A stretch of 64,000 nt of DNA, taken from positions 1-64,000 of the IMG/VR virus record IMGVR_UViG_3300034190_001539; one strand, 5' to 3'. The notes beneath the pieces are model-generated. The model had not been told where the DNA came from and made no database searches. It was given only the letters and a program-made list of their open reading frames with translations. Source of the DNA: a virus. A program made the position numbers and the translations under genes. This document shows positions 1 to 64,000 of the stretch, piece by piece (positions within the stretch are counted from its first letter, which is position 1; every line of letters begins with the position of its first letter).

Positions 1-76
1 TACATAATACAATAAGTTCTAGAATATCTTCTAGCCTATCTTTTTGAGTGAATGTGCAGAGTAGTTGAGTTTTCAT
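1..76 (-). CDS. Partial hypothetical protein (MKTQLLCTFTQKDRLEDILELIVLC...), runs off the window end
   Basis: ATG at 76 overlaps the TGA of the upstream 715-aa ORF (ATGA coupling); frame is open to base 1. Not in the ORF track. Confidence 0.7.
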   Translation of the reverse strand, partial: MKTQLLCTFTQKDRLEDILELIVLC

Positions 77-2220
77 TTAACTTTTTTCATCCAATAATCA
101 GCTGGATTATTATGTTTCATTCTACTTGAGTAAACATTTGTTGGTATGATTTTACCATTTTTACTTATACTGTAACCTTGATCTGGATCCCAGCCGTGAT
201 ATACTACACTATCTGTACCATTGGAATGGACACGCTTAACATATTTCTTACCACCCTTTGAACCAACTACATAATCTGAATTAGAATAAGATTGTGATTT
301 CATTCCTCTCTCAGGATGATTGTATACCATACCAGCTACCCATTGATTAAGATGATAAAGTTCAAATCTTTTCTGTGCGTTTTCTAAGCCTTCACTCTTT
401 TCTTTCATTCTCGTCTTATTTAATCTTGCTAATTGTTTTTCTGAAGCGTTCTTACACTTACTCATAACCTCTTCTAAAATTTTTGGATTGTCTTTAAATT
501 CAGGATAATATTCATAAAGTGAATTTAAATTATCTTCATTTGCTTTCTTTAACTCATCATCAGTTAATGGTTTTGGTGCTTCATCGGATTCAGGAAATAA
601 CTTACCATAGTATTCAGTTAGTCCATTCAACACATCTAAAGTTCCTTTTCTTTCTTTGCCACCAACAGTAATACTAACATCATTATCTTTGTAAGTTGAA
701 TTTTGATTCTTATTAGGCATTTGGGATGCACCACCACCAGCGAACTTTACTGAACTACCTTCTATAGTATATTCTGCTCCCCTACCATCTACAGATACAG
801 CAGTTTGGTCTATGTCTGAACCTCTTAAAGATAAGACATCAGAAGTTTTAAAATTAGCTGAAGATGGAATGTAAGTTTCAACTCCTCTATTCAGAAGAAC
901 TATAGCCTCAACTGTTTCTGCCATATACGCTGTCATCATTGTATATTCATTAGACCCACCCTTAGTAGGATTGTTCTGTTTAGTTTCAGCTAAGACATCT
1001 AAACACTTTTCATAAAATTCAGATTGGAGTTTTTCTTTTTCTTCATCCGAACTTACCTTACTTTTTTGATTTTCTAATTTTTGAAGCAGCAACATATCTT
1101 GCTTTACTTTCTTTGCAATACCTCTATTAAATTCATCTTCTTCTGATATATTATTTTCTAATTTTGTAAACATATCAGCCATATTATTTGTGGCATTTAC
1201 AATACATTCTGTTCTTCCTTCTGGTGTATCAGCCGAATTTATATCACAAAATTCTACCTCACCATCAGGTAAAGTTTCTAACTTCATTTGTGATAATGGA
1301 TCGTTGGGATCTGATTTTAAGGTAAAACTTCTTTTGCCTATCGTAACTTCTTTAGAAAGAATTTTACCATCTTCCATATTTGTTTTTACTGTACCGACTT
1401 TTCTTTTTGTGTGTACTTGTTGTGGTGATAGCGCTACTCTACTTATACCTCCTGGTCTAACTGGTATGGTAGCTCCACTCTTTTCAATCATAGCAACTAA
1501 TTTTCCTTGAGCTTTATTGCCCTCATTTTTGCTTCCCCAAGCATATCTATAATTTGAACCAACATAAATTTTTTCTTTACCCTCTTTTTCAGGCTGTAAA
1601 TAAAGTGGTTTTGAAAGTTTATATTTTTTAACTAAACTTTTAACTAAATTTTGTGCTTCTTTTTGTTTACCATCACTCATAAGTTTTTCAACTTTTTGTG
1701 CCGTCTTTTCAATTACAGGATAAACTTCAGCTCTAGCGCCTTTATGATCAAGTTTATCTACATCCACATCAGGCATATCTGAATCATCTCCATCATCGCT
1801 ACTTTTAGGTCTTTCATAATCAGGCGATACACCTTTATTGGAATCAGCATCTCTGTCGAACTCGCTTGGCTCATCCAACTTTTCACCATCTTTCTTATCA
1901 TCAGTATCCTTATCGACTTTTACTAACTTGCCATTATCATTTTTGAATGATATACCCTTTTCATTTTCCTTTCCATAACCTTGACCTTTCCAAATCAATC
2001 CCATCTTCTTAATTTTTTCTCTGTCTTGTTTGGATAGTGGTTTGTTTTCAGGCGCTTCCATCAGAGTACCCAACAACTCAGCCCTTGCTTCTCTGCTCCA
2101 ACCGAAGTCATCTAATACTTTTTCTAATAAAATAAGTTTAGCGCTGTTATTTACATCAGGCTTACCATCGCTTGTACGATAAGACCACTCTACTAATATT
2201 TGATTTAAGTCTGTAATCAT
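73..2220 (-). CDS. 715-aa hypothetical protein; possible head-internal protein with a PD-(D/E)xK-like nuclease region
   Basis: Long ORF, ATGA-coupled to the polymerase gene. N-terminal LNQILVE and LME motifs, acidic linker, then E...TSD...SVK pattern. Function is inference. Confidence 0.6.
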   Translation of the reverse strand: MITDLNQILVEWSYRTSDGKPDVNNSAKLILLEKVLDDFGWSREARAELLGTLMEAPENKPLSKQDREKIKKMGLIWKGQGYGKENEKGISFKNDNGKLVKVDKDTDDKKDGEKLDEPSEFDRDADSNKGVSPDYERPKSSDDGDDSDMPDVDVDKLDHKGARAEVYPVIEKTAQKVEKLMSDGKQKEAQNLVKSLVKKYKLSKPLYLQPEKEGKEKIYVGSNYRYAWGSKNEGNKAQGKLVAMIEKSGATIPVRPGGISRVALSPQQVHTKRKVGTVKTNMEDGKILSKEVTIGKRSFTLKSDPNDPLSQMKLETLPDGEVEFCDINSADTPEGRTECIVNATNNMADMFTKLENNISEEDEFNRGIAKKVKQDMLLLQKLENQKSKVSSDEEKEKLQSEFYEKCLDVLAETKQNNPTKGGSNEYTMMTAYMAETVEAIVLLNRGVETYIPSSANFKTSDVLSLRGSDIDQTAVSVDGRGAEYTIEGSSVKFAGGGASQMPNKNQNSTYKDNDVSITVGGKERKGTLDVLNGLTEYYGKLFPESDEAPKPLTDDELKKANEDNLNSLYEYYPEFKDNPKILEEVMSKCKNASEKQLARLNKTRMKEKSEGLENAQKRFELYHLNQWVAGMVYNHPERGMKSQSYSNSDYVVGSKGGKKYVKRVHSNGTDSVVYHGWDPDQGYSISKNGKIIPTNVYSSRMKHNNPADYWMKKVK

Positions 2221-3524
2221 TTAAATTTCCTCGTAATATCTTTCATTTCGTGGTAATTCCATCCTTTTGCTACTTTAACTGGATACTTACCCTTTTGTTC
2301 AATAGTACCCTTTACCATTTTAATAAACTCCAACCCATCTTTTATATGGAAGTCAAACAAAAATGAATCATAGCTATACAGAATTAATTTACTCTTATAA
2401 TCTTTAATTTTTGGTACTAATTCTGCGAGCATAGCCATATTACTTTCTGTTTCCATTAACTGAATAAGATAATTAAATACCTTATTTCTATTCATATCGG
2501 ACAGATTTTTCTTATATATCCTCTTATTATAAATATCAGATTCTATGAAATTCTTTGATTTATATCGTTTCCAAACTTCTCCTATATATTTTTCAACTTT
2601 TTTGAAGAATGGATTTTTTCTAAGAACATCATCAGGTATGTGCCCATATAGATATTGAAAGGAAAGGGATTTAGCCTCATTATAATCTACACCATATAGT
2701 TTAGCCATATGGTTATGGACAGAGCCTTTTGGAAATTTATAATCTACCACATCTGCAATCAATCTTAGATGATAAGCATCATAGTCCATCTCAATCAACA
2801 TACCATCCTTGCCATATCTACTTATAAATTTCTTTCTACTGCCATCTTTTTTATTGAGAGCAGCAAAGTTCATACCACCGAATCTATTGGATGGGCGGCC
2901 TGTAGCGGTGTAAGGATTATACTCTGAATACACCATACCACCTATAATTTTTAGTCCATTACTTTCTATCTTTTGTAAACTTTCTAATACATCGAAGTTG
3001 TAAGTTTCAAATACAGACTCAGTAAGTTTATTTCCCATAATAGCAGCCAGTTTAATCTTTTCGTCTACCAGCTTTCTACAATACTCAATATGCTTTACCA
3101 AAGGAACTGCACAATTTATATTAGGTGTTTTATAGTGTGTACTATAAAAATATCTGTGTGCGTTGGTGGTTACTTCATCTATTACCAATGGTACATTTTT
3201 TTCTAAATAGTAATTCATCTGAACATCATATACATTTTTCCAATCTAAAAAGTGTAGTAACTTTTTTTTATCATAAGTGTAAACTTTTTTTGGCGTATAT
3301 GTCTTTTTAATATATTTACTTCCTAAATTAACAGCATCTGAATGGCGAAATGGTAAGATATATTCCTCTGTATTATCATCTAAAAATCTCACATAAAGTA
3401 AACATAACTCTGTTTGTATTGGATGCACATTTGGATCACATTGTATCGGTATTACAACAGAGTCATTATTTTTGAACTCTGTCATAAATTTATTCCATTC
3501 TTTTGTTGTTTCTATTATTCTCAT
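2217..3524 (-). CDS. Short family A DNA polymerase-like protein
   Basis: TATGRPS motif, motif A (MDYDAYHLRL), motif B (AKSLSFQYLYG), motif C (YSYDSFLFD); 435 aa, no 5'-3' exonuclease. Confidence 0.8.
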   Translation of the reverse strand: MRIIETTKEWNKFMTEFKNNDSVVIPIQCDPNVHPIQTELCLLYVRFLDDNTEEYILPFRHSDAVNLGSKYIKKTYTPKKVYTYDKKKLLHFLDWKNVYDVQMNYYLEKNVPLVIDEVTTNAHRYFYSTHYKTPNINCAVPLVKHIEYCRKLVDEKIKLAAIMGNKLTESVFETYNFDVLESLQKIESNGLKIIGGMVYSEYNPYTATGRPSNRFGGMNFAALNKKDGSRKKFISRYGKDGMLIEMDYDAYHLRLIADVVDYKFPKGSVHNHMAKLYGVDYNEAKSLSFQYLYGHIPDDVLRKNPFFKKVEKYIGEVWKRYKSKNFIESDIYNKRIYKKNLSDMNRNKVFNYLIQLMETESNMAMLAELVPKIKDYKSKLILYSYDSFLFDFHIKDGLEFIKMVKGTIEQKGKYPVKVAKGWNYHEMKDITRKFK

Positions 3525-3557
3525 TTTGTATATTCGTACTCACAAGGAAACATTTTT

Positions 3558-4115
3558 TCACTCATTATTTGCATCGAAAAAAAATGTTTGAAATAATCTA
3601 CTATTTTGTCTATCTGTTCCAAATCCAGGAACTTTACTACGATGGTAATAACCACCCCTATAAACAATTAATCGATTATAAATATTTCCGACATATGCTA
3701 TTTCTTCCCACTCCTTTTTGTTTGTAGTTTTCAAATCAGTATCCTCTGTTCCATTCCAATAATAAATGCCTGTATCTTTATGTCTATAAAAGGATGTGCC
3801 AGATTCCACAGGAGCATTAGGTGTTAAGTATAATACGCCAGCCCATTCTGTCATATCGTGATGTATCCAAGTTTTATCTTTCTTTGTTGTATATTGAAAA
3901 GAGGTGTTGTATTCCTCTGGCCAATAGCTTATTTTTTGTTTTATAATTGAATTTTCAAAAAATTCTTTTAAGTAATTATGGTGGTCTTTATAATGTGGTT
4001 GTGTCCTAACACCTGGATAATTACCCTTTACATCAAAATCTAATGTAAGTGCGTAATCCCTAACCTCATCAGGATTCTCATAGAAATCATCAAATATATG
4101 TAAGCCTTCTAACAT
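3558..4115 (-). CDS. 2OG-Fe(II) oxygenase-like protein (DUF6445-like)
   Basis: DDFYENPD N-terminus, HxD (IHHD), WAGVLYLTP, YNRL...YH, C-terminal RLFQTFFF. Confidence 0.75.
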   Translation of the reverse strand: MLEGLHIFDDFYENPDEVRDYALTLDFDVKGNYPGVRTQPHYKDHHNYLKEFFENSIIKQKISYWPEEYNTSFQYTTKKDKTWIHHDMTEWAGVLYLTPNAPVESGTSFYRHKDTGIYYWNGTEDTDLKTTNKKEWEEIAYVGNIYNRLIVYRGGYYHRSKVPGFGTDRQNSRLFQTFFFDANNE

Positions 4116-4117
4116 TA

Positions 4118-4816
4118 TTACCAGTTATGAGCTTCAGCCCATATCTCTGTAATCTTTGGGAAAGTTTCGTGCATCAATTCTAACATCGATTTAGCATACT
4201 CTTGAATCTCTATTTGAGATGTCTTTTCGTTTCTTAACTCAATAAAATTCATTACGGCCTGAAAGGAAGCTGTCCAATATACCTCTGTGTATTGATTTAA
4301 TGGTAAGATGATTCTTGCCTGTTCTTTAGCCATACCAGCATCAATCATTCTATCATACGCCATCTCTACTTGTCTCATATACTCATTGAAAACACTAGTC
4401 ATTCTTTTTTGTTGTAAGTCGTCTAACACACCCTCTGATGCTTGTTTATTATCTTCCGATTGTTTTCTCCAAACTTCAGGTATGTAGAAATCTTCTACTG
4501 GCACATATCTACCACTTATCTCATTCCACGCGTGATCTTTAGCAGAACTATTGGATGTTGTTTCTATACCAACAACGTGTTTGTACCATTGTCTCATCAC
4601 AAACTCTGGCGCTTTAATGTGAAATTGAACCTGTAGGTGTCTGAATGGAGAGTAGTGTTTGTATTTTGCCAAATACTTTACCAATCTTCTATCAGCGGCT
4701 GACCATACAGATTTTCTTTTTCCGAATGAAACACGAGCTGAATTGACGACAGTCAAATCGTTTCCCAACGAATCAACAACCTCAATAAAGCCTTTATCTA
4801 AAACTTTATTTTTCAT
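4118..4816 (-). CDS. thyX: Flavin-dependent thymidylate synthase
   Basis: VVNSARVSF, HYSPFRH, RQWYKH, NEISGRY, EQARIILP, FIELR...Q-EI motifs of ThyX. Confidence 0.95.
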   Translation of the reverse strand: MKNKVLDKGFIEVVDSLGNDLTVVNSARVSFGKRKSVWSAADRRLVKYLAKYKHYSPFRHLQVQFHIKAPEFVMRQWYKHVVGIETTSNSSAKDHAWNEISGRYVPVEDFYIPEVWRKQSEDNKQASEGVLDDLQQKRMTSVFNEYMRQVEMAYDRMIDAGMAKEQARIILPLNQYTEVYWTASFQAVMNFIELRNEKTSQIEIQEYAKSMLELMHETFPKITEIWAEAHNW

Positions 4817-4866
4817 ATATAACCTTAATTTATAATATATATTAAACTAAATTACCAAAATGTAAA

Positions 4867-5742
4867 TTAATATCCACCGCCTCCGCCGGCTCCTCCTGTC
4901 ATTACTCCTGGTGGAGGACCTGTTGGCGCACTTTGTTGCGTTTGAGTTTGTGTCTGAGTCTGCGTTTGTGTCTGCGTTTGTGTCGAAGTCTGCGTTTGTG
5001 CCGGAGACTCACCTAATCTTTCTCTTATTATTTCTTCGGGAGTTTGATTAACTGATTTTCTAAAATACTGAAATGGGCTGAGTAAACCTTTTATATTTGG
5101 CCAATCCTCTGATGCTAATTCAATTCTTCTGAGATTAGCTGCTTCAACCGATTCTGTAGTTCCTGTTAAATACCAAGTCACATTAATATAATCATATAAT
5201 GGTGAACTCAACATATCATCTGAGTTTATTTCAAATGGAACTTTTCTTTCATCATTTGCCTTTCTAGCAAAACTTCTAATCATAAACCCAGCTTTATAGT
5301 CATCTTCTGTTGGTGGTACTATGCTGCCCTCCAATAAAATAGGTTCCTGTTGATTCAATGTATTATAATAACCAATTAAATTATTCTTTACATCTACAGG
5401 ATAAATAAGTTCACTAAACACATTGTGTTCAAATGAAGTCATATGATACACACTTAAATCTTTTGTATAATGAACGTGATAAGGTTTTCCTTTTTTTACA
5501 AATTTTCCTTTCCTATCTTTGAACTGAAATTTTTTAGTTGTAAATCCTTTTTCTACTCTCACGGTATTTCTATTGATTCTTTCTATTTGTGGATTTGATA
5601 ATTCTATACCCTTTCTACGTGATTCATTAATTTTATTCATAAGGCGTAAATTCTCTGCAGAGACAGTTGTAATCTCTTCCTCAATTGCCTGTTGAGCTTG
5701 TTGTTGAGTCATATTCATCATACTTTCTGCTGAGATAGCCAT
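4867..5742 (-). CDS. Baseplate-region hypothetical protein with (QT)n and Gly/Pro-rich C-terminal tail
   Basis: 291-aa ORF with GGAG SD; last gene of the baseplate block. Confidence 0.6.
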   Translation of the reverse strand: MAISAESMMNMTQQQAQQAIEEEITTVSAENLRLMNKINESRRKGIELSNPQIERINRNTVRVEKGFTTKKFQFKDRKGKFVKKGKPYHVHYTKDLSVYHMTSFEHNVFSELIYPVDVKNNLIGYYNTLNQQEPILLEGSIVPPTEDDYKAGFMIRSFARKANDERKVPFEINSDDMLSSPLYDYINVTWYLTGTTESVEAANLRRIELASEDWPNIKGLLSPFQYFRKSVNQTPEEIIRERLGESPAQTQTSTQTQTQTQTQTQTQTQQSAPTGPPPGVMTGGAGGGGGY

Positions 5743-5752
5743 TTTCTACTCC

Positions 5753-8700
5753 TTATCTATTATCGTATTTTGCTATATATGTTGAACTAAAATACCTACC
5801 ACTGTTAAGTAACGAAGCTTCGTTTGCACTTACGATAGAATTATTTGATTCGCCAGTTGAGTTTGGTGGTTCTATATTATCATCCCAAAACTTTTGCCTT
5901 ACTTCCCACGGGACTGGTGTTTTTCCACTATTTTCACCATAAAATACTTCTTGCTTATACTCACCATTGTCACGTTGCTTTTGGGTACTCGACCATTCAG
6001 GTCTCCAAAGTGGTATGACTCTGTATATAAGTCTATTCTGTGCACCAGTTTTTCTATAAGTTGTTTTCCGTGGTGCTGGATTTGATTTACGTTTTGGTGC
6101 TTTCTGTTTCTGTTCCCTTTTTACCTTTTGTACAGGCGTTTCAACTATTTTAGGTGGTATTGGTGGTGGTGGTGTTGCAGGTGGTTTTGGTTTTGGTGGT
6201 GGTGGTGGAACTTCAGCATAACCCACTTCAGGTTTAGTATACTCAACTATTGTAACTTCTTCTACTGCTGTTTGTGGTGCTTTAACTGTTTTTACTATTA
6301 CTGGCATTGGTATTCGTGGTTGTCCAGGAGATCCTTTAACCACTCTTATTATTTCCATTTCTTTTTCAGGCACCTCTACTTCTATTTCCTGTGCCGGTTC
6401 GGGAACTGGTGTATCTATTCCCTCATCTTCTGGAGGTATACCATTATTTATTACTATTGGTGGTACAAATGCTTCTTCAGCAGGTTCTTCAATCGGCAAT
6501 TCTTCTTTTTCAGGCAAAGGTTCTACATAATCTTCTGGATCTGCGCTTGGTTTAAAAGCTTCTAAAGGTGGTAATGTAAATGTATTATTTAAAGTAAATC
6601 CACTAAATGCAGAATCTGGTCCTATTACGCCTGGTTGTTCAGGTGGTTTAGCAGGTGGTTTTGGTGTGGTTGTAAGAGCTTCTATAGGTTTAGTTTTTAC
6701 CTTTTCTAATGTCAATCCCTTTTCATTTGGAATTGAATTGTACCTCATTTTTGTATTTATTTCTGTAGTCCAACCAGCAGAATCTACCTTTTGATTTAAA
6801 TTAAAAATTTGGAAATAAACTTGCGGTCCTAAATTAATAGCATCTTTGTAAATCTCTAAATTATATTTGGGTTGAATATAATCGGTTTGGATGACATCAC
6901 CAGGCATAATTCCACCAGTACCATCTATCTCTAAAGTAAGTTCGGCTGGAATAATATCATCTGAACTAAACTTTCCTCGTCCACCTGAATCATTTAAATA
7001 ACTTCTTAAAGCATACTTAGCTTCATCCAATAACACAAATTTATTTAATTTTTCATCGTAATTATAATAACCACCTTTTCTGCTATCATTTTCCCCATAA
7101 ACATTTGTTCCTGCTTTTGATTTATTGTTTTTGTCCGTTTCGATTTCCCAAATCATCTTTTGAACTACATTACCATTTTCTTCAGTTACATTAACAAGCC
7201 TTAATCTTTCTTTTGGTGGTTCTTCCTTTGTAGTAACTGTACTGGTTGCTTCTTCTGATGATTTGTTTCCGGACACCCACCTTTTCCACCAATTTCTATC
7301 CCATAATGTTTTTAAAACATTAAAAGAACCCTTAGTATTTCCTTTTACTATTTTAGAATTATAGCTCGAATATTCACTACCAACAGTTGTCGCTGTAAAT
7401 GGTACATTGTTGTCTATATTATGATCTCCGCTTTGAAAACTTTTCGTTAAACTTTTTAAATATTTGTCCTTAAAAGGATCGGAGCCTTCTACGATTTCAT
7501 CAGTTCTGAACAACTTACTTATTTCAGAACCATTGTATTCACTTTCATTTGTCATACCTTTGTTTTTATTTGAGGCATATAAAGCACTTACAGCCATAGC
7601 GTTTGGTATTTTAAATGCTAGATTTTGGCTCTTAACTATACTACCAACATTAAAAGCTGGAAATTTGTAAATTCCTTGAGTCTGAATTGCATGTGAGTTT
7701 TCTTTAAATTCTGTATAGATTGGTTTATTTACATTTGAAGTTTTTTTATCAATAATCTTTATATTAGTAGAGTCAAATGGATCTGTAACTATATCAAAGT
7801 TCCAAACACTATTAAAATTCTGATTCATTTGGTTTAGTAATCTTTTTACACCATTTTCCAATGTACCAGGCGGAGATACATTACCCTCATCTTGTATAGG
7901 AGCATCAGCTGCAGATACACCAAAGGCTTTTTGTATTTCCTTAATATTTATCCAAATATTTCTTAAAGCTCCTTTTGGCTTTACATCATCAGTATCGCCC
8001 TCATATGAAAATGGTCTTATATTATCATTTGATGCAATAGCTTCATAAGATTTTAACTTTCTTTTTGCATTTGTAGCTCTTGCTGATTTCACCTTCATCC
8101 TATCTTTTGAATTCCAAATTTTATCTTCACCATAATCACTAATAACTTCTGTGGGTAATGTTTCTTTTATAAAAAATTTGTTTGGGTCTATAGGATGTAA
8201 AAATGGTGGATTTCTTATCAAAGTAGGTACTTTTAAAATATCATTGAAATTGGTAGAATCAATATCAGCATCTAAGTAAATTCCTTGCTTTGCAAAGAAT
8301 TGTTTTTTAATTGAAAATTGATTTAAACTAGTAACAGCGTCTATTTGTGTTTTTAAATATTCAGTAGATATAGGTTCTCCAATTCTATTAGGATCGGTTT
8401 TGGGATTGTGTAATACTGTATCTAAACTTCTAAATGTTAATTTTGCTGCATCATCTTCACCAGCCATAAAAGAAATATATCTATTTATAAACTGATCTTC
8501 AAACCAAGCCCAAGTTACAAAATAATCTATTTTAAAATTATAATCTGTTTGAATCATTACATTTGGTGATTCTTGATTGTCTATAAATACAGCATCGCAT
8601 CCTCTAAATGAACTCATTTTTCCTTGATGTATTGTAAACGCTTTATAATCTTCTAATCCTTTTCCATTATTTGGAAAAACATCTTTAAATCCAGCAGCCA

Positions 8701-9718
8701 CTCTGCCGATTTTACTCCTTACAGCATTAGCACCATCTTTTCCAAATAAAGCGAAGTACTCTATTTCTTTTCTACCAAATCCTGTTTTGTCTTTCAAAGT
8801 TTCTACACCTTCGCCACCAATCAGAGTCTGTCTGTCCGCAAAAACATCTTGAGATTTTAGGGCATAATCTGAAATCCATTCTAATCCAAATATATCGTGA
8901 TAAATAATTCTTTTTAAATTAATCGTAGCATTTACTAAATTGTCTGGTGGAACATATACCTTAGAATCTTCCTGTGAATTAAGCATAAGAGAACCTGCAG
9001 CATTGTGTCCTTTATCCAATGGTAAATCAAATAAATTTGCACCTAATGCTATAATAGTAGTTACACAATCAAACCCCCCATCTGGTCTTAAATCATATGA
9101 AAAGTTACTAACATATCCACCGATAGCATCATAATCGCCTTTCATATCTAATATTTTTTCTTGTGGGTTTGCAAATATTGATTGATTTACTTCAAATTTA
9201 CCCTCAGCGGATTTGGTTATAAATGGTGGTACTTCAAAATTAACAGAATTAGAATTTACCCATCCCCAATCGACAATCACTGTTTTACCAACGCTTAAAA
9301 AATATGGTGTTAATTTTTGTAAATCACCTAAAGAATTAACCATCCAATTAACAGTACATTGTCTTATAGCTTTAAATCCACCTTTGTACTCTACCGATAT
9401 ATCTTTTACTCCACCGATTGGTCTAAATTGATTCCCCCCACCATCTGTAGCTCTACTAGCATATAAATCAGTTCCGAATTTTAATAAACCATCTTCACCC
9501 AACTCTCCGCCAGATATAACAATATTATCAACTTCTTCTTTGTTGGAACACATTCTAACAAAGGTAGTTCTACTCATAATATCTTTTGGTCGTAATGTAT
9601 TGACTACAGATCCTTCAGGTTTGGTTGGTTGGCTGCTATTTAAATTTTTCCAACCCAAAGCTCTTTCTTTAGATTTTAATTTTTCTTGTATATTTTTACT
9701 TATAAACTTTGTAAACAT
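5753..9718 (-). CDS. Large baseplate hub/tail protein with Pro/Glu-rich linker
   Basis: 1321 aa, directly downstream of the LysM/gp53-like gene; hub-like C-terminal segment (LEIDGTGGIMPGD...FQI...VDSAGWTT). Assignment relies mainly on context. Confidence 0.6.
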   Translation of the reverse strand: MFTKFISKNIQEKLKSKERALGWKNLNSSQPTKPEGSVVNTLRPKDIMSRTTFVRMCSNKEEVDNIVISGGELGEDGLLKFGTDLYASRATDGGGNQFRPIGGVKDISVEYKGGFKAIRQCTVNWMVNSLGDLQKLTPYFLSVGKTVIVDWGWVNSNSVNFEVPPFITKSAEGKFEVNQSIFANPQEKILDMKGDYDAIGGYVSNFSYDLRPDGGFDCVTTIIALGANLFDLPLDKGHNAAGSLMLNSQEDSKVYVPPDNLVNATINLKRIIYHDIFGLEWISDYALKSQDVFADRQTLIGGEGVETLKDKTGFGRKEIEYFALFGKDGANAVRSKIGRVAAGFKDVFPNNGKGLEDYKAFTIHQGKMSSFRGCDAVFIDNQESPNVMIQTDYNFKIDYFVTWAWFEDQFINRYISFMAGEDDAAKLTFRSLDTVLHNPKTDPNRIGEPISTEYLKTQIDAVTSLNQFSIKKQFFAKQGIYLDADIDSTNFNDILKVPTLIRNPPFLHPIDPNKFFIKETLPTEVISDYGEDKIWNSKDRMKVKSARATNAKRKLKSYEAIASNDNIRPFSYEGDTDDVKPKGALRNIWINIKEIQKAFGVSAADAPIQDEGNVSPPGTLENGVKRLLNQMNQNFNSVWNFDIVTDPFDSTNIKIIDKKTSNVNKPIYTEFKENSHAIQTQGIYKFPAFNVGSIVKSQNLAFKIPNAMAVSALYASNKNKGMTNESEYNGSEISKLFRTDEIVEGSDPFKDKYLKSLTKSFQSGDHNIDNNVPFTATTVGSEYSSYNSKIVKGNTKGSFNVLKTLWDRNWWKRWVSGNKSSEEATSTVTTKEEPPKERLRLVNVTEENGNVVQKMIWEIETDKNNKSKAGTNVYGENDSRKGGYYNYDEKLNKFVLLDEAKYALRSYLNDSGGRGKFSSDDIIPAELTLEIDGTGGIMPGDVIQTDYIQPKYNLEIYKDAINLGPQVYFQIFNLNQKVDSAGWTTEINTKMRYNSIPNEKGLTLEKVKTKPIEALTTTPKPPAKPPEQPGVIGPDSAFSGFTLNNTFTLPPLEAFKPSADPEDYVEPLPEKEELPIEEPAEEAFVPPIVINNGIPPEDEGIDTPVPEPAQEIEVEVPEKEMEIIRVVKGSPGQPRIPMPVIVKTVKAPQTAVEEVTIVEYTKPEVGYAEVPPPPPKPKPPATPPPPIPPKIVETPVQKVKREQKQKAPKRKSNPAPRKTTYRKTGAQNRLIYRVIPLWRPEWSSTQKQRDNGEYKQEVFYGENSGKTPVPWEVRQKFWDDNIEPPNSTGESNNSIVSANEASLLNSGRYFSSTYIAKYDNR

Positions 9719-9719
9719 T

Positions 9720-10013
9720 TTATGAGTTGCTGTTGTGAACGGCTTCTAATATATCATCTATTACTGTTGGTACTCTTAATTTGACATCTGTTCTTGGTGC
9801 AATATCACCTTTACTCAATTCATTAGCTTTGGCAATAATCCACCAAAGGTTTGAATCACCATAATATCTTTGTGCCATATTATCAAATCTTTCACCATAA
9901 ATAGGATAAACAAATATATCAGAATCCTTAATTGGTATGTTTGGAACTATCGTAGGTCTATAATACCTTACATTGTTTTTATCTTTTTCTATTCTTGCGT
10001 TTCTATATCTCAT
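9720..10013 (-). CDS. Baseplate wedge protein, gp53/LysM-like
   Basis: GERFDNMAQRYYGDSNLWWIIAKAN signature. Confidence 0.8.
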   Translation of the reverse strand: MRYRNARIEKDKNNVRYYRPTIVPNIPIKDSDIFVYPIYGERFDNMAQRYYGDSNLWWIIAKANELSKGDIAPRTDVKLRVPTVIDDILEAVHNSNS

Positions 10014-10020
10014 AATTTAC

Positions 10021-13000
10021 CTATGTTGTTCTCTCTGCTGCTGGTTGTCCTAACTCTCCGTATAACGGTGTGAAATCTTTATCACCACTACTTTTTCTAT
10101 TAGGATAATCTGGAAATCCCAATTGACTTTTATCAGTAAATCTAGTTGCTGGATTACTATTACCATCAGGAATCCAATTTATTCCATAGTGCTTTCCTTT
10201 TGATGCTAATACGTTATTACCTATGTATTTAAACTCACATTGCGCAGATATGAAATGTGGAAATTGTAATCCATCATTTATTTCCCAAGTTGAAGCATCT
10301 TCTACAGTTACAGTTAAAGAACCAAGCAGTCCTGTAACACGATCGAACATATCTCCCATTGTCAAACTTATGAGTGGTGTAATCATTCTTTCTTCTGGCG
10401 TATACGATGGATAGCACATACCAACTAAATAATTTAATTTTTCCATTAGTATTGGCAATTCTTGAGCTGTTTTTGGATATATCTTGAACCCAAAGCTTAT
10501 GTTTCTATCTGCACCTTGATATATGTAAACCTTATCTGGTCTACCAACATATCTTTCCTCTCCGTATTCAGGAGTTATAGAGTCTGATATTCCTTCCAAA
10601 ATTGCTCTAAATATAATGAACTTATTATTAACCATATCGTGAAACTTAAATTTTATAAAGTCATTAATTTTTTGATTATTTAAAACCTCATCTTTAGTAC
10701 CATATGGTAGCATATTTACTTTATCTGTAAAGTGATTTGCAATCTTACTATCAGTTCCAATCCGTATCGCAGTTTGTATTAAATCTGCTCTTCCAGTGGA
10801 ATCACCTATACCATCCTTATCTAAAGGTCTAGCTATTGAACCTCTAGCTCCACCTTGATTTCCAGTATCAGCTACTTTTCTATTATATGGAATTTCATCT
10901 TTTGTAACATTATGTGTTTGATTTAGAATTTTTCTGGCCATACTCTGAAGTGGCATTTTACCATTAAATTCATAATCTAATCTTTCATCACCCTCACCCA
11001 GCTTAGTTAATTTGTCATATGGCGATGTGTGAAATATTGTTTTATTTCCTGAGTCATTACTAGCATCACCTACATTTGTACCATTATTAAAAGTACCGCC
11101 TATTTTATCTTCAATCTTTCTAGCATCACTTCTTAAAAGATCTACAGTACCTGTAAATGAGGGTATTCCTTTATCAATTGATTTTGGGGCAGATGATATT
11201 GGAAATAAATATTTATTTGGATTCATTAACAACATAGAAGTTACTAAATCTCTTCCACCAATTTCGGCTGTTACACCGAATCCAAAATTTACAGATTGTT
11301 TCTTTATTACTTCAGGATTGCTTTGCATAGCTATTCTACTACCATAACCAGTATTTGGGTTATTAAATTTACCAACAGCATTAAATACAGTATCCATTCC
11401 CGATGGCAATAAATTTGTTATGAATTCTGGTAAGTTTTCACCTAATGGAACTATATCTCCATATCTACCACCACCTATGTGCCTTTCTGCATGATTAATT
11501 GGTAATGCTAATGAAGCTAATAATGTTGCTAATCCTTGAGCTCCACCTGATTGAATCACTCCTTCTGGATCATCAATAGCTCCAATCGGTATTCCTAAAA
11601 TAGAGAGTGGATTATAACGTTTAGTTTCTAATGTAGGATTAAGTCCTTGTAAAACAAATTGTTTTCCTAAAAATCCTATACCATCAGTTGTTAATAAAAA
11701 TTTACCTATTCTTATTTTATCAGCAAAATTTCTCTCTACCAAACCAGTAAATGATGGAGCACCTCTAAAAAATCCACCTAAAATATCATCAGCACCAGCT
11801 GCCAATGCGCCAAAAAATCCCGTGTCGGAGCTTATAGGATTCAATCCCCAATTGTTCCCTACTTCTCTTAAAATAAAAGGTTGTCTAAATAAATCAAAGT
11901 TGTTTGGGTCTGCTACCTCTCTAAAAGTTTTCGTTCCAAATTTATTATTTTCTGTCATTCCGCTTGGAACATTTTTATATGTACCATCTCTAAATTCAAA
12001 TAAATTATCAATGTAAACAGAATCTTCGTAATTCTCTTTCATTGTAGTAGCAGAAAATTCACTCTGAAAAGTATCTGTAGTTACATCTTCTGTGGTTCTA
12101 AAATTTTCTCTTTGTAGATTTAAAGTTGTTTGTGGAGTTGCCGTAGGATACGTTGCTGGAACTGTATACACATTATCACCAGCTATATCCTCAGGAGTAG
12201 AGAATTGTGAAGTTCTATTTACCAATGGCATCAAACTAGCAAACTCAACTACCTCACCACCTATTGGAGATTGTGAGTCACCAGCCTCAATATGTATAGA
12301 ACCATCCTTATATCTATCTCTTAAATTCATCACACCAGCACTTCCAAACTCAACTACATATCTATTCTCTAAGAAAGGACTTGGTAGTGGAACATTAGTA
12401 AATGGTGCAGTTACTGATGAATGAAATGGTGGTGTTTCAGAACTTCTATTTCTTTCACGAAAAATAGTAAAATCAAATTGATTAAGTACAGGTAGTAAAG
12501 ATGTGCCATGTGCATTTTCATATAGTGGCGTATCATCAAATGCTGATATTGTATATTGTGTAGGACCTGTAGATGTGTGTTGTTCTACTGCTCTCGTTAA
12601 AGTTAAATCATTTGAGAATGGTTGAGTTGGATCGTAAGAACTCAAATAATCTGCAATCGGAGTAGTCATAAAAGCAGAAGTAAATTGTGGTTGGTTTACA
12701 GGTGCCAGTGATGTATCTGAATCAAGTATATGTGATGGATTCGATAAGCCTGGATTTCCTTCTTCACTATATTCACCATTTTGTCCAAAAGCACTTCGTG
12801 TTTTTGTGTTTGTTCTAACTCCACTATTAGGTGATGATATAGTAGACTCACCATTATATTCATTTGGTAGAGAATTAGTACTTTTCATAAACTTATTGTA
12901 TTCTGTTTCCAAATTTGTTTTAGGTGTAAACCCAGTAGCGCCAGCAGTTTCATTATCAAAGAAATCAACACCCTTTTCTATTTGATTGTCAATACTATCG

Positions 13001-13056
13001 GGAGTTGTCTGTCCTTTGAAAGCTGATAAGTCTGATACTAAATCTTTAAGTGCCAC
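10021..13056 (-). CDS. Large baseplate/tail-tube-initiator-like protein
   Basis: GTG start with AGGAG SD; C-terminal tube-fold segment (FRAILEGISD...YVGRPDKVYIYQG...ISFGFKI); lies between tape measure and LysM genes. Confidence 0.6.
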   Translation of the reverse strand: MALKDLVSDLSAFKGQTTPDSIDNQIEKGVDFFDNETAGATGFTPKTNLETEYNKFMKSTNSLPNEYNGESTISSPNSGVRTNTKTRSAFGQNGEYSEEGNPGLSNPSHILDSDTSLAPVNQPQFTSAFMTTPIADYLSSYDPTQPFSNDLTLTRAVEQHTSTGPTQYTISAFDDTPLYENAHGTSLLPVLNQFDFTIFRERNRSSETPPFHSSVTAPFTNVPLPSPFLENRYVVEFGSAGVMNLRDRYKDGSIHIEAGDSQSPIGGEVVEFASLMPLVNRTSQFSTPEDIAGDNVYTVPATYPTATPQTTLNLQRENFRTTEDVTTDTFQSEFSATTMKENYEDSVYIDNLFEFRDGTYKNVPSGMTENNKFGTKTFREVADPNNFDLFRQPFILREVGNNWGLNPISSDTGFFGALAAGADDILGGFFRGAPSFTGLVERNFADKIRIGKFLLTTDGIGFLGKQFVLQGLNPTLETKRYNPLSILGIPIGAIDDPEGVIQSGGAQGLATLLASLALPINHAERHIGGGRYGDIVPLGENLPEFITNLLPSGMDTVFNAVGKFNNPNTGYGSRIAMQSNPEVIKKQSVNFGFGVTAEIGGRDLVTSMLLMNPNKYLFPISSAPKSIDKGIPSFTGTVDLLRSDARKIEDKIGGTFNNGTNVGDASNDSGNKTIFHTSPYDKLTKLGEGDERLDYEFNGKMPLQSMARKILNQTHNVTKDEIPYNRKVADTGNQGGARGSIARPLDKDGIGDSTGRADLIQTAIRIGTDSKIANHFTDKVNMLPYGTKDEVLNNQKINDFIKFKFHDMVNNKFIIFRAILEGISDSITPEYGEERYVGRPDKVYIYQGADRNISFGFKIYPKTAQELPILMEKLNYLVGMCYPSYTPEERMITPLISLTMGDMFDRVTGLLGSLTVTVEDASTWEINDGLQFPHFISAQCEFKYIGNNVLASKGKHYGINWIPDGNSNPATRFTDKSQLGFPDYPNRKSSGDKDFTPLYGELGQPAAERTT

Positions 13057-13066
13057 TTTGTTTCTC

Positions 13067-15136
13067 CTAGCTACTCATAGCCATTTCACCAACTTTACCT
13101 GTTAGTGTGTTCATTAATTGTTTATTCTCTGTTCTTAATTGTCTACTCTCATCTATGACCTTTTGTAATAAATTATTTGTTTCCTTCATATTATTACCAA
13201 AACCTAATTCATTTTTAGTTCCTGATATTGCCTCACCTTTGTGTATTTGTGCTAAACCACTCTCTGTAACAATACCACCAGTTTCAGCTCCAGGTGGTTT
13301 TTTTCTTAAAAAAGCATATGCTGCCCCACCCACAGTAGCTATAGCAGCAAGAGCAAGAAGCGGTCCGACTATCGGAACTTTAGCTGCACTAGCACCAGCC
13401 GTAACTGCTGCTTTACCTGCAGCCGCTGCAGCTCCTTTCATTTCTTCGGTTGTTTGTTTTTTACTTAATGCCAATTGAACTAACTTTATACTACTAATAG
13501 TTGCCTGTATAGTTGCAGCAATTGCTGAAAGTTGTTGTCCTTTTGCTATTAATTGAGTTAATTCAAATTGTGTTGATTGTTGTTTTTCTAATTCTTCAGC
13601 TTTCTTCTCTGCTAATTCTGCAGATGTTTTCTCACCAGCAACTATTTTACCTAAGTCAGCAACACTAACACCGATAGCCTTTGCTAATGATTGTCTTTCT
13701 ATAACATTCATAGCCTCAAAGTCTGCTTGGCTACCTACCTGATTCTTTACCTCTTCAGCTAACCCAGCCAAATCACCTGTAAGTGCTAATTCTCTTGCTT
13801 TATCTAAATTTAATTGTCTACCCAATAGTACCGATGCTTCCATCTGTGATTCAATGGAAGATTCAAAGTCTAATAGGTTACTAGCTATATCAGCAACATT
13901 TCCTAAACTTAAACCCAATCTCCTAGCTGATACAGCCGCAGTAGCAATATTTCTACCACCATCTTTAGCAAATTTAGCAAAGTTTTCTGCGTCTTGAGCA
14001 ATATCATCTAATACTAATTTTTTAGAAACACCGGCAGCTGCAGCTAAATTACCAGCTACCTCTATTGTACTTAAACTAGCATCTAAACTTCCACCCTGAA
14101 TTATTTGTATAGACTTAGCAAGTTTGGCAGCATTTTCTCCACTTATACCAGTATCTCGTGAAATTTCAGCAAACTTATTTAAGGTACTTAAAGAAAGTTC
14201 ATCTATATTACCAAACTCTTGTGATATTCCTACTGAAAAAGCCTTAACCTCTCCAGCTCTCATACCTAACTTTGTAAAAGTTGCTTCAACAGCAGATACT
14301 TTTGCTCCCAATACAGCAGACTGACCTACACTCAATCCTAATTCTTGTTTAAGCTCTTTTGCATTTTCTACCAATCCCTTAGCAAAAGAAAATGCGGCAG
14401 CTGCTATACCAGCTTTTAAAGCAGTTCCTCTTAATTCTTTACTTTTAAGTATACCACCATATATTCCAGCTTTTTTAGTCAAACCTCCAAATTCATCTTC
14501 AATATCACCAACCGCATCCACCATATCCTTTAAGCCTTCTGAATTTAGAGTCTTTATGTCCTTTTCAAGTTTTTCTACTTGTCCATCTATAGCGGCTACA
14601 GCTTTTTCACCTAAACTACCATACTCTTCCATAGATAAGCCGGCTTTTTCTAAAACTTTATTAAGAATTTCTTGCTTACCAATATTCTCTAATGTATCAG
14701 ATTCAAAGTCATTTAATACATCATCTTGCACTTCTCTGACAGCATTCAATCCCTTTACACTATCTACTAATCTTTTTTGGTCTGCTTCACTTAATTTTTC
14801 GGTTCTTAATTTTTGTAATGCTAAATTTTTAACTCTCTGACCTTCTTTTACAAGTGTTTTATCTAATACACCCAAACTTTGTAATAATTTTCCTTTTTGT
14901 GAATCTAAAAGTTTACTCATATCTTTAGCTAAACTTCTAGCTTTATTATCAGCTTTTGCTATTGCTGCTTTTGTTTTAAGAATTGCTGTTTGTGTGTCTT
15001 TTAGCTCTTTCTCTAAGCGTACTACATTTTCAATATATTGCTGACGGGTTTTATCGGTTCTACGACCATCATCTCTTAATTTTTTCTGTGCGTTTAATTC
15101 AGCAGTAATTAACTTTTCTGTTCTTATGTCAGCCAT
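13067..15136 (-). CDS. Tape measure protein
   Basis: 689 aa, Ala/Lys/Leu-rich helical; LLDFESSIESQMEASVLLG...LNLDKAR segment; hydrophobic stretch near the C-terminus; follows the chaperone pair. Confidence 0.8.
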   Translation of the reverse strand: MADIRTEKLITAELNAQKKLRDDGRRTDKTRQQYIENVVRLEKELKDTQTAILKTKAAIAKADNKARSLAKDMSKLLDSQKGKLLQSLGVLDKTLVKEGQRVKNLALQKLRTEKLSEADQKRLVDSVKGLNAVREVQDDVLNDFESDTLENIGKQEILNKVLEKAGLSMEEYGSLGEKAVAAIDGQVEKLEKDIKTLNSEGLKDMVDAVGDIEDEFGGLTKKAGIYGGILKSKELRGTALKAGIAAAAFSFAKGLVENAKELKQELGLSVGQSAVLGAKVSAVEATFTKLGMRAGEVKAFSVGISQEFGNIDELSLSTLNKFAEISRDTGISGENAAKLAKSIQIIQGGSLDASLSTIEVAGNLAAAAGVSKKLVLDDIAQDAENFAKFAKDGGRNIATAAVSARRLGLSLGNVADIASNLLDFESSIESQMEASVLLGRQLNLDKARELALTGDLAGLAEEVKNQVGSQADFEAMNVIERQSLAKAIGVSVADLGKIVAGEKTSAELAEKKAEELEKQQSTQFELTQLIAKGQQLSAIAATIQATISSIKLVQLALSKKQTTEEMKGAAAAAGKAAVTAGASAAKVPIVGPLLALAAIATVGGAAYAFLRKKPPGAETGGIVTESGLAQIHKGEAISGTKNELGFGNNMKETNNLLQKVIDESRQLRTENKQLMNTLTGKVGEMAMSS

Positions 15137-15148
15137 AATTTACCTATT

Positions 15149-15331
15149 TTATAAGTCATCCGCTGATATGTTTTTCATTAACTTAACTAAATCAGCATTT
15201 GCTTTTCTTAAATCTTTAACTTTTTTTGCTATTTTTGGATTGTCTTTTAAAAATTGTTTTTCTTTAGAGCTAATAGCACCTCTCATAACTTTTTTTAAAA
15301 AGTCTGATACGAAGTTTTCGTCTATCTTCAT
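15149..15331 (-). CDS. Small hypothetical protein (MKIDENF...)
   Basis: Track ORF starts at TTG 15370; ATG at 15331 has GGAG just upstream and is the more likely start. Confidence 0.55.
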   Translation of the reverse strand: MKIDENFVSDFLKKVMRGAISSKEKQFLKDNPKIAKKVKDLRKANADLVKLMKNISADDL

Positions 15332-15388
15332 AAAATTCTCCATACGATTATTTTTTGTGGATTGATTCAATAATAAATATCAAACTTA

Positions 15389-15598
15389 TTACTTTTTGAA
15401 TGATGGACGTGAACTTTTGTTTTTCTGTTGTGCTTTCTTTATTTCCTCTGCCTCATCCTTATAGTGTTTCTGTAATCTTTTAAAATAGAATTTTCTAAGA
15501 TAAATGGGCATATTATAGACTTCAGAGAATGAGAACATTCCCTGCGAATTAAAACTTATTTCAAATATTGAGTTGTGTAAGCTTACTTTATATTCCAA
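15389..15598 (-). CDS. Tail assembly chaperone C-terminal extension (gpT-like); may be expressed by frameshift
   Basis: TTG start without SD, overlaps the end of the upstream gene; EVYNMPIYLRKFY motif; lies upstream of the tape measure gene. Confidence 0.6.
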   Translation of the reverse strand: MEYKVSLHNSIFEISFNSQGMFSFSEVYNMPIYLRKFYFKRLQKHYKDEAEEIKKAQQKNKSSRPSFKK

Positions 15599-16334
15599 CG
15601 GAAGGCCAAAGAAACGTAACGGTCATAGGGACCGTGAACTCCTTTTCATTTCCATCTTCATCTATGTATACAGACTTCATCTCCACATCTGGATTTATAC
15701 TATTAACATAAGCTCTGAAATCTCTAGAATCTCTAGATAGAAATTCATTGTCTACAAAACTATTTATACTAGCTTTTTTAGCATCACCATCTACAGATAA
15801 TATTTGATGTTTTAATCTTGTTGTTGTTTCATAACCAATACCATCACCTATCTTCTTATATCCCTCAATTTCTTTATCCATACTCTTTTCATCTGATTGA
15901 GTTAGTAACTTAAAGGTTAATTTTCTTTTAGTGGCAGGTAATTCAAAATCAAATTCATTTGCACCATTTACAACTATTTTCTCATCTAACTTTTTCTCTT
16001 TTAGTGTAGTTAAATCGACTACTACTTCTTTACCATCTACTTCTACTTCGTAATCTTTACCATACGCTAATATACGAGACGCAATAAGAATTGCGTTTTT
16101 ATCACCCAATAACATATCATCTAATTTGATTGATTTATCTACTATTAGAGCTTCTAATAACTTATCAATAACTATACCCTTTTTAATAAGGTTAGCTGAT
16201 GTAAGTATATCCTCTTCTCTTGCCGTCATATATTTAATTTCTATTGTACCGCTAGATAGTGGGCTATCCTTTGGGTATAACAATCCTTGTGACGGCAGAT
16301 CCACTACTTCTGTAGGGAACTTAACTTCTGCCAT
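15588..16334 (-). CDS. Tail/baseplate assembly chaperone (T4 gp26-like)
   Basis: VDLPSQG..YP, IKYMTAREEDILT, LLGDKNAILIASRILAYG motifs; between tube and tape measure genes; AGGAG SD. Confidence 0.7.
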   Translation of the reverse strand: MAEVKFPTEVVDLPSQGLLYPKDSPLSSGTIEIKYMTAREEDILTSANLIKKGIVIDKLLEALIVDKSIKLDDMLLGDKNAILIASRILAYGKDYEVEVDGKEVVVDLTTLKEKKLDEKIVVNGANEFDFELPATKRKLTFKLLTQSDEKSMDKEIEGYKKIGDGIGYETTTRLKHQILSVDGDAKKASINSFVDNEFLSRDSRDFRAYVNSINPDVEMKSVYIDEDGNEKEFTVPMTVTFLWPSVGI

Positions 16335-16366
16335 AATTGACTCCTATGATTTTTTTAAAATTATAA

Positions 16367-16576
16367 CTATTTTTTACCAAATTTTTCGGCGGCTGTAACT
16401 CCTAATCCAACTACTGAAATATACATAAAACATTCTAATATTTTATCTTTTACTTCAAAGGCTGAAAAAGTATCAGCACCCCAACTTGCAATCAACATAG
16501 TGAAAGCAGCAAAACCTACTACTCTCTTTGAAGATATTTTTGCATCGCTAGAGAGCATCTCTTGAATAAAACCCAT
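16367..16576 (-). CDS. Small two-TM membrane protein, holin-like
   Basis: 69 aa, SSKR followed by two hydrophobic segments and a basic C-terminus; GAGGAG SD. Confidence 0.55.
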   Translation of the reverse strand: MGFIQEMLSSDAKISSKRVVGFAAFTMLIASWGADTFSAFEVKDKILECFMYISVVGLGVTAAEKFGKK

Positions 16577-16588
16577 ACTTAACTCCTC

Positions 16589-17077
16589 TTAGAATTGTAA
16601 GATAGCGTAATCGTATCTTAGTGTTAATGTTATTTCTGCTGGTTCACTAACTGACCAATCTAAATCACCAAAATTGGCTGATTGTATCATAGCACCTTTA
16701 AGTGTCCATTCTTCTACTTTGTCTCCAACAGGTCCTAATACATTAAAAGTAATATCTTTCTTATAAAAATCAGAGTAACCATCTCTACCAGTAACAGACT
16801 CTTTATGTAATCGAACCCATTCCATAACTGCTTGTGCGCCAGATGGTACAATAGGATCGTATAGAGTAACTTCTAAAGTTTCCCAAGCTCCCTTTCCTTT
16901 TACATACCTCTTAACATTGATGTGATCTAATTCAATCTCTTCAAATGTAATAGTTGGTCTATTGGCTGTTTTGATTAAATATGCTGGAACGCCTTCTATG
17001 TACATAATGAACCGATTTTTTGTTTTCGGCTCAAATGGAGTGAACATAATTTCTGAAGGATCGATTAAGTCTGCCAT
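16589..17077 (-). CDS. gp19: Tail tube protein (T4 gp19-like)
   Basis: FEPKTKNRF, W...TLYDP, YKKDI...LGPVGDKVEEWTLKGA, FGDLDW, LTLRYD; near the sheath gene. Confidence 0.9.
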   Translation of the reverse strand: MADLIDPSEIMFTPFEPKTKNRFIMYIEGVPAYLIKTANRPTITFEEIELDHINVKRYVKGKGAWETLEVTLYDPIVPSGAQAVMEWVRLHKESVTGRDGYSDFYKKDITFNVLGPVGDKVEEWTLKGAMIQSANFGDLDWSVSEPAEITLTLRYDYAILQF

Positions 17078-17106
17078 TACAGTTCTCCTATTAAGTGTTT
17101 AATTCT

Positions 17107-17122
17107 TTCATATATAAATATA
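17107..17122 (-). promoter_or_regulatory. Putative late promoter (sense TATATTTATATATGAA) upstream of tail tube
   Basis: Identical 16-mer also at 53568-53583 and 62321-62336, always intergenic and upstream of a gene. Confidence 0.7.
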
Positions 17123-17192
17123 CACAAACTGAAAAATCGATACAGATTATCATCTTATTATTTCATAGTTTTTTCATAGTTTTACAGAAAAC

Positions 17193-17221
17193 AAAAAAAG
17201 GTGAGAAAATCTCACCTTTTT
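17193..17221 (-). terminator. Intrinsic terminator
   Basis: AAAAAGGTGAG-ATTTT-CTCACCTTTTTTT hairpin with U-tract, just after the 177-aa gene. Confidence 0.85.
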
Positions 17222-17239
17222 AAGTTGTTTAGTTAATCA

Positions 17240-17773
17240 CTACTTGAGGTTAATACCACCAGTATTAGCAGCTAAACCATCTAAGATGTCATGTGCTATC
17301 CATGCAGTACCAGCAGTTGCTGATATACAAGTTACTGAAAAGCGAGATCCAATAATAGCGTTCGCATCAAATCCAACTGAATCGTTAGCATCTGAAGCAG
17401 CAACATTATCACCATCACCTTTAGGCACAGCACCTAAGATTTTTTCTGAAGCCGCACCCAACACATCAAAATCCTGACCAGCAGTTCCTATCAGAACAAA
17501 TGTGTAGGTACATCCTATTGCATCTGCACAAGATGGTAATGTTATATCATGCAATCCACCAGTTAATGCTGGAACTAATGTAATTAGTCCTGACTGACCT
17601 GCGGTTAGTGCTGTATAGCTTGTAGCTTCACCACCATCTGTTAAAAGTTGTGTATTTCTTCTAATACCGCCTACCTGAACATTATTTTCAGAAGTCAATA
17701 CACTATTTTTCAAACCATCTAATGATGGGGCTGATTCTCTGGTATACTTAATAAAATCACTTCTTACACCCAT
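17240..17773 (-). CDS. Hypothetical structural protein (beta-rich, Gly/Ala/Thr-rich)
   Basis: 177 aa with AAGGAG SD; has its own promoter motif and terminator between sheath and tube genes. Confidence 0.6.
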   Translation of the reverse strand: MGVRSDFIKYTRESAPSLDGLKNSVLTSENNVQVGGIRRNTQLLTDGGEATSYTALTAGQSGLITLVPALTGGLHDITLPSCADAIGCTYTFVLIGTAGQDFDVLGAASEKILGAVPKGDGDNVAASDANDSVGFDANAIIGSRFSVTCISATAGTAWIAHDILDGLAANTGGINLK

Positions 17774-17903
17774 TTTACTATTCTCCTTATTTAATTTACG
17801 CGCTACTCAAATTAAGTTATTGTTTAAATTTATCTAGACCCTCTACTATTAATTATATTTATGCGCTACTACAATTAACAATCTAAATATACCTTTTGTC
17901 TAT

Positions 17904-17911
17904 TATAAATA
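17904..17911 (-). promoter_or_regulatory. Putative late promoter core (sense TATTTATA)
   Basis: Recurrent intergenic motif, immediately after the sheath terminator. Confidence 0.6.
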
Positions 17912-17921
17912 TCATTAAAAC

Positions 17922-17950
17922 AAAAAACCCCACTTAAAAGTGGGGCTTTT
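17922..17950 (-). terminator. Intrinsic terminator after sheath gene
   Basis: CCCCACT-TTTA-AGTGGGG stem followed by TTTTTT on the minus strand. Confidence 0.9.
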
Positions 17951-17973
17951 CGTATTATAATTGAGTTTATAAA

Positions 17974-20478
17974 TTACTCTGGAAACGCAGCGCCTGTTGG
18001 CAATACTGAGAAATCCAAAACAATGAACTCAGCCGTTCTAGTAGGTTGTATGAATATCTGTCCAACCAACTGATTTCTATCTACGACATCAGGTGTATTG
18101 TTGGAATCATCCATTACAACTTTGAATGCACTCAAACCACTATTGGATTGAACGGATTCTAAGAACGGATTTACTATATTTAGGAATCTAGCTCTTGTAG
18201 ATGAATCGTTTTGTTCAAATACTAAGAATCTACTTGAGGAAGCAATAAACTTCTTCAATCTGATTAATAGTCTACGAACATTGATTCTATCAAGTGCAGA
18301 TGGTTTAGCCTGTAGTGTCTTTTGTCCAAATACCACAACTCCTTGACCAGGAAATGAAGCAATCGGATTAACTCTACCCTCATAAAGTGTATCCCTATCA
18401 GTATGAGTAAGCTTCTTCTTAGTCATCCTAACATTAGATAATCCACCTCTGTTCAATCCAGCAGGAGCAAACCATTCGTGAGCTACACTATCTGTGAAAG
18501 CAATCACACCAGGTATTACTACTGATGGTGGCACCCAAACTTGACCATTTCCAGCAGGGTTTTCAATCTTAACCCACGGATAATAAGTAGCCACATAGTT
18601 TGTATCTAATCCGACAACATTATCAACTGCTGTTGCAACATTATCATCTATATCAGCACTATCTAATACATAAAAAGCATCAGCTCTTTCTTCAGCTTTA
18701 TCAATCGCATGATTTGAAACAACTGAGTGATGTTTATGGATAATACCTGGAGTTACGAGCATATTAATATCGTAATCATCAGGATTAGCTATAGCATTTA
18801 TCGCTCTTTTGTAAGCAATTGAACCACTAGCGGTTGTAGTTGAACAATCAAATCCACTTGTATTTGTAGATGAGATTGAAGTACCAGTGTTCTTTGAAGC
18901 CGCTGGATTTACACCATCAAAACCATGTTGCATTGGAACAGAAAACTTTAACTGCTCAGCGGATTGAGAAATTGTCAAAGTTTGTGTACTAATAGCAAAA
19001 TTAGTTTTATTTGAGTATTCAAAGGATGTAGTATCTCCATATCCAAACATATTTTCCAAAGAGAAATCAGCATTACCACCAGCCGTTTCATTATGTGAAA
19101 TTGGTGCTAAATAAGCATAGTTTGTTGATGTTTCACTGTTAGGATAATCAGGATGTAACTTAATACCGTAAGGAAGATACTCTTTGTATGTTCCAACGTT
19201 ACTTTTGTCACCATCGCTGGTTTGTGTTAGTGCGAATGACGCTGTTGGTACAACGTTTGCAGAAACAATAGGATCTAATACAGCAGCATGCCCCATAGGT
19301 TGTAAATTAGGATTACTTCTAAATAAATCCTCTTTATAATCACCTATACGAATAAGTTGAGATAAATTCGGATAGTCACCATATGTAGTAATCTCACCAT
19401 TGTTATTTACAGTCTGAAACATATCACCAATTACCTTTACTATGTAATTAGATGAATCAGGATCCATATTAAGTCCACTATAGCTTTCTAATGGTGCTGG
19501 ATTACCTGTTCGGTATACAGCGAGACCAAATTGTGCATAAGTTGGGCTTGAATTAGAACCTTGCGGTCTTTTGACATCTCTTATTACAACATAGTAATGA
19601 TTAGTTTCATTTCCATCTGCTCTCGTATAAACTCTAAACAGATTTGTACCACTACCACCAATTAATTGAGAATTAATGAAAGGTGTTCTAGCAGAGGAAG
19701 CATCTTTATTACCAGTATTGGTTATAATATAATTACCATTTGATGTATCGACTGTTTCTGTTCCTGTGGCAAAGTTGAATGTTGCATCTTCAGTAAACAT
19801 TTTGGCCTTATCTGCACTAGAAGCTATCATACCACCAGCAAGTGAAGCACTTACAGAGCTTTCAAAAAACTTATACATATATCCTGGAGCTTCTGTAGCA
19901 CCTATTGATTGTGCTTTAGGATCTGTAGGAACTTGCCTTAAAATATAATTACCAGATACAGCATCATTTTCTCCTGTAGCAGAACCTTTTGTTATTATCG
20001 AAAGATTCGTTAAACTAGCAGTCGCATTAGCACCAGCTAATTCTAATGTAAAATTACTAGCGCTTGTAGCACCTTTAATAGAACCACTTAAAGCGCCTGT
20101 TCCATTACTATTATTAATTGCTGGTAAAAATGAAGCTACAACTAATTTTCCATCCTCACCATAGTTGGCTGATGAACCACTAATAAGCAGATTAAATCCA
20201 CCTACTGAATATCCACCTATATATCCAACTTTTACTATTGTTACAGTTCCTGCGGAACGTAAATATTCTTTTACTGTATATGGTGTGTAATAATCCGAGT
20301 TATAAGATCCGAATATCTGTTCAAACTGCTCAAAACTTCTTATTATCGTGGGTACAAAGGAAGGACCTCTTACTGTTGGTCCGACAATTGCTGCCCCGAT
20401 TTCCGAAATTCCTTGCGGTAGAAAAGATAAATCTTTTTCTCGAGTAAATACACCAGGACTGACTATTCTCTCTGCCAT
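17974..20478 (-). CDS. gp18: Tail sheath protein (T4 gp18-like)
   Basis: SPGVFTRE.DLS N-terminus; YYPWV, WFAPAGLNRG, RDTLY...VNPI, GQKTLQ, LDRINVRRL, IQPTRTAEFI. Confidence 0.95.
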   Translation of the reverse strand: MAERIVSPGVFTREKDLSFLPQGISEIGAAIVGPTVRGPSFVPTIIRSFEQFEQIFGSYNSDYYTPYTVKEYLRSAGTVTIVKVGYIGGYSVGGFNLLISGSSANYGEDGKLVVASFLPAINNSNGTGALSGSIKGATSASNFTLELAGANATASLTNLSIITKGSATGENDAVSGNYILRQVPTDPKAQSIGATEAPGYMYKFFESSVSASLAGGMIASSADKAKMFTEDATFNFATGTETVDTSNGNYIITNTGNKDASSARTPFINSQLIGGSGTNLFRVYTRADGNETNHYYVVIRDVKRPQGSNSSPTYAQFGLAVYRTGNPAPLESYSGLNMDPDSSNYIVKVIGDMFQTVNNNGEITTYGDYPNLSQLIRIGDYKEDLFRSNPNLQPMGHAAVLDPIVSANVVPTASFALTQTSDGDKSNVGTYKEYLPYGIKLHPDYPNSETSTNYAYLAPISHNETAGGNADFSLENMFGYGDTTSFEYSNKTNFAISTQTLTISQSAEQLKFSVPMQHGFDGVNPAASKNTGTSISSTNTSGFDCSTTTASGSIAYKRAINAIANPDDYDINMLVTPGIIHKHHSVVSNHAIDKAEERADAFYVLDSADIDDNVATAVDNVVGLDTNYVATYYPWVKIENPAGNGQVWVPPSVVIPGVIAFTDSVAHEWFAPAGLNRGGLSNVRMTKKKLTHTDRDTLYEGRVNPIASFPGQGVVVFGQKTLQAKPSALDRINVRRLLIRLKKFIASSSRFLVFEQNDSSTRARFLNIVNPFLESVQSNSGLSAFKVVMDDSNNTPDVVDRNQLVGQIFIQPTRTAEFIVLDFSVLPTGAAFPE

Positions 20479-20524
20479 GTGTTTTCTCCTTAAAGGGTTT
20501 TAAAAATCATTGAAATTTATTATA

Positions 20525-20532
20525 TATAAATA
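20525..20532 (-). promoter_or_regulatory. Putative late promoter core upstream of sheath
   Basis: Sense TATTTATA about 47 nt upstream of the ATG. Confidence 0.65.
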
Positions 20533-20572
20533 TAATCAAAAAATCTCAAAATACAACCGATTGCTATTTTTT

Positions 20573-20878
20573 TTACTCTGCAGCTGCTATTTCTTGAGTT
20601 TCTTCTTTAGATGTTGGTGTAAAAATACCTGTTTTTGGATTTAATTGACCAGGGCCATACTTTTCATTCAACTCTTTAACCAAATCACGTTCCTTTTGTT
20701 GGGTTTCGGCATAATCTGATTGTAGTTGCATTTCACTTTCTTCAATCTGTTCTGCTCTTTGATTATTCACAAGCTTCTGTACTGAAACTTGCCCTAACAA
20801 AATCTGAATGTCTTGATACTTTTGACTTAAATCACTAAGAGACTTTAACTCTTCTTCCGTAAACTTAATTTCACTCAT
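20573..20878 (-). CDS. Small coiled-coil hypothetical protein
   Basis: 101 aa, AGGAG SD, heptad pattern ending in KYGPGQLNPKTGIF. Confidence 0.7.
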   Translation of the reverse strand: MSEIKFTEEELKSLSDLSQKYQDIQILLGQVSVQKLVNNQRAEQIEESEMQLQSDYAETQQKERDLVKELNEKYGPGQLNPKTGIFTPTSKEETQEIAAAE

Positions 20879-20939
20879 TACTTACTCCTATTAGTTCAAT
20901 AATAATATATATCAGATAAATATCTGAAAGTTAATTTTT

Positions 20940-23378
20940 TTAACCATTTGGCCATCTAATTTTGTCTTTATCAGCCCAATTATCAATATTTGTTATACCG
21001 CCTCTGAATTTATTAGGATGTCTTTCATCTTGCATTGATGGACTGTGAAATCCAAATTGTCCATCCCAATCATTACCACGTTTTTCATTAGCTTCAAAGG
21101 AAAAGTCAGCTGCTAACTCTTCAGGTGCAAACTTCATTCCGTTTTCTTCTAAATACTTTCTGTGGATTCTGCAGATAGCATCATCATCCGATGGATATAA
21201 ATCTATAACATCATCTTTTTGTACAAAGTCTAACATCTTTTTACTTATCAGACTAAATCCAGCATTCCCAACATTATTTTCTTCATACCACCACGGTGCG
21301 CCTATGTAATCATAGTTTAAGAACTCATCTTTCCAAGCCTTTGGATTTAAGATAAAGCCATCAAATTCTATATGTAAAATGTATTTAGTTTTGATGTAAG
21401 AATTCATTTTTTTCCACATAAAGTGTATTACATCTAAGTTTGATTGACAATGAGGAATTTTAATTATATCATCATTGTCTCTGTCCATAGAAGTAAAGAA
21501 TTTAACATCTCCAAATTGAGCATATATAGTAGAAATATTAACTGCTCTCAAAGCCCTTTCGTAGTCAATACAATCCACTATCACCAATGTCACATCTTTT
21601 AAATCTAGCTTTTCTTTTTCATACCACCATTCTTTTCCGTGATTATACTCTCTTCTCGGTGGATATTTTTTTACTATCTGTTCCATAGTTTTGTCTTTCA
21701 TTAGAAGTGATTCGTGTCTTGGAATCTCATCGTTATATTCACCTTGCCAAGTAGATTCTACTCCAAAATGTGTGCAACCACCAACGTAACAGGCTATAAA
21801 ATTATCTCTGTTTTGTTTACCACCACTTTCTTCGTGCCACCATTGTACCCACCAATCTAAACCTGCAAACCAAGCACAGTAGTCATTATTTGTTTTTGTC
21901 TCTGAATACAAATCTACATCTATCGGTAGCATTTTAAATAATTCATCACGTCTCATCATCATATTACCAGCTCTGGCAGTTTGTCTATATAACCAATTAC
22001 CATCTTTGTGTGTAATATCGTGTTCAGGTGAATTATAAAATGTTGCTATTGTTACATTATCTTCTTCATCTAATTTATCACATAATATAGATAATGGTTC
22101 GTGATATTGATTATCGTGGTCTGAAAACATAATGTATTGGCAATTATCAAAGAACCCACTTTCCCAAATTTTATTTGTTCCACCTCTTTGTCCTAAATTT
22201 TCATCAATAGAAATTATAGTTATATTATCATATTCTTTACAAACCTCAATTGCTTGTTCTTTCAAATCAGAATTATCAGATTGTTCTAAAACACAAATTT
22301 TATCATTAGGTTCTATAACTTCCATTAAAGAATCTAAAGTTCTTTTTAAATAATAAGGTTTATTGTAACTCAATAATTGTATAGCAACTCGTGTGGCATT
22401 TTCTCCTTTACCCCAACTATGAAATCCACCCGAAAAGAATTCGTGTTGAGTAAATTCTCCTTTTATCTTTCTATGTCCTTCTTTTTTTAAATCTACCCCA
22501 TCCCAATATTTTGTTTTGAAACCAAGTATTTCTTTTACTATATCAGCTGATGTTGCTTCTTCTATCTCTACATCTTTATCTATGATTCCATAGTATTCAT
22601 CTAATTGTGATTGTGAAGTAACTACAGGATTTTGCCAACCATCAAATGTAAAATTCATCATTTCAATTAAACCCAAAGGTAGTTTATTTTGTTGTTTATA
22701 AGAAATTGAATTAAATGAACTTTGTCTGTTTTTTTCTTCGACTCTCCATTGATCCATTTCATAATCATACTTATTTGAAGTAATTAAGGGAAATCTTCCT
22801 ATATCATATCTAGCGTATAAGTTTGGTATTGGTTCATCTATATATTCTTCAACACTATTTTGATTAATATCCAATACACCTTTGTTATAAGTTTCTGTAA
22901 ATTTTATGATTTCGTCTGTGTTTTGATTAGAAAAGTGTCCTCTATCGAATTCATCTGTAGCGATGAATAGTTTACATCCTGTATGTTTTTGGAATTTTTT
23001 ACAATACTCTAACCACTCACTAGCCTCTTCCCAACTCAATGTATCTAAAACTATCTGTACATTTTTACCTCTCAAATCATAATCATATCTTTTTAAAAAA
23101 TTGAATTCACCATTTTCAACTGAATATACTTTGAAAACCCAATCAGCGTGCCATTGAACCCAATTGGATTGCCATGAACCCATACCTACAAGTTGAAATG
23201 AATCCCAATAACACAATTGTCCTTTTTGGTTTTTTAAATATTGTTCTACATATAAAGTATAATATTTATCGTTAGTGTGTATACACCTAACTATAGGATC
23301 TTTAATTATTTTGATGTGATCTTTTCTTTCTTGCATAAATTCTCCCTCCCAAGGAGCTCTAATCGGCCTTCTTCTCAT
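20940..23378 (-). CDS. Multidomain glycosyltransferase: degenerate Aah/TibC-like N-region, GT2 domain, DUF5672-like domain
   Basis: YDLRGKNV...FQKHTGCKLFI resembles the N-region of the 1331-aa protein; LLSYNKPYYLKRTLDSL, ENLG and DHD (GT-A fold); C-terminal DGFILNPKAWKDEFLNYDYIGAPW...FGFH. Confidence 0.75.
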   Translation of the reverse strand: MRRRPIRAPWEGEFMQERKDHIKIIKDPIVRCIHTNDKYYTLYVEQYLKNQKGQLCYWDSFQLVGMGSWQSNWVQWHADWVFKVYSVENGEFNFLKRYDYDLRGKNVQIVLDTLSWEEASEWLEYCKKFQKHTGCKLFIATDEFDRGHFSNQNTDEIIKFTETYNKGVLDINQNSVEEYIDEPIPNLYARYDIGRFPLITSNKYDYEMDQWRVEEKNRQSSFNSISYKQQNKLPLGLIEMMNFTFDGWQNPVVTSQSQLDEYYGIIDKDVEIEEATSADIVKEILGFKTKYWDGVDLKKEGHRKIKGEFTQHEFFSGGFHSWGKGENATRVAIQLLSYNKPYYLKRTLDSLMEVIEPNDKICVLEQSDNSDLKEQAIEVCKEYDNITIISIDENLGQRGGTNKIWESGFFDNCQYIMFSDHDNQYHEPLSILCDKLDEEDNVTIATFYNSPEHDITHKDGNWLYRQTARAGNMMMRRDELFKMLPIDVDLYSETKTNNDYCAWFAGLDWWVQWWHEESGGKQNRDNFIACYVGGCTHFGVESTWQGEYNDEIPRHESLLMKDKTMEQIVKKYPPRREYNHGKEWWYEKEKLDLKDVTLVIVDCIDYERALRAVNISTIYAQFGDVKFFTSMDRDNDDIIKIPHCQSNLDVIHFMWKKMNSYIKTKYILHIEFDGFILNPKAWKDEFLNYDYIGAPWWYEENNVGNAGFSLISKKMLDFVQKDDVIDLYPSDDDAICRIHRKYLEENGMKFAPEELAADFSFEANEKRGNDWDGQFGFHSPSMQDERHPNKFRGGITNIDNWADKDKIRWPNG

Positions 23379-24972
23379 TTTTACTCCAATATAAATTATC
23401 CTCTACTATTAAATAATCAACAGTACCTTTTTTTAAATGTTCAAATGGTTGATTCAAATCAAATATAATTGGTTCTCCATGACCATTAAAAGATGTATTT
23501 AAAAGAACTGGTATTTTAGATATTTTATCATATTCGTTTAAGATGCTATGAAAAAACTTATTTCTTTCTTTAAAAACTAATTGTGGTCTCAGAGTATTAT
23601 CTACTCTATGAACTACAGCAGGTATTTTATCAATCCACTCATCTTTTACTGTATAACACATTGTCATAAACTCAGCAGTCATTTTTGATTTTGTATTTTT
23701 ACAAATATCATCTATCTTTTCTCCTAAAATAATCGGAGCGAATGGCATTATTTCGTGTCTTTCTAATCTGTCATTTAAAGTTTCGTGCATTTCTTTATCT
23801 GTGGCTCTAACTAATATACTTCTAGCACCCAATGCTCTAGGCCCGTATTCCATTTTTCCCTGAAAACAACCGATGATATTTCCATCATCTAATAATTGAG
23901 CAACTTTTTTAGGATTAAATTTTTCTTTTTGAAAATCCCATTCCTTTTCTTCTTTTTTTATTTCATCCTTTGTATAATGGTTTCCTAAAAACATATTTTC
24001 AAATCTTTTATTTTTCCACTCACCCAATTCTACTGATTTCATTATAGCTGCAGCTAGCGCTAATCCAGAATCACTCATAGCTGGGTAGACATATACTTCA
24101 TCAACCCAATCTAATTCATTTATTTTTTGATTTAATTTTACATTGGCAAAAATACCACCAGCAACTGCTACCCTTTTGTATTCAGGATAAAATTTATGTA
24201 AATCTTCTAAGTATTCTAAAAAAACATCCTCTGTTAATTTTTGTACATTGAAAGCCCATTCAGCTTTTATTTCAAAATTACTATTCCAATCATCAATGCT
24301 ATCTGTAATGTTTCCCATAAGAGTTTCTAATTTTTGCCAATTACCAACAGGACCGAAGCTTAAATCATTTGTATAATGTAATGTCTGTTTTAGTTTATTA
24401 TAAATTTTTTCATTATATTTTCCGTGTCCGGCCATACCCATAAGCTTTCCCTCATCTTTAAGAGAATGCCACACCTTTCCCTCTGGCGCAAACCAAGGTG
24501 TACAACGACCAAAAAACTGACCAATAGATGCTGATTTATCTTTTAATTGTTTATGTACTAAATGTAATTTATCATCATATCCTAAATAAACTCTACCAAC
24601 AGTTTTAAAACCACTTCCGTCGTGAGTAACAACTAAAGTCTTTTCTTTAAAGCCTGAAGTATAGTAAGCACCAGCAGCATGACATAAGTGATGTGGATAT
24701 GTAACAATCTTTCTTCTAATTTCATCTGATTTGTATCTATCAAAGTCTGGCTCTGCTACCTCTGCTATACATATATAATCAGAATCCTCTGTCTTATATC
24801 CAAAATCATTTTCTATTGTATCTAGAGCAAACCAAGGATAAACTCCACTAAGAGCAAAAGATTTAATCTTACGAATTCTTTCTTCTTCTATAACTATCTT
24901 TATATCACCATCCTCTATATAAGCCACACAAGAATCATGAGCATGCCCAATCAATCCAAATATCTTACTCAT
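23359..24972 (-). CDS. O-carbamoyltransferase (CmcH/NodU/TobZ family), complete
   Basis: HDS, EEER, HHLCHA, DGSG, EGKLMGMA, GGIFANVKLN, PAMSDSG, EYGPRALGARS, PFAP, LNTSFNGHGEPI. Confidence 0.95.
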   Translation of the reverse strand: MSKIFGLIGHAHDSCVAYIEDGDIKIVIEEERIRKIKSFALSGVYPWFALDTIENDFGYKTEDSDYICIAEVAEPDFDRYKSDEIRRKIVTYPHHLCHAAGAYYTSGFKEKTLVVTHDGSGFKTVGRVYLGYDDKLHLVHKQLKDKSASIGQFFGRCTPWFAPEGKVWHSLKDEGKLMGMAGHGKYNEKIYNKLKQTLHYTNDLSFGPVGNWQKLETLMGNITDSIDDWNSNFEIKAEWAFNVQKLTEDVFLEYLEDLHKFYPEYKRVAVAGGIFANVKLNQKINELDWVDEVYVYPAMSDSGLALAAAIMKSVELGEWKNKRFENMFLGNHYTKDEIKKEEKEWDFQKEKFNPKKVAQLLDDGNIIGCFQGKMEYGPRALGARSILVRATDKEMHETLNDRLERHEIMPFAPIILGEKIDDICKNTKSKMTAEFMTMCYTVKDEWIDKIPAVVHRVDNTLRPQLVFKERNKFFHSILNEYDKISKIPVLLNTSFNGHGEPIIFDLNQPFEHLKKGTVDYLIVEDNLYWSKNEKKAD

Positions 24973-26900
24973 AAAGCGTATTCCTTATTTATATCAACTG
25001 CAGTTTTGTATATTTCCATATCATCCCTATTTAGATTTTCTATAAATCCTCTATCTATTTTTTCATATTCTTCTTTATATAAATCCCACTTTGAGTTTTG
25101 TATAGTATTTTTAAAATCAGAATCTCCTGATTCTACATCGAAATATGGGTAATTAGAATCTTTTATTTTGACACCAAACATCTTTTCAAATTTTTTCAAA
25201 CTATCATTGTAAGATTCAGTAATTCCTATGAAATCTATTTTTTCAAAGTTTCCTTCAATATATTTACCATAAATATTTTTTGAAAATTCTAATTCACAAT
25301 ATTCATATAAACTTAAATCTTCTTCTATTATTTTATTTTGTATTGGATTGTGATGTGATGGTGAGCTTTTTAAAAAATAATATTCTGATATTAATCTGTC
25401 AATTGGATTTCTAAACCAAGTAACTAATTTATGAGAAGATAAGTCTGAATACTTACCCAATCTAAAATGTCCGTGTATACATTGAAAGTGTTTAGTATCA
25501 ACTGAGGGAGTTAATTCGTATTTATTCCAAGTTGGATGATCACCATAATCTTCATATAAAAGAAAATCTTCTTTTTTCGTAAAATATTTTTCATCATACA
25601 AAACTCTATCTCTTACATTTACCTTTGCATCTCTAGCTCCAAAAATATCATATAGTACATTTCTAAACAAATTACCACCAGTTCTAGGTATATGAGATGA
25701 TATTATCCTAAGCTTTGATTCTTCTTTTTTAGTATGAATTATTTCACCATCTTTTGGCATAGTCCATAAATCTTTATATTTATAATAATCCCACAATCTA
25801 TCATCATTGAATGGATATATCTCATCATTTAAAGCCATATCAATAGTTTCTTTAGATAGCGTAGGACATCTTTCAGTTCCCAAAGGGCTCATAGTTAAAT
25901 GTGATGTATCGGGATATAACCAACCTAAATGATTTATAGTGTCATTATATCCTGTTGTAGAGTTTTCACCCGCGCCTCCATTTGGTGATTCATTAGGAAA
26001 TAATGGTTGAAAATGTTTAACTCTTTCAAAATGTTTTTCTCCACAAGGTATAACTTCCATACGATTAGTTACTGTAAGTAAAGGTAATTGAACATAATCT
26101 GGATGAAATCCAGCAAATATAGTTTGTACACTACCTGCTTCTTTTAGTCTTTGTTTTTCTGGCAGTATTCCAATTGTCTTTAAACCTAATCCCTTTGCTA
26201 TATGATATATACTACTTTGTGCGCCTATGTATATAGGAAATTCAGCAACAAAGTCAATTAATTTATTTCTAGAAACATTTAACACATGCGTATCAGCTGA
26301 TTTAACGAGATAGTCATCGGATAAACCTAATTGTACACAACGATAAGTTTTTGATAAATGTCCAACCACTTCTTCTAATAAATCATTATCTCCAAATCTA
26401 CCACCAGTTTTACTATTTAGTGTAAACAATATAGTGTTCTTTCTCTTTTTAATATTTGGTGAAGCAAATAGTTTTGGTGTATAATCCTCTGTTCTTAATC
26501 CCCAAGTATTAGTACATCTCTGAATTGTTGTTCCAAAAGTTCCCATAGAACCCCATTTGTAATCGAAATTATGAGTACCATCTACATATGGATTGTGTTG
26601 AAATACATCAATAAACCACTTTGGTATAAATACTTTACATCCCTTATAATATATTTTTAATAACTCAGGCAGTCTAGTGTATGGAATAATATCACCAAAA
26701 GAAGTACCACGATCAGATCTGTAGTCTACTGCTATTTCGGGATGTCCTATATAAAAATTATAGTCATCAGGAACATGCGGCGGAAAACCTTCAAAATCTA
26801 ATATCTCTTCTTGAAAGTTTTTAACTTTCCAAAAGTCTTTTGTCTGATTAATATAATGAAGAATATCCCCATCGGTTTGTGGCTTTTTAGCTATATTCAT
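24969..26900 (-). CDS. GT9-like glycosyltransferase fused to a sulfotransferase
   Basis: FGDI...HNPYVD and YIGAQSSIYHIAKGLG (GT-B/GT9-like); C-terminal HIPRTGG (5'-PSB), HGHF and RNPIDRLISEY (3'-PB) sulfotransferase motifs. Confidence 0.8.
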   Translation of the reverse strand: MNIAKKPQTDGDILHYINQTKDFWKVKNFQEEILDFEGFPPHVPDDYNFYIGHPEIAVDYRSDRGTSFGDIIPYTRLPELLKIYYKGCKVFIPKWFIDVFQHNPYVDGTHNFDYKWGSMGTFGTTIQRCTNTWGLRTEDYTPKLFASPNIKKRKNTILFTLNSKTGGRFGDNDLLEEVVGHLSKTYRCVQLGLSDDYLVKSADTHVLNVSRNKLIDFVAEFPIYIGAQSSIYHIAKGLGLKTIGILPEKQRLKEAGSVQTIFAGFHPDYVQLPLLTVTNRMEVIPCGEKHFERVKHFQPLFPNESPNGGAGENSTTGYNDTINHLGWLYPDTSHLTMSPLGTERCPTLSKETIDMALNDEIYPFNDDRLWDYYKYKDLWTMPKDGEIIHTKKEESKLRIISSHIPRTGGNLFRNVLYDIFGARDAKVNVRDRVLYDEKYFTKKEDFLLYEDYGDHPTWNKYELTPSVDTKHFQCIHGHFRLGKYSDLSSHKLVTWFRNPIDRLISEYYFLKSSPSHHNPIQNKIIEEDLSLYEYCELEFSKNIYGKYIEGNFEKIDFIGITESYNDSLKKFEKMFGVKIKDSNYPYFDVESGDSDFKNTIQNSKWDLYKEEYEKIDRGFIENLNRDDMEIYKTAVDINKEYAL

Positions 26901-28176
26901 TAAAAGCTCCTAATATTTCTTTTTCATTATATTTTTTTCCCATAAAAGCACTTTCCTCTCTATTAGACAAGTTGAAAATTCCTTTTTTACTATGAAAGTT
27001 AAAGTAACCATAAAAAGCACATCCTAAACTTATACCACTATCATCAGCTGCTGGAACAAAAAAGTGATTATCAAAAATATCTAAATCTATTATTTTTTGA
27101 TTTGCCACAGAATTTAAGAAACTGCCACCTGCAGCACAAAAGTTTTTGACATCTGAAATCATTGAACACTTTTTAGCTAAAAATTCAACAACTCTTTCAA
27201 ATTGATTTTGTACAAACCAAGCATGATCTGCTTTAGATTGAAAATCATTTTCATATATAGTATCACTCATATAAGATGGTATTGGTGTATTTATATACAT
27301 TTCATCTAATTCTTCTTGTTCTTCATATGGGAGGTGTTCATGAGCCCTTATCAAATATTCACCAACCTTAGGATCTTTATCAATGTATACCATTGGTTCT
27401 TTATATTTTTGTTTAACTTTATCTTCATCTCCAAAGGGAGCTAATCCCATAAGTTTTCCAGCATCATCTCCAGTCAAACCTATGTGAATACAATTGTCAT
27501 AATACCACTCCCCAAGTGATTTTCCTAATCTATATCTAGTGCTAAAACCAGAACCATCTTTGTGTTTTCCTACTGTATTAAAATATGAGTAAGCTGCTTT
27601 GTATCGAGAGTATATTCTTTTGAATACACCTTTTTTAACTTCATAAATACTAGTAGCTTCAACACACTCACCAAGTCTTGTTTTTTGAGTATGTGCTATT
27701 TTGTTTTCTACAAAATCATCTACTGTTTGTTTGTAATTCATTTCACCAGCATTGTCAGCTACTAAAATAATAGATTCATCAAAACCACTTGAGTAATGAG
27801 TTGAGTATGCGTGTGCTAAATGATGTGTACAATAATTTAATCTATCATTTGGCAAATTATATCCATTTTTTTTCAACTTCTGAACTAAAAATCCGTCTAC
27901 ACTTATTTGTTGGTCTGGTGTTAAACCAATGCCATTCCAAACAATTCTATCTAAATCCATTTTCTGTATATTAGCATAGTCTAAACAATAGTCCATAGCT
28001 TTCCAAGGAAATTCTATTAATGAATAATCCCAATTATTTTCTTCTGGCGATGGATAGCCATTGTCATTTTTAATTCTAGTAATTCTTTCTAAATTTATAG
28101 AAACGAATACCTTGCCTTCTCTCAGTAAAGTAGCGCCAGATTGATGTCCTATGTTTACACCTAAAACCCAAGTCAT
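26887..28176 (-). CDS. Carbamoyltransferase N-terminal (Kae1-like) domain only
   Basis: HHLAHA, GKLMGLAPFG, AGGSFLNSVAN and PAADDSG present; ends at the interdomain linker with no GPRALG/LNTSFN domain. Confidence 0.85.
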   Translation of the reverse strand: MTWVLGVNIGHQSGATLLREGKVFVSINLERITRIKNDNGYPSPEENNWDYSLIEFPWKAMDYCLDYANIQKMDLDRIVWNGIGLTPDQQISVDGFLVQKLKKNGYNLPNDRLNYCTHHLAHAYSTHYSSGFDESIILVADNAGEMNYKQTVDDFVENKIAHTQKTRLGECVEATSIYEVKKGVFKRIYSRYKAAYSYFNTVGKHKDGSGFSTRYRLGKSLGEWYYDNCIHIGLTGDDAGKLMGLAPFGDEDKVKQKYKEPMVYIDKDPKVGEYLIRAHEHLPYEEQEELDEMYINTPIPSYMSDTIYENDFQSKADHAWFVQNQFERVVEFLAKKCSMISDVKNFCAAGGSFLNSVANQKIIDLDIFDNHFFVPAADDSGISLGCAFYGYFNFHSKKGIFNLSNREESAFMGKKYNEKEILGAFNEYS

Positions 28177-28179
28177 TTA

Positions 28180-31100
28180 TTAGTCTCTGATTGGTGTTAT
28201 TAAATAATTTTCTACAACTAAATAATCAATATCATTTTTAAGAAAACATCTTATAGCATCAGCAGGTGTCTCTACTATAGGTTCACCAGCCTCATTAAAA
28301 GATGTATTCAATATTACTGGAATGCCTGATAGCTTTCCGAACTCTTTTATAACATCATAATATCTTTGATTGGTTTCTCTTCTTACAGTTTGTAATCTAG
28401 CAGTTCCATCTACGTGTGTTATGGATGGCAACTTTTTTTTAAACTCCTCTTTTACTTGAGCTATTAACAACATATATGGGCTTTCTGTAGTATGTGTAAA
28501 GTATTTATCAGCATCTTCTACAGTACAAGCAGGAGCAAATGGTCTATACCACTCTCTATGTTTTACCCTATTGTTAATTATATCTTGCATATCGGGATGT
28601 GTTGGATCTCCTAATATACTACGATGTCCTAATGCTCTTGGCCCCATTTCACTTCCACCTTGAAAGAAACCAACAACTTTTCCTTCGTGTACAAATGAGG
28701 CAATTTTTTTAGCTAAAGCATCCTCATCCTCAATTTTTTCGTAAGTTATTTTATCAACATTATTTATATCACTCATTATTTCCTCCTCAGAGTAATCTTT
28801 ACCCATAAAGACAGTCTCTTCTTTATTACTTAAATTTACCTTACCTTTGTCAGGATGAAAATTGTAATATCCATAAAAAGCAGTTCCAATTGATATACCA
28901 CCATCGTCTGCTGCTGGTACATAAAAATGGTCATCAAATAAATCTAAATCGACTATTTTTTGATTAGCAATTGAATTAAGGAAGCAACCACCAGCGCCTG
29001 TCAAGTATTTAACATCGGAATTCATTGAAGCCTTTTTAGCTAAAAATAATATTAAATCTTCAAATTTATTTTGAATCATCCAAGCCCAATCAGCTTTTGA
29101 TTGAAAATCTTCTGATGCTATATTAGAACTAAAATATTCTGGTCTTGGAGAATCTATATACATAAGAGTTTCTGCAGTTTGTTCTTCTCTCGGAACTGCG
29201 TGATGTACTCTTATAAAATAATCTCCTGATTTTGGGTCTGGGTCTATATAAACCATTTTCTCATTAAATCTTTTGTTAGCTACCTCAGGCCTACCATATG
29301 AAGCTAAACCCATAAGTTTTCCAGCATCATATAGTCCATCCATACCTATGTAGTTACAACCTAAAGCATAAAGTTCTCCAACTGACTGTCCTAATGTCGG
29401 CCATAATTCACCAGCTTCTGGAAAAGGTTTATAAGCTCCGTATATTTTAGTGAATACACCCTTTTTAATTTCATAGATACTACTGGCCTCTACACATTTC
29501 TCTATCGGATATTTTTTCATATGTGCTATTTTGTTGGTGGTGAACTTATCAATCACATCTCTGAAATTGGTTTCTCCGCCAGCATCTACTACAATCGAAA
29601 CAGACTCTTCAAACCCACTCGAATAGTGTGCTGAATAAGCATGAGCTAAATGATGAGTACAATAGTTTAATCTATCTTCAGTAAAATGCCAACCATTGTC
29701 TTTTAGTCTATTAGCCCAAAGTCCATTTGGATCAATTGCTAAGTCAGGAGGTAAACCTATACCATTCCAAACAATTCTTTCCAAATCTTTTTTAGTTATT
29801 CCAGCATAATCTAAACAATATTCCATAGCTTTCCAAGGAAAATCATCATTAGCCTCATCGTGCTTTATTCTAGAAATTCTTTCTGAATTTATTGAGACAA
29901 ATACTTTTCCATTTTTTACTAGTGTAGCGCCAGAGTCGTGTCCAATATTTACCCCCATAACCCATCTATCTTCACCAACTTTAATAGGTTCTATGTTATT
30001 TTTGTTTTTATTAAAAACAATAGTTCCATCATATGAATCACTGCTACCTTTTTTATATTTAGGTACAAAACCACATTTTGTTAATTTTTTTAATAAAGGC
30101 TGTAATCTATCAGTATTATGATGAAACTCTAATAAGATTTGATTTACATTATTTTTTAAATAATCTTCGCTAGCATTTAAGAAGATTTCATATTCGGCAC
30201 CCTCTACATCACATTTAATAAGATCTATATAATCTATTTTGTTCTGTTTGATAAAATCATCAAAAGACAAACATTCAACATTAGCAGTTGTTATATCTCT
30301 TTCAAATGTATATGGATTGTTATAATTAACAGGATTAACCCATTTTTCTATTTCAGGCCAATCGTTGATATAAAAAGAACCATTTGATGTAGAATGTTGT
30401 GGGTATTTTAACCATCTATTTTCAGTAATTTCTCCTAATGCACTATTGGAAATAATTACATTATCTGATTCTTTAAATGTTTTGTTAAGTCCACTCCACA
30501 AATCCGGATTTGGTTCTAGTGAATAACAAACTTTAACATTTTGTTTTGAAACCCATCTTGTGAAAACTCCTATATGTGATCCTATATCCATCACCACAGA
30601 ATCTTCGTTAAGATTGAATAAACCTTTATACTCATCTGCATAAAATATTTCTTTATGGTTTGCCCAATTTACATCAAATTCATTAGTTATATATTTAAAT
30701 TCATCTTTATTTTTAACAGAGTTGTCATTTAATTTTATGCTAAATGTTTTAATTTTAATTTTTTCTTTTGTGTAAACTACGACATCTACTTTATCTAAAT
30801 AATAATTTTCCCAAGGAGTAACATAATTAAATGGAAGCCAATAAGATGTATTCTCATCAAAAGCTATTTTTGAAGTGTATAAGGTTAAATCAGAATATGG
30901 GTCTACTACTCTGACAATAAATTCCGATTTCCTATCATTATAAAACCAAAGTTTACCTACTTCTGTTGCATCTACTGTTAGATTTGTAACATTTTTTATC
31001 TTATTACCTAATTTTATTTTTTTATTTAACATAACTTTTATTCCCTCAATCACCATTTCAGGTGTTATTTTTTTAGTACACTCAAATTCTCTATCTGTTC

Positions 31101-32175
31101 CTTTTTGTTTTGGACAAAAATTCCAATCGCCTGGAGAAAAACCATCTGTATGCCAACAACCTGTACAAACATTGTCATCATTTTCTAAGTTGATGTGTTT
31201 GGTTTTATCAGCAAAATTATACCAAGAATAATTATGTCCGTGAATTAAAACCACTGGAATATCTACAGCCCAAGCCAACCAACTTAATCCAGAACTTACA
31301 CCTATAAATAGTTCAGCATACTTTAAATCACCAATTCTATCTTCAATTGGTAAATCACCTGATTTATCAATAATACCAGTCGGATTTATATTGCCCATAT
31401 AACCGCTATCTTCTCTAGATAAATATACAACTTTATACCCAATCTTCAAAAAATAATCAACTACTTTTTGCCAACCACCATCATTATTCCAATATTTAAG
31501 TTGTGCGCTAGCGTGGGGTCCTATACAAATGTACTTACCCTCAATTTTATTTTTAGGTTCAAATTTTTCTAAATTAAGCTTTGGTTTAATTTCTTTAGTT
31601 GGCAATCCTAATATATCCGAAGCTGCTTGTTGCATAGAAATATTAGATAAGTCTACTTTATTATAAGAATCATTAAATTCATAAAATGGTTCTGTATTTT
31701 TATAACCAAAAACACCAACCTCATATGTAGCATAAAAAGATTTTGTTGGCCATTCTGATCCTTCTTTCCAAAAAGTAAAATCGTAAGTTTCTTTAAATAT
31801 TTCTGGAAAAATTGTTCCACAGAATATTTTACAATTATGTTTTTTTCTAAACTCTTCTACATAAGAAATCCAGGCAAAGTTGTCGCCTAACATATTTGAA
31901 GATATTCTTACAAAAACTTCTTTGTCTTTTAAATCTAATTGATGTTCATAGATTAGTTTACCATCTTCATATATTACTATCTTCCAATCAGTATACCATT
32001 TTCTAGAATACATAGCTGAAACACCAATTGATACTGTAGCATCGTATACTAATGTATCAGCATCCCAAAACTCTATGGTATATTCGGAATTATTTTTACG
32101 CTTTGAATTGATTATTACAAATGGACCTGAATCGAAGTTGAATTCTATTTTCAAATCTCTTATAGTCTTTATCAA
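28180..32175 (-). CDS. Fusion of Aah/TibC-like protein O-heptosyltransferase, FkbM-type methyltransferase and complete carbamoyltransferase
   Basis: SNMLGDNFAW, ASAQLKYWNN, FIGVSSGLSWLAWA and 4-Cys finger CTGCW...CP...EC; DIGSHIG and IDLIKCDVEGAE; HHLAHA...GPRALGHRS...HREWYRPFAP...LNTSFN. Start is uncertain (see findings). Confidence 0.88.
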   Translation of the reverse strand: MIKTIRDLKIEFNFDSGPFVIINSKRKNNSEYTIEFWDADTLVYDATVSIGVSAMYSRKWYTDWKIVIYEDGKLIYEHQLDLKDKEVFVRISSNMLGDNFAWISYVEEFRKKHNCKIFCGTIFPEIFKETYDFTFWKEGSEWPTKSFYATYEVGVFGYKNTEPFYEFNDSYNKVDLSNISMQQAASDILGLPTKEIKPKLNLEKFEPKNKIEGKYICIGPHASAQLKYWNNDGGWQKVVDYFLKIGYKVVYLSREDSGYMGNINPTGIIDKSGDLPIEDRIGDLKYAELFIGVSSGLSWLAWAVDIPVVLIHGHNYSWYNFADKTKHINLENDDNVCTGCWHTDGFSPGDWNFCPKQKGTDREFECTKKITPEMVIEGIKVMLNKKIKLGNKIKNVTNLTVDATEVGKLWFYNDRKSEFIVRVVDPYSDLTLYTSKIAFDENTSYWLPFNYVTPWENYYLDKVDVVVYTKEKIKIKTFSIKLNDNSVKNKDEFKYITNEFDVNWANHKEIFYADEYKGLFNLNEDSVVMDIGSHIGVFTRWVSKQNVKVCYSLEPNPDLWSGLNKTFKESDNVIISNSALGEITENRWLKYPQHSTSNGSFYINDWPEIEKWVNPVNYNNPYTFERDITTANVECLSFDDFIKQNKIDYIDLIKCDVEGAEYEIFLNASEDYLKNNVNQILLEFHHNTDRLQPLLKKLTKCGFVPKYKKGSSDSYDGTIVFNKNKNNIEPIKVGEDRWVMGVNIGHDSGATLVKNGKVFVSINSERISRIKHDEANDDFPWKAMEYCLDYAGITKKDLERIVWNGIGLPPDLAIDPNGLWANRLKDNGWHFTEDRLNYCTHHLAHAYSAHYSSGFEESVSIVVDAGGETNFRDVIDKFTTNKIAHMKKYPIEKCVEASSIYEIKKGVFTKIYGAYKPFPEAGELWPTLGQSVGELYALGCNYIGMDGLYDAGKLMGLASYGRPEVANKRFNEKMVYIDPDPKSGDYFIRVHHAVPREEQTAETLMYIDSPRPEYFSSNIASEDFQSKADWAWMIQNKFEDLILFLAKKASMNSDVKYLTGAGGCFLNSIANQKIVDLDLFDDHFYVPAADDGGISIGTAFYGYYNFHPDKGKVNLSNKEETVFMGKDYSEEEIMSDINNVDKITYEKIEDEDALAKKIASFVHEGKVVGFFQGGSEMGPRALGHRSILGDPTHPDMQDIINNRVKHREWYRPFAPACTVEDADKYFTHTTESPYMLLIAQVKEEFKKKLPSITHVDGTARLQTVRRETNQRYYDVIKEFGKLSGIPVILNTSFNEAGEPIVETPADAIRCFLKNDIDYLVVENYLITPIRD

Positions 32176-32254
32176 TTTTTTTTCTCTTTAGCCATTAAAA
32201 CCCTTTGTTATATATATACTATGAAAACATCAAAAAATAATTTATTTTTGCATT

Positions 32255-32500
32255 TTAGTACGAACCACTAACATCATTTCCTATCCAAAATAGATTACAT
32301 TCTGGACAAAATGAACCTGTTATAAAGTCTCCTATCTCTTCATCATCGCTATCCATATCGTGAGTTGAAGATATTTTTAGTAATGAACCTGAAGTCGCTC
32401 CTTTTGTACTAATGATACTATAATCTTCCGTTCTGCATATGTATATTGATTCGGATAATTGTGTTGTTCCATCACAACTTCCACTGTGTATTAGACTCAT
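32255..32500 (-). CDS. Small Cys-containing protein next to the fibre genes
   Basis: 81 aa, four Cys including CPEC; four [S/T]GS motifs. Confidence 0.6.
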   Translation of the reverse strand: MSLIHSGSCDGTTQLSESIYICRTEDYSIISTKGATSGSLLKISSTHDMDSDDEEIGDFITGSFCPECNLFWIGNDVSGSY

Positions 32501-32504
32501 ATCA

Positions 32505-33278
32505 TTATCCTGTTATGTAAATACCTAAGAAAAGAGTACCCATATTTGATCCGTAACCATAGCCTGTAAAATCAATAGTATTAGAAGAAAATGTAATTTC
32601 AGGAAACCTTAGATAAACATCTTTGCTAGCACCAGCACCACTTGATTCATAATAAATAGTATCACCATTTACACCTGTTCCACTTGACGGAGGTGTACCA
32701 TTACGGTGATTCCATCTTCCTGCCGTAGTCGCAGTAGCTATATCAATAAATGTAGCGCTGTGATCGTATGCTGTATTAGTGGTTAGGGATGTTGTTTGAA
32801 TACCAGTGAATCCTGCTGTAGCGAATGATGACCATCTTTCGGTGGAGTTATAATTTATTCTTCTCACCTGAGCATCAGATCTAAAAGAAGTTCCTGACTC
32901 AAATCTAAAGAAAATGTGACCTGTATTGCCGATGATTGATGCTCCTGCATAAGCTGCTGCTGATAAATCTATACCGGAAACAGTTACTAAACCAGTACCT
33001 TGATCTCCTGAAAACATTTGAGTAGAGCTACTATTACCATAAGAGCCTACCGCTACCTTATCATGATCGTAGGCATAAAATTCGGACATCGCGTGTGGAG
33101 TAAGACCATCAGGTCTATCATCGGAAGCATTAGCAGTATTTATAGTACCTTCTATACCACGAGAACAATCTTCTAATGATATTGGATTACCATCAAAAAT
33201 AGCTGTTGAATAATCATTGGTTCTTATTTCTTGATGTATACCTTTTAATGATATTGCACCACTACTTGGAACTGCCAT
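32505..33278 (-). CDS. Putative fibre-tip adhesin / receptor-binding protein
   Basis: [11 protein letters not shown]...MSEFYAY N-terminal module typical of genes that follow S74-ended fibres; TAATG-coupled to the fibre gene. Confidence 0.6.
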   Translation of the reverse strand: MAVPSSGAISLKGIHQEIRTNDYSTAIFDGNPISLEDCSRGIEGTINTANASDDRPDGLTPHAMSEFYAYDHDKVAVGSYGNSSSTQMFSGDQGTGLVTVSGIDLSAAAYAGASIIGNTGHIFFRFESGTSFRSDAQVRRINYNSTERWSSFATAGFTGIQTTSLTTNTAYDHSATFIDIATATTAGRWNHRNGTPPSSGTGVNGDTIYYESSGAGASKDVYLRFPEITFSSNTIDFTGYGYGSNMGTLFLGIYITG

Positions 33279-36200
33279 TATTTCAACGCCTCTAGTTCTC
33301 GTCTAAGTTCATCGATTTGTTTTTGTTGGTCCTTTATAGACTCTATTAGTAATGGAACTATCTTTTCGTATTTTACTGTCAAGTAATCTTCACCAGATTT
33401 TGAATTACCATCTTTATCTAAATCAAAAGGAGCAATATGAACAACTTCTGGTAATACTTTTTGTACAGATTGTGCACTAACACCTATTTGAATATCATCA
33501 TGTTCAAATCCAAAACTTTTTGCTAAATCATTGTTTTTGTAAGTAAATACTTCTATATCCTTAATTTTATTTATTGGATTATCTATACCAATTTTAATTC
33601 TATCTTTTAGTCTAGTATCTGAATAGTAAGCAGTTACATCACCAGTGACTGTAAAGTTGGTTGTAGTTACATCAATTCTAGCGGTAGAATCTCCATCATA
33701 AATTGCAATTCGTTGAGTAGAATTTCCACCACCATTTAAGAAAAGAGTACCTCCATTTTTAGCACTTACAAATGTGTGACCATCTGTCGTATCATAAAGC
33801 ATCAGATAATCAGTAGTATTATGGTCATCTGTAGTGAATGCTAAATATCTAGCAGTGCTAGCTGCCCAAGGTTTCATTTGAAAATGATGAGTTGCTACTG
33901 TAGCGGCTGAAAAGTCTCCTGTTATATCTAAAGGACCAGTAAGAATGAAATCAGTACCATCCCATACTAAAGAAGCATCAAAACTCGCAACCGCTGCCCC
34001 AGTTCCAAATACAAGCTTTGTATTATCATAAAATTTAAGGTGGTCTTGTGATTCATCCCAAATCATTTTTCTAGCTGAGGTAGCACCAAAGAATGTTACA
34101 TCTATTCCAGTATCATCTACACCAAATTCAACTGGAGCACCTGAAAATCTAGATTGATCTTCGGCAAAATGAACCCTTTCACCAATAGCTTTAATTGTAA
34201 CATTATTGATTGCATCTGAGTCTTGGGTGTCACCTATTGTCATTGTTTGACCATTGACATGTATTCCACCATTTTGAGCATTATGGCCAGATGATGCTAT
34301 CTTTAGTTCTGCATTAGTTGCACTTACTGACAAAATAGTACCATCAAAAGTCATATTAGCTTCAGCATTTATTGTAGATGAATCTACAGATGTTATTACT
34401 CTGTTATTAGTCTGATTGGTATACGAAGTTATTCCAGCATTACCACCAGTTCCACCAGTAGCACCTTGAGCGCCTTGCGCTCCAGTTCCGCCTGTTCCAC
34501 CAGTAGCACCTGTACCACCTGTTCCACCAGTGCCTGTTCCACCAGTTCCACCAGTAGCTCCAGTTTGACCTGTACCACCAGTTCCGCCTGTTCCACCAGT
34601 AGCACCTGTACCACCAGTTCCGCCTGTGCCAGTTCCACCAGTTCCACCAGTTCCACCTGTTCCGCCTGTAGCGCCAGTTTGACCAGTTCCTCCTGTTCCG
34701 CCTGTTTCTCCAGTACCACCAGTACCACCAGTTCCAGTTCCGCCAGTACCACCTGTGTGACCTGTACCACCAGTAGCACCAGTTGCTCCAGTAGCGCCTG
34801 TTTGTCCAGTTCCTCCAGTTCCACCAGTTCCAGTTCCACCTGTTCCGCCAGTAATGCCTTGCGCTCCAATTCCACCTGTTCCGCCTGTAATGCCTTGCGC
34901 TCCAATTCCACCAGTTCCTCCAGTTTGACCTGTACCACCAGTAGCACCAGTTGCTCCAGTAGCGCCTGTTTGTCCAGTTCCTCCTGTACCACCAGTTCCA
35001 GTTCCACCAGTTCCGCCAGTACCACCAGTACCACCAGTATGTCCAGTAGCACCTGTAGCGCCTGTTTGTCCAGTTCCGCCAGTTCCGCCAGTACCAGTAC
35101 CACCAGTACCACCAGTTCCGCCTGTTCCACCTGTTCCACCAGTAGCACCTACACCACCAGTACCACCTGTTTGACCTGTTCCACCAGTACCACCAGTGCC
35201 TGTTCCACCAGTTCCGCCAGTGTGACCTGTTCCCCCAGTTCCACCAGTATTACCTTGTCCACCAGTTCCGCCTGTTTGTCCAGTTCCACCTGTTCCACCA
35301 GTACCTGTTCCGCCTGTTCCACCAGTTTGACCAGTTCCGCCTGTTCCACCAGTTCCACCAGTCGCTGTACTAGCTGCTCCAGTTCCACCAGTTCCACCAG
35401 TTCCACCAGTAGCACCTGTTTGTCCAGTTCCTCCAGTTCCGCCAGTTCCGCCTGTTTGTCCAGTTCCGCCAGTTCCACCAGTTGCTCCTTGCGCTCCAAT
35501 TCCACCAGTTCCGCCTGTACCAGTTCCACCAGTTCCACCAGTAGCACCTGTTTGTCCAGTTCCTCCAGTTCCTCCAGTTCCGCCAGTTGCTCCTTGCGCT
35601 CCAGTTCCGCCTGTTCCTCCAGTACCTGTTCCACCAGTTCCACCAGTTGCTCCAGTTTGACCTGTACCGCCAGTTCCACCTGTCTGTCCAGTTCCACCTG
35701 TTCCACCAGTTTGACCTGTTCCACCAGTTCCGCCTGTTGCTGTACTAGCTGCTCCAGTTCCGCCAGTACCACCAGTACCAGTTCCGCCTGTTCCACCAGT
35801 TCCTCCAGTAGCGCCAGTTTGACCTGTTCCGCCTGTTCCACCAGTTGCTCCTTGCGCTCCAATTCCACCAGTTCCACCTGTGCCAGTTCCACCAGTTCCA
35901 CCAGTAGCACCTGTCTGTCCAGTACCACCTGTTCCGCCAGTTCCACCAGTAGCACCTTGCGCTCCAGTTCCGCCAGTTCCGCCAGTGCCAGTTCCACCAG
36001 TTCCACCAGTTCCACCAGTAGCACCTGTTTGTCCAGTTCCTCCAGTTCCGCCAGTTGCTCCTTGCGCCCCAATTCCACCAGTTCCTCCAGTACCTGTTCC
36101 GCCAGTACCACCTGTGTGACCTGTACCACCAGTTCCACCAGTAGCTCCTACTCCACCAGTTCCACCTGTTGCACCTACTCCACCAGTACCACCAGTACCT

Positions 36201-39200
36201 GTACCACCAGTTCCACCAGTTGCTCCAGTAGCACCTGTTTGTCCAGTTCCACCAGTTCCACCAGTAGCGCCTTGCGTTCCAATTCCACCAGTTCCTCCAG
36301 TGCCTGTTCCGCCAGTACCACCAGTTGCTCCAGTAGCACCTGTTTGTCCAGTTCCACCAGTTCCTCCAGTAGCGCCTTGCGTTCCAATTCCACCTGTTCC
36401 ACCAGTACCAGTTCCACCAGTACCACCTGTGTGACCAGTTCCACCAGTTCCGCCTGTAGCACCTACTCCGCCAGTTCCGCCTGTAGCACCTACACCACCA
36501 GTTCCACCAGTACCAGTTCCGCCAGTTCCACCAGTAGCACCAGTTGCTCCAGTAGCGCCTGTTTGTCCAGTCCCACCAGTTCCGCCAGTTTGACCTGTAC
36601 CACCAGTTCCGCCTGTGCCAGTTCCACCAGTTCCGCCTGTAGCACCTGTTTGTCCAGTTCCACCAGTACCACCAGTTGCTGTACTAGCTGCTCCAGTTCC
36701 GCCAGTTCCACCAGTTCCAGTTCCGCCAGTTCCACCTGTGTGACCAGTTCCGCCAGTTCCGCCTGTAGCTCCTATACCACCAGTACCACCTGTTGCGCCT
36801 ACACCACCAGTTCCGCCTGTAGCACCTACACCGCCAGTTCCACCAGTAGCACCTGTTTGTCCAGTTCCGCCTGTTCCACCAGTAGCACCTGTTTGTCCAG
36901 TTCCACCAGTACCACCAGTTCCTACTGTATAATCTACTCCATCTATTTGTAACAATCCAAACGAACCAGTTGAGGTTGATGAACCACTTATTGCATGTTG
37001 TCCACCAGTATAAACTATTCCATCACCCGTACCATTGTTTGTAATTGTTATTGCACCATTATTACCATCTTGCCTTAGATGTATTAATTCATTGTCCATT
37101 GAAGCATTTTCAGCAATAACACTAACAAGTGGATTTGCGGTAGCTGCCGCATTTGAGTATATCTCTAATGCTTTATCACCCGAATTAGTCGTATCTATGT
37201 AAACAGCTGGTGTGTCATAATCATCATGGTCAATGTGTATTGCTGTTTTATTATCTGAATATATTGATAGTGCAGCAGTATTTTCAATGTTTGATGAGTG
37301 TCCACCAAAAATTGACATTTTTTGAAATACTTCAAGTTTGTCCTCTACACGAGCTTTACTTGATTCTAACCTACCAAACGAACCAGTTGATGTTACTGAG
37401 CCACTTATGTTTCCAAGAGGCAACTCCAAATTACCTTCTTTAGTTAGTATAAAAGTATCTTGCATACCACCATCATTTTGTGATATAACAAACGATACAC
37501 TTGTTTCATCAAATCTTACTTTATTTTCACCACCTAATTTTAATTGACCAGTGTTTACAACCTCAGTTGTCATCTGAGAGTTGTCTACTTTAAATTTATC
37601 GTTTCCACCATTTCTATAAACTAATTGGTCATTATCATAAACTAATGAACCATTAGCATCAAAAACATAACTAAAAGATGTACCCTCTGTCCTTCCAAAC
37701 GAACCAGTTGATTCAAATGAACCACTTAAAAAAGTTCCATCAATAGTAAAGTTAGATTCAGCAGTTCCTGAACCATCACCATCTGCAGTTAATATTCTGT
37801 TCTCTCCATCATTGGCGATTGCCATAAATCCACCAGTTCCGCCTGTTTGACCTGTGCCACCAGTTCCACCAGTAGCACCTGTTTGTCCAGTTCCGCCTGT
37901 TCCACCAGTAGCACCTATACCACCAGTTCCACCAGTTCCAGTTCCACCAGTTCCGCCAGTAGCACCAGTTGCTCCAGTCTGTCCAGTTCCTCCAGTTCCT
38001 CCAGTTTGACCTGTACCACCAGTTCCACCAGTTTCGCCTGTTCCTCCTGTACCACCAGTCGCTGTACTAGCTGCTCCAGTTCCACCTGTACCACCAGTAC
38101 CAGTTCCACCAGTACCACCTGTGTGACCAGTTCCACCAGTTCCGCCTGTTTGTCCAGTTCCTCCTGTTCCGCCAGTTTGACCTGTACCACCAGTTCCACC
38201 AGTGCCTGTTCCACCAGTACCACCAGTTGCTCCAGTAGCACCAGTTGCTCCAGTTTGTCCAGTTCCTCCTGTTCCGCCAGTTTGACCTGTACCACCAGTT
38301 CCACCAGTGCCTGTTCCACCAGTTCCACCAGTTCCGCCTGTAGCGCCTGTTTGTCCAGTTCCACCTGTTCCGCCTGTAGCGCCTTGCGCTCCAATTCCAC
38401 CAGTTCCTCCAGTACCTGTTCCACCAGTTCCACCAGTCGCTCCAGTTGCTCCAGTTTCACCTGTTTGACCAGTTCCGCCTGTTCCGCCTGTAACACCTAC
38501 TCCACCAGTACCACCAGTACCAGTTCCGCCAGTTCCACCAGTAGCGCCAGTCTGACCTGTACCACCAGTTCCGCCAGTTTGACCAGTTCCGCCTGTTCCA
38601 CCTGTTTCGCCTGTACCACCAGTTCCGCCTGTTGCTGTACTAGCTGCTCCAGTTCCACCTGTTCCACCAGTACCTGTTCCACCAGTACCACCAGTAGCAC
38701 CTGTTGCTCCAGTCTGTCCAGTTCCACCAGTTCCGCCTGTAGCGCCTTGCGCTCCAATTCCTCCAGTACCACCAGTTCCAGTTCCACCTGTTCCGCCTGT
38801 TTGACCAGTACCACCTGTTCCACCAGTAGCACCTATACCACCAGTTCCTCCTGTAGCACCTACTCCACCAGTACCGCCAGTTCCAGTTCCACCTGTTCCG
38901 CCAGTTTGACCTGTTCCACCAGTACCGCCAGTACCTGTTCCACCAGTTCCGCCTGTGCCTCCTGTTGCACCTGTTTCTCCAGTTCCTCCAGTACCCCCAG
39001 TAGCGGTAGACGCAGCGCCAGTTCCGCCTGTTCCACCAGTTCCAGTTCCTCCTGTTCCGCCTGTTTCTCCAGTTCCACCAGTTCCGCCTGTTTGTCCAGT
39101 TCCGCCAGTTCCCCCTGTAACACCTACTCCACCAGTACCACCAGTGCCTGTTCCACCAGTTCCACCAGTTCCGCCTGTTGCTCCAGTAGCACCTGTTTGT

Positions 39201-41392
39201 CCAGTTCCTCCTGTTCCACCAGTTTGTCCAGTTCCTCCTGTACCACCAGTTCCAGTTCCACCAGTTCCGCCAGTAGCACCAGTTGCTCCAGTTTGTCCAG
39301 TTCCGCCAGTTCCGCCTGTCTCTCCATTACCGCCAGTACCACCAGTTCCAGTACCACCAGTTCCACCAGTTTGACCTGTTCCGCCAGTACCACCAGTTCC
39401 CTGACCACCAGTTCCGCCTGTTCCACCTGTATCTCCTACACCACCAGTACCACCAGTTCCAGTACCACCAGTTCCACCAGTTGCTCCAGTTGCTCCAGTT
39501 TGACCTGTTCCACCAGTACCACCAGTTGCTGTGCTAGCTGCTCCAGTACCACCAGTTCCACCAGTGCCAGTTCCACCAGTTCCGCCAGTACCACCAGTTG
39601 TTCCATCACCGCCAGTTCCTCCTGTAGAACCTACACCACCAGTTCCGCCAGTAACTCCTATACCACCAGTTCCGCCAGTACCTGTTCCGCCTGTTCCGCC
39701 AGTAGCACCAGTAGCTCCTGTTTGACCAGTTCCACCAGTTCCACCAGTTTCACCTGTTCCGCCTGTTCCGCCTGTTACTCCATCTCCACCTGTTCCACCA
39801 GTAACACCTATACCACCAGTTCCACCTGTGCCAGTTCCACCAGTTCCGCCTGTTTGACCAGTTCCACCTGTTCCTCCAGTTCCTTGTCCACCAGTTCCAC
39901 CAGTTGCTCCAGTTTGTCCAGTTCCGCCAGTTCCACCAGTACCTGTACCACCAGTTCCACCTGTTGCACCTGCTCCACCAGTACCACCAGTTCCAGTTCC
40001 GCCAGTTCCGCCTGTCTGCCCAGTTCCGCCTGTTCCACCAGTTTGACCTGTACCACCAGTTCCGCCTGTTTCGCCTGTTCCACCAGTTCCACCTGTGCCA
40101 GTTCCACCAGTTCCGCCTGTTTGACCAGTTCCACCTGTTCCACCAGTAACACCTATACCACCAGTACCACCAGTTCCTTGACCACCAGTACCACCTGTGT
40201 GACCTGTTCCACCAGTTCCTCCAGTTCCAGTTCCGCCAGTTCCTCCAGTTTCGCCTGTAGCACCTGTTTGTCCAGTTGCTCCAGTAGCACCTGTTTGTCC
40301 AGTTCCACCAGTTCCGCCTGTTTGACCTGTGCCACCAGTACCGCCAGTTCCTTGTCCACCAGTTCCACCAGTTCCACCTGTAACACCTACACCACCAGTT
40401 CCACCTGTGCCAGTTCCGCCAGTTCCACCAGTAGCACCTACACCACCAGTTCCGCCTGTCTGCCCAGTACCACCAGTTCCGCCTGTTTCACCTGTTCCAC
40501 CAGTACCACCAGTTCCAGTTCCACCTGTTCCACCAGTTGCTCCAGTTGCTCCAGTTTGACCTGTACCGCCAGTTCCACCTGTCTGTCCAGTTCCACCAGT
40601 TCCGCCTGTAGCACCTACACCACCAGTTCCGCCAGTTCCAGTTCCGCCAGTTCCACCAGTAGCACCAGTTGCTCCAGTAGCGCCTGTTTGTCCAGTTCCA
40701 CCTGTTCCGCCTGTCTGTCCAGTTCCACCTGTACCACCAGTACCAGTTCCACCAGTACCACCTGTTCCGCCTGTTGCTCCAGTAGCACCTGTTTGCCCAG
40801 TTCCACCAGTTCCGCCTGTCTGTCCAGTTCCACCAGTACCACCAGTACCAGTTCCGCCTGTTCCACCTGTTCCACCAGTAGCACCTACACCACCTGTTCC
40901 GCCAGTTTCACCTGTTCCACCAGTACCACCAGTACCAGTTCCACCAGTTCCACCAGTTGCTCCAGTAGCACCTGTTTGTCCAGTTCCGCCTGTTCCACCA
41001 GTAGCACCTATACCACCAGTTCCACCAGTTCCAGTTCCACCAGTTCCACCTGTTCCGCCTGTTGCTCCATCACCACCAGTTCCGCCAGTAGCACCTTCAC
41101 CACCAGTTCCACCAGTAGCACCAGTAGCGCCAGTAGCGCCAGTAGCACCAGTTGCTCCAGTAGCTCCAGTTTGACCAGTTCCACCAGTTCCACCAGTTCC
41201 TACTGTATAATCTTCACCATTTATTTGTAAAACACCAAATGAACCAGTTGATATTGCTGAACCACTAATATTACCAGCTACTGATATATAACCAAAAGAA
41301 CCCGATGTTTCGGATGAACCACTAATATTACCTTTCTTAACGATAATATCGTGATTAAATACATTTTTACCTATGTATTTGGGATTAGACAT
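33278..41392 (-). CDS. Giant Gly-X-Thr repeat fibre with C-terminal peptidase S74 intramolecular chaperone
   Basis: 2704 aa with two GXT blocks; C-terminal YYSDTRLKD...[15 protein letters not shown]...[19 protein letters not shown]. Confidence 0.9.
34440..36920 (-). repeat. Gly-X-Thr repeat block 2 (about 825 codons)
   Basis: Degenerate 9-bp units (ccaccagtt / ccgcctgtt on the + strand); far more GC-rich than the flanks. Confidence 0.95.
37830..41200 (-). repeat. Gly-X-Thr repeat block 1 (about 1,120 codons)
   Basis: Same degenerate 9-bp units as block 2. Confidence 0.95.
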
Positions 41393-41393
41393 A

Positions 41394-41717
41394 TTATGTC
41401 ATTTCCAATATACTTGCAAAGGCTTCTAAATCACCTGTAGCTGATGCAATTGCTTTCAATATATCACCAGCTTCTAAATTAATTGGTTTCTCTATTACCA
41501 AAGTTGAATCTGCTGGCACATCTACTGTTTTCATTATATGAAATGTAGTACCAGCGCTTGAATCTGTTACAGTAATATCTACTGTGGCATCGTTAGTTCC
41601 ATCTATATTGCTAATATAAATTGCGTGAATAATTCCAGTTGTATTTGCTGGAGCAGTATAAATAGTTGTAGCACTATCACCAATTGCTACGCCTGCATTT
41701 TTAAAAGTATTAGCCAT
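41394..41717 (-). CDS. Small virion structural protein (MANTFKN type)
   Basis: 107-aa beta-rich ORF with GGAGG SD, directly upstream of the fibre gene. Confidence 0.7.
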
Positions 41718-41719
41718 TA

Positions 41720-41965
41720 TTATCCTCCAAAGACTATAGCCATCGCCGTAGCGTGGTCAATTACAGATGAACCTTGTTCAAAGATTCTTCCCTCAGCATT
41801 AATGTCAGCACCAGCTTTTAGTGTTCCAAATGAACCTGTAGATGTAGAAGAACCAGACACCAAAGCAAAAGATCCAGTAGATGTAGAATCGCCTACAAAG
41901 CTACCTGAAATCGTAAATGAACCAGTCAGTTTTGGATTTAGTTGTTTACTTCGTTGTAAAGCCAT
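41720..41965 (-). CDS. Small fibre-associated protein rich in SGS/TGS
   Basis: 81 aa; shares the SGSxxSTGSFG motif with the fibre; ends in AMAIVFGG. Confidence 0.65.
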   Translation of the reverse strand: MALQRSKQLNPKLTGSFTISGSFVGDSTSTGSFALVSGSSTSTGSFGTLKAGADINAEGRIFEQGSSVIDHATAMAIVFGG

Positions 41966-42221
41966 ATCTTTTCTCTTCTTTTACACTCTCCCAATGACTT
42001 TTCATTGAGCGAGAAATTCTTTTTTTATGCTCTAAAGACTTAGGTTGTTTCATTTTCTCTATAGTCTCTAAAGAAATCTTTCTGTCCATCTGTGCACAAG
42101 ATTTACATGCACTATTATTACCAACTGCTCTGTCAAAAGCATCTTTTCTTGAGTATGTCAGCATCTTTTTACAAGATGGACACTTTCTATTTTTTCTATC
42201 TTCCCAATGCCTTTTTCTCAT
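41946..42221 (-). CDS. Small Zn-finger plus NUMOD3-like DNA-binding protein (homing endonuclease-related, no nuclease domain visible)
   Basis: CPSC...CKSC, then SLETIEKM and SLEHKKRISRS. Confidence 0.6.
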   Translation of the reverse strand: MRKRHWEDRKNRKCPSCKKMLTYSRKDAFDRAVGNNSACKSCAQMDRKISLETIEKMKQPKSLEHKKRISRSMKSHWESVKEEKRYGFTTK

Positions 42222-42259
42222 AGTAATAAATATAAAGAAATAGTAAAAGAAAGGTGGAA

Positions 42260-43801
42260 CTACGAATTAAATTTTCCTTGCGCTATTATTTCATCATCAT
42301 CTTCTAAATCATAACCTATACTGGTTGTATTAACTATTAGGTGAAATGTAGAGCCTGCTTGTTGTATCGTAAGAGCATCATGTTCCATATACTGACCATT
42401 TATAAAAAATACAAAGTCTTGTTCATTAGTGGCAGTAAGTCCAGTTGGAGCAGAAGCTGTTACAGCAGTAAAACTAGCAGTTGATGGTGCTGAAATAGAG
42501 TTAGCTTTTTTAACAAATTGTTTTCTCAAATAAGAGTTAGTATCACCTGTGGTTACTCCATCCACCGATAGAGATCCAGAAATATTTACACTACCTGTAA
42601 ATTGGTGCGTATCGTCTATTGTGTCACCAAATATAGTAGAACCACTTGATTGCATAACAGACATAGAAACAATGGATGATGATACTATATAATTTTCTGC
42701 AAAAATATCACCTTTAACAACCCAATCAGTATTTACTTCAGCTTTACCATCATCTCTTTGTTTTATTTCAAATGATGTTGCTCCAATATGAATTGCATTT
42801 GAAGCACTAACATTATTAAACTGAACTGTGCTTGTAGTTCCTACTTCTTGCCCAATAGAAAAGGTAAATTCTTTTTCCTGTGTTCCATCAAATTTTCCCT
42901 CACCGCCTATGCTGACTCCAGTTCCAGCTATTACCTGAAATGATTTATCCAAAGTACCACCAGCAGCACCTTGTTGTACGGATATTTTTACATCTTTAGT
43001 CTTACTGTCTCCAACTAAGTTGGTTAGATTTACACTTACATCATCTCCTATTAAAATTCTTTTTGGTGTTAGTGTTTTTTGAGTTGTAAGAACTCTATTA
43101 AATTCTTCAGGTATTAAATAACCATTTAAAGTAACTGAAAAGTTTGTTCTAATCAGTCTTTCAGAATTTACAGAAACTTCACTAGCATCTGTATAATTAT
43201 CTATTGTTGTTCTGAATTTAAATTTTCCATCTTCTCCCCAATAAGAACCCTCACTCCAAATAATCTTTTCTACAATCTTATTCATTTGTTCTGTGTAGGT
43301 TGTCCATATAACAAAATCATAAGTCACACTAACATAATCAGGCACACCTACTGTGTATAATTCATTAACTTTATTTAAACCTTGTTGTACGGAAAATTTA
43401 TCATAACGATTTTTTTCAGAATATTTTCTTTGGAATGTATAAAATAGTTTAGGGTCTTTAGGATCTAATTTATCAACAGACATATTAGTATCTTTTTCAA
43501 TAGATGTTCTTTTAAAAGCAATTAATGGTATTATTAATTGTTTTTTATTATCTACTAAATAACCATTTTTTTGTACCATAGCCCATCTTTCAGGATTAGA
43601 ATACATAAGAGGAACTTTAATAGATTCTCCATTTTCCTCAACCATTGGTTGGATTGTATTATTAAAGTAAAACATAATAGCTGCATCAATATCCATCAAC
43701 CCAACTGATATTTGTTTTACTGTATCGTCATCTCTCGACCTTAATCTACCACGATTTAATTTTTTCCTAGCAGAGCGAGGTATTGGTTTTTCACGAGCCA
43801 T
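42260..43801 (-). CDS. Tail completion/terminator protein (gp15-like) with C-terminal fibre-like extension
   Basis: IKVPLMYSNPERW, PLIAFKR, VPDYVSVTY, QMNKIVE; C-terminal SGSTIFGDTIDDTHQFTGS module. Confidence 0.65.
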   Translation of the reverse strand: MAREKPIPRSARKKLNRGRLRSRDDDTVKQISVGLMDIDAAIMFYFNNTIQPMVEENGESIKVPLMYSNPERWAMVQKNGYLVDNKKQLIIPLIAFKRTSIEKDTNMSVDKLDPKDPKLFYTFQRKYSEKNRYDKFSVQQGLNKVNELYTVGVPDYVSVTYDFVIWTTYTEQMNKIVEKIIWSEGSYWGEDGKFKFRTTIDNYTDASEVSVNSERLIRTNFSVTLNGYLIPEEFNRVLTTQKTLTPKRILIGDDVSVNLTNLVGDSKTKDVKISVQQGAAGGTLDKSFQVIAGTGVSIGGEGKFDGTQEKEFTFSIGQEVGTTSTVQFNNVSASNAIHIGATSFEIKQRDDGKAEVNTDWVVKGDIFAENYIVSSSIVSMSVMQSSGSTIFGDTIDDTHQFTGSVNISGSLSVDGVTTGDTNSYLRKQFVKKANSISAPSTASFTAVTASAPTGLTATNEQDFVFFINGQYMEHDALTIQQAGSTFHLIVNTTSIGYDLEDDDEIIAQGKFNS

Positions 43802-44289
43802 TAAATACTCCTAATTCTTTCTATCTGTATAGAACTCTTTCTGATTAAGAAAGTGTTTGCTATAACCGAATAGTTTTGGTCAAATTGTCCACCTATTAAC
43901 TGATTCTCATTTATAGTACCAACCTCAAAATACCCATAGTTCCAATCTATTAAATCGCCTATCTCTAATACCATTGAAGCATCTATAAAAGATTGTCGTA
44001 AGAATGAAAATGTTGCTGTCTGTCCAGCATCAGGTCCAAATTCTTCTTGATTAAAATCAAAATCTTCAGCATCTATTAATGCATTCATTTGTACACCATT
44101 CTTATATACCTTCTTACCACCAGCAGCTTCACCATACATATTGGTTACAGACTCCTGAAGTGATGGTTTGTATACAATACATTCTTGATTTATAATACCA
44201 TCTTTGTTATTCTGTTTATCCCCAACCAACTCACGTGTAACTCTTGTAATTAAGTTCACATCAGATTGAGGTAAAAATCTACCAGCCAT
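43801..44289 (-). CDS. Head completion/neck protein (gp14-like)
   Basis: TNMYGEA, FG.D, LEIGDLIDWN..YFEV; follows the gp13-like gene. Confidence 0.65.
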   Translation of the reverse strand: MAGRFLPQSDVNLITRVTRELVGDKQNNKDGIINQECIVYKPSLQESVTNMYGEAAGGKKVYKNGVQMNALIDAEDFDFNQEEFGPDAGQTATFSFLRQSFIDASMVLEIGDLIDWNYGYFEVGTINENQLIGGQFDQNYSVIANTFLIRKSSIQIERIRSI

Positions 44290-44293
44290 ATGA

Positions 44294-45460
44294 TTATCCT
44301 ATATATATTGGATAAGGAACTTTAGCCAACTTTTCTTGTAGATATTCAGCTTCATCTTTATCAGCTTCTAAAAGAGCTTTTCTACTTGTTTGGTCTAACA
44401 TTTCCCTAAGTTGAGTTACTAATATCTCCTTTTCAGTAGACGCCTCTGTTCGTAAGGTGTCTCCATCTAATGTTGTTTCAGCACCAGGTATTGGAAGTGA
44501 AGCATATTTACTTCTTATTGTTCCCAATAATTCTTTACAAAGAGCTAATCCATATTTCTTAATCCACTGTTTACCAACTTCGTTAATATTCGCAAAAGTC
44601 ATATTGTCAAAAGGAGCGTTTGAAAAATCTGTTATTACACCATCCGATTTTCCTTGCAGTGTATTATTTCTATCTTGCTTTACCAAATATCTAAAATGAA
44701 GTTTATATTCGCTTGTAGGATTTGGAAAAATTCTAAGTTTATTATTAACCAATTCAAATGAGTAAGCAGATTTTCTTATCTGGTCATTGAACTCAATAGC
44801 TTGAACCTTTAATAAATCAGCATACATCGGCATCATCATAAACTGAACGGCTGGTGAGTTGTTGCCCCAACCAAAAGAATCTAACATATTGTAACTACCA
44901 TCACCTGTACCAGCATAAGGATCGAAATATCTAGTAACTGCCGGAGAAGCCTCATAAAATACTTTTCTAATCTCTATGGCATTACCACTTTCAGATGGTT
45001 GTGCCCAAAGAGCGTCTAAATCATAAACTTGCGAACCACTTGATACTGCTATAGAACCACTTTTAAAATCTACTGTACCACCGACACCTGCTTCTGTTCC
45101 GTATTGTTCAGCTAACTGAATACTTCTACCAATAGTGGGTGTTAGTTTTCTGTGTGTTAAATCTGTTTTTGTAGCACCAGAGCCTGTATTTTGTCCTTGT
45201 AGTGCCAACATATTATCCCTAATATTAAACTGATTTACTTGCGCACTGTATTCTGTGATAGCTTCTTCATAACAAGCATAAAATTGTTCTTTCTGTAATT
45301 CAACTGCTATTATGGGAAAGCCTAATCTTTTAGCTGCCCAATCTGAAAATTTATCCACATTATGATTACTAGATCCCGAAAAGTCTGTATCTGTATCGTA
45401 AAATCCATATGGAGTATCACCAGTTGAAAATGAACTACTACCTGGCCAAATTGCTTCCAT
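44294..45460 (-). CDS. Neck protein (gp13-like)
   Basis: RLGFPIIAVEL, WIKKYGLALCKELLG.IRSKY, LDGD; directly downstream of the capsid gene. Confidence 0.8.
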   Translation of the reverse strand: MEAIWPGSSSFSTGDTPYGFYDTDTDFSGSSNHNVDKFSDWAAKRLGFPIIAVELQKEQFYACYEEAITEYSAQVNQFNIRDNMLALQGQNTGSGATKTDLTHRKLTPTIGRSIQLAEQYGTEAGVGGTVDFKSGSIAVSSGSQVYDLDALWAQPSESGNAIEIRKVFYEASPAVTRYFDPYAGTGDGSYNMLDSFGWGNNSPAVQFMMMPMYADLLKVQAIEFNDQIRKSAYSFELVNNKLRIFPNPTSEYKLHFRYLVKQDRNNTLQGKSDGVITDFSNAPFDNMTFANINEVGKQWIKKYGLALCKELLGTIRSKYASLPIPGAETTLDGDTLRTEASTEKEILVTQLREMLDQTSRKALLEADKDEAEYLQEKLAKVPYPIYIG

Positions 45461-45512
45461 TATATTCTCCTAAAAAAAGGTGTATTTATTCATTAATAAA
45501 TATACAAGGCAC

Positions 45513-45544
45513 AAAAAAAGGGTGAGAAATCTCCCACCCTTTTT
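45513..45544 (-). terminator. Intrinsic terminator after major capsid gene
   Basis: AAAAAGGGTG...CACCCTTTTTTT hairpin with U-tract. Confidence 0.85.
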
Positions 45545-45566
45545 AAGTAGATTAATTGATATTCAA

Positions 45567-47189
45567 TTAAACTTGATCGATGTCGGTTACAACAACTTTT
45601 CCGTAGAATTCTGGACGAACCATCTTCTTAGCGTAACGAGTCATCACACCTTTACGTGGAGTAAAGTTTTGAGGATCGTATACTAACGGAGTCATAATCA
45701 TCGGTACATATGGAGCATATACAGCACCAGTTTCTAAGAAATTGCTTCCTCTGAAACCAATAAGTATAGAATTATCCAACATGTAAGGATTCTTATAAAC
45801 AGTATATCTGTTATTGATTGAACCAACAGCTTCAACACCCATAGCATAAGTTTTACCTTCTGCATTACCAGTATTAGCAATATATCCGCTAACTGATTCT
45901 AAGATTGTAGCAGTTTCAGGTGAAACAACAACAAAATTAGCACCACCACGAAGTGTTTTCTGATGGATAGCATTAGAAACAGATTGTATCTTAATACCTA
46001 ATGTTTGAAACCATTGAGATTTCGTATAAGCATTAGAAGCACCACTTATTTGTGAAAAAGCAGGTGCACCTGTTCCAGAACCATCATACTCATAGCCAAC
46101 TTTAGCTGACCAGTATGCTGTCTTAGCAGAAGCATTAGCTTTTAACATATCAAGGATTTCTAAATCGATTTCCATTGCGATGTACTCACTTAACATAGCA
46201 GTTAGTTCAGCTTCGGCATCAACAGAATGATAAGCATTAAGATCCTGAGCAAGCTCTGGTGTCCATACAGCTTTTAACTTTCTTGTTTTAGCAACGATAG
46301 CTTCACTTCTTAACTGAATGTCTACTTCTGGAATCTCAAGATCATCAGCAGATGATGGTCCAGGTGTAGTAAACGAGCTCTGTTCAAAATCACCACGTTG
46401 AGTAGCAATTGGAGCTTCGTGATACTTAACACCAAAAAGTTGTCCATCAGCAGGTGTAATCTTAGCAAAGAAACTAGCAGTAGTTACATTATTGACATCA
46501 TCAACTACACTATAAGCTGGATAAACAGCTGTTACTCCAGAACCACTAAGTTCCCAAGCACGTATGCCATTGTAGTCAGGTCTAGTAAATAAACCAGCAC
46601 CAACTGATACTTTTAAAAGTGTTCCATCAGCAACAGAAGCACTTAAATCAGGCTCAAAGTCTACATCTTTCCATGTAGCAGAACCAGTAGTCATACCAAG
46701 TGGCGTAATACCTTCAGCTTTTTTATCGTTGATTGAATATCCAAATTTGCCTGCACCATACAAACCACCACTAGCATCGCCAGAACCTGAAGTATTACCA
46801 AATACATCAGAATTTTGATCGATTTGTGAGGAAGCAGAACCATATTTGAAGTCCAAAAAGAAAATCAGACCTGATGGTAGATTCATCGGTTGTACACTAA
46901 CAAACTCTTGTGCTGACAATTCACCAAAGATTCTACGAACCAATGGTAATGCAACACCAGACCACTCTTCTCTATCACCACCAGTACCTGTCGCTGAAGC
47001 TTCTTTAATAAGCTGCGTTGCCTGGTTTTCTAAAAGAACAGCCATTCCCTGTTTCTTAGTGGAGTCATCGATTTCATCTAACAATCCGGTCGGTTCCCAT
47101 TTGTCGACCAGTTTCCTAGTCTGTTTGAGAAGCTCTTTGTGTGGGTTGTGCCCAGTCATCAAAGAGTTTAGATTATCAAAGTTTGACAT
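45567..47189 (-). CDS. gp23: Major capsid protein (T4 gp23-like)
   Basis: KW...GLL, LLENQ, LPLVRR, VQPMNLPSGLIF, AKTRKLKAVWTPELAQDLNAYH, DAEAELT, YAPYVP, GVMTRY. Confidence 0.97.
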   Translation of the reverse strand: MSNFDNLNSLMTGHNPHKELLKQTRKLVDKWEPTGLLDEIDDSTKKQGMAVLLENQATQLIKEASATGTGGDREEWSGVALPLVRRIFGELSAQEFVSVQPMNLPSGLIFFLDFKYGSASSQIDQNSDVFGNTSGSGDASGGLYGAGKFGYSINDKKAEGITPLGMTTGSATWKDVDFEPDLSASVADGTLLKVSVGAGLFTRPDYNGIRAWELSGSGVTAVYPAYSVVDDVNNVTTASFFAKITPADGQLFGVKYHEAPIATQRGDFEQSSFTTPGPSSADDLEIPEVDIQLRSEAIVAKTRKLKAVWTPELAQDLNAYHSVDAEAELTAMLSEYIAMEIDLEILDMLKANASAKTAYWSAKVGYEYDGSGTGAPAFSQISGASNAYTKSQWFQTLGIKIQSVSNAIHQKTLRGGANFVVVSPETATILESVSGYIANTGNAEGKTYAMGVEAVGSINNRYTVYKNPYMLDNSILIGFRGSNFLETGAVYAPYVPMIMTPLVYDPQNFTPRKGVMTRYAKKMVRPEFYGKVVVTDIDQV

Positions 47190-47203
47190 TATATGTCTCC
47201 CAA

Positions 47204-48262
47204 TTATATAAGGTTAGCTAACTTCTTAAACCTGTCTCTCAAATCTGAACTTTCAGTTATTACTTTCTTTTCAGATTTGGTAGACGCTATTGGTTTAGAT
47301 GCGCTTCCCTTATGTTCATTTATTTCATTTTTTCTAGCACCAAAAGATTCACCAAGTGTAGAATACACTAACTTGACTTCTCTAAGGTTACTAGCTCTAT
47401 CGAATTGCTCAACGACTTTCATCTTCTGTTCATTGTTCAAACCATGCTTTCTGAATAGTTTGTTTGTGAATAAAAGTTTAGCATTTAGCAAGTTGACTTC
47501 ATTTAGCTTTCCACGAAGTGTTTCGATTACGGAACGATGTTCTTCAAGATCAGATTTTAGTTCGGAAACTTCGTCTTTCTTTTCATCTTCATCTTCTTCC
47601 TCAGAAAGTGCTTTAAGTACTTCGTCAAGATCGATGTCCTCATCCATCTCATCTTCGTCTTTATCTTCACCTTCTTTTAACTTCGCTTTTCCGTCACTTC
47701 CGACTCCAGATGAATCATTGGCTTTTTTATTGACTTTATTGTCACCATTACCAATATCAGAGGAAACGTCATTTTCATCCATTTCTTCTTTTTCATCTTT
47801 ATCTTCACCTTCTTCAAGCTCAGACTCTAACTCTTTAATTACAGATTCTAAATCAAGATCTTCTTCCATATCTTCATCATCATCTTTAGCGATTTCATCC
47901 ATTTCATCTTCATCTTCTTCTTCAGATACTACAGGTGCATATTTAACACCATCGATTTCGATTATTTTGGTTTCATCCACATCAGACGGATCTTCATCAG
48001 CATCATCAGAAGGATCTTCGTCATCTTCTTTGTATGATATTTCATCAACATCATCATCAGAAGGATCTTCGTCATCTTCTTTGTATGAGATTTCATCTAC
48101 ATCTTTCTCATCTTCATCTTCCATTTCTGTTTGAATCTTCTGAGATAGCATGTTCTGCAATCTTGGAGTGAAAGCCTCTTCTAAAGCCATCTTTGCGTTT
48201 TCTAAAGCAGTCTCACGAACAGCTTTTGCGTCAGCAATTGCTTCTTTTAAGAGATCATCCAT
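47204..48262 (-). CDS. Prohead core scaffold protein (gp22-like)
   Basis: Highly acidic and coiled-coil; immediately upstream of the capsid gene; ends RFKKLANLI. Confidence 0.85.
   Translation of the reverse strand: MDDLLKEAIADAKAVRETALENAKMALEEAFTPRLQNMLSQKIQTEMEDEDEKDVDEISYKEDDEDPSDDDVDEISYKEDDEDPSDDADEDPSDVDETKIIEIDGVKYAPVVSEEEDEDEMDEIAKDDDEDMEEDLDLESVIKELESELEEGEDKDEKEEMDENDVSSDIGNGDNKVNKKANDSSGVGSDGKAKLKEGEDKDEDEMDEDIDLDEVLKALSEEEDEDEKKDEVSELKSDLEEHRSVIETLRGKLNEVNLLNAKLLFTNKLFRKHGLNNEQKMKVVEQFDRASNLREVKLVYSTLGESFGARKNEINEHKGSASKPIASTKSEKKVITESSDLRDRFKKLANLI
48001..48102 (-). repeat. 51-bp near-perfect tandem duplication in scaffold (DVDEISYKEDDEDPSDD x2)
   Basis: Copies start at 48001 and 48052. 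Confidence 0.9.
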
Positions 48263-48378
48263 TATTATTCTCCTATTTAGGATTTAGTATAGTTATTGGG
48301 AACTATAATAGAATTATTATATTTCGGTTACACCGTATACGATAGGAACGGTGTGTTTAGTTTTGATATATATAAATA
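48263..48378 (-). promoter_or_regulatory. Promoter motif plus structured 5' leader of the scaffold-capsid operon
   Basis: TATTTATA at 48371-48378; stems ACACCGT/ACGGTGT (48330-48354) and TATAGTT/AACTATA (48288-48307); SD AGGAG at about 48270-48274. Confidence 0.65.
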
Positions 48379-48385
48379 TAAAAAG

Positions 48386-48613
48386 TTAAAATTTTCTTCC
48401 TCTTTTTCGTGAATCTTCTTCCATTAGTTTTATTTTTTTCCAATAATTACGAGCTTTAGCTTTACTTTTAGCTTCTTTTTTAACATCGGATGGTTTTTTA
48501 TAAAACTCACGTTCTCTTAAATCATACATTAAATTAGAATCTTTTACTTTTCTTTTAAAAATACTGAGAGCTTTCTCAACATTATTATTTTTAACAACAA
48601 CCTTTATTGCCAT
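48386..48613 (-). CDS. rpsU: Phage-encoded ribosomal protein bS21
   Basis: IKVVVKNNNVEKALSIFKRKV...LREREFYKKPS matches the bS21 pattern; 75 aa, basic. Confidence 0.9.
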   Translation of the reverse strand: MAIKVVVKNNNVEKALSIFKRKVKDSNLMYDLREREFYKKPSDVKKEAKSKAKARNYWKKIKLMEEDSRKRGRKF

Positions 48614-48622
48614 ATTTACCTC

Positions 48623-49246
48623 TTAGTCTGTTTCTTTTTTTGCCTTATAATTTCTATCAACATAGTTAAAGAAATCATCCTTATCTTCTGGCTTTAAATC
48701 TTTTGGAGACTTAATTCCAAATTTTTTCATAGCTTTATTAAAAAATTCTTTGTATCCGTCATCCTCTCTAAACATCATATCCTTACCTTCATTAGATTCG
48801 CTATCCTCATCATCATGACCTGGCACATGCTTTTCACCAATCTCATAGTATCTACCTAAGATATTCCCCATATCTTCGTATAAACCACTCATTCTTTCCT
48901 GTAGAGAATTAGCTTCTTGTGAAACCTTACCAAATTGCTTTGATAAGCCTGTAAGTTCTTTCATATTACGGCTGACTGTAACCTTATCAAACATATCTTC
49001 TGTTTCAGATAGAGTATGTTGAGCAGCACCTTCAGCAATCGATGAAAGACTTTCAGCTACTTCTTTTAAGCTACCTTTACCATAGATGGATTCACCTATA
49101 GAGTTAAAGTTACGAATAGATTCTACTAATTCATTTACATTGATAGATGGTTTATCGTTTTCTTTCTTAGCCCACGGACTTTCTGAAATCATACCACCAG
49201 CTATTCTTATCTCTTTTAGTAAATCTTTTAATTTAACATTTGCCAT
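48623..49246 (-). CDS. Hypothetical head-associated protein
   Basis: 207 aa with AAGGAG SD; N-terminus KLKDLLKE. Confidence 0.7.
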   Translation of the reverse strand: MANVKLKDLLKEIRIAGGMISESPWAKKENDKPSINVNELVESIRNFNSIGESIYGKGSLKEVAESLSSIAEGAAQHTLSETEDMFDKVTVSRNMKELTGLSKQFGKVSQEANSLQERMSGLYEDMGNILGRYYEIGEKHVPGHDDEDSESNEGKDMMFREDDGYKEFFNKAMKKFGIKSPKDLKPEDKDDFFNYVDRNYKAKKETD

Positions 49247-49280
49247 AATATTGTCTCCTTAGATATAAATATCTACTTTC

Positions 49281-49538
49281 TTAATTTTCTTTATTTTGAA
49301 ATTTATCTTCTAAACCATCTTTACCATCAAAGTAATTGTACACACTCTGTAAGTAGTCCATAGACTTAGTTAGTTTGGATTGAACCCAAGCCGGCATTTC
49401 AACTTCACCACCATTACCGACATTATCAACTATCTTATAAATCATTTTTGCATACTTCATAGAACGTTCTAATTGAGCTTTAGCCATTTTACCTTCGTGG
49501 TCATCAGCTTCGTTTAATATATCCTTTAATTTTATCAT
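49281..49538 (-). CDS. Small putative head-internal protein
   Basis: MIKLKDILNE leader followed by DHEGKMAK...MPAWVQSKLT domain. Confidence 0.7.
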   Translation of the reverse strand: MIKLKDILNEADDHEGKMAKAQLERSMKYAKMIYKIVDNVGNGGEVEMPAWVQSKLTKSMDYLQSVYNYFDGKDGLEDKFQNKEN

Positions 49539-50686
49539 TTTACAAACTTCATAGCCATTTTAGCCATCTTTGGTATTGATAGATTTGCGAACTTTTTCTT
49601 ATTAGATGTATTGATTTTATCATATACTTGAGTTATAGCAGATGCAGAATAACTATCAACTTTCATCTTTTTACCTGATACAGGATCTTTAATGTTAGTA
49701 ATACCATTCTTTAAAACATCTCTAATTTTAGCAATTATATCAGGATCTTTAGCTTCATTTACAGATTCAGATATTTGAGGATTCCTTTGTGTTCCACTAT
49801 TCCAACTACTAATTAGTGAAATAAACGGAGTCATATGTTTTTTGTACATTTTTAAAATAATCTTTTCGTCTGTTTTATCACCTCTTATTTTAGTAGACAT
49901 TTTAGCTAAAACAATAACTTCTTGTTCAAATTTTCTAACTGATTTCATAAAATCATCAGTTAATTTTTGAGCATATTGTTTTTGACCTTCATTTACATCA
50001 CCCTTACCAGTAAGTTTATATCCTAAAACTTCGGCATTCTCTTTTCTGGCTTTTTCAAATTTTTTCTTTTCAGAACCTTTTAAATCTCCACCAAATCCTT
50101 CATCTTTCTTTTTCTTTTTAAATTTAGCCATAAATCTTTGAAATAAACTTTTTGCTTTTTTATGGTCTTTATGATTTCTATTACCTAAAGCAGTTTTAAC
50201 TTTAACATTTTTTGCAATCTGTCTGTCCAACATAGCTTTGTAAGCTGCTGGATTAGTGACGGACATAGGTGGAACTAATTCTGTTATTTGAGATTCTTTC
50301 TTCAAACGACTCTTTTCAGCCCTTCCTCTATTCTTAGACTCTGATTCAAATCCCACAATCTTTCCCCCTTTGTGTGAGGCGTCTTTGCCATCACCATTAC
50401 CATAAGTACCTTTCTTACGATTGTACTTATTTAATTCTGCTCTATACTTTTTAGACTTTGTAGAAGATTGAAATTTCTTATACTCATCCTTATAGTCTCT
50501 TTCTTCCTTTACCTTTTTAGGTAAGTCGTCATGCTTTGTTTTAGCATACTTTCTTACACTACCCTTTTCCATAGACTTAGCAGCCTTTTGAGCTGCTTTT
50601 GAAAATTTACCAGCGGGCGCTTCACCCTTCTGTATCGACCTTACTATACCCATAAACTTTTGTTGTTGTTTGGATTTAGATGGCAT
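49535..50686 (-). CDS. Basic modular protein with an HNH-like module; putative head-internal polyprotein
   Basis: 383 aa, Lys-rich; RDYKDEY...GDGKDASH...NRGR module; modules separated by VKE/ITE/VNE sites. Confidence 0.65.
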   Translation of the reverse strand: MPSKSKQQQKFMGIVRSIQKGEAPAGKFSKAAQKAAKSMEKGSVRKYAKTKHDDLPKKVKEERDYKDEYKKFQSSTKSKKYRAELNKYNRKKGTYGNGDGKDASHKGGKIVGFESESKNRGRAEKSRLKKESQITELVPPMSVTNPAAYKAMLDRQIAKNVKVKTALGNRNHKDHKKAKSLFQRFMAKFKKKKKDEGFGGDLKGSEKKKFEKARKENAEVLGYKLTGKGDVNEGQKQYAQKLTDDFMKSVRKFEQEVIVLAKMSTKIRGDKTDEKIILKMYKKHMTPFISLISSWNSGTQRNPQISESVNEAKDPDIIAKIRDVLKNGITNIKDPVSGKKMKVDSYSASAITQVYDKINTSNKKKFANLSIPKMAKMAMKFVK

Positions 50687-51289
50687 TTAGCCTCTCATTA
50701 TATCGTTAATGACTGCTTCTACCTTACCATACTTTGTATTACGAACAGCAACGTTCTTATCAACACTCTCATTCATTGGATACATAAAAGCACCATGTGT
50801 AGATGGATTAGATACGAAGTCAAATGCAATCAGTTCAAAGTCATCCTGCACTTCTTGAGCCCCACTCTCATTCACAGATTCAACCGAACCCATACCACGA
50901 GAACTAATACCCAATCTAATACCACTTTTAAATAATTCTTTTAGAATATTACCGCTCGGTGTTGGTAAAACCTCTACAGTTCCAACTAAATCATCACCAT
51001 TCCAATTCATTTCTGTAATATTATGTGATACGTTAGCTAAATTCACAACAGAAGATTCGGGATGGTCTAACTCACCCATAGCCCTTTTCTGTCCAATAAA
51101 ATTTTCAAAATACTTTTTAGCTTCACGCATTAGTATTTCTTTTGGATACACCCTACCATTTTGGTTTTTAGTGTCTGCTCTTTGCAATACACCCTTAACA
51201 ACTAACTTTCCGTTGTTCTCTTTCATAGCCTCGTTGATTTGGTCGGCTTGTATTTCAAATGGTAAATAATCTACTATTAATTGTTTCAT
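50687..51289 (-). CDS. gp21: Prohead core protease (T4 gp21-like)
   Basis: NQNGRVYP, GELDHP, NLANVSH, GISSRGMGS, FDFVSNPS. Confidence 0.95.
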   Translation of the reverse strand: MKQLIVDYLPFEIQADQINEAMKENNGKLVVKGVLQRADTKNQNGRVYPKEILMREAKKYFENFIGQKRAMGELDHPESSVVNLANVSHNITEMNWNGDDLVGTVEVLPTPSGNILKELFKSGIRLGISSRGMGSVESVNESGAQEVQDDFELIAFDFVSNPSTHGAFMYPMNESVDKNVAVRNTKYGKVEAVINDIMRG

Positions 51290-52068
51290 TTTCTACTCCT
51301 AAATATTCTATCGTAATTTTCTTTTAATATACGAGGATTCTTTTTTGATTCCTTTATTGCTTTATATTTTTTTCCATCGATTACTTTGATTTTTTCGTCT
51401 TTAACTTTTATAATGGAGTTAGCATAATCTCCTAAATCTGCTAATGTTCCATCACCTTCACCATCCATAGCCTTTCTAATTTTTTCATCATCTACCATTT
51501 TTTCAAGAGCTGCGTCTGCTTCTTCTTTACTACCAAAATACATTGGAGAAGATCCCATTCCCAATTCTATAGCATATTGAGGCTCGCCAGTCATATTTCC
51601 ATCATCATCAAAATTTGGAGCAGCGTGAAATCCTAATACATTATCGGGATCATCATCTTTACCAACCAAGCTATGAATCTCTCCACCATAGTTTGCATCT
51701 TCTGAGCCAACTGTTAGTCCTTTATCCTTTGCAATATTCTGTAATTCTTTTTCAATTTGTTCGTTTTCTTTTTCTGGTGCATTTTTTTCGTCATCACCAT
51801 CATCAGAATCCATATCTGGCTCATCTCCACCATCTCTATCGAAATCACCACCACCTAGCTTATCGCCAGAATCCTTTTCACTATCATCGCCACCATCATC
51901 TGACATTTTATTGTAAGCGACTTTTGCTGGGTGGTCATCTGGTTGCTTTTTAGCAGCACCAGCAGTCATTTCTTGAGACTCACCCTCTTTGTCTTTATAC
52001 TTGATGATTTTATCATCATCGACATCAGCCTCATTCATATTTGTTGCAATTTCTAATAGTGAAATCAT
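51286..52068 (-). CDS. Acidic putative head-internal protein
   Basis: 260 aa; N-terminal SLLE...MNE and C-terminal IKE...LKE sites. Confidence 0.7.
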   Translation of the reverse strand: MISLLEIATNMNEADVDDDKIIKYKDKEGESQEMTAGAAKKQPDDHPAKVAYNKMSDDGGDDSEKDSGDKLGGGDFDRDGGDEPDMDSDDGDDEKNAPEKENEQIEKELQNIAKDKGLTVGSEDANYGGEIHSLVGKDDDPDNVLGFHAAPNFDDDGNMTGEPQYAIELGMGSSPMYFGSKEEADAALEKMVDDEKIRKAMDGEGDGTLADLGDYANSIIKVKDEKIKVIDGKKYKAIKESKKNPRILKENYDRIFRSRK

Positions 52069-52253
52069 TAGTCTTTCTCCATCATAATTTCGTGTTTAAG
52101 ACTTTCCAGTTGTTCTATCCACTGTCCAAGTCTCCTTATCATATAATTCTTATCTACATCTTTTTTCTGTATTTCAATTTGCCATCGTTTTAACAATGTT
52201 GAAATACTAAAAAGAGTATCCATATAGGATTTCTTCTTATCTTCAAACGGCAT
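52068..52253 (-). CDS. Small hypothetical protein
   Basis: 61 aa, GGAG SD, TAATG-coupled to the next gene. Confidence 0.65.
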   Translation of the reverse strand: MPFEDKKKSYMDTLFSISTLLKRWQIEIQKKDVDKNYMIRRLGQWIEQLESLKHEIMMEKD

Positions 52254-52264
52254 AGTGACTCCGG

Positions 52265-52693
52265 TTACTGTAACTGACCTACTTTGCTTGCTAGTTTTAC
52301 TAACCTCTCACTTATTTTATTTAAAGCCTTATGTGTATTTTTCCAATATGACCTAGAATCGACATTCAATTCATTTTTAAGACGAACATTCATCTTTACC
52401 AATTTATCCAATTCATTGAGACTATCTCTAATCTCTCTCATAGAACGACCTATCTTTTGTTTTGGATTCATTGACTCATCATTTCTATAGTTGTGATACT
52501 TACCTTCAGTTACTTTGCTGTATCCAGTAGAGTTGGTAGCTATCTTCTTCTTTTTCTTCTTATCTTTCTTTCTACCACCACCAAATGCATAAGGCGTTTG
52601 ATAGCCAGCAATATCACCAGTTACAGAAGCTTCATCGAGCTCATTTTTGATTAACTCTCTGATTATTTCTTTGAGTTTATCCATTTTAGACAT
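52265..52693 (-). CDS. Hypothetical head-region protein
   Basis: 142 aa; LKEIIRELIKNELDE leader and GYQTPYAF motif. Confidence 0.7.
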   Translation of the reverse strand: MSKMDKLKEIIRELIKNELDEASVTGDIAGYQTPYAFGGGRKKDKKKKKKIATNSTGYSKVTEGKYHNYRNDESMNPKQKIGRSMREIRDSLNELDKLVKMNVRLKNELNVDSRSYWKNTHKALNKISERLVKLASKVGQLQ

Positions 52694-53540
52694 TCTTTAG
52701 CTCCTTAACTAATTCATAATATCTCATTAATGTAACCACTTGCTTATCCTCAACTATTCTTCCCTTCATAAGAGTTTCTGCTTGATTTATAGCCTCTTTT
52801 AGCTTAATCTTTGTAACTTTGTCTGAAACTTTAGGTAAATGCGATTGGAGTTGCTTTTTTACCTTAACTGTTTCACTTTCAATAAACTCTTTAAGAGAAT
52901 TGGTGTTAGAAATGTTATTTATGTACTCTTTTAACAAATTTCTTTGATTTGCGCTAAGAGAACTATATTTTTTGTTAAATTTTTCAACTAAAATTCCATA
53001 AGCAAGCAATCTCAAATCTTTTTCTTGCTTTTTGTAACCCTCTACCATAACATTCTCTTTCTTTTTGGTTGAAAGGTTCTTTCGTGTTATGTTTTCTACA
53101 ATAGTAAAGCGACTTTCTGTTTCTGTCTGAGGATTCATAGCTTCTTTTGTTGAAAATAGCTTAAAGATTGAAGCATTTACTTTATAGTTTGGTATTCTAG
53201 CCATAAAAAAGTTATTTATATCATAATGAGAACGAACCTCTTTAATTAGATTATATTTTTCTCTTTTTAGAGAAGCTTCGTTTAATTTGATACGAGCAGT
53301 TAATACTGCATCTACTAAATGATTGGCTTTTGTTTCTGATTTGTAATTCTCAACAGTTAATACTCTATATAATTCGTACTCTTTACCCAATTGAGTGTTC
53401 TTATTAAAAAACTCTTTTAATATTTTAGCCGCATAACCTTTCTTATCATTATTTAACACATCGACTGTAATCTGTCTAGTTAATAACTCAAATAATATTC
53501 CGGTGTTACGGATTTTTGAGTGTTTTGTTTTTGAACTCAT
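52686..53540 (-). CDS. Hypothetical protein downstream of portal (KHSKIRNTGILFELL)
   Basis: Start moved from TTG 53552 to ATG 53540, which has a GGAG SD. Confidence 0.75.
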   Translation of the reverse strand: MSSKTKHSKIRNTGILFELLTRQITVDVLNNDKKGYAAKILKEFFNKNTQLGKEYELYRVLTVENYKSETKANHLVDAVLTARIKLNEASLKREKYNLIKEVRSHYDINNFFMARIPNYKVNASIFKLFSTKEAMNPQTETESRFTIVENITRKNLSTKKKENVMVEGYKKQEKDLRLLAYGILVEKFNKKYSSLSANQRNLLKEYINNISNTNSLKEFIESETVKVKKQLQSHLPKVSDKVTKIKLKEAINQAETLMKGRIVEDKQVVTLMRYYELVKELKNV

Positions 53541-53567
53541 ATTATACTCCAATCGTTTATATAATTC

Positions 53568-53583
53568 TTCATATATAAATATA
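53568..53583 (-). promoter_or_regulatory. Putative late promoter (sense TATATTTATATATGAA)
   Basis: Exact 16-mer copy in the 38-50 bp gap after the portal gene. Confidence 0.7.
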
Positions 53584-53590
53584 TGATTAC

Positions 53591-55396
53591 TTAATTTTTC
53601 TTAGTATTAAGGGAAGATACTTCATCTTTATATTCAGTTTCTAAGTCACTAGCCTCTGAAAGCAAAGTTTTTGCATCTTTACCCAAATGTTTGAATAGAT
53701 TTTCATAGTGTTTTGTAGCAACTCCACCATAAGCCTTCTTCTTATCATGAGCCCCTAACGGATCTCTACCCCTCGCACCACTATCCTTACTATATTTATT
53801 AGCTTCTTTAGGTCTCCCAGCGCCTGGTTGTCCACCTTCTTCTGAACCACCATTATTATCCAACTCATGACCTGTTCTACCAGCCGCCATATCCGATGGA
53901 GTACCAGCAGATTCTCCGCTCTTAGCAGGATCGTTTCCTTCCATTTCAATTTGTGAGCGTCTAAATTTATTCTTATAGTCAAATACTATTTGTTCATCAT
54001 TTTCTTTAATCTGTTCTTCTGTAAAATTAAAGATGTTTTTGTAAATCCATTCGGAAGATACTAAACCATCTTGTAGCATAGAAGATGCTAAAGATGTTTT
54101 GTTATTCCATAGCTCTACTTTTTCCTGTTCATATATTGTAGATGGATTTGTTAAACCTAAATCAAAGTTTACAAGCTCTTGGTCTCTAAATCCTTGAGCA
54201 TATAGATGAACTACTGCAATCTTTGTTAATTCACTAACAATGATTCTTTGTATTCTTTCAATTGTTCTAGCAAAGCGAACATCTTCAGCAGCCAATGTAG
54301 CTTTAGAACCTAATCCTTCTTCATATCCTAAGAAAGCCTTTGGAACTCTTAAAGATGCTAACATTTTGTTTTTTAAATATTCAATATCCTCTGTTGCTTC
54401 ATAGGTTAAACCTGGAAGTGCATCAATACTTGTTCCACTATCTCCACCTCTTACAGGTAAAAAGAAATCTTCTGTAAGGTTTTGGATATTATAACGAAGA
54501 TTATAGTCACCTGTTTTCTCATCAATAACAGGAGCTTTTTTCATTTTATTAACTACTTGTTGCATATAATTATCAACTTCTGCTGGTGGAATGTTTCCAA
54601 TATCCAACTTAAATACTCTCTTTTCAGGAGCTCTCATAATCCTATGAATCAACATAGCATCTTCCATAAGAGTTAATTGTTTCCACACCTTTCTACCACC
54701 CTCTAATTGTGACCTACCATAAGGTACATAGTTAGAATCTGATAGAAGTCTAAAGTGAGCTACCTCATAGTTCTCAAATGTTTTTGTATCCTGCTTTTTA
54801 GAACTATGTCTACTACTATCTCCTTGTGGTGTTAGCATAAACTGAACTAAAGATGGATTATCAGGATCGTGTCCTTCCATTCTAGCAACATCGTAAGCAG
54901 ACATAGGTGTTACATTCGTAATACCATACTTTTCAGCTACCTCTAATTGTAAAAAGAAATCACCATACTTATTCATATTACGAATCCAAGGCCATAGATT
55001 AAATTCTATGTTTATAATATCATAAAATAGATTGTGTAGTATATCATATATTTGATCATTATCTGTTTTAATATCCAATACTTTACCATACTCATTTTTC
55101 ATTGTTGATTCATCTGAGTAAATATCTAAAGCTGAAGCAATAATAGGATCAGAATCCATTGACTCATAATCTCTAAATAATCCTAATCGTAATTGTTGTG
55201 CATACAATTGGTCGTTATATCCAATCTGTTGCATATTAGAATACAACTTAGTATATCTATCTACTAAATTTGTTTGAACATTTGATTGTAATTGTCCTGT
55301 ATCAACTATTTTTAATTTTCTTCCACCTATATTTCTAACGATAGTGTTTGTTGAAAACAATCGTTTTAGTCTTGAAAATAAATCTTGTTCTGCCAT
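53591..55396 (-). CDS. gp20: Portal protein (T4 gp20-like)
   Basis: YGRS.LE, LMEDAMLIHRIMRAPEKRVF, EDFFLPVRGG, EDIEYL...LRVPKAFL. Confidence 0.95.
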   Translation of the reverse strand: MAEQDLFSRLKRLFSTNTIVRNIGGRKLKIVDTGQLQSNVQTNLVDRYTKLYSNMQQIGYNDQLYAQQLRLGLFRDYESMDSDPIIASALDIYSDESTMKNEYGKVLDIKTDNDQIYDILHNLFYDIINIEFNLWPWIRNMNKYGDFFLQLEVAEKYGITNVTPMSAYDVARMEGHDPDNPSLVQFMLTPQGDSSRHSSKKQDTKTFENYEVAHFRLLSDSNYVPYGRSQLEGGRKVWKQLTLMEDAMLIHRIMRAPEKRVFKLDIGNIPPAEVDNYMQQVVNKMKKAPVIDEKTGDYNLRYNIQNLTEDFFLPVRGGDSGTSIDALPGLTYEATEDIEYLKNKMLASLRVPKAFLGYEEGLGSKATLAAEDVRFARTIERIQRIIVSELTKIAVVHLYAQGFRDQELVNFDLGLTNPSTIYEQEKVELWNNKTSLASSMLQDGLVSSEWIYKNIFNFTEEQIKENDEQIVFDYKNKFRRSQIEMEGNDPAKSGESAGTPSDMAAGRTGHELDNNGGSEEGGQPGAGRPKEANKYSKDSGARGRDPLGAHDKKKAYGGVATKHYENLFKHLGKDAKTLLSEASDLETEYKDEVSSLNTKKN

Positions 55397-55406
55397 AATT
55401 TGCCTC

Positions 55407-56984
55407 TTAGTTAATTAACCAATCTAACGATTCTTTTTCTCCATTGGGTCCTACTTCCATTTCCCAAGAATTATTTTGATTGGTTGGTGTTTGTGGCAAC
55501 ATCTGTGATGCTACTCCACTTAAAGTTCTCTTAGTTAATTCTATTCCCTCATTTTTGAGTCTTAATGCAGTATCTCTTACCCAAAGTGTAAGAGCAAAAC
55601 TCATCACTAAATCATCGTTGTATCCTGTCATCGCTTCAGCTTTATTATTGTTATATATAAATACAAACAATTCATCAATTAATCTATTTGAGCGAGCAAT
55701 AACTGACTTTTCTCTGAAGTATTCTTCTAATTTAGCAATAACTAATGGTCGTGTTTTGGATGTCATACTAAATCCAGCTACCATATTTCTATCTGCAATT
55801 CTATACTTATTAGTCATTTGATGTTCTGTATCTACATACTTTAAATCTTTACTTGTGTAAAATAAATTTTCATAACCCCTATCAATACATTGTTGTAGTG
55901 TAGCCCAACCTATATTGTTGTTCTCTACTACCAACAAAGCATTATTATATTCTGTTGCTGTATTTACACATAAGTTTCCAAAATCTTTTGTTGATATTTT
56001 ACCTTTATATTCTGCTACTTGTTCCATAGTTTCTATATCCATAACGTGAAATGCAGAATAATCAGAACCATCTCCTCTGCTGACATCAGCACTTAGTACA
56101 TAATCTTTAGTATAGTTTGCTGGTTGCCATACCCAAAGGTTACTATCTATCCCTCTCTTCTCTAATGGGTCTGTAACGTGTGTTTGTTTATACTCTTCTA
56201 AGATTACACCATCTATGACAGTCTGTCCTGAAGTTAAGAAGTCACAATCACATTCTTGAGCAGCTAAAGAAGGACCCAATAGTCTATCTTGCTCTTTTCT
56301 CCATTCATCATTTCTTTCAGGATGTAAGTTCCAATGTAGTTTGATAAAGTTCCAATCGTTACTACCATCTTCTGCACCAACCCAAGTCTTATGAAACCAA
56401 TTACCTATACCATTTGGTGTAGATAGTGCAATACATTGTCCACCAGTAGATAGTGTCTGTGAAGCAGCAGCCCATATCGGTTCAATCTTATCAATGAAAG
56501 CAGCCTCATCTAATATCAAAAGAGACAAAGCCTCAGAACGACCACTATCCTCGCCGCTAGAAACAGCTTTTATCTGTGAACCATTATTATATCGTAATGA
56601 TAGTTTATTATCTTCTGTACATTTCTGTTTTAACCAACTTGGCAAATTAGCGTGCATTACCCTAACCTTTGTAACTAAGTTTTTAGCAGTATCTTGTTTG
56701 GTTGCAATCACTAATATATTTTTGTCTTGATGAAATGTCATCATCCAAAGGGAGTATCCGGCTGACAACGTAGACAAACCTAACTGACGAGCTTTTAGAA
56801 TTACATTGAACCTATGTTCTTCAAATGTTTTAAGAGATTCTTCTTGAAACGGCCAAAGATGAAATGGAACTTTACCTTTAATTGGGTGCTGAACAACACA
56901 ATACTTTTTTAAAAAGTATATAGGATCTTTAGCGCATTTCTTATATTCGCTTTTTATTACCTCTTTTAGTTGTCCTGGTTTCAT
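55407..56984 (-). CDS. terL: Terminase large subunit (T4 gp17-like)
   Basis: LKARQLGLST (Walker A), LILDEAAF (Walker B), STPNG, ADVSRGDGSDYS, DDLVMS. Start placed at ATG 56984 (TAATG overlap). Confidence 0.95.
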   Translation of the reverse strand: MKPGQLKEVIKSEYKKCAKDPIYFLKKYCVVQHPIKGKVPFHLWPFQEESLKTFEEHRFNVILKARQLGLSTLSAGYSLWMMTFHQDKNILVIATKQDTAKNLVTKVRVMHANLPSWLKQKCTEDNKLSLRYNNGSQIKAVSSGEDSGRSEALSLLILDEAAFIDKIEPIWAAASQTLSTGGQCIALSTPNGIGNWFHKTWVGAEDGSNDWNFIKLHWNLHPERNDEWRKEQDRLLGPSLAAQECDCDFLTSGQTVIDGVILEEYKQTHVTDPLEKRGIDSNLWVWQPANYTKDYVLSADVSRGDGSDYSAFHVMDIETMEQVAEYKGKISTKDFGNLCVNTATEYNNALLVVENNNIGWATLQQCIDRGYENLFYTSKDLKYVDTEHQMTNKYRIADRNMVAGFSMTSKTRPLVIAKLEEYFREKSVIARSNRLIDELFVFIYNNNKAEAMTGYNDDLVMSFALTLWVRDTALRLKNEGIELTKRTLSGVASQMLPQTPTNQNNSWEMEVGPNGEKESLDWLIN

Positions 56985-57370
56985 TATATTTTTCCTAAGA
57001 TAAATCCTATTCCTAACCAAAGATATTGATTCTCATACCATTTTGGTTTAATTACTTCTACTAATTCTTCATTAGTTTTATCACGAATTTTTAATAAATC
57101 AATTTGTTTTCTCTGAGCAAGCATTAATAAAGAATCTAATTTTATTTGTTCTTCTAATTGATTAATTACATCGTCACAATCAACAATCGATTCTTTGTAG
57201 CCTTCTATCAATGAATCTGCTTTAGCTAATTTGCCTTCCCATTGTGCATCACGAGCTTTCAACATTTCTAATGCTTGTTCTTTTGTAAAAGAAGTTATTT
57301 CTTTTCCATCTTTTTGAATTGATTGTCCAAGTAAAGGAACTATTAATAATAGTGATAAAAAATATTTCAT
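56984..57370 (-). CDS. Secreted/membrane coiled-coil protein, possibly spanin-like
   Basis: Signal peptide MKYFLSLLLIVPLLG-Q, coiled coil, C-terminal hydrophobic segment; start moved to ATG 57370. Confidence 0.6.
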   Translation of the reverse strand: MKYFLSLLLIVPLLGQSIQKDGKEITSFTKEQALEMLKARDAQWEGKLAKADSLIEGYKESIVDCDDVINQLEEQIKLDSLLMLAQRKQIDLLKIRDKTNEELVEVIKPKWYENQYLWLGIGFILGKI

Positions 57371-57371
57371 A

Positions 57372-57665
57372 CTAACCGTGTTTTTTAAGAACATAAATTA
57401 CAGCACTACTTGCAGCTGTTATTTTACTTAATGATAAATCATATACTACACCTGCAGTTAGATTTGCAGCTGGAATTGTTCCACCATCTGATAAATGAAA
57501 TACAGCGCTTCCATGTGTTTTTACTATTACAGCACTTGCGCCATAATTTGATCCTGTATAAGCAGTCATTCCGTCTGATACTACTGATGCAGAAATATAT
57601 GTTCCTGGATGTCCTTTTTTTTGAAAATCAGAATATTCTGATGGTGAGTCGTGCATATTTGACAT
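57372..57665 (-). CDS. Small beta-rich hypothetical protein
   Basis: 97 aa with GGGAG SD. Confidence 0.65.
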   Translation of the reverse strand: MSNMHDSPSEYSDFQKKGHPGTYISASVVSDGMTAYTGSNYGASAVIVKTHGSAVFHLSDGGTIPAANLTAGVVYDLSLSKITAASSAVIYVLKKHG

Positions 57666-57676
57666 TTTGTTTCTCC

Positions 57677-57985
57677 CTATTTCTTAGCAAAGTTTCTTAA
57701 AAAATCTTCAGCTGATTCGACTTCATCATTGTCATAAGCTTCCTGCATTTTTTGAGTTTTCTTTTTGCTATTAGTTAATTTACGTTTAAGGTTTCCTATC
57801 TCTTTTTTGGAAGATTTTTTGTTTTCCTCCATTACCTTTATTTCTTTTTCAACTTTTTTCTCTTCTTTTTTGTTTACTTTTATAACTTCTTTTAACTTTT
57901 CTACTTCTTTACTTTTAACTGATTTAGCAGCAAAGAGTGCGCCAACTACGCCAAAAAATCCGAGTATTAATTTCCAAATTTTCAT
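57677..57985 (-). CDS. N-terminal TM plus basic coiled-coil protein, possibly i-spanin-like
   Basis: WKLILGFFGVVGALFAA anchor followed by a Lys/Glu coiled coil. Confidence 0.6.
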   Translation of the reverse strand: MKIWKLILGFFGVVGALFAAKSVKSKEVEKLKEVIKVNKKEEKKVEKEIKVMEENKKSSKKEIGNLKRKLTNSKKKTQKMQEAYDNDEVESAEDFLRNFAKK

Positions 57986-58512
57986 TATTGTTTCTCCAGT
58001 TCGTTTAAAGCCTTTGTGTATTCTTCTAAGGCTTCGTCAGCCATAGTGTTTATTTGTGTCATATCAATATTCCATTTTTCTTTTTCCAATTCAGGATGAT
58101 TAACACCAACTTGATTATAAAATTCAGGAGCTTTTTGATTTCTAAACTCATTTATTTTTTCTATAGAATCTTTTAGAAATGATATTTTATTCTTCCTAAT
58201 TTTTTCTTCAGCCCATTCATCATATTTGCCAGCTATTCTCATTTTGTTTTCTATTTTTACTTGACAATCAAAACAATGTCCAAATAGTCTCCACATTTTA
58301 TCATCTAAATTTTGTTTCATAACAGAATCACAGTTAGGACAAAACCAAGGCATTCTAACACCCTGCATTAGTTCTGTCATTTTAGGAATAACATCGCCCT
58401 TTTCTTTCTCCTTACCTTTGTAACCAACCATTACTCTTTTATCAGGAGTTCTACCTTTCAGTAAATCACCTAATGCTTTATTCTGTCTTTCTGCTTCTTT
58501 GCTGTATCCCAT
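57985..58512 (-). CDS. Zn-finger hypothetical protein
   Basis: CPNC...HCFDC; GAGG SD. Confidence 0.7.
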   Translation of the reverse strand: MGYSKEAERQNKALGDLLKGRTPDKRVMVGYKGKEKEKGDVIPKMTELMQGVRMPWFCPNCDSVMKQNLDDKMWRLFGHCFDCQVKIENKMRIAGKYDEWAEEKIRKNKISFLKDSIEKINEFRNQKAPEFYNQVGVNHPELEKEKWNIDMTQINTMADEALEEYTKALNELEKQ

Positions 58513-58514
58513 AA

Positions 58515-61500
58515 TTACCTCGTAAACTTTAACATACCTAGTATTTGATTAACAGGTGCAAATGCTCCTGTATATTTGAAAACCTTTCCTTTAAACACAA
58601 AAGTAATACCCTCACTCGGTATAATCTTTTTAAAGCCACCCAAAGCATTTAATCTATCTAATTGAGTTTTTAACATTTCTAATTTAGAAGGATCTTTAGC
58701 TTTTTTTACCTGAGCTATTACTTTTATCAAATCTTTTTTTATTTTTTGTACAGCCTTATCAGGATTAGCTGCTATAAAATCTTTCATATTACTTAGTACC
58801 TCAGCACCTAATTCAAAGAAAAGAACTTCCCAATCTCTTATGTGCTTTTTCTGTAGCTTGGCATGATCGTTTTTATCAGTAGACAATACCCAATCTAAAA
58901 ACTTAGGATAATCCTTTAAGTCTTTTTTAATCTGTGGAATCTTATATGATTTATCAAAGAAAGCCCACCTCTTCAAAAGACCAGCCATAACATTATTTGT
59001 TACATTAGGATTGTCTGTTTGTTTTCCACCATTAAATATATACTCATACCAATATGCCTGATGATAATCTGATAATGTGTCTGTATCTTTTAAATCAAAT
59101 TCTTTTTTTAATTTGTTTAACTTACCTAAAAAGTAACTTTGTCTGGCAGAAAAGTCTTTTACCTTTGGTAGATTAGCAACAAATGGTTGTGTAATCTTAA
59201 ATGCTTTTTGTACATTTTGATTAACTTGCTTTATCATACCAGCCAAAACTCTTGCACTTCCTCTATCTTCCCCTTGCGGAGAACCTGCGGAATCATATTC
59301 TATTGTTCCGTGAAACTGTAATAATGCTTTATCATATGGTATAACATTTACTGTCTTTGGATATATGACTTCTAAAGACATAAACTTTTTACCTTCATCA
59401 AATATTTTATCCTTTTGCGCTTTACTTAATTTACTAACCGCTATCTGTAAATCTCTTATAGCATAAACAAAGGCTTTTTCAATATCACCTCTACCCGCAA
59501 ACATATTTTTAATACCATTAATATCTAATGCGTTAGCACCAAAATTTTTAATATGTCCTTTGTTACGAGCTGCGATAAGTTTATTATTTTTCCAACTTAC
59601 CATTATATTCTGTCCATCTGTTTTTTCAGTAACAGCGCCTTCACTACTAAGATTACCTTGTAATGTATTAATAATTAGTGTTTTAAAATCTGAAAATGTA
59701 AGATTTTTATCGTCAAATGGATGACTTAAATGACCATAAGCTCCGCCCATAAGCAGTAACTCCTTTTCTTTGTTTCTTTGTCTTAGTTTATTTTTACTAT
59801 TTATTTGTTCTTTTAAATCTATTTCATCACCCTCATATGAATCACCATCAGCACCAGCTGCAAATAGAGTACCAATAATATTATCAATTGCTGCTGTACT
59901 TCCCATCCAATTTACTACTTCCCAACCTAATGGTTTTACTACCTGTTCCATCCAATTTTTGTACTTAGTAACTGCCATAGTAGAACCATTTGCTTGTCCA
60001 TGATCTAAATAAGTTAGTGGTACAGATCTATATTGATCTGTTATTGAATTTTTTGCATCGGAACTCAAAACATAATCTAAAACTTTCCAACCGGCATCTT
60101 TGTAAATTGAATCCAACCATTCTTTAGAAGTCTTTTTGTATGTTTCATAATCTGTATAAAATGTGGAAGGACCATCATCTAAGTTTCCAGCAGGTGTGGA
60201 TGATGATTCTAATAAAAATTCTTCAATTAATTCATCCGTCAATATGTATGATTCAAATAACTTTTTGAAATTATTCGTCATCATAGTATACACAGCTTTA
60301 TCATAATATCCAAATGATTTTTTAAATAGTTTTTCTCTGGCGCCATCATCAATTTTAGGATCACCTAATAACTTTCTCATCTGTGTTCCACTTATATTAC
60401 CTGATTTTGGTGCTTGAACAAAATATCCGTGTTCTTCAAAACCCTTTATATCATTCTTATTTTTTTTATAATCTTGATAGTATGATTTACTACCATCTTT
60501 CTTTTTACCACCTTTTAAACGACCAGCATCTTTTTCACCAAAAGCAAAAACAACTGCTGTATTATTACTATTAAATTTTTTCAATAAATTATTTGGAACA
60601 TATGGCGACTTTTCTTTAATGATACGATTTTTTGGAATACCCATTTTAATCATATGTGAAGCTTTTTCTTTAAAGTTCATCGGATGCCGTGGTGGTTGTT
60701 TTATATCAGAAGTTGTTATATAAACATCATCAAAGTTTGATTTCATCCACTTATATGTAGCTAAATGTCCACTATGAAATGGTTGAAATCTTCCACCAAA
60801 TACACCGATTAGTTTTTTATCTTTGTTTTCGTTCAAATTAGATGCACTATCCCCATTATCAACTATAGAATATACAACATTTTCCATATACAAGTCAAGA
60901 CTTTCTTTTATATTTTTTGCTTTTTTATAACCACTACCATATGGAACTGAAGTATTACCTTTCTTCTTCATTTTCTTAACCATCTTACGGCTTGGTGATG
61001 GTAATGTTCCTGCTGGTGCTCCAAATTCTTCATTCTTCTTTTTGGTTTTCTTTTTCATCTTATTTATGTAAGCTCTATAGACAGCTGCTTCCGAACTCTT
61101 GCCCATCTCTTTAGCTCTCTGTTCCATAGCTACAGCAGCTTGTATCTTATGTGCGTGTTTTTTACCACTTCCACTTATCTTACTAACTGATGCTTTAGCA
61201 TCTTTGACTGTAGCAAACTTTAATCCTTTAATTGTTCCTTTTGGATTCTCATCCGTATATAAATCTGAATGAGACTTTGAACCACGATGTTGTCCTTTCT
61301 TACGAGGAACTCTTGGTTCTTCAGATACATTTTTTAAATAATCTTTATCTTTGGCCATTCTAAATTTTACAACTGGCTTTCCATTTATTGTTGGCATTCC
61401 GTGTTTGTCTTTTCCGATATTTTTAACAAATACCTTTTTGTTTTTAAATCTACCCACTTTAATTGTATCACCAACATTTACATCTATCTTTATAGCCTCA

Positions 61501-62303
61501 AAGAAACGAGATTGGCCTGGATCTTTAAATACTTTTTGAAATTTCTTTTCTTTTCTTAACCAAGCTTTTGCTATTTTACTTTTTGGTTTTAATTTCATAA
61601 ATTTATTTATACCCTTATCAACTAACATCTTAAATTTACTTTGTGCTTGTTTAGGGCTAAGAAATTTATTATTACCAACTACCATAAAATTACTCATACC
61701 AAACAAACCTTGAAAAAATGCTAAATTGTTTTGAACATCTTGCCAACTTTGACGAACAATCTTTTCAGGAACAACCCTTGCCCTTTCTTCATTTCTCTGT
61801 AAAGCAACTTCTAAAGAGGTATTGACAAAAACCATAAAACAATCGTAACCCAATGCTTCTAATTTCTGTTTCTTTTCTTTTACAGAACCATATTTGTGTC
61901 CAGTTCCATCTATGATTACACCCAATCTACCATTGGTATATAATCTCAATCTTTCTTTACTTAAAGATTTAGCAAATTTTCTTAAACCGCTTGTATCATA
62001 ATCTACAGGATCGCCATTTCTATCTACACCTGTCAAATCAGCAAACAATTCATCTGGCATAATGTCTAAGTCTGTAGTACCATAATATTTTTTTAATAAC
62101 ATTTCCAATTCAGAATCTTGATTTACCATCTTCAAACCTGTTTTAGAAACATTTATCTTTTCAGGTATACCGAATAATTGAGAAGCTACATATGATTTAC
62201 CACTTCCAGGCCCTCCAGCTAAAAAGATAGCTTTAAATATGCCAGGATCCCTAGCTCCTTCGTTTAGAAATGGTTTTGTTAAAAATTCTGTAAGTTTATC
62301 CAT
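58515..62303 (-). CDS. Multidomain protein: P-loop kinase, small basic modules, HxGH nucleotidyltransferase and KxDG ligase-like domain
   Basis: FLAGGPGSGKS, IIDGTG, ALQRNEER; GGRFQPFHSGH, DAGRL, ISGTQMR; GGAYGHLSHPFD, TEKTDGQN, EGI.F, KYTG.F. Confidence 0.85.
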   Translation of the reverse strand: MDKLTEFLTKPFLNEGARDPGIFKAIFLAGGPGSGKSYVASQLFGIPEKINVSKTGLKMVNQDSELEMLLKKYYGTTDLDIMPDELFADLTGVDRNGDPVDYDTSGLRKFAKSLSKERLRLYTNGRLGVIIDGTGHKYGSVKEKKQKLEALGYDCFMVFVNTSLEVALQRNEERARVVPEKIVRQSWQDVQNNLAFFQGLFGMSNFMVVGNNKFLSPKQAQSKFKMLVDKGINKFMKLKPKSKIAKAWLRKEKKFQKVFKDPGQSRFFEAIKIDVNVGDTIKVGRFKNKKVFVKNIGKDKHGMPTINGKPVVKFRMAKDKDYLKNVSEEPRVPRKKGQHRGSKSHSDLYTDENPKGTIKGLKFATVKDAKASVSKISGSGKKHAHKIQAAVAMEQRAKEMGKSSEAAVYRAYINKMKKKTKKKNEEFGAPAGTLPSPSRKMVKKMKKKGNTSVPYGSGYKKAKNIKESLDLYMENVVYSIVDNGDSASNLNENKDKKLIGVFGGRFQPFHSGHLATYKWMKSNFDDVYITTSDIKQPPRHPMNFKEKASHMIKMGIPKNRIIKEKSPYVPNNLLKKFNSNNTAVVFAFGEKDAGRLKGGKKKDGSKSYYQDYKKNKNDIKGFEEHGYFVQAPKSGNISGTQMRKLLGDPKIDDGAREKLFKKSFGYYDKAVYTMMTNNFKKLFESYILTDELIEEFLLESSSTPAGNLDDGPSTFYTDYETYKKTSKEWLDSIYKDAGWKVLDYVLSSDAKNSITDQYRSVPLTYLDHGQANGSTMAVTKYKNWMEQVVKPLGWEVVNWMGSTAAIDNIIGTLFAAGADGDSYEGDEIDLKEQINSKNKLRQRNKEKELLLMGGAYGHLSHPFDDKNLTFSDFKTLIINTLQGNLSSEGAVTEKTDGQNIMVSWKNNKLIAARNKGHIKNFGANALDINGIKNMFAGRGDIEKAFVYAIRDLQIAVSKLSKAQKDKIFDEGKKFMSLEVIYPKTVNVIPYDKALLQFHGTIEYDSAGSPQGEDRGSARVLAGMIKQVNQNVQKAFKITQPFVANLPKVKDFSARQSYFLGKLNKLKKEFDLKDTDTLSDYHQAYWYEYIFNGGKQTDNPNVTNNVMAGLLKRWAFFDKSYKIPQIKKDLKDYPKFLDWVLSTDKNDHAKLQKKHIRDWEVLFFELGAEVLSNMKDFIAANPDKAVQKIKKDLIKVIAQVKKAKDPSKLEMLKTQLDRLNALGGFKKIIPSEGITFVFKGKVFKYTGAFAPVNQILGMLKFTR

Positions 62304-62320
62304 AATTTCCTATGTTCTTA

Positions 62321-62336
62321 TTCATATATAAATATA
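62321..62336 (-). promoter_or_regulatory. Putative late promoter (sense TATATTTATATATGAA)
   Basis: Exact 16-mer copy about 18 nt upstream of the 1262-aa ORF. Confidence 0.7.
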
Positions 62337-62347
62337 AAGTTTGTGAA

Positions 62348-64000
62348 TTATCCATTATCGGTGAGTGTAGTTTTTAAAGCGTTGAAGTCACCACTACCAC
62401 TTATCTGTGCTTTTAGAGTCTCTACCTGTGAAGATAATTCTTGTATAGCTTTTATCATCGGTGATAGGAATTCATTATATCGTAAACTCAACTCAGGATT
62501 TGGAATAGCAGTAAAGTTTTCCATTTCCCAATCAGCAGTATCTCTTATATCTTTTTCACTTCCACTTACGCTTGCACTAACAAACATTCTATTTTCAACA
62601 TATCCTGCAAAGTTGTCTGTGTGGACAGAGGACTTAGCTAATGAGGAAGAAACTTCTTGTGCTATTAAACCATAATGTGGTCTACCTTCTGACAACCATT
62701 GATACTTTACAGGATTTAAATCATTTATAAAATCTAAACCTAAATCTGAACCACTTATCTGCGTTTTAAGATTTCTATCTGATGTCTGTATCGTTCCATT
62801 TGTAGCTCGAACATCATCCCATCTAAAACTAGAATTACCCAAATCATAAAGATTATCTGTTTGAGGTTGGCAATGACCAAAAACCTCTATTGCTCTAGTT
62901 CCTCTAGGTATTGTGATTTGTTTGTAAAAAGTATTATTGTTCATTGTTCCCAAATGAAAATCATCAGAATCTTCATCATAAACTATTTTTGCTCCGTATT
63001 GTGGAGCACTTACACTAAAAGTACCTGTTTCGTACCAAGTTATACCACTTCCATTGGTTTCAGCGCCGTCTTGAGCCCGAATGCTTATCCAATTTTCGTG
63101 GTTACTTGTTGTGTCACCTAATCTAAGAACTGTGCCAGCTGAGTTTTTAGTAGTTAAGTGGACATAACCAGGAGTATTAGCTGAAGAACCATCGCCGCCT
63201 ACTCCAGGTATTAATTCCACATTTCCACCAGCTGCTTGGCTTAAATAAGAAGCCCCACCTTGTATTCTTACTGAACCACCGGTTCCAATTGGTGCAGTCT
63301 GCCCATTAATTAGAGTAGACACTCCATTATCGGCACCAGAAGCTGAAAGGTGGGTTAATGTTAATTCCGTATCAGCGGCTCTGGGTCTTAGTTGGTCTCC
63401 TAAAAAAGCATTACCAGTTCCTGTCGCAGTAACAGTACTACCAACTATAGCGTTTGCAGCTAGCTGATTTTTACAACTAACAGAACCAGAGATTTGAAGT
63501 GGATTTGCATTGCTAGTGTCATAATAAAATATTTGATAAGCATCCTTTACATCATCGTAACCGATAGACAATTTATTAACACTACCACTAACCCATTTTA
63601 CATAACCATCACCAAATTGTTCATCCCACATCAAAGAACTTCTCATTCTTCCTTGTGGTGCCATTTTGAAAGATTGTGCTACTGTTACACCGTTAGCTAT
63701 AACATCTCCTGATAAGTAATTGGTAGGGTCATTAGTATCATCAGATAATTTAAAATTTTCTGTATATATTGGTATACCCTCTGGCAAACCTAAAACACTG
63801 CAAACTTTTGAACCCCAAAATGTGTAAGATTTAAGACCACCATTTGTAGTGGTTTCTGTATCAGTAAAAGTTATACTACCTGTATGTGGTTCTGTAAAGG
63901 AGGCTGAGATATAGTCTATACCCATAGTTCCTGCATTAGAGTTTGCATAAAATTTAGAAGCATGCATGCTGACAGCTTCTTCACTTTGAATATAAGGACT
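62348..64000 (-). CDS. Tail fibre with C-terminal peptidase S74 chaperone (5'-partial)
   Basis: YDLG...RW...TSDRNLKTQI...LNPVKY...HYGLIAQEV...LRYNEFLSPMIKAIQEL; frame stays open from ATG 63967 to the window edge (SPYIQSEEAVS). Confidence 0.85.
   Translation of the reverse strand, partial: SPYIQSEEAVSMHASKFYANSNAGTMGIDYISASFTEPHTGSITFTDTETTTNGGLKSYTFWGSKVCSVLGLPEGIPIYTENFKLSDDTNDPTNYLSGDVIANGVTVAQSFKMAPQGRMRSSLMWDEQFGDGYVKWVSGSVNKLSIGYDDVKDAYQIFYYDTSNANPLQISGSVSCKNQLAANAIVGSTVTATGTGNAFLGDQLRPRAADTELTLTHLSASGADNGVSTLINGQTAPIGTGGSVRIQGGASYLSQAAGGNVELIPGVGGDGSSANTPGYVHLTTKNSAGTVLRLGDTTSNHENWISIRAQDGAETNGSGITWYETGTFSVSAPQYGAKIVYDEDSDDFHLGTMNNNTFYKQITIPRGTRAIEVFGHCQPQTDNLYDLGNSSFRWDDVRATNGTIQTSDRNLKTQISGSDLGLDFINDLNPVKYQWLSEGRPHYGLIAQEVSSSLAKSSVHTDNFAGYVENRMFVSASVSGSEKDIRDTADWEMENFTAIPNPELSLRYNEFLSPMIKAIQELSSQVETLKAQISGSGDFNALKTTLTDNG

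Follow-up and report, generated by a model that had tools for sequence, protein, structure and literature searches.

The proteins on the outside of the particle of this uncultured T4-like phage raise the question of whether one short tripeptide, [ST]-[GA]-S, marks them for modification by a common enzyme. The first-pass annotation of the window (the whole 64,000-nucleotide stretch of viral DNA analysed here) had proposed such a virion-wide target, and every motif string that it quoted is present in the translations. We compared site counts with 5000 composition-preserving shuffles per protein. Eight outer virion proteins within 17974-63967 (the tail sheath, the major capsid protein or MCP, a gp13-like adaptor, a gp15-like protein, one fibre and three small proteins) together carry 44 sites versus 9.9±3.1 after shuffling, a 4.4-fold enrichment that confirms the observation; the highest single shuffle total is 21. 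Shuffling inside 20-residue blocks leaves the excess unchanged, so it is not a product of local composition. The annotation had also called the motif rare or absent in five named proteins. This holds for the window's portal, TerL, protease and polymerase (0 sites each) and for ThyX (1 site), but no reliable depletion is seen across the remaining proteome: a functionally defined set of remaining window proteins has 5 sites versus 8.6 expected (P 0.13), and the non-structural genes of a 165-kb relative, G001, have 15 versus 16.1. A stronger apparent depletion elsewhere in the proteome (6 versus 18.9) proved to be a selection artefact. The tail tube has no site, and the giant Gly-X-Thr protein has 10 versus 10.9 expected and is not enriched overall.

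Every gene given with coordinates here lies on the minus strand. The 834-aa tail sheath (17974..20478; Pfam Phage_sheath_1 and 1C) has 8 sites versus 2.6 expected (P 0.003), all at residues 100-551, ahead of the conserved sheath domains at 559-823. The Gp23-type MCP (45567..47189, 540 aa; Pfam Gp23, E 2e-74), with a fold that matches T4 gp23, has 6 sites versus 1.3 expected, all within residues 118-239, a region that the alignment shows to be shorter in ordinary T4-like capsid proteins. In 58 relatives, with 4-5 sites per protein versus 1.4 expected, 244 of 254 sites fall at query residues 118-251. The gp15-like tail sheath stabiliser (42260..43801, 513 aa; Pfam T4-gp15_tss) has 6 sites versus 1.1, which all follow the gp15 domain (55-181) and lie within 332-450. 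In the sheath, the capsid protein and the gp15-like protein, the sites occupy peripheral or inserted regions. The gp13-like head-tail adaptor (44294..45460, 388 aa; PHROG 211, head-tail adaptor Ad2) has 4 sites versus 0.7. The two 81-aa proteins have the 4 and 5 copies reported for them: the one at 41720..41965 has five [ST]GS sites, four of them as [ST]GSF (0.9 expected, P 0.0002), and the one at 32255..32500, which adjoins a TibC-like gene, has four (0.4 expected). A 97-aa protein has 2 sites versus 0.7 (P 0.14), which alone is not significant. The 598-aa tail fibre (62348..64000, with the gene extending past the window to 64144; PHROG tail fibre and tail spike families) has 9 sites versus 2.2. 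The fibres contain a recurring element, [ST]GS-x3-[ST]GSFG, in which two sites lie six residues apart; it supplies part of the fibre signal and could be structural.

The signal is at the amino-acid level and depends on residue order. Of all tripeptides in the proteome SGS is the most over-represented, and SSG, GSS and SGT are not enriched. Counts of SGS/SSG/GSS, which need no composition model, are 33/18/11, 36/15/16, 65/26/19 and 29/10/9 in the enriched genomes and 8/13/16, 30/29/33 and 75/59/68 in non-enriched ones. The motif core is [ST]-G-S. In proteins chosen on [ST]GS alone, the Ala form [ST]AS is weaker yet independently enriched, 2.2-3.7x. Ser at the middle position is enriched 1.3-1.8x, and [ST][NDTV]S, [ST]GT, [NDQE]GS, [AG]GS and [VILF]GS in the same proteins are at about 1 or below, with the exception of two small RM378 counts above 2x. 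The Ser codons at the sites are drawn from both codon families, and several Gly and Ala codons are used, which rules out a motif at the DNA level. Many sites have a hydrophobic residue on one or both flanks, position -1 being mostly Val, Ile or Leu.

Orthologues of the same proteins are enriched in G001, in Flavobacterium phage immuto and in Microcystis phage Mel-JY01, with a weaker excess in Rhodothermus phage RM378; the cultured relatives infect Flavobacterium, Rhodothermus and Microcystis. Observed and expected counts for the sheath are 9/2.9 in G001, 8/2.6 in immuto and 7/2.0 in Mel-JY01, and adaptor orthologues have 5/0.8, 4/0.6 and 3/0.3. The orthologous groups keep their enrichment at 27-50% identity as many site positions shift, and several positions are conserved in the capsid protein and in a 355-aa protein. 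An E. coli T4-like phage and a cyanophage, taken as outgroups, have no enrichment. The megaphage LR756508, which nests within the clade on an MCP tree with weak branch support, has syntenic orthologues without enrichment (sheath 1/1.0, adaptor 0/0.2, and a gp15-like protein of only 305 aa with 0 sites). Its capsid sites are replaced by unrelated residues in a capsid insertion region that it retains, as it retains a full-length sheath; the motif is therefore not required for these folds.

Among the 16 genes common to G001, immuto, Mel-JY01 and RM378, only two are absent from LR756508 and from both T4-like outgroups: GT4b, a soluble GT4 glycosyltransferase of 444 aa, and its partner, a GT2 of 215 aa. 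Both adjoin a second GT4, GT4a. When the presence/absence pattern is relaxed, the third gene that fits is another GT2; the genes that match the distribution are glycosyltransferases, one fibre and one 102-aa protein, and no other modifying enzyme fits. The motif excess thus appears, from gene content, to track the presence and absence of GT4b and GT2 across phages, a link that counts roughly two evolutionary events: a gain, and a loss in a megaphage that has changed a great deal. LR756508 would have lost both genes and, in otherwise conserved capsid and sheath proteins, the motif too. All three genes fall outside the incomplete 101-kb contig of the window phage. GT4a is absent from five other IMG/VR fragments of the clade (84-106 kb), which as partial genomes, 42-56% complete, are uninformative on this point. 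GT4b has at least 8000 close homologues. It keeps the EX7E motif (across 69 sequences E295 does not vary and E303 is conserved in at least 90%), and the AlphaFold model of the G001 protein (pLDDT 94) has GT4 enzymes of GT-B fold as its top predicted fold matches. The predicted fold does not reveal the acceptor. Phage glycosyltransferases that modify DNA are documented (10.1101/2023.12.21.572611), and GT4b and GT2 could instead glycosylate DNA or another acceptor.

The window has a glycan cassette of its own. A 1331-aa fusion (28180..32175; Pfam) joins a TibC-like O-heptosyltransferase domain to an FkbM methyltransferase and a carbamoyltransferase, and the remaining cassette (20940..28176; Pfam) encodes a GT2+DUF5672 protein, a carbamoyltransferase, a sulfotransferase and a carbamoyltransferase-N protein. 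TibC and Aah belong to the BAHT family of bacterial autotransporter heptosyltransferases, cytoplasmic enzymes that form dodecameric rings and transfer many heptoses from ADP-heptose onto serines of beta-helical proteins. The Aah/TibC identification made from the sequence is borne out: the TibC structure 4rap matches the N-terminal domain of the fusion with a phmmer E of 1e-51, residues 38-379 aligning to TibC 49-382 of 406. CxGCW and CP...FEC also align with TibC, with all four Cys kept, which we presume to be iron ligands. As in TibC, with its catalytic base Asp110 and sugar-binding Thr226, Lys230, Arg286 and Trp305 (PMC4358343), the domain has D110, K230, R286 and W305, and Ser in place of Thr226. 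It differs from TibC and Aah in being phage-borne and fused to methyl- and carbamoyltransferase domains.

It is highly improbable that this TibC/Aah-like enzyme and its neighbours modify [ST][GA]S over the whole particle, as the first-pass annotation had suggested. The enzyme is a genuine TibC homologue with its catalytic residues kept, its gene lies inside the virion gene block beside motif-rich small proteins, the TibC-like gene of Mel-JY01 adjoins two motif-rich fibre-like proteins, and fusions to GT9 and GT2 domains occur among GT4b homologues. Against it, the enrichment is present in G001, immuto and RM378, none of which has a TibC-like gene, and in G001 and immuto it falls on the same orthologues. 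Searches for the GT2+DUF5672 protein gave no homologue in immuto, in RM378 or in either outgroup, and G001 has no homologue of any cassette gene. The predicted co-occurrence of enrichment with Aah/TibC-like genes fails from the other side as well, since megaphages with such genes are not generally enriched: the 41-kb regions around them have 9 sites versus 7.0 in LR756504 and 21 versus 13.5 in LR756501. What the known members of the family reportedly recognise is a structural arrangement of repeats and not a linear motif such as [ST][GA]S (PMC5000012). Because three relatives are enriched without the cassette, the window's transferases are unsupported as makers of a motif-wide coat, and the TibC-like fusion is accessory; it is not the motif's conserved partner. 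It is improbable that the motif serves a different serine modification, such as phosphorylation, acylation or cross-linking, or that it binds a glycan non-covalently. The order of hydroxyl, small residue and Ser would suit many Ser-directed enzymes, and the window encodes sulfo-, carbamoyl- and methyltransferases, but the only genes matching the distribution are those named above, and the enriched phages show no conservation of the other transferases.

Composition or low-complexity sequence can hardly be the source of the signal. Ser, Thr and Gly are more frequent in the enriched proteins, and the Ser/Gly/Thr repeat proteins of Mel-JY01 inflate every permutation of the tripeptide, but global and local shuffles and permuted words within the same proteins all reject this explanation, which the annotation had itself raised. 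A purely structural motif is unlikely. On that reading the tripeptide would form a short turn or cap a strand (hydrophobic-S-G-S-hydrophobic), and this lineage would favour it in peripheral beta-rich domains and fibre repeats, with the glycosyltransferases acting on DNA or host polysaccharide. The hydrophobic flanks, the paired sites of the fibres and the conserved positions in the capsid and 355-aa proteins agree with it, as do the GT4b and GT2 genes themselves, which sit in the replication half of the genome, among replication genes. The AlphaFold model of the MCP (pLDDT 61 overall and 70-85 over most of 150-260, used for secondary structure at the sites only) bears on both sides: the best-conserved site is predicted at a hairpin tip, but the sites are distributed over coil, strand end, helix and hairpin alike. 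Also against a structural role, LR756508 has the capsid insertion region and the full-length sheath and no motif, and the T4-like outgroups have many beta-rich virion proteins and no enrichment. The enriched proteins share no domain detectable by BLAST except in one paralogue pair, the 329-aa and 355-aa proteins, and site positions turn over with density kept.

Virion glycosylation is documented for mycobacteriophages and for giant algal viruses. For mycobacteriophages, soluble phage-encoded glycosyltransferases have been proposed to decorate capsid and tail proteins in the host cell (Freeman et al. 2023, as summarised in PMC12619734), and the glycans are reported there at the C-termini of capsid and tail-tube subunits. 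Phage-encoded glycosyltransferases are present here too, known from their sequences (the window cassette, and GT4a, GT4b and GT2 in relatives). Unlike those C-terminal sites, the candidate acceptor here is an internal tripeptide spread over many proteins, among them sheath, adaptor, baseplate and fibre proteins, at 118-239 of 540 in the capsid protein and with 0 sites in the tail tube, and the phages are T4-like myoviruses. Chloroviruses are eukaryotic giant viruses, with capsid glycans that are N-linked at unusual sites. The enzymes that glycosylate their capsid protein are virus-encoded (PMC5408694, PMC9614988). Chlorovirus NY-2A B736L (PDB 3oy2) is the nearest solved relative of GT4a and GT4b by both sequence and fold, at only about 13% identity. 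Two bacterial systems also invite comparison. GtfA and GtfB are an adjacent GT-B pair that glycosylates serine-rich repeat adhesins at SASASAST-type repeats, and the adjacent GT-B proteins and candidate Ser-small-Ser acceptor sequences here resemble them; the analogy was rejected for the GT4 pair, as GtfA and GtfB are absent from its sequence matches and top listed fold matches, and unlike a non-catalytic GtfB-type partner GT4b keeps its catalytic EX7E. The general O-glycosylation system of Bacteroidota uses the sequon D-[ST]-[AILVMT] in the periplasm; the sites here do not match it, since Asp is not enriched at position -1, and virions assemble in the cytoplasm. In a literature search we found no paper reporting virion glycosylation in T4-like phages, or a linear sequon for any phage, nor did we find one on this lineage.

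The idea that a shared, short and ordered motif points to a common enzyme fits the three-position specificity, the loss in LR756508 and the match with two glycosyltransferase genes. The many sugar genes of these phages, the chlorovirus relationship of GT4b and the homologue of a protein-serine glycosyltransferase in the window also speak for glycosylation. On sequence evidence, we give about even chances to [ST]-[GA]-S being a virion O-glycosylation sequon, used by a phage-encoded system acting on outward-facing virion proteins. The data show the motif statistics, the specificity and distribution of the motif and the enzyme homologies; modification of the motif, the identity of the enzyme that would read it and the presence of GT4b and GT2 in the phage of this contig are inferred. 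The tripeptide, often hydrophobic-flanked, would be the acceptor motif or its core, and the outward-facing proteins would be O-glycosylated in the host cytoplasm by the conserved machinery of soluble GT4b and small GT2. Variable cassettes would then tailor the glycan: in the window phage, the TibC-like heptosyltransferase-methyltransferase-carbamoyltransferase fusion, the sulfotransferase and the GT2-DUF5672 protein may add heptosyl, methyl, carbamoyl and sulfo groups, and a relative may use a different nucleotide-sugar pathway. Alternatively, the window cassette may serve the neighbouring fibres only. Because a promiscuous cytoplasmic enzyme might select against the motif in non-virion proteins, the lack of depletion there counts against a sequon.

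The broader claim, to which we give slightly less than even chances, is that an abundant aquatic T4-like clade coats its whole outer surface (sheath, capsid, neck, baseplate and fibres) with O-glycans at [ST]-[GA]-S sites read by a conserved GT4/GT2 pair, with strain-variable cassettes setting the type of glycan. If true, it would explain why these phages carry at least 20 kb of sugar-synthesis and tailoring genes, it would bear on the resistance of the particle to proteases or grazers, or on adsorption, and glycosylation sites could be predicted from a three-residue tag in the genomes of thousands of uncultured phages.

The Ser/Thr-Gly/Ala-Ser tripeptide ([ST][GA]S) occurs 44 times in eight proteins encoded between 17974 and 63967 of the window, against 9.9±3.1 sites in composition-preserving shuffles, and the highest count for these proteins among 5000 shuffles is 21. 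The eight are the sheath (17974-20478, minus strand), two 81-aa proteins, the gp15-like sheath stabiliser (42260-43801, minus strand), a gp13-like adaptor, the Gp23 major capsid protein (45567-47189, minus strand), a 97-aa protein and a 598-aa fibre. The remaining 26 proteins of the same region have 5 sites where 8.6 are expected. The first-pass annotation proposed that this tripeptide is a modification sequon, and the examples it quoted are all present in the translations; its enrichment indeed exceeds what composition gives. Because shuffling within 20-residue blocks leaves the outcome unchanged, we rule out local Ser/Gly richness as the cause. A DNA-level motif is also ruled out, as the motif serines use AGT, TCA and TCT in about background proportions, which places the signal in the protein.

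A 2704-aa protein of the window (33278-41392, minus strand), with 42% Gly and 25% Thr in Gly-X-Thr repeats, is not enriched (10 sites, 10.9 expected). Its region has a GC content of 43-51%, compared with about 32% elsewhere, and it adjoins the transferase cassette described below, of which it may be the true substrate. Downstream of the tail-tube gene, at 5753-15136 on the minus strand, are three large proteins (1321, 1011 and 689 aa) without a Pfam match. They have 0 sites here and in G001, a 165-kb IMG/VR relative, for about 9 expected in total, which is puzzling if these are exposed baseplate or tail proteins.

We scanned all tripeptides over whole proteomes minus proteins longer than 1500 aa. 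The top-ranking one is SGS in this genome, in G001 and in Flavobacterium phage immuto, and in Rhodothermus phage RM378 it is sixth; in two outgroups, an E. coli T4-like phage and cyanophage S-RIM12, it ranks 2545th and 144th. SGS, SSG and GSS have the same composition, so that comparing them is independent of the composition model. Their respective counts are 33, 18 and 11 in this contig, 36, 15 and 16 in G001, 65, 26 and 19 in immuto, and 29, 10 and 9 in RM378, compared with 8, 13 and 16 in the E. coli phage, 30, 29 and 33 in S-RIM12, and 75, 59 and 68 in the megaphage LR756508. Pooled over 67 IMG/VR capsid-gene loci, they are 545, 165 and 156. In proteins picked on [ST]GS alone, [ST]AS is 2.2-3.7 fold and [ST]SS 1.3-1.8 fold enriched, and [ST][NDTV]S, [ST]GT, [NDQE]GS, [AG]GS and [VILF]GS do not exceed expectation, two small RM378 counts excepted. 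The motif is thus a hydroxyl residue, a small residue and Ser, with a preference for Val, Ile or Leu before it and Phe, Ile or Leu after it.

The sites fall in particular parts of the proteins. All eight in the sheath are N-terminal to the conserved sheath domains, and all six in the gp15-like protein are beyond the gp15 domain. The six capsid sites are all within residues 118-239, a region that is shorter in the capsid proteins of the E. coli phage and the cyanophage; among 58 related capsid proteins, 244 of 254 sites are at query residues 118-251, with 4-5 per protein for about 1.4 expected. The capsid-protein model from AlphaFold, weak overall (pLDDT 61) but mostly at 70-85 for residues 150-260, has sites in coil and in a helix as well as at strand ends and a hairpin tip, so they have no one common local structure. 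By BLAST, the enriched proteins share no common domain, one paralogue pair excepted. The commonest spacing between sites is exactly six residues (13 pairs in this contig, 26 in G001, 14 in immuto). A 4103-aa fibre beyond the window (64169-76480 of the contig, minus strand) has five copies, about 150-360 residues apart, of the element (hydrophobic)-SGS-x3-TGSFG, an observation that also covers the 81-aa protein at 41720-41965 (minus strand).

The window, the first 64 kb of a viral contig of 101,285 bp, belongs to a T4-type myovirus; its genes are all on the minus strand, and its GC content is about 32%. By capsid protein identity its nearest GenBank phages are LR756508, an uncultured megaphage (55%), immuto (50%), Microcystis phage Mel-JY01 (50%) and RM378 (39%). 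Two further minus-strand genes are conserved in relatives: one for ribosomal protein bS21 (48386-48613; Pfam Ribosomal_S21, E 2e-15), upstream of the capsid gene with a 352-aa gene between and conserved in G001 and LR756508, and one for a 1262-aa protein (58515-62303) with an AAA_33/zeta-toxin-like kinase domain and a cytidylyltransferase-like domain. ThyX is encoded at 4118-4816 on the same strand.

Every capsid-gene locus with enough protein is 1.4-4.9 fold enriched; four short fragments have 0 sites, for an expectation of at most 1.4. At just 27-50% identity, this contig, G001, immuto and Mel-JY01 have their enrichment in the same orthologous groups. In that order, observed over expected sites are 8/2.6, 9/2.9, 8/2.6 and 7/2.0 for the sheath; 9/1.1, 8/1.0, 5/1.1 and 6/0.8 for a 329-aa protein; 6/1.6, 6/1.4, 4/1.0 and 7/1.2 for a 355-aa protein; and 8/1.1, 7/1.1, 5/0.8 and 4/0.6 for a 379-aa protein. 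The T4-type portal (53591-55396), TerL (55407-57020) and tail tube (gp19-like, 16589-17077), all on the minus strand here, have 0 sites in the four phages, and the prohead protease (50687-51289, minus strand) has one, in immuto. Some site positions are conserved and many have turned over; in the 329-aa family none is common to this contig and immuto or Mel-JY01.

LR756508 is the exception. It has the same structural module in synteny and falls inside the enriched clade on the capsid-protein tree, on a weakly supported branch, and enrichment is absent from its sheath (1/1.0), capsid protein (1/0.7), adaptor (0/0.2) and 329-aa and 379-aa orthologues (0/0.2 and 0/0.3). Its capsid protein has unrelated residues at the motif positions in a region otherwise alignable, so the motif is dispensable for the folds. 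Enrichment is also absent from LR756511, on a branch outside the clade (8 sites, 8.0 expected).

Between its sheath and fibre genes the window has a cassette of a GT2+DUF5672 protein, two carbamoyltransferase proteins, a sulfotransferase and a 1331-aa fusion. The Aah/TibC identification made from sequence alone was right: the fusion begins with a domain clearly homologous to TibC (E 1e-51), in which Asp110, Lys230, Arg286, Trp305 and four Cys, presumably iron-binding, are retained. The expected co-occurrence of such genes with the enrichment fails, as G001, immuto and RM378 are all enriched, yet homologues of the cassette enzymes are absent from all three. The TibC-like domain is limited, among GenBank phages, to Mel-JY01 and three megaphages, in two of which the surrounding 41 kb show no general enrichment. 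This evidence indicates that the TibC cassette is accessory. TibC-like protein heptosyltransferase homologues, at 34-37% identity, are encoded by megaphages of 636-735 kb, with loci at LR756504 437133-478236 (L130) and LR756501 560168-601142 (L131). About 4 kb upstream of the TibC-like gene, LR756501 encodes a 695-aa protein with 11 sites, for 4.2 expected.

The motif distribution is tracked instead by a conserved glycosyltransferase trio, in G001 at 135339-139603: the GT4-like GT4a (464 aa) and GT4b (444 aa), and a GT2 (215 aa). The trio is found in immuto, Mel-JY01 and RM378, is missing from both outgroups, and is not on our incomplete contig. LR756508 retains GT4a (E 1.5e-90); neither GT4b nor GT2 was found there, profile HMMs included, so that the loss of these two genes goes together with the loss of the motif. 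A phyletic screen singles out these two: 16 G001 genes are common to immuto, Mel-JY01 and RM378, and of these just GT4b and GT2 are missing from LR756508 and both outgroups. Under relaxed criteria a fibre, a 102-aa protein and a 581-aa protein (another GT2) also come through. Close homologues of GT4b number at least 8000, and there are 438 clusters at E ≤ 1e-30. GT4b keeps the EX7E motif and is modelled at pLDDT 94; its nearest solved structure, by both sequence and fold, is the chlorovirus NY-2A glycosyltransferase B736L. Some homologues are interrupted by inteins (P0246, P0256; one with a LAGLIDADG endonuclease), and others are GT4b-GT9-GT2 or GT4b-GT9 fusions (P0349, P0376, P0340). The sugar cluster after the trio differs in G001, with a C-methyltransferase, RmlD-like reductase, amidotransferase, acetyltransferase, PIG-L deacetylase, NTP-transferase/kinase, SIS isomerase, split transketolase and aminotransferase. 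Within G001, the row at 150003-158475 (L128:1003-9475) has an NTP-transferase/kinase fusion, the SIS-domain sugar isomerase, the split transketolase, a shikimate-dehydrogenase-like protein, a PhyH dioxygenase, an aminotransferase and a methyltransferase. Such a set of genes resembles a phage-encoded route to an unusual, nucleotide-activated sugar, perhaps a heptose.

The link between these genes and the motif is based on about one gain and one loss, and we found no paper on this motif or on virion glycosylation in this phage lineage. The trio could act on DNA instead: it is located among replication genes, and phage glycosyltransferases that modify DNA are documented (10.1101/2023.12.21.572611). 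The modelled fold of GT4b gives no clue to its acceptor. The main rival reading takes the tripeptide for a structural turn motif confined to this lineage. The unenriched orthologues of LR756508 and the varied local structure at the sites both weaken this explanation, but a structural role is quite plausible for the fibre element that recurs as [ST]GS-x3-[ST]GSFG. On our best reading, the tripeptide forms the core of a candidate O-glycosylation site on exposed virion proteins. The conserved GT4b/GT2 system would read this core, and variable cassettes, that of the window among them, would either modify the glycan further or act on particular fibres.

Follow-up and report, generated by a model that had tools for sequence, protein, structure and literature searches.

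The locus lies in an uncultured T4-like phage (IMG/VR record IMGVR_UViG_3300034190_001539), whose first 64,000 nucleotides form the window discussed here; the sequence covered amounts to 101 kb, about 55% of the genome. The genes and features described between positions 17974 and 41392 are all on the minus strand. A cluster of five intact ORFs occupies positions 20940-32175 (28180-32175, 26887-28176, 24969-26900, 23359-24972 and 20940-23378), with a fibre gene on one side and the tail sheath gene on the other. Neighbouring ORFs either leave a gap of 3 nt or share 4 to 20 nt, as expected from the close packing noted in a preliminary description of this DNA. The adjoining sheath gene (17974..20478; PHROG 23, E 2.4e-68) marks the virion module and thereby places the cluster inside it, again as first described. 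Between cluster and sheath lies a 101-aa gene (20573..20878) with no family match in profile searches; at this place related loci have a short ORF (about 83 aa). On the other side, 1102 nt separate the end of the fibre gene from the first enzyme gene and hold an 81-aa gene (32255..32500) and a 257-aa gene (32505..33278) that overlaps the fibre stop codon by 1 nt. The latter belongs to no Pfam family, shares an N-terminal motif with equally placed ORFs of related loci and, used as a query, matched a homologue in one of them (L004). A TATATATATA motif at 32209..32218, 33-35 nt 5′ of the first enzyme gene, belongs to the motif class that also precedes the sheath and scaffold-region genes. Six of the ten occurrences of TATATATA in the 101 kb fall within the 2% that is non-coding, among them those lying 42 nt ahead of the sheath gene and 33-35 nt ahead of the first enzyme gene, and the motif may be a late promoter.

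The giant fibre gene (33278..41392) encodes 2704 aa with 1128 Gly, 685 Thr and 11 Pro, none of the Pro inside the repeats, which bears out the earlier observation of a fibre with several hundred Thr and a Pro-free repeat about 1.1 kb upstream of the enzymes. It starts with a region bearing an SGS..STGSFG motif, carries two Gly-X-Thr blocks and a central domain free of repeats, and ends in a chaperone domain. Block 1 (residues about 65-1108; 38069..41200) is 54% Gly, 32% Thr and 0.4% Ser without Pro, has mostly Gly, Ala or Gln as X, and is repeatedly broken in register by Gly-Thr dipeptides (34 GT breaks). Block 2 (residues about 1574-2318; 34439..36673) is 54% Gly, 31% Thr and 0.4% Ser, likewise without Pro. 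As Pro is absent and the register is broken, it is uncertain that the fibre forms a classical triple helix. The C-terminal Peptidase_S74 intramolecular chaperone domain (33437..33622; PF13884, 36.3 bits against a cut-off of 22) is commonly found in trimeric fibres and spikes of phages and also ends the giant Gly-X-Y fibres of related loci.

The first cluster gene encodes a 1331-aa protein with three enzymatic domains. Residues 9-380 (31036..32151) match the TibC/Aah-family (BAHT) protein O-glycosyltransferase model TIGR04414 (hepto_Aah_TibC) with 269-273 bits over HMM positions 11-372 of 374, above the curated cut-off of 200 bits, and match the TibC structure PDB 4rap with an E-value of 6e-52. 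In the alignment, the catalytic Asp110 of TibC corresponds to D98, the ADP-heptose contacts Thr226, Lys230, Arg286 and Trp305 to S223, K227, R280 and W299, and the iron-finger residues Cys339, 342, 358 and 370 to C337, C340, C354 and C366. The hydrophobic thumb tip is kept, S294, Y259-M260 and F364 likewise align with functional residues of TibC, and residue 300 is Ser as in AAH. The Aah/TibC-like domain with a four-Cys finger that had been proposed from the sequence is thus recovered both by the HMM search and by the comparison with TibC, and on profile score and aligned residues it is a true member of the Aah/TibC protein O-glycosyltransferase family. An FkbM-family methyltransferase domain, also anticipated, follows at residues 527-705 (30061..30597; PF05050, 59.7 bits; TIGR01444, 75.9 bits). 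Residues 738-1326 (28198..29964) form a complete NodU/CmcH/TobZ-type carbamoyltransferase with a Kae1-like half (PF02543, 95 bits), a YrdC-like half (PF16861, 240 bits) and an HHLAH motif in its translation.

The remaining genes add further carbamoyltransferases, glycosyltransferases and a sulfotransferase. The second (26887..28176) encodes a 429-aa Kae1-like, N-terminal carbamoyltransferase half (PF02543, 77 bits) with 57% identity to residues 738-1138 of the 1331-aa protein, and Pfam finds no C-terminal, YrdC-like half in it. The N-terminal part of the 643-aa third protein (25761..26900) has no Pfam match, but profile-profile alignment (hhalign) relates it to the TibC-like family (probability 90.6%, E 1.3e-6), an invariant Gly-Asp (G69-D70) corresponds to G97-D98 at the position of the catalytic Asp of TibC, and its AlphaFold model (pLDDT 80) has the heptosyltransferase WaaF (1psw), TibC (4rap) and a GT9 enzyme (3tov) as best Foldseek matches (E about 5e-6), in agreement with a divergent TibC/GT9-like GT-B glycosyltransferase. 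Its residues 397-632 (25005..25712) form a sulfotransferase domain (PF03567 Sulfotransfer_2, 28.1 bits, cut-off 22), in which IPRTGG and RNPIDRLIS are presumably PAPS-binding-like motifs. The fourth gene (23359..24972) encodes a second complete carbamoyltransferase of 537 aa (PF02543, 112 bits; PF16861, 172 bits), so that of the three carbamoyltransferase units described initially two have both Pfam halves and one has Carbam_trans_N only. The 812-aa fifth protein contains a non-catalytic relative of the TibC N-terminal beta-barrel region (22791..23231; BLASTP E 5e-7 to residues 29-205 of the TibC-like domain; partial TIGR04414 match of 19.5-21.5 bits) that lacks the catalytic Gly-Asp. It also has a GT2 glycosyltransferase domain (residues 337-453; 22020..22370; PF00535 Glycos_transf_2, 39.9 bits) and a DUF5672 domain (residues 654-768; 21075..21419; PF18922, 51.2 bits), and these two, the sulfotransferase and the GT9-like domain all agree with the initial reading.

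The missing YrdC-like half of the second protein and the missing Gly-Asp of the fifth could point to a mosaic accessory island without joint function, some members of which are decaying, and in the closely related locus L005 (64% identity) both the FkbM domain and the half-size carbamoyltransferase gene are absent. The five ORFs are, however, intact and tightly coupled, key catalytic residues are kept, and L004 (77% identity) retains the whole enzyme set at 77-88% identity, including the 429-aa half-size ORF, which makes such a mosaic improbable. Both loci keep the fibre together with the cluster. Fusion of the TibC-like domain to FkbM is seen in about 38 of 150 representative relatives, and the partners of this domain among relatives (FkbM, GT4, GT2, CmcI-type methyltransferase and PIG-L) are, by their families, enzymes that would act on the attached sugar.

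Taken together, the domain content and position suggest that the cluster is probably a phage-encoded cytoplasmic protein O-glycosylation and glycan-tailoring system, and comparison with other genomes points to the giant Pro-free Gly-X-Thr fibre 1.1 kb upstream as its most likely acceptor. The TibC-like domain would attach the first sugar of the glycan, taken from a nucleotide sugar that the host makes, to hydroxyl side chains of the fibre; heptose is proposed as this sugar because the ADP-heptose contacts are conserved. The second TibC/GT9-like domain, the GT2 domain and perhaps DUF5672 would extend the glycan, which FkbM would O-methylate, the carbamoyltransferases O-carbamoylate and the sulfotransferase sulfate, before the decorated fibre is assembled into the virion. 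We infer the acceptor, the sugar, the order of these steps and the action of all the enzymes on one glycan. Against the simplest form of this scheme, no relatives of the ADP-heptose pathway genes gmhA and hldE are found in the 101 kb, about 55% of the genome, and among five complete TibC-bearing phage genomes gmhA is absent from all and sub-threshold HldE-like halves occur in only two; the supply of heptose would therefore depend on the host. Among cultured phages, carbamoyltransferases are found in 149 records, most of them from cyanomyoviruses that lack a TibC-like gene, and therefore need not act on a protein-linked glycan.

This last distribution would also suit enzymes that remodel the host surface (LPS, capsule, or a host adhesin or S-layer protein), for example in superinfection exclusion, with an incidental placement in a variable island. 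Polysaccharide pathways typically include FkbM, GT2 and sulfotransferase domains, and the interval between tail-terminator-like and sheath genes is a known accessory-gene insertion site in T4-like cyanophages. A surface role is nevertheless rather unlikely: the known members of the initiating enzyme's family modify proteins inside the cytoplasm, no membrane segment or signal peptide is predicted in any of the five proteins, domain searches find no flippase, polymerase or lipid-carrier transferase in the cluster, and enzyme and fibre genes keep together from phage to phage. A modification of phage DNA by base glycosylation or carbamoylation is most improbable, since we know of no TibC-family member that acts on nucleic acid, the cluster lies in the virion rather than the replication module, and domain searches reveal no hydroxymethylase or base-modifying gene beside it. 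Phage glycosyltransferases do often have DNA as their target (PMC12619734), whereas the characterised members of the TibC family all act on proteins (PMC4358343).

The pairing of enzyme and fibre recurs well beyond this phage. TibC-like genes are present in more than 600 IMG/VR contigs, and a Pro-poor, Ser/Thr-rich Gly-X-Y ORF of at least 30 triplets lies in the flanks of 34 of 86 viral loci with such a gene, or within 10 kb in 18/30 when only loci with full flanks are counted. Lengths of 1200-2700 aa and a terminal S74 domain are common among these ORFs. In the reverse direction, 19 of 74 viral records chosen by a Gly-Thr-(Ser/Thr) DNA pattern alone encode a TibC-like protein, as do 6/7 of those at least 90% complete, compared with none of 47 records (0/11 complete ones) with a Gly-Pro collagen pattern (Fisher p = 4.6e-5 for all records and 3.8e-4 for complete ones) and one of 37 single-match records of a third pattern. 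The Gly-Gly-Thr pattern of the studied fibre itself gives 1/8 among multi-match records, all of them fragments. Shared ancestry may account for part of the association, since a single group of aquatic myoviruses with a common gene order supplies many of the paired loci and the controls consist largely of different phage types. The pairing recurs independently in bacteria: in betaproteobacterial, Methylococcales and Arenicellales genomes, stand-alone TibC-like genes adjoin small (Gly-Thr-Ser)n lipoproteins, and no phage genes surround these pairs. The co-occurrence asked about in the preliminary description is thus found across phages with differing gene orders and also in bacteria, and it is shown that genes for TibC-like enzymes are repeatedly paired with genes for Gly-X-(Ser/Thr) repeat proteins. 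Of the suggestion that the phage glycosylates its own fibre or capsid, the fibre part gains from family membership, virion-module position and this co-occurrence, and the capsid part finds no support; the purposes put forward with it (shielding, stabilising, adhesion or bait) are conjectural.

A virion protein other than the adjacent fibre is an unlikely acceptor, though the amino acid specificity of the family speaks for one. In the substrates known for them, the characterised enzymes TibC and AAH act on Ser rather than Thr (PMC4358343), and the fibre repeats, with about 31% Thr and 0.4% Ser, are nearly devoid of Ser. Candidates include Ser-rich non-repeat parts of fibres, with the recurring SGS..STGSFG motif, the sheath, the capsid, and a 4103-aa fibre elsewhere in the genome (positions 64169-76480) with 10% Ser, long repeats and the same STGSFG motif. 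In 39/86 loci the TibC-like gene has a sheath gene no more than 10 kb away, and mycobacteriophages are described as glycosylating capsid and tail-tube proteins (Freeman et al. 2023, Cell Host Microbe, cited in PMC12619734). On the other hand, five loci (L018, L027, L030, L071 and L089) keep the enzyme gene beside a Gly-X-Y fibre gene although their order is not the canonical fibre-to-sheath one, and the bacterial neighbour is a repeat lipoprotein outside any phage context; the constant partner is the repeat, not the sheath. If the Gly-X-Thr fibre is the acceptor, as favoured here, the modified residue would be Thr, unlike the Ser of TibC/AAH and of the Y position in most related fibres; we infer both this residue and the tailoring chemistry.

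The nearest known systems are TibC-TibA and Aah-AIDA-I of E. coli (BAHT; TIGR04414; PDB 4RAP/4RB4; PMC4358343), which share the enzyme family by curated HMM score, the aligned catalytic Asp, ADP-heptose contacts, thumb tip and iron finger, a soluble cytoplasmic enzyme (predicted in the phage) and an enzyme gene beside that of a long, repetitive, rod-like surface protein. The neighbour is an autotransporter beta-helix there and a collagen-like Gly-X-Thr fibre here, and only in the phage is the enzyme joined to a methyltransferase and a carbamoyltransferase in a single polypeptide. In mycobacteriophages, the acceptors are reportedly the C-termini of capsid and tail-tube subunits. As far as that system is known from citations, its structural-module glycosyltransferases likewise decorate the phage's own virion proteins but belong to unrelated families, and it has no collagen-like fibre, TibC-like enzyme, or carbamoyl or sulfate tailoring. 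BclA of the Bacillus anthracis exosporium, glycosylated in its collagen-like region, and Riftia cuticle collagen are described as carrying O-linked sugar on Thr of Gly-X-Thr repeats (cited in PMC11923368). According to the same source, glycosylated Thr at Y makes Gly-Pro-Thr peptides triple-helical and glycosylation can stand in for hydroxyproline in stabilising the helix. The BclA and Riftia repeats are, however, Pro-rich (Gly-Pro-Thr), and their glycosyltransferases differ from the phage enzymes. Two of the three phage carbamoyltransferase units resemble NodU/CmcH/TobZ in having both Pfam halves well above cut-off, with the HHLxH metal motif visible, and the third has only the transfer (Kae1-like) half; with NodU equivalog scores of 150 bits against a cut-off of 1000, they are not NodU orthologues.

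No published description of such a phage TibC-fibre module was found, but modules with the same fibre/enzymes/sheath order, S74-ended giant fibre and TibC-like family are present in other uncultured phages (L024, L026, L048, L067 and L089). In their common form, the TibC-like protein stands alone at about 400 aa and is accompanied by two GT4 proteins and Ser-rich fibres; the studied locus instead has Thr-only Gly-X-Thr repeats, no GT4, and three carbamoyltransferase units with sulfotransferase, FkbM, GT2 and DUF5672 domains, and stands out by this Thr-only fibre and unusually rich tailoring set. In the cultured Microcystis phage Mel-JY01, an FkbM-TibC fusion lies 1.7 kb downstream of an unannotated Gly-Thr/Ser-Ser repeat ORF of at least 1016 aa.

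The first of the five enzyme genes (gene 1; 28180-32175, minus strand; 1331 aa) combines a TibC/Aah-family domain with an FkbM methyltransferase and a complete carbamoyltransferase, as assigned by Pfam and NCBIfam. The Aah/TibC-like identity, earlier read from the sequence by inspection, is borne out by the model of the autotransporter O-heptosyltransferase (BAHT) family, TIGR04414, which matches with 269.2 bits (273.3 in a six-frame search) against a curated equivalog cut-off of 200 and covers HMM positions 11-372 of 374. When the HMMER alignment to TibC is read against the functional residues given with the TibC structure (PMC4358343), the catalytic base Asp110 corresponds to D98, and the Gly-Asp motif G97-D98 is invariant across 18 relatives. 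The phosphate and sugar contacts Thr226 and Lys230 correspond to S223, a conservative change, and K227, while Arg286, which reads adenine, is R280 and Trp305, which binds heptose O4, is W299. At the position governing stereoselectivity, Pro300 in TibC and Ser in AAH, gene 1 has S294 and follows AAH, and the iron-finger residues Cys339, 342, 358 and 370 are retained as C337, C340, C354 and C366. Assembly of the TibC dodecamer needs a β-hairpin thumb carrying a pair of adjacent hydrophobic residues, as well as Phe368 (PMC4358343); the thumb tip Phe265-Val266 is Y259-M260 in gene 1 and the thumb contact Phe368 is F364. By every sequence feature that can be tested the domain belongs to the TibC/Aah family, and it is probably a full and active member with an ADP-heptose-type pocket, the TibC-autotransporter system itself being absent.

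Two features fit the BAHT family poorly. The usual partner, an autotransporter with a β-helical passenger, is found nowhere in the window, and the neighbouring candidate substrate is a collagen-like fibre without autotransporter identity. Moreover, TibC modifies Ser and not Thr (PMC4358343), whereas the repeats here are of Thr. As for the supply of a heptose donor, neither gmhA nor either half of hldE is found in the phage's own 101-kb record, and gmhA is absent from five complete TibC-bearing phage genomes, two of which carry sub-threshold HldE-like halves. A 1262-aa protein encoded in the window (58515-62303, minus strand) joins an AAA_33/zeta-toxin-like kinase to a cytidylyltransferase-like domain. 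A heptose-activating role for it was dropped because the rfaE (HldE) models give no match and the kinase is of the AAA_33/zeta type; it may instead be an RNA-repair or NAD-related polyprotein.

The adjacent fibre (33278-41392, minus strand; 2704 aa) contains two repeat blocks, at residues ~65-1108 and ~1574-2318, with 54% Gly, 31-32% Thr, 0.4% Ser and no Pro. Its ~535 Gly-X-Thr triplets have mostly Gly, Ala or Gln at X (Gly in ~64%), and the register is broken by 57 Gly-Thr dipeptides. A Peptidase_S74 intramolecular chaperone domain (36 bits), a mark of trimeric phage fibres, sits at the C-terminus. Thr lies at the Y position, as in BclA and Riftia cuticle collagen. A collagen-like triple helix is built from Gly-X-Y repeats without breaks, in which Pro or charged pairs are usual. 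A recent survey scores Gly at X or Y as breaking such a repeat, and notes that a Gly-Pro-Thr peptide adopts the triple helix only with its Thr residues galactosylated (PMC11923368). The Gly-X-Thr form is shared only with two close relatives, L004 and L005, nearly all other fibres being Ser-rich.

The TibC-like domain occurs in 4 of 50,697 cultured phage records, namely Microcystis phage Mel-JY01 and three huge uncultured phages, and in 707 clusters at E < 1e-30 among 1.84 billion representative proteins, most of them multi-domain fusions with FkbM, GT4, GT2, CmcI-type methyltransferase or PIG-L. More than 600 IMG/VR contigs carry such genes. Among 86 viral loci fetched around them, 39 have a sheath homologue and 34 an ORF with 30 or more Gly-X-Y triplets that is poor in Pro and rich in Ser/Thr, the latter figure being 18 of 30 where the full 10-kb flanks are present. 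These ORFs reach 2718 aa, with Thr or Ser at X and Ser or Asn at Y, and several have a terminal S74 domain. A canonical module recurs, consisting of a giant fibre, a ~220-aa protein, a ~885-aa protein with GT4, a ~316-aa GT4, a ~400-aa TibC-like protein, a ~83-aa protein, sheath and tube, and the locus in the window is an expanded version of it. In five loci (L018, L027, L030, L071 and L089) the gene order is unlike this module, yet the TibC-like gene adjoins the fibre gene.

Starting from the repeat rather than the enzyme, 19 of 74 records with a Gly-Thr-(Ser/Thr) DNA pattern carry a TibC-like gene (6 of 7 among those at least 90% complete) compared with 0 of 47 control records with a Gly-Pro collagen pattern (0 of 11), giving Fisher p-values of 4.6e-5 for all records and 3.8e-4 for the complete ones, an association that is partly phylogenetic in that many positive loci belong to one aquatic myovirus group and the controls are mostly smaller phages of other kinds. 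For the Gly-Gly-Thr pattern, which is this fibre's own, the matches were mainly single ones due to chance, or lay on small fragments, and the set was used only as an extra negative control, with a TibC-like gene in 1 of 37 records that had a single chance match. The Gly-Thr-Ser pattern is missing, too, from the three relatives nearest by head protein, cultured or assembled, that have no TibC-like gene, while Mel-JY01 has gene and pattern alike. The expectation that such clusters accompany repeat fibres across phage genomes is thereby upheld: TibC-like genes pair with Gly-X-(Ser/Thr) fibres, and the genomic link between the two is strong.

Mel-JY01 (PP395634.1) is a phage in culture. Its record contains a single open frame (L003:2-3052, plus strand) of at least 1016 aa that is full of GTSGSSG repeats and is not closed at the beginning of the linear record, and its FkbM-TibC fusion gene lies 1.7 kb downstream of this frame. 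The GenBank annotation of the region lists minus-strand 'hypothetical proteins' at 1-651 and 739-2298, with VPEVP-type repeats, and a 178-aa plus-strand CDS, and the fibre gene seems to have been mis-annotated as shadow ORFs.

A counterpart exists in bacteria. The TibC-like genes of 80 GTDB loci mostly encode enzymes of 370-460 aa that stand alone, the form to be expected of autotransporter partners. Several betaproteobacterial, Methylococcales, Arenicellales and Pseudobdellovibrionaceae genomes, however, have beside this gene one for a small protein in which a lipoprotein-type signal is followed by (Gly-Thr-Ser)n or (Gly-Ser-Ser)n. Examples, all on the minus strand, are L340:11130-11429, L346:11199-11531, L367:11160-12041 and three in L365 (8516-8929, 11172-11783 and 12125-12586). 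These proteins are a possible new class of glycosylated surface lipoproteins. This pairing, which occurs outside any phage context, is the best clue to the repeat itself being the acceptor.

The remaining domains named in the preliminary description are likewise recovered by Pfam and NCBIfam, with the exception of the GT9-like N-terminus of gene 3, whose identity comes instead from a profile, a structural model and Foldseek. The FkbM domain of gene 1 scores 75.9 bits with TIGR01444 (cut-off 37.7) and 59.7 bits with PF05050 (cut-off 22.7). The N-terminal (Kae1-like) and C-terminal (YrdC-like) carbamoyltransferase domains exceed their Pfam cut-offs in gene 1 (95 and 240 bits) and in gene 4 (23359-24972, minus strand; 537 aa; 112 and 172 bits), which encodes a second complete enzyme; none of these carbamoyltransferases reaches the NodU equivalog cut-off of 1000 bits. 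Gene 2 (26887-28176, minus strand; 429 aa) encodes the Kae1-like transfer half only, keeps the HHLAH motif and shares 57% identity with the corresponding stretch of gene 1; its product could use carbamoyl-adenylate from a neighbouring full-length enzyme. A half-size carbamoyltransferase of 429 aa is also present in L004 and is absent from L005. Gene 3 (24969-26900, minus strand; 643 aa) ends in a sulfotransferase domain (Sulfotransfer_2, 28.1 bits against a cut-off of 22), and its translation contains IPRTGG and RNPIDRLIS, which we take to be the PAPS-binding motifs.

The N-terminus of gene 3 has no Pfam match and no iron finger. A profile of this region, for which 18 stand-alone relatives were collected, aligns with the TibC-like profile in hhalign (90.6% probability, E 1.3e-6), and its invariant Gly69-Asp70 falls on the catalytic Gly-Asp of TibC. 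An AlphaFold model from a 21-sequence alignment reaches pLDDT 80 (one from 3 sequences gave 38.6 and was discarded), and its best solved Foldseek matches are WaaF (1psw), TibC (4rap) and the GT9 protein 3tov, at E ~5e-6 with TM scores of only 0.37-0.44. Taken together, the profile match, the model and the structural matches identify this region as a second, divergent GT9/TibC-type transferase. Gene 5 (20940-23378, minus strand; 812 aa) joins a non-catalytic relative of the TibC N-terminal region to a GT2 domain and DUF5672. No membrane-like hydrophobic stretch and no signal peptide is found in any of genes 1-5, and the chemistry would therefore be cytoplasmic, where virions are assembled. With three carbamoyltransferase units, sulfotransferase, FkbM, second TibC-like transferase, GT2 and DUF5672, this tailoring set is the richest among the loci examined, and the locus is notable for combining it with a Thr-only repeat.

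The window covers the opening 64 kb of a record of 101 kb whose completeness is estimated at 55%; it has a G+C content of ~32% and carries all of its genes on the minus strand. Following transcription, one meets the gene of the major head protein (45567-47189; PHROG 138, E 1e-72), then a head-tail adaptor-like gene, a weakly matched tail-sheath-stabiliser-like gene (42260-43801), three small ORFs and the fibre. Past the fibre lie two ORFs, of 257 and 81 aa, then the five enzyme genes (20940-32175), an ORF of 101 aa and the sheath gene (17974-20478; PHROG 23, E 2e-68). Two small ORFs come after the sheath, and the second of them matches the gp19 tail tube weakly, below threshold (25.9 bits against a cut-off of 28.2). 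Its head protein shares ~50% identity with the counterparts in Flavobacterium phage immuto and Mel-JY01, and 39% with the one in Rhodothermus phage RM378, which places the phage in a distant T4-like group. A megablast search of the cluster against cultured phages gives no match.

The enzyme genes form one tight unit that begins 79 nt downstream of the 81-aa ORF, with a TATATATATA motif 33-35 nt before gene 1. Six of the 10 TATATATA sites in the record fall within the 2% of the DNA that is non-coding, among them sites that precede the sheath gene and a gene of the scaffold region. The tight unit and these sites hint weakly at co-expression with virion genes. Scans for sigma-70 promoters and terminators stay at chance level. 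Many virion genes have another motif, ATATTTATATAT(G/A), at a distance of 16-130 nt upstream (window positions 20532, 17120, 17911, 48378, 49271, 53581, 62334 and others, minus strand), which is likely a phage promoter class; the 2% non-coding DNA holds 10 of the 23 TATTTATA sites present in the 101 kb. Immediately before gene 1 is a 7-codon ORF (32172-32195, minus strand; ATG at 32195) whose TGA overlaps the TTG start of gene 1 in TTGA, whose Shine-Dalgarno-like AAAGGG is better than that of the TTG start, and which contains a run of eight A. The overlap could reflect translational coupling or a slippery site. A -1 frameshift from this ORF into gene 1 was considered, a TTG start overlapping the stop codon being the simpler reading; in L004 the homologue of gene 1 overlaps an upstream 186-aa ORF instead.

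The preliminary description proposed that the phage places a carbamoylated, methylated and sulfated glycan on its own fibre or capsid, for shielding, stabilisation, adhesion or as bait. This proposal is partly supported: the genomic link between TibC-like enzymes and Gly-X-(Ser/Thr) fibres is its strong part, while the sugar chemistry and the purpose of the system are what we infer. That some virion protein is the acceptor appears likely, and the adjacent fibre is the moderately favoured one. An alternative acceptor candidate is a second giant fibre just past the window, a 4103-aa ORF without a Pfam family (G000:C1:64169-76480, minus strand; L011:169-12480). It contains 13% Gly, 10% Ser and 10% Thr and has long near-identical repeats whose units contain LTGGGT..NVVGG..ITANAND, and it shares the SGS..STGSFG motif that flanks the Gly-X-Thr repeat blocks.

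To our knowledge, phage virion glycosylation has been documented so far only for mycobacteriophages, where the biology is similar, the enzymes and acceptors are unrelated to these, and the system is defined by mass-spectrometric detection of glycan on the virion proteins. No paper linking BAHT enzymes to collagen-like repeats or phages was found in the open-access literature. A broader and decidedly speculative idea is that BAHT-like enzymes form a widespread, undescribed viral and bacterial 'glyco-collagen' class, in which a ring-shaped TibC-like assembly would thread a proline-free Gly-X-(Ser/Thr) rod and decorate it processively, and dense glycan, not hydroxyproline or salt bridges, would keep the repeat an extended helix, yielding a whisker in the form of a bottle brush. 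Here the glycan would have a heptose base and bear carbamoyl, methyl and sulfate groups, and the family would be able to use Thr. If the glycosylation reading is right, hundreds of aquatic phage contigs carry a second, mechanistically different virion glycosylation system, and the range of the BAHT family grows beyond autotransporter adhesins to include collagen-like repeats. Candidate enzymes would also be at hand for how proline-free Thr- or Ser-rich bacterial and viral 'collagens' fold and stay folded, and ~1,800 fibre residues bearing a glycan that is charged, carbamoylated and methylated would alter the encounters of such phages with hosts, grazers and particles in water.

Two further features of these loci were observed. 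The ORFs that follow fibre genes in the window (32505-33278, minus strand), in L004 (5793-6842) and in the comparison locus L007 (2157-3107 and 11163-12533) find no family in searches; they are divergent apart from a common N-terminal motif, M-x-x-P-S-x-G-x-I-S ... MSEF-aromatic-G/A-Y. In T4, the phosphoesterase gp47 and the SMC/RecF-type ATPase gp46 are separate proteins, whereas a 1051-aa ORF of L011 (12724-15879, minus strand) holds a calcineurin-like phosphoesterase domain and an SMC/RecF-type ATPase in one protein.

Follow-up and report, generated by a model that had tools for sequence, protein, structure and literature searches.

A giant Gly-X-Thr fibre gene of a marine T4-like phage, most likely an extreme and possibly sugar-coated relative of collagen-like phage fibres

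The window analysed here is a 64,000-nt stretch of viral DNA, and the coordinates of its features are collected in Table 1. The fibre gene P0001 belongs to the late structural genes of an uncultured marine T4-like phage and sits between a gp15-like gene and the sheath gene; gp23, gp15, sheath and tube genes flank it. Its 8.1 kb are open in one frame with homologous domains intact at both ends, and we consider it almost certain that P0001 is a real fibre gene. Two repeat domains, R1 of 1,124 aa and R2 of 827 aa, are separated by a linker of 302 aa and together hold 1,951 aa as assembled, in agreement with the approximately 1,950 residues of the initial annotation. The span that it had given for the repeats (34440-41200) does contain them, but wrongly included the non-repeat linker. 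Plus-strand open reading frames across the repeats are shadow frames.

Table 1 Features of the fibre locus. Residue numbers refer to the P0001 product.
Feature	Coordinates	Strand	Remarks
Whole fibre gene P0001	33278..41392	(-)	Single ORF, 2,704 aa
N-terminal anchor and pre-repeat cap, aa 1-64	41201..41392	(-)	[10 protein letters not shown]..., then SGS..STGSFG.LQI.G.DYTV
Repeat domain R1, aa 65-1188	37829..41200	(-)	Gly-X-Thr triplets with GT breaks
Non-repeat linker domain, aa 1189-1490	36923..37828	(-)	Second pre-repeat cap at its end
Repeat domain R2, aa 1491-2317	34442..36922	(-)	Most regular 35-aa super-period
Distal non-repeat domain, aa 2318-2590	33623..34441	(-)	Opens with post-repeat motif [15 protein letters not shown]
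Peptidase_S74 intramolecular chaperone domain, aa 2591-2704	33281..33622	(-)	Ser2591/Lys2596 in SDTRLK
Partner gene, 257 aa	32505..33278	(-)	[17 protein letters not shown] family; overlaps fibre stop codon
Fusion enzyme, 1,331 aa: TibC-type protein heptosyltransferase, FkbM methyltransferase and carbamoyltransferase	28180..32175	(-)	Pfam, PHROGs
Remaining glycan-tailoring cassette	20940..28176	(-)	Carbamoyltransferase N domain, sulfotransferase, carbamoyltransferase, GT2 plus DUF5672

The non-repeat parts of the protein recur elsewhere. The N-terminus is also found on the fibres of L155, L137, L138 and L007, and in G002 on a separate protein of 435 aa; its cap motif is seen again ahead of R2. 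The post-repeat motif is common to R1, R2 and the fibres of L001, L172 and L137. The distal domain was modelled with low confidence by AlphaFold2 as a monomer. The C-terminal domain matches Peptidase_S74 (PF13884, E 9e-8, 32.7 bits against a cut-off of 22) and, in the PDB, 7dc3 and 6f45; it was modelled with pLDDT 85-93, and the S, D, R, L and K of its motif are invariant across 22 homologues. The product is very probably a parallel trimer. The partner gene is kept directly after the fibre in G002, with 34% identity, and its family also adjoins S74 collagen-like fibres in L240, L241 and L244.

Neither array is bridged by any contig from four runs, many low-support joins lie within the repeats, and related contigs often terminate within the gene, as might be expected if the array length, or the gene itself, were an artefact of short-read assembly. 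However, the DNA copies are only 65-76% alike; the mixed synonymous codons noted in the initial annotation are indeed present, and no exact DNA repeat within the gene reaches 100 nt. Complete independent open reading frames of 2,176 aa (G002) and 2,603 aa (L155) occur elsewhere, all 30 bins are covered, and exact within-array pieces are present in contigs of four marine studies, which makes an artefact very unlikely. The linker was recovered without differences in contigs of four studies, and metagenome runs of marine, seawater and sediment type, from several studies, contain near-identical sequence.

Gly makes up 54% and Thr 31% of the two repeat domains (residue counts: G 1052, T 612, A 129, Q 82, V 23, I 18, E 13, H 8, S 8, D 4, N 2), and P, K, R, F, W, Y, C, M and L are entirely absent from the 1,951 residues. 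The initial annotation had described them as mostly GGT and proline-free, and the 596 triplets bear this out with 347 GGT, 96 GAT, 64 GQT, 12 GET, 8 GHT and 7 GVT. X is Gly in 390 of the triplets (65%) and Y is Thr in 540 (91%). This composition makes P0001 an outlier among 120 giant collagen-like proteins. When 24 in-phase units were compared, Gly was found at position 1 in 264 of 264 cases, written with all four Gly codons, while mean pS was 0.48 and pN/pS 0.26. About half of the synonymous sites have changed while the position-1 Gly remained unsubstituted; non-synonymous changes occur at X and, less often, at Y.

The triplets are interrupted by 55 GT dipeptides, which are one-residue deletions, and by 7 GAASTAT inserts. 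Both had been noticed before, but the breaks do not come every few triplets as was then stated: their spacing is most often 35 aa (11 triplets plus GT), a super-period. What was read as a GIGAQ insert is really a pair of in-register triplets, GGI-GAQ. Runs between breaks are about 33 residues long and range from 17 to 72. All break-to-break distances in P0001 are 3n+2, except in units with a GAASTAT insert or a GGQ-GT break, and the commonest spacings in the family, 35 (about a third of all family spacings) and 32, are also 3n+2. All 148 distinct family contexts keep GGTGGT-GT-GGTGG unchanged, whereas X varies farther from the break, and the sequence flanking each break is palindromic. The 101-kb record contains 49 copies of the break motif, all of them inside P0001, and none of the reversed control pattern. 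Tandem Repeats Finder reported periods of 9 and 105 nt on R1, with approximately 66-70% matches.

An AlphaFold2 monomer run on 245 aa of the repeat, a check proposed in the initial annotation, returned no fold (pLDDT 32). Together with the absence of all known helix stabilisers (PMC11923368) and a composition like that of engineered flexible Gly-Gly-Thr/Ser linkers, this would fit a mostly unfolded (GGT)n tether, perhaps mucin-like if glycosylated, that holds the distal domain off the virion. A constraint on composition alone, however, would not hold a strict three-residue register, and here position-1 Gly and Y-position Thr are kept while X is free and the synonymous sites are half saturated. 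The triplet phase is also kept between breaks, the break context is invariant, and caps bracket each domain as they do in folded collagen-like fibres. We therefore judge a disordered tether improbable.

In architecture the fibre matches ordinary collagen-like fibres: by homology, synteny and the C-terminal S74 domain, its repeats occupy the position that collagen-like rods have in sister fibres. The linker is 96% identical to that of the syntenic L001 fibre, whose repeats are ordinary collagen-like GXY and match PF01391 at 1.6e-42, whereas Pfam Collagen does not match the P0001 repeat even at E<=10. A domain of approximately 125 aa, interspersed in the fibres, and the post-repeat motif are common to the GGT-type and GXY-type fibres, and within GGT arrays of the family canonical G-x-y runs (GAQ, GPQ, GDQ) are in register in 26 of 27 cases. 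Among PDB sequences the nearest matches of the repeat are collagen chains, followed by spidroin GGX and BclA; the nearest ESM Atlas clusters are, weakly, BclA-type collagen. The family is common in marine metagenomes, while GGT-type arrays were found neither in the prokaryote genome loci examined nor among the cultured phages of the collection searched.

Collagen-like fibres of phages and prophages (PF01391 with or without Peptidase_S74), such as Roseobacter phage CRP-6 gp60 with its GAT/GQK repeats, Prochlorococcus phage P-SSM2 PSSM2_028, the EPcl proteins of E. coli O157 prophages and the L001 sister fibre, share with P0001 the Gly at every third residue and the location in a structural block. 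They are likewise rods with the same cap motifs, interspersed domains and a C-terminal S74 chaperone, in which Thr is common at Y and occasional one-residue (G1G) breaks occur. P0001 differs from them in having Gly at 65% of X positions, no Pro, Lys or Arg, no PF01391 match, and periodic breaks in an invariant GG-rich context. Thr at Y is also a feature of the Bacillus BclA exosporium glycoproteins, (Gly-Pro-Thr)n, and of Riftia cuticle collagen; these have Pro at X in unbroken stretches of tens of triplets, whereas the P0001 repeat has Gly at X and is long and broken. The Ser-Lys motif SDTRLK is shared with other S74-chaperone fibres and spikes (K1F/NF endosialidase, T5 pb1, S16 gp37) and with the MYRF ICA domain. 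Where this chaperone has been studied, it folds shafts of the triple beta-helix or beta-prism kind, whereas in P0001 it follows a Gly-X-Y shaft, an arrangement also seen in many metagenomic proteins.

The statement in the initial annotation that this is not ordinary collagen is upheld by the missing Pfam match, the outlying composition, the lack of Pro and the Gly at X. Gly at X, without Pro and Lys/Glu pairs, is counted as destabilising in collagen, and (Gly-Pro-Thr)10 that carries no sugar forms a random coil (PMC11923368). Every known collagen-helix stabiliser is absent from the repeat, and the published rules predict a very unstable triple helix for a sequence with 65% Gly at X and no Pro, Lys or Arg. 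Such a helix, lacking Pro and charge pairs and having Gly at X, would need another stabiliser.

In a rival reading the strands would pack as polyglycine-II and not as a supercoiled collagen helix, either in a straight untwisted parallel bundle of three strands or more, in which both Gly faces of GGT are used, or folded back antiparallel with turns at GT. Gly at two of three positions in 65% of triplets, and always beside breaks, points this way since a collagen helix needs neither; the palindromic break surroundings would suit a hairpin; and the PDB matches include a GGX region of spidroin, for which 3-1 helices are assumed. In addition, Gly at X disrupts the canonical helix under published rules (PMC11923368), and untwisted triple helices have been observed at discontinuities by cryo-EM (PMC11463431). 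On the other hand, with units of 17 to 72 residues and only about a third of family spacings equal to 35, adjacent fold-back strands would mismatch. To our knowledge, strands of about 33 residues far exceed those of any solved polyglycine-II bundle. The solved bundle proteins gave no match to the repeat at E<=10 among PDB sequences, no bundle appeared in the AlphaFold2 monomer, and canonical collagen triplets continue in register. X also accepts Gln, Glu, His and Val and so must be exposed. The fold-back version fits these data poorly, whereas the untwisted parallel one is compatible with all of them; overall, polyglycine-II packing is unlikely.

In the snow-flea antifreeze protein and in S16 gp38, short antiparallel strands connected by turns form a small globular bundle. 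P0001 resembles them in its Gly-rich three-residue period, its independence of Pro and its probable backbone-bonded PPII strands, and gp37, the carrier of gp38 in S16, has a C-terminal chaperone of the same kind (the 6f45 match). The likeness drawn in the initial annotation to springtail antifreeze proteins and gp38 is nevertheless not supported, given the run lengths and the lack of a turn motif, of a predicted bundle and of a polyglycine-II sequence match; the P0001 repeat is made of two domains of 1,124 and 827 residues with long runs of variable length. An ice- or water-ordering face of arrayed Thr, with an antifreeze or ice-binding function, is suggested by analogy with Thr-rich and Gly-rich antifreeze proteins only; since P0001 is a virion fibre built like receptor fibres and equipped with a chaperone domain, and shows no similarity to solved antifreeze proteins in the PDB sequence search, such a function is extremely improbable.

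A candidate for the additional stabiliser is sugar. The TibC-type cassette lies two genes downstream of the fibre gene, which makes glycosylation of the repeat plausible. TibC is the sole PDB match of the first 500 aa of the fusion enzyme (E 1e-51), and the four iron-finger Cys are aligned in it. G002 keeps the cassette order and has a copy of the enzyme with 83% identity, and another phage lineage also has a TibC homologue together with collagen-like S74 fibres, so that the enzyme-fibre linkage is based on two related contigs and one other lineage. Thr glycosylation is a known stabiliser of Pro-poor triple helices, and the Thr sugars of BclA and Riftia collagen are thought to stand in for hydroxyproline (PMC11923368). 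Their enzymes are rhamnosyl or galactosyl, whereas the cassette of P0001 is of the heptosyltransferase type and glycosylation of its repeat is putative. Fibre islands of marine myophages commonly carry glycosyltransferases, which are usually taken as modifiers of host LPS (PMC7029224). The earlier proposal of Thr as glycan acceptor thus gains from the neighbouring cassette but is weakened in that characterised TibC-type enzymes target Ser and not Thr (PMC4358343); only 8 Ser occur among the 1,951 repeat residues. On balance, the chance that the repeat is glycosylated seems to us slightly below even.

The collagen-like sister fibre, the in-register GAQ and GPQ and the unsubstituted position-1 Gly argue for a parallel three-stranded collagen-type rope rather than a fold-back bundle, and for the repeat itself we lean modestly towards such a rope. 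That the whole is the homotrimeric fibre shaft of a marine T4-like phage, a collagen-type rope with slip nodes and likely O-glycosylation, is an evenly balanced proposition. Judging from family knowledge, the S74 domain would unite three parallel chains and then cleave itself off at Ser2591. The two cap-bracketed Gly-X-Thr domains would zip into a three-stranded rope of polyproline-II strands, with position-1 Gly toward the axis and Thr outward, measuring approximately 320 and 240 nm if extended. The GT deletions, mostly 35 residues (about 10 nm) apart, may be register-slip nodes, at which the two GGT triplets on either side would keep Gly at the axis where staggered chains cross the deletions; these nodes would act as evenly spaced flexible joints. 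The likeliest extra stabiliser would be dense O-glycosylation by the adjacent TibC-type heptosyltransferase and its tailoring cassette. Most probably P0001 is an extreme relative of the collagen-like phage fibres, possibly coated with sugar and about half a micrometre long, and such a fibre may serve as a long protease-proof tether that would widen the host reach of the phage.

The repeat is carried by the fibre, a protein encoded by a single minus-strand ORF (the other large genes of the window lie on that strand too), in which two Gly-X-Thr domains, R1 and R2, together account for 1,951 aa. The initial annotation had described about 1,950 residues of Gly-X-Thr repeat with register breaks, and this is borne out by 596 triplets and 55 GT dipeptides, at each of which one residue is deleted from the triplet register (G1G in collagen nomenclature). 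Its span of 34440-41200 does contain the repeats but also takes in a non-repeat linker of 302 aa. The GT breaks were described as falling every few triplets, whereas their actual spacing is about 11 triplets, and of the two recurring inserts GAASTAT is genuine (n=7) whereas GIGAQ consists of in-register triplets. By residue count, R1 and R2 contain 1,052 Gly, 612 Thr, 129 Ala and 82 Gln, with minor contributions from Glu (13), Ser (8, of which 7 fall in GAASTAT), Asp (4) and a few Val, Ile, His and Asn; Pro, Lys, Arg, aromatic residues, Leu, Met and Cys are absent. The triplets are mostly GGT (347), followed by GAT (96), GQT (64), GET (12), GHT (8) and GVT (7), the second position (X) being Gly in 390 of 596 (65%) and the third (Y) being Thr in 91%. 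The commonest run between breaks is 11 triplets, giving a super-period of 35 aa, and 24 of the 47 units of the fibre have exactly this length. Tandem Repeats Finder returned periods of 9 and 105 nt with matches of just 65-70%. All 49 copies of the break motif in the 101-kb record fall inside the fibre gene, against 0 for its reversed control pattern.

Two plus-strand ORFs, 34466-36952 (828 aa) and 37847-41230 (1,127 aa), also cover the repeats. These were rejected as shadow frames of the Gly and Thr codons: they have no homology, and the minus-strand reading was preferred because its frame joins homologous end domains. Such shadow ORFs are a mis-annotation risk for gene callers. Codon use in the repeats depends on position, the first Gly of GGT being mainly GGT or GGC, the second mainly GGA and the Thr ACT or ACA; the sequence avoids G runs and has no long exact DNA repeats.

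In order to judge the assembly, we compared the gene with Logan contigs. Contigs from four independent studies covered all bins, reproduced the flanks and the linker without differences and matched 135-255-nt stretches inside both arrays. None of the contigs from the four runs spans either array, which leaves the exact number of units provisional. Many joints found in the Logan contigs were set aside, having short sides and deriving from repeats or relatives. The longest exact DNA repeats in the fibre gene are shorter than 100 nt, and the copies have diverged. Two relatives of similar size, assembled independently, are complete (L155, 2,603 aa; G002, 2,176 aa).

Features of the fibre locus and of related loci. 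Positions are those of the window unless a locus name precedes them.
Feature	Length (aa)	Position	Strand	Remarks
Tail sheath gene		17974-20478	minus	followed by tube and baseplate hub genes
Remainder of sugar-enzyme cassette		20940-28176	minus	carbamoyltransferase N domain (429 aa), sulfotransferase (643 aa), carbamoyltransferase (537 aa), GT2 + DUF5672 (812 aa)
TibC-type heptosyltransferase-FkbM methyltransferase-NodU/CmcH-type carbamoyltransferase fusion	1,331	28180-32175	minus	two genes downstream of the fibre
Partner gene	257	32505-33278	minus	family start M-A/P-V/L-P-S-(S)-G-x-I-S-L ... MSEF(Y/W)xY
Partner-family relative		L237:14831-15880
Partner-family relatives		L241:2157-3107 and 11163-12533
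Fibre gene	2,704	33278-41392	minus	single ORF
R2, aa 1491-2317		34442-36922	minus	Gly-X-Thr repeat
Linker between R1 and R2	302	36923-37828	minus	without repeats
R1, aa 65-1188		37829-41200	minus	Gly-X-Thr repeat
P0123	107	41394-41717	minus	matches first 111 positions of PHROG 1276 (unknown function)
P0277	81	41719-41965	minus	N-terminus MAL..SK.L.P.LTGSFTISGS, as in fibres
gp15-like gene		42260-43801	minus	head-tail adaptor gene also present
gp23-type capsid gene		45567-47189	minus

The source record, a 101-kb IMG/VR virus record, is about 55% complete. The genes are ordered as gp23-type capsid, adaptor, gp15-like, two small ORFs, fibre, the 257-aa partner gene, a sugar-enzyme block of about 12 kb, sheath, tube and hub. 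As the capsid protein is about 50% identical to its counterparts in Flavobacterium phage immuto and Microcystis phage Mel-JY01, the source phage is classed as a divergent T4-superfamily myovirus. Metagenome runs of at least six studies (marine, seawater and sediment) contain near-identical DNA; in RNA runs just about 10% of the sequence words were present. P0123 lies directly upstream of the fibre and ends 4 bases short of its start codon. P0277 has two STGSFG motifs and the C-terminal sequence ...HATAMAIVFGG, has a 300-aa version at the same place in G002, and may be a small fibre or adaptor.

At its C-terminus (aa 2591-2652) the fibre matches PF13884, the Peptidase_S74 intramolecular chaperone, with 32.7 bits against a curated cut-off of 22; the corresponding PDB matches are 7dc3 and 6f45 (MYRF ICA domain and S16 gp37 long-tail-fibre end). 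The SDTRLK motif at aa 2591-2596 corresponds to the catalytic Ser/Lys motif S-D-x-R-x-K, and its S, D, R, L and K are invariant in an alignment of 22 sequences. AlphaFold2 on the C-terminal 387 aa was confident for the S74 domain only (pLDDT 85-93). S74 domains, as in endosialidases, T5 pb1 and S16 gp37, bring three parallel chains together and then self-cleave, and from this family behaviour the protein is predicted to be a homotrimeric virion fibre. Genes of the partner family directly follow S74-ended collagen-like fibres in two phage lineages, and a paralogue in L241 and L244 has about 316 aa, 34-37% Gly and poly-Gly blocks. The layout of fibre and partner recalls the S16 pair of gp37, with its chaperone end, and gp38, a Gly-rich adhesin.

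We compared the 24 in-phase 35-aa units of the fibre, which have a mean nucleotide identity of 76%, with pS 0.48, pN 0.125 and pN/pS 0.26. The position-1 Gly is kept in 264 of 264 triplets and is spelled by four codons; together with the short exact DNA repeats, this agrees with the mixed synonymous codons reported initially. X may be Gly, Ala, Gln, Glu, His, Val, Thr or Asn, and Y is Thr, occasionally Val, Ile or Gln. Break-to-break distances in the family are most commonly 35 and 32 residues, both 3n+2. The six residues ahead of GT and positions +2 to +6 behind it do not vary across 148 distinct break contexts (GGTGGT-GT-GGTGG); the search pattern itself fixed only three of these positions. 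Farther from the break X varies, with Gly at 36-68%. Six of the seven GAASTAT inserts, each adding one residue, come exactly two triplets after a GT, which removes one, so that the original register is back after 15 residues. A constraint on composition only would not keep the Gly register, the 3n+2 spacing and the break context, which makes a disordered linker unlikely. Collagen-type assemblies are marked by just such a pattern, with one position of each triplet buried and X and Y exposed. The 596 triplets, two thirds with Gly at X and all without Pro or charge pairs, have been retained by selection, which also maintains strict register and a conserved context at 55 periodic one-residue deletions.

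The family was searched for with a degenerate DNA pattern encoding GGTGGTGTGGTGGT against IMG/VR contigs, metagenome loci and prokaryote genomes. Multi-copy arrays were found in 4 other IMG/VR contigs; one more contig, L014, carries only part of an array, with 5% Pro. Among the matches listed (120 metagenome loci) at least 34 loci carry multi-copy arrays, and those array-bearing loci whose record name gives a habitat are marine. The representative genomes of 185,579 prokaryote species gave isolated single or double matches only, with no GGT-rich ORF among the matches listed. The GGT fibre family is widespread in marine metagenomes. The order capsid-adaptor-162-aa gene-gp15-fibre is kept in every sufficiently long contig. 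The fibres are modular: a common N-terminal anchor, caps and an interspersed domain of about 125 aa are joined to differing tips, the pre-repeat cap being SGS..STGSFG.LQI.G.DYTV and the post-repeat motif NR[IV]ITS..AE.N.TFDG.

The most telling comparison is given by the syntenic fibre of the sister contig L001 (L001:5675-10624). Its linker is 96% identical to that of the window, and its rods are ordinary proline-free collagen-like GTQ/GIQ/GLQ repeats of at most 97 triplets with occasional G1G breaks, which match Pfam Collagen (PF01391) with E 1.6e-42. Such a linker joined to entirely different rods (GTQ/GIQ/GLQ versus GGT) indicates a recent module exchange inside the fibre gene between the two closely related phages. 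Furthermore, canonical collagen-triplet runs (GAQ, GDQ, GPQ etc.) occur in GGT-type relatives, and 26 of 27 distinct runs are in the register of the flanking GGT, as read directly from the sequence, Pfam having given no Collagen match there. The linker identity and the in-register collagen triplets put the GGT domain exactly where a collagen-like rod would stand, with a gradual passage into such a rod. With the whole fibre as query, a search of 5.8 billion proteins gave collagen-like proteins of the ordinary type and none of the GGT type, a result which is no measure of rarity, as metagenome contigs clearly encode GGT-type fibres. Low-complexity GGT fibres may be systematically under-represented in protein databases. 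In cultured phages, tblastn matched the S74 end only, the low-complexity filter masking the repeats. Short blastn matches in cultured phages, about 66% identical, turned out to be ordinary GAT/GPT collagen-like fibres.

The description of the repeat as not ordinary collagen holds, given the lack of a PF01391 match, Gly at X and the absence of stabilisers from the sequence. PF01391 matched neither the whole fibre nor two repeat segments at E<=10, nor the GGT/GAQ mosaic segments of relatives at E<=0.01; the HMMER composition filter possibly contributed to the missed match. Every third residue is Gly in runs of six triplets or longer, which is the collagen criterion (596 triplets, runs mainly of 11), and the stricter criterion of X and Y being non-Gly (PMC11923368) excludes the repeat, with Gly at X in 390 of 596. 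The same recent study covers about 58,000 collagen-like domains; it counts a Gly at either X or Y as an interruption that lowers stability, names Lys-Glu/Asp salt bridges as the general stabilising code, and notes that (Gly-Pro-Thr)10 forms a random coil unless its Thr is galactosylated (PMC11923368). Of the stabilisers that a sequence can encode, the repeat has neither imino acids (0 Pro) nor Lys-Glu/Asp bridges (0 Lys, 0 Arg, 13 Glu, 4 Asp). None of 120 giant collagen-like proteins from the 5.8-billion-protein search comes near its Gly content or GGT count.

The initial annotation had likened the repeat to polyglycine-II (PGII) bundles such as springtail antifreeze proteins and S16 gp38. Searching the PDB with phmmer at E<=10 gave collagen chains first, with heavy composition bias, then a spidroin GGX region and BclA, and no antifreeze protein, gp38 or other PGII bundle protein. 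The nearest ESM Atlas clusters were BclA-type exosporium collagens, with a weak score. AlphaFold2 modelled a 245-aa repeat segment, as a monomer from a single sequence, as unstructured (pLDDT 32), which says nothing of oligomeric folds. The comparison found no support, given segments of 17-72 residues, no PDB match and, as weak evidence, a monomer model without a bundle. In both proteins, short antiparallel strands matched in length pack into a compact bundle, whereas the segments of the fibre are longer and variable. A fold-back antiparallel PGII bundle is unlikely since the segments are mostly about 33 residues but range from 17 to 72 in one chain, so that lengths are unmatched; just about one third of the family spacings equal 35; large polar residues are tolerated at X; the chain ends hold the fibre in a parallel trimer; and the sole candidate for a turn is T-G-T. 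A parallel, untwisted PGII-like packing of three strands is thinkable, the more so as collagen helices have been reported by cryo-EM to be untwisted at discontinuities (PMC11463431).

Taken as a whole, we give even chances to the reading of the repeat as a collagen-type rope. In a staggered homotrimer of this kind, a deletion in each chain would permute which chain gives the axial Gly, and the obligatory Gly-Gly flanks would let only Gly reach the axis during the transition. That would turn the breaks into tolerated joints at regular intervals, most often of about 10 nm.

A missing stabiliser could be provided by sugar on the Y-position Thr. The first 500 aa of the 1,331-aa fusion enzyme match TibC only in the PDB (4rap/4rb4, E 1e-51). 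In the alignment with TibC the four iron-finger Cys (CxxC..CP..FEC), GD, KYWNN, R and SW(L)AW are found, and the catalytic Asp and the sugar-binding residues are kept, with roles of the iron-finger Cys, catalytic Asp and sugar-binding positions taken from PMC4358343. The sugar-tailoring cassette is placed within the late structural block. In G002, fibre, partner and cassette follow in the same order with an enzyme that is 83% identical, and in a second lineage (L240, L241, L244) TibC homologues adjoin collagen-like S74 fibres. As TibC-family enzymes glycosylate proteins, a virion glycosylation system is plausible from these sequences. That the repeat itself is glycosylated we put slightly short of an even chance: characterised members of the family glycosylate Ser, not Thr (PMC4358343), and the repeat has just 8 Ser. 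Moreover, the glycosyltransferases common in the fibre islands of marine myophages have been interpreted as modifiers of the host surface (PMC7029224). The open-access literature searched contained no report of a phage-encoded TibC-type enzyme.

A more specific proposal, which we consider rather improbable, is that the GGT shaft has an undescribed architecture: a half-micrometre, parallel, three-stranded PGII-like rope, untwisted or weakly supercoiled, held by backbone bonds and a dense coat of modified heptose on Thr, with the obligatory GG-flanked skips, most often 35 residues apart, as swivel joints. If true, this would be a fourth route to a collagen-type helix besides hydroxyproline, salt bridges and Pro-rich sequence, and the first case of a phage fibre that relies for its folding on protein glycosylation encoded by the phage.

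At 0.286 nm per residue the predicted rod lengths are about 321 nm for R1 and 237 nm for R2, several times the length of a T4-type long tail fibre. Neither trypsin nor chymotrypsin has a site in the shaft, which contains no Lys, Arg or aromatic residue. Most economically, the fibre would be read as a long, jointed, protease-proof and probably sugar-coated tether. It would hold a distal binding domain (aa 2318-2590), perhaps accompanied by the co-translated 257-aa partner, and would widen the encounter radius in dilute seawater. Collagen-like phage fibres are already known; the present one is a distinct variant, set apart by Gly at X, by the use of Thr only and by G1G breaks that recur periodically between GG flanks, and the open-access literature searched contained no description of natural (Gly-Gly-Thr)n fibres. 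In collagen research, a Gly at X or Y counts as a defect, and stability is attributed to imino acids, hydroxyproline, Lys-Glu/Asp bridges or glycosylated Thr. If a helix forms, the repeat would be a natural minimal system for what a triple helix really needs, and a test both of G1G accommodation and of whether glycosylation alone can fold the chain. Phage biology gains a marine fibre family that is widespread, with members of more than 2,000 aa adjoining an enzyme of a protein-glycosylating family; their repeats, lacking Lys and Arg, are invisible to standard tryptic proteomics, and the fibres would lengthen the reach of the virion several-fold.
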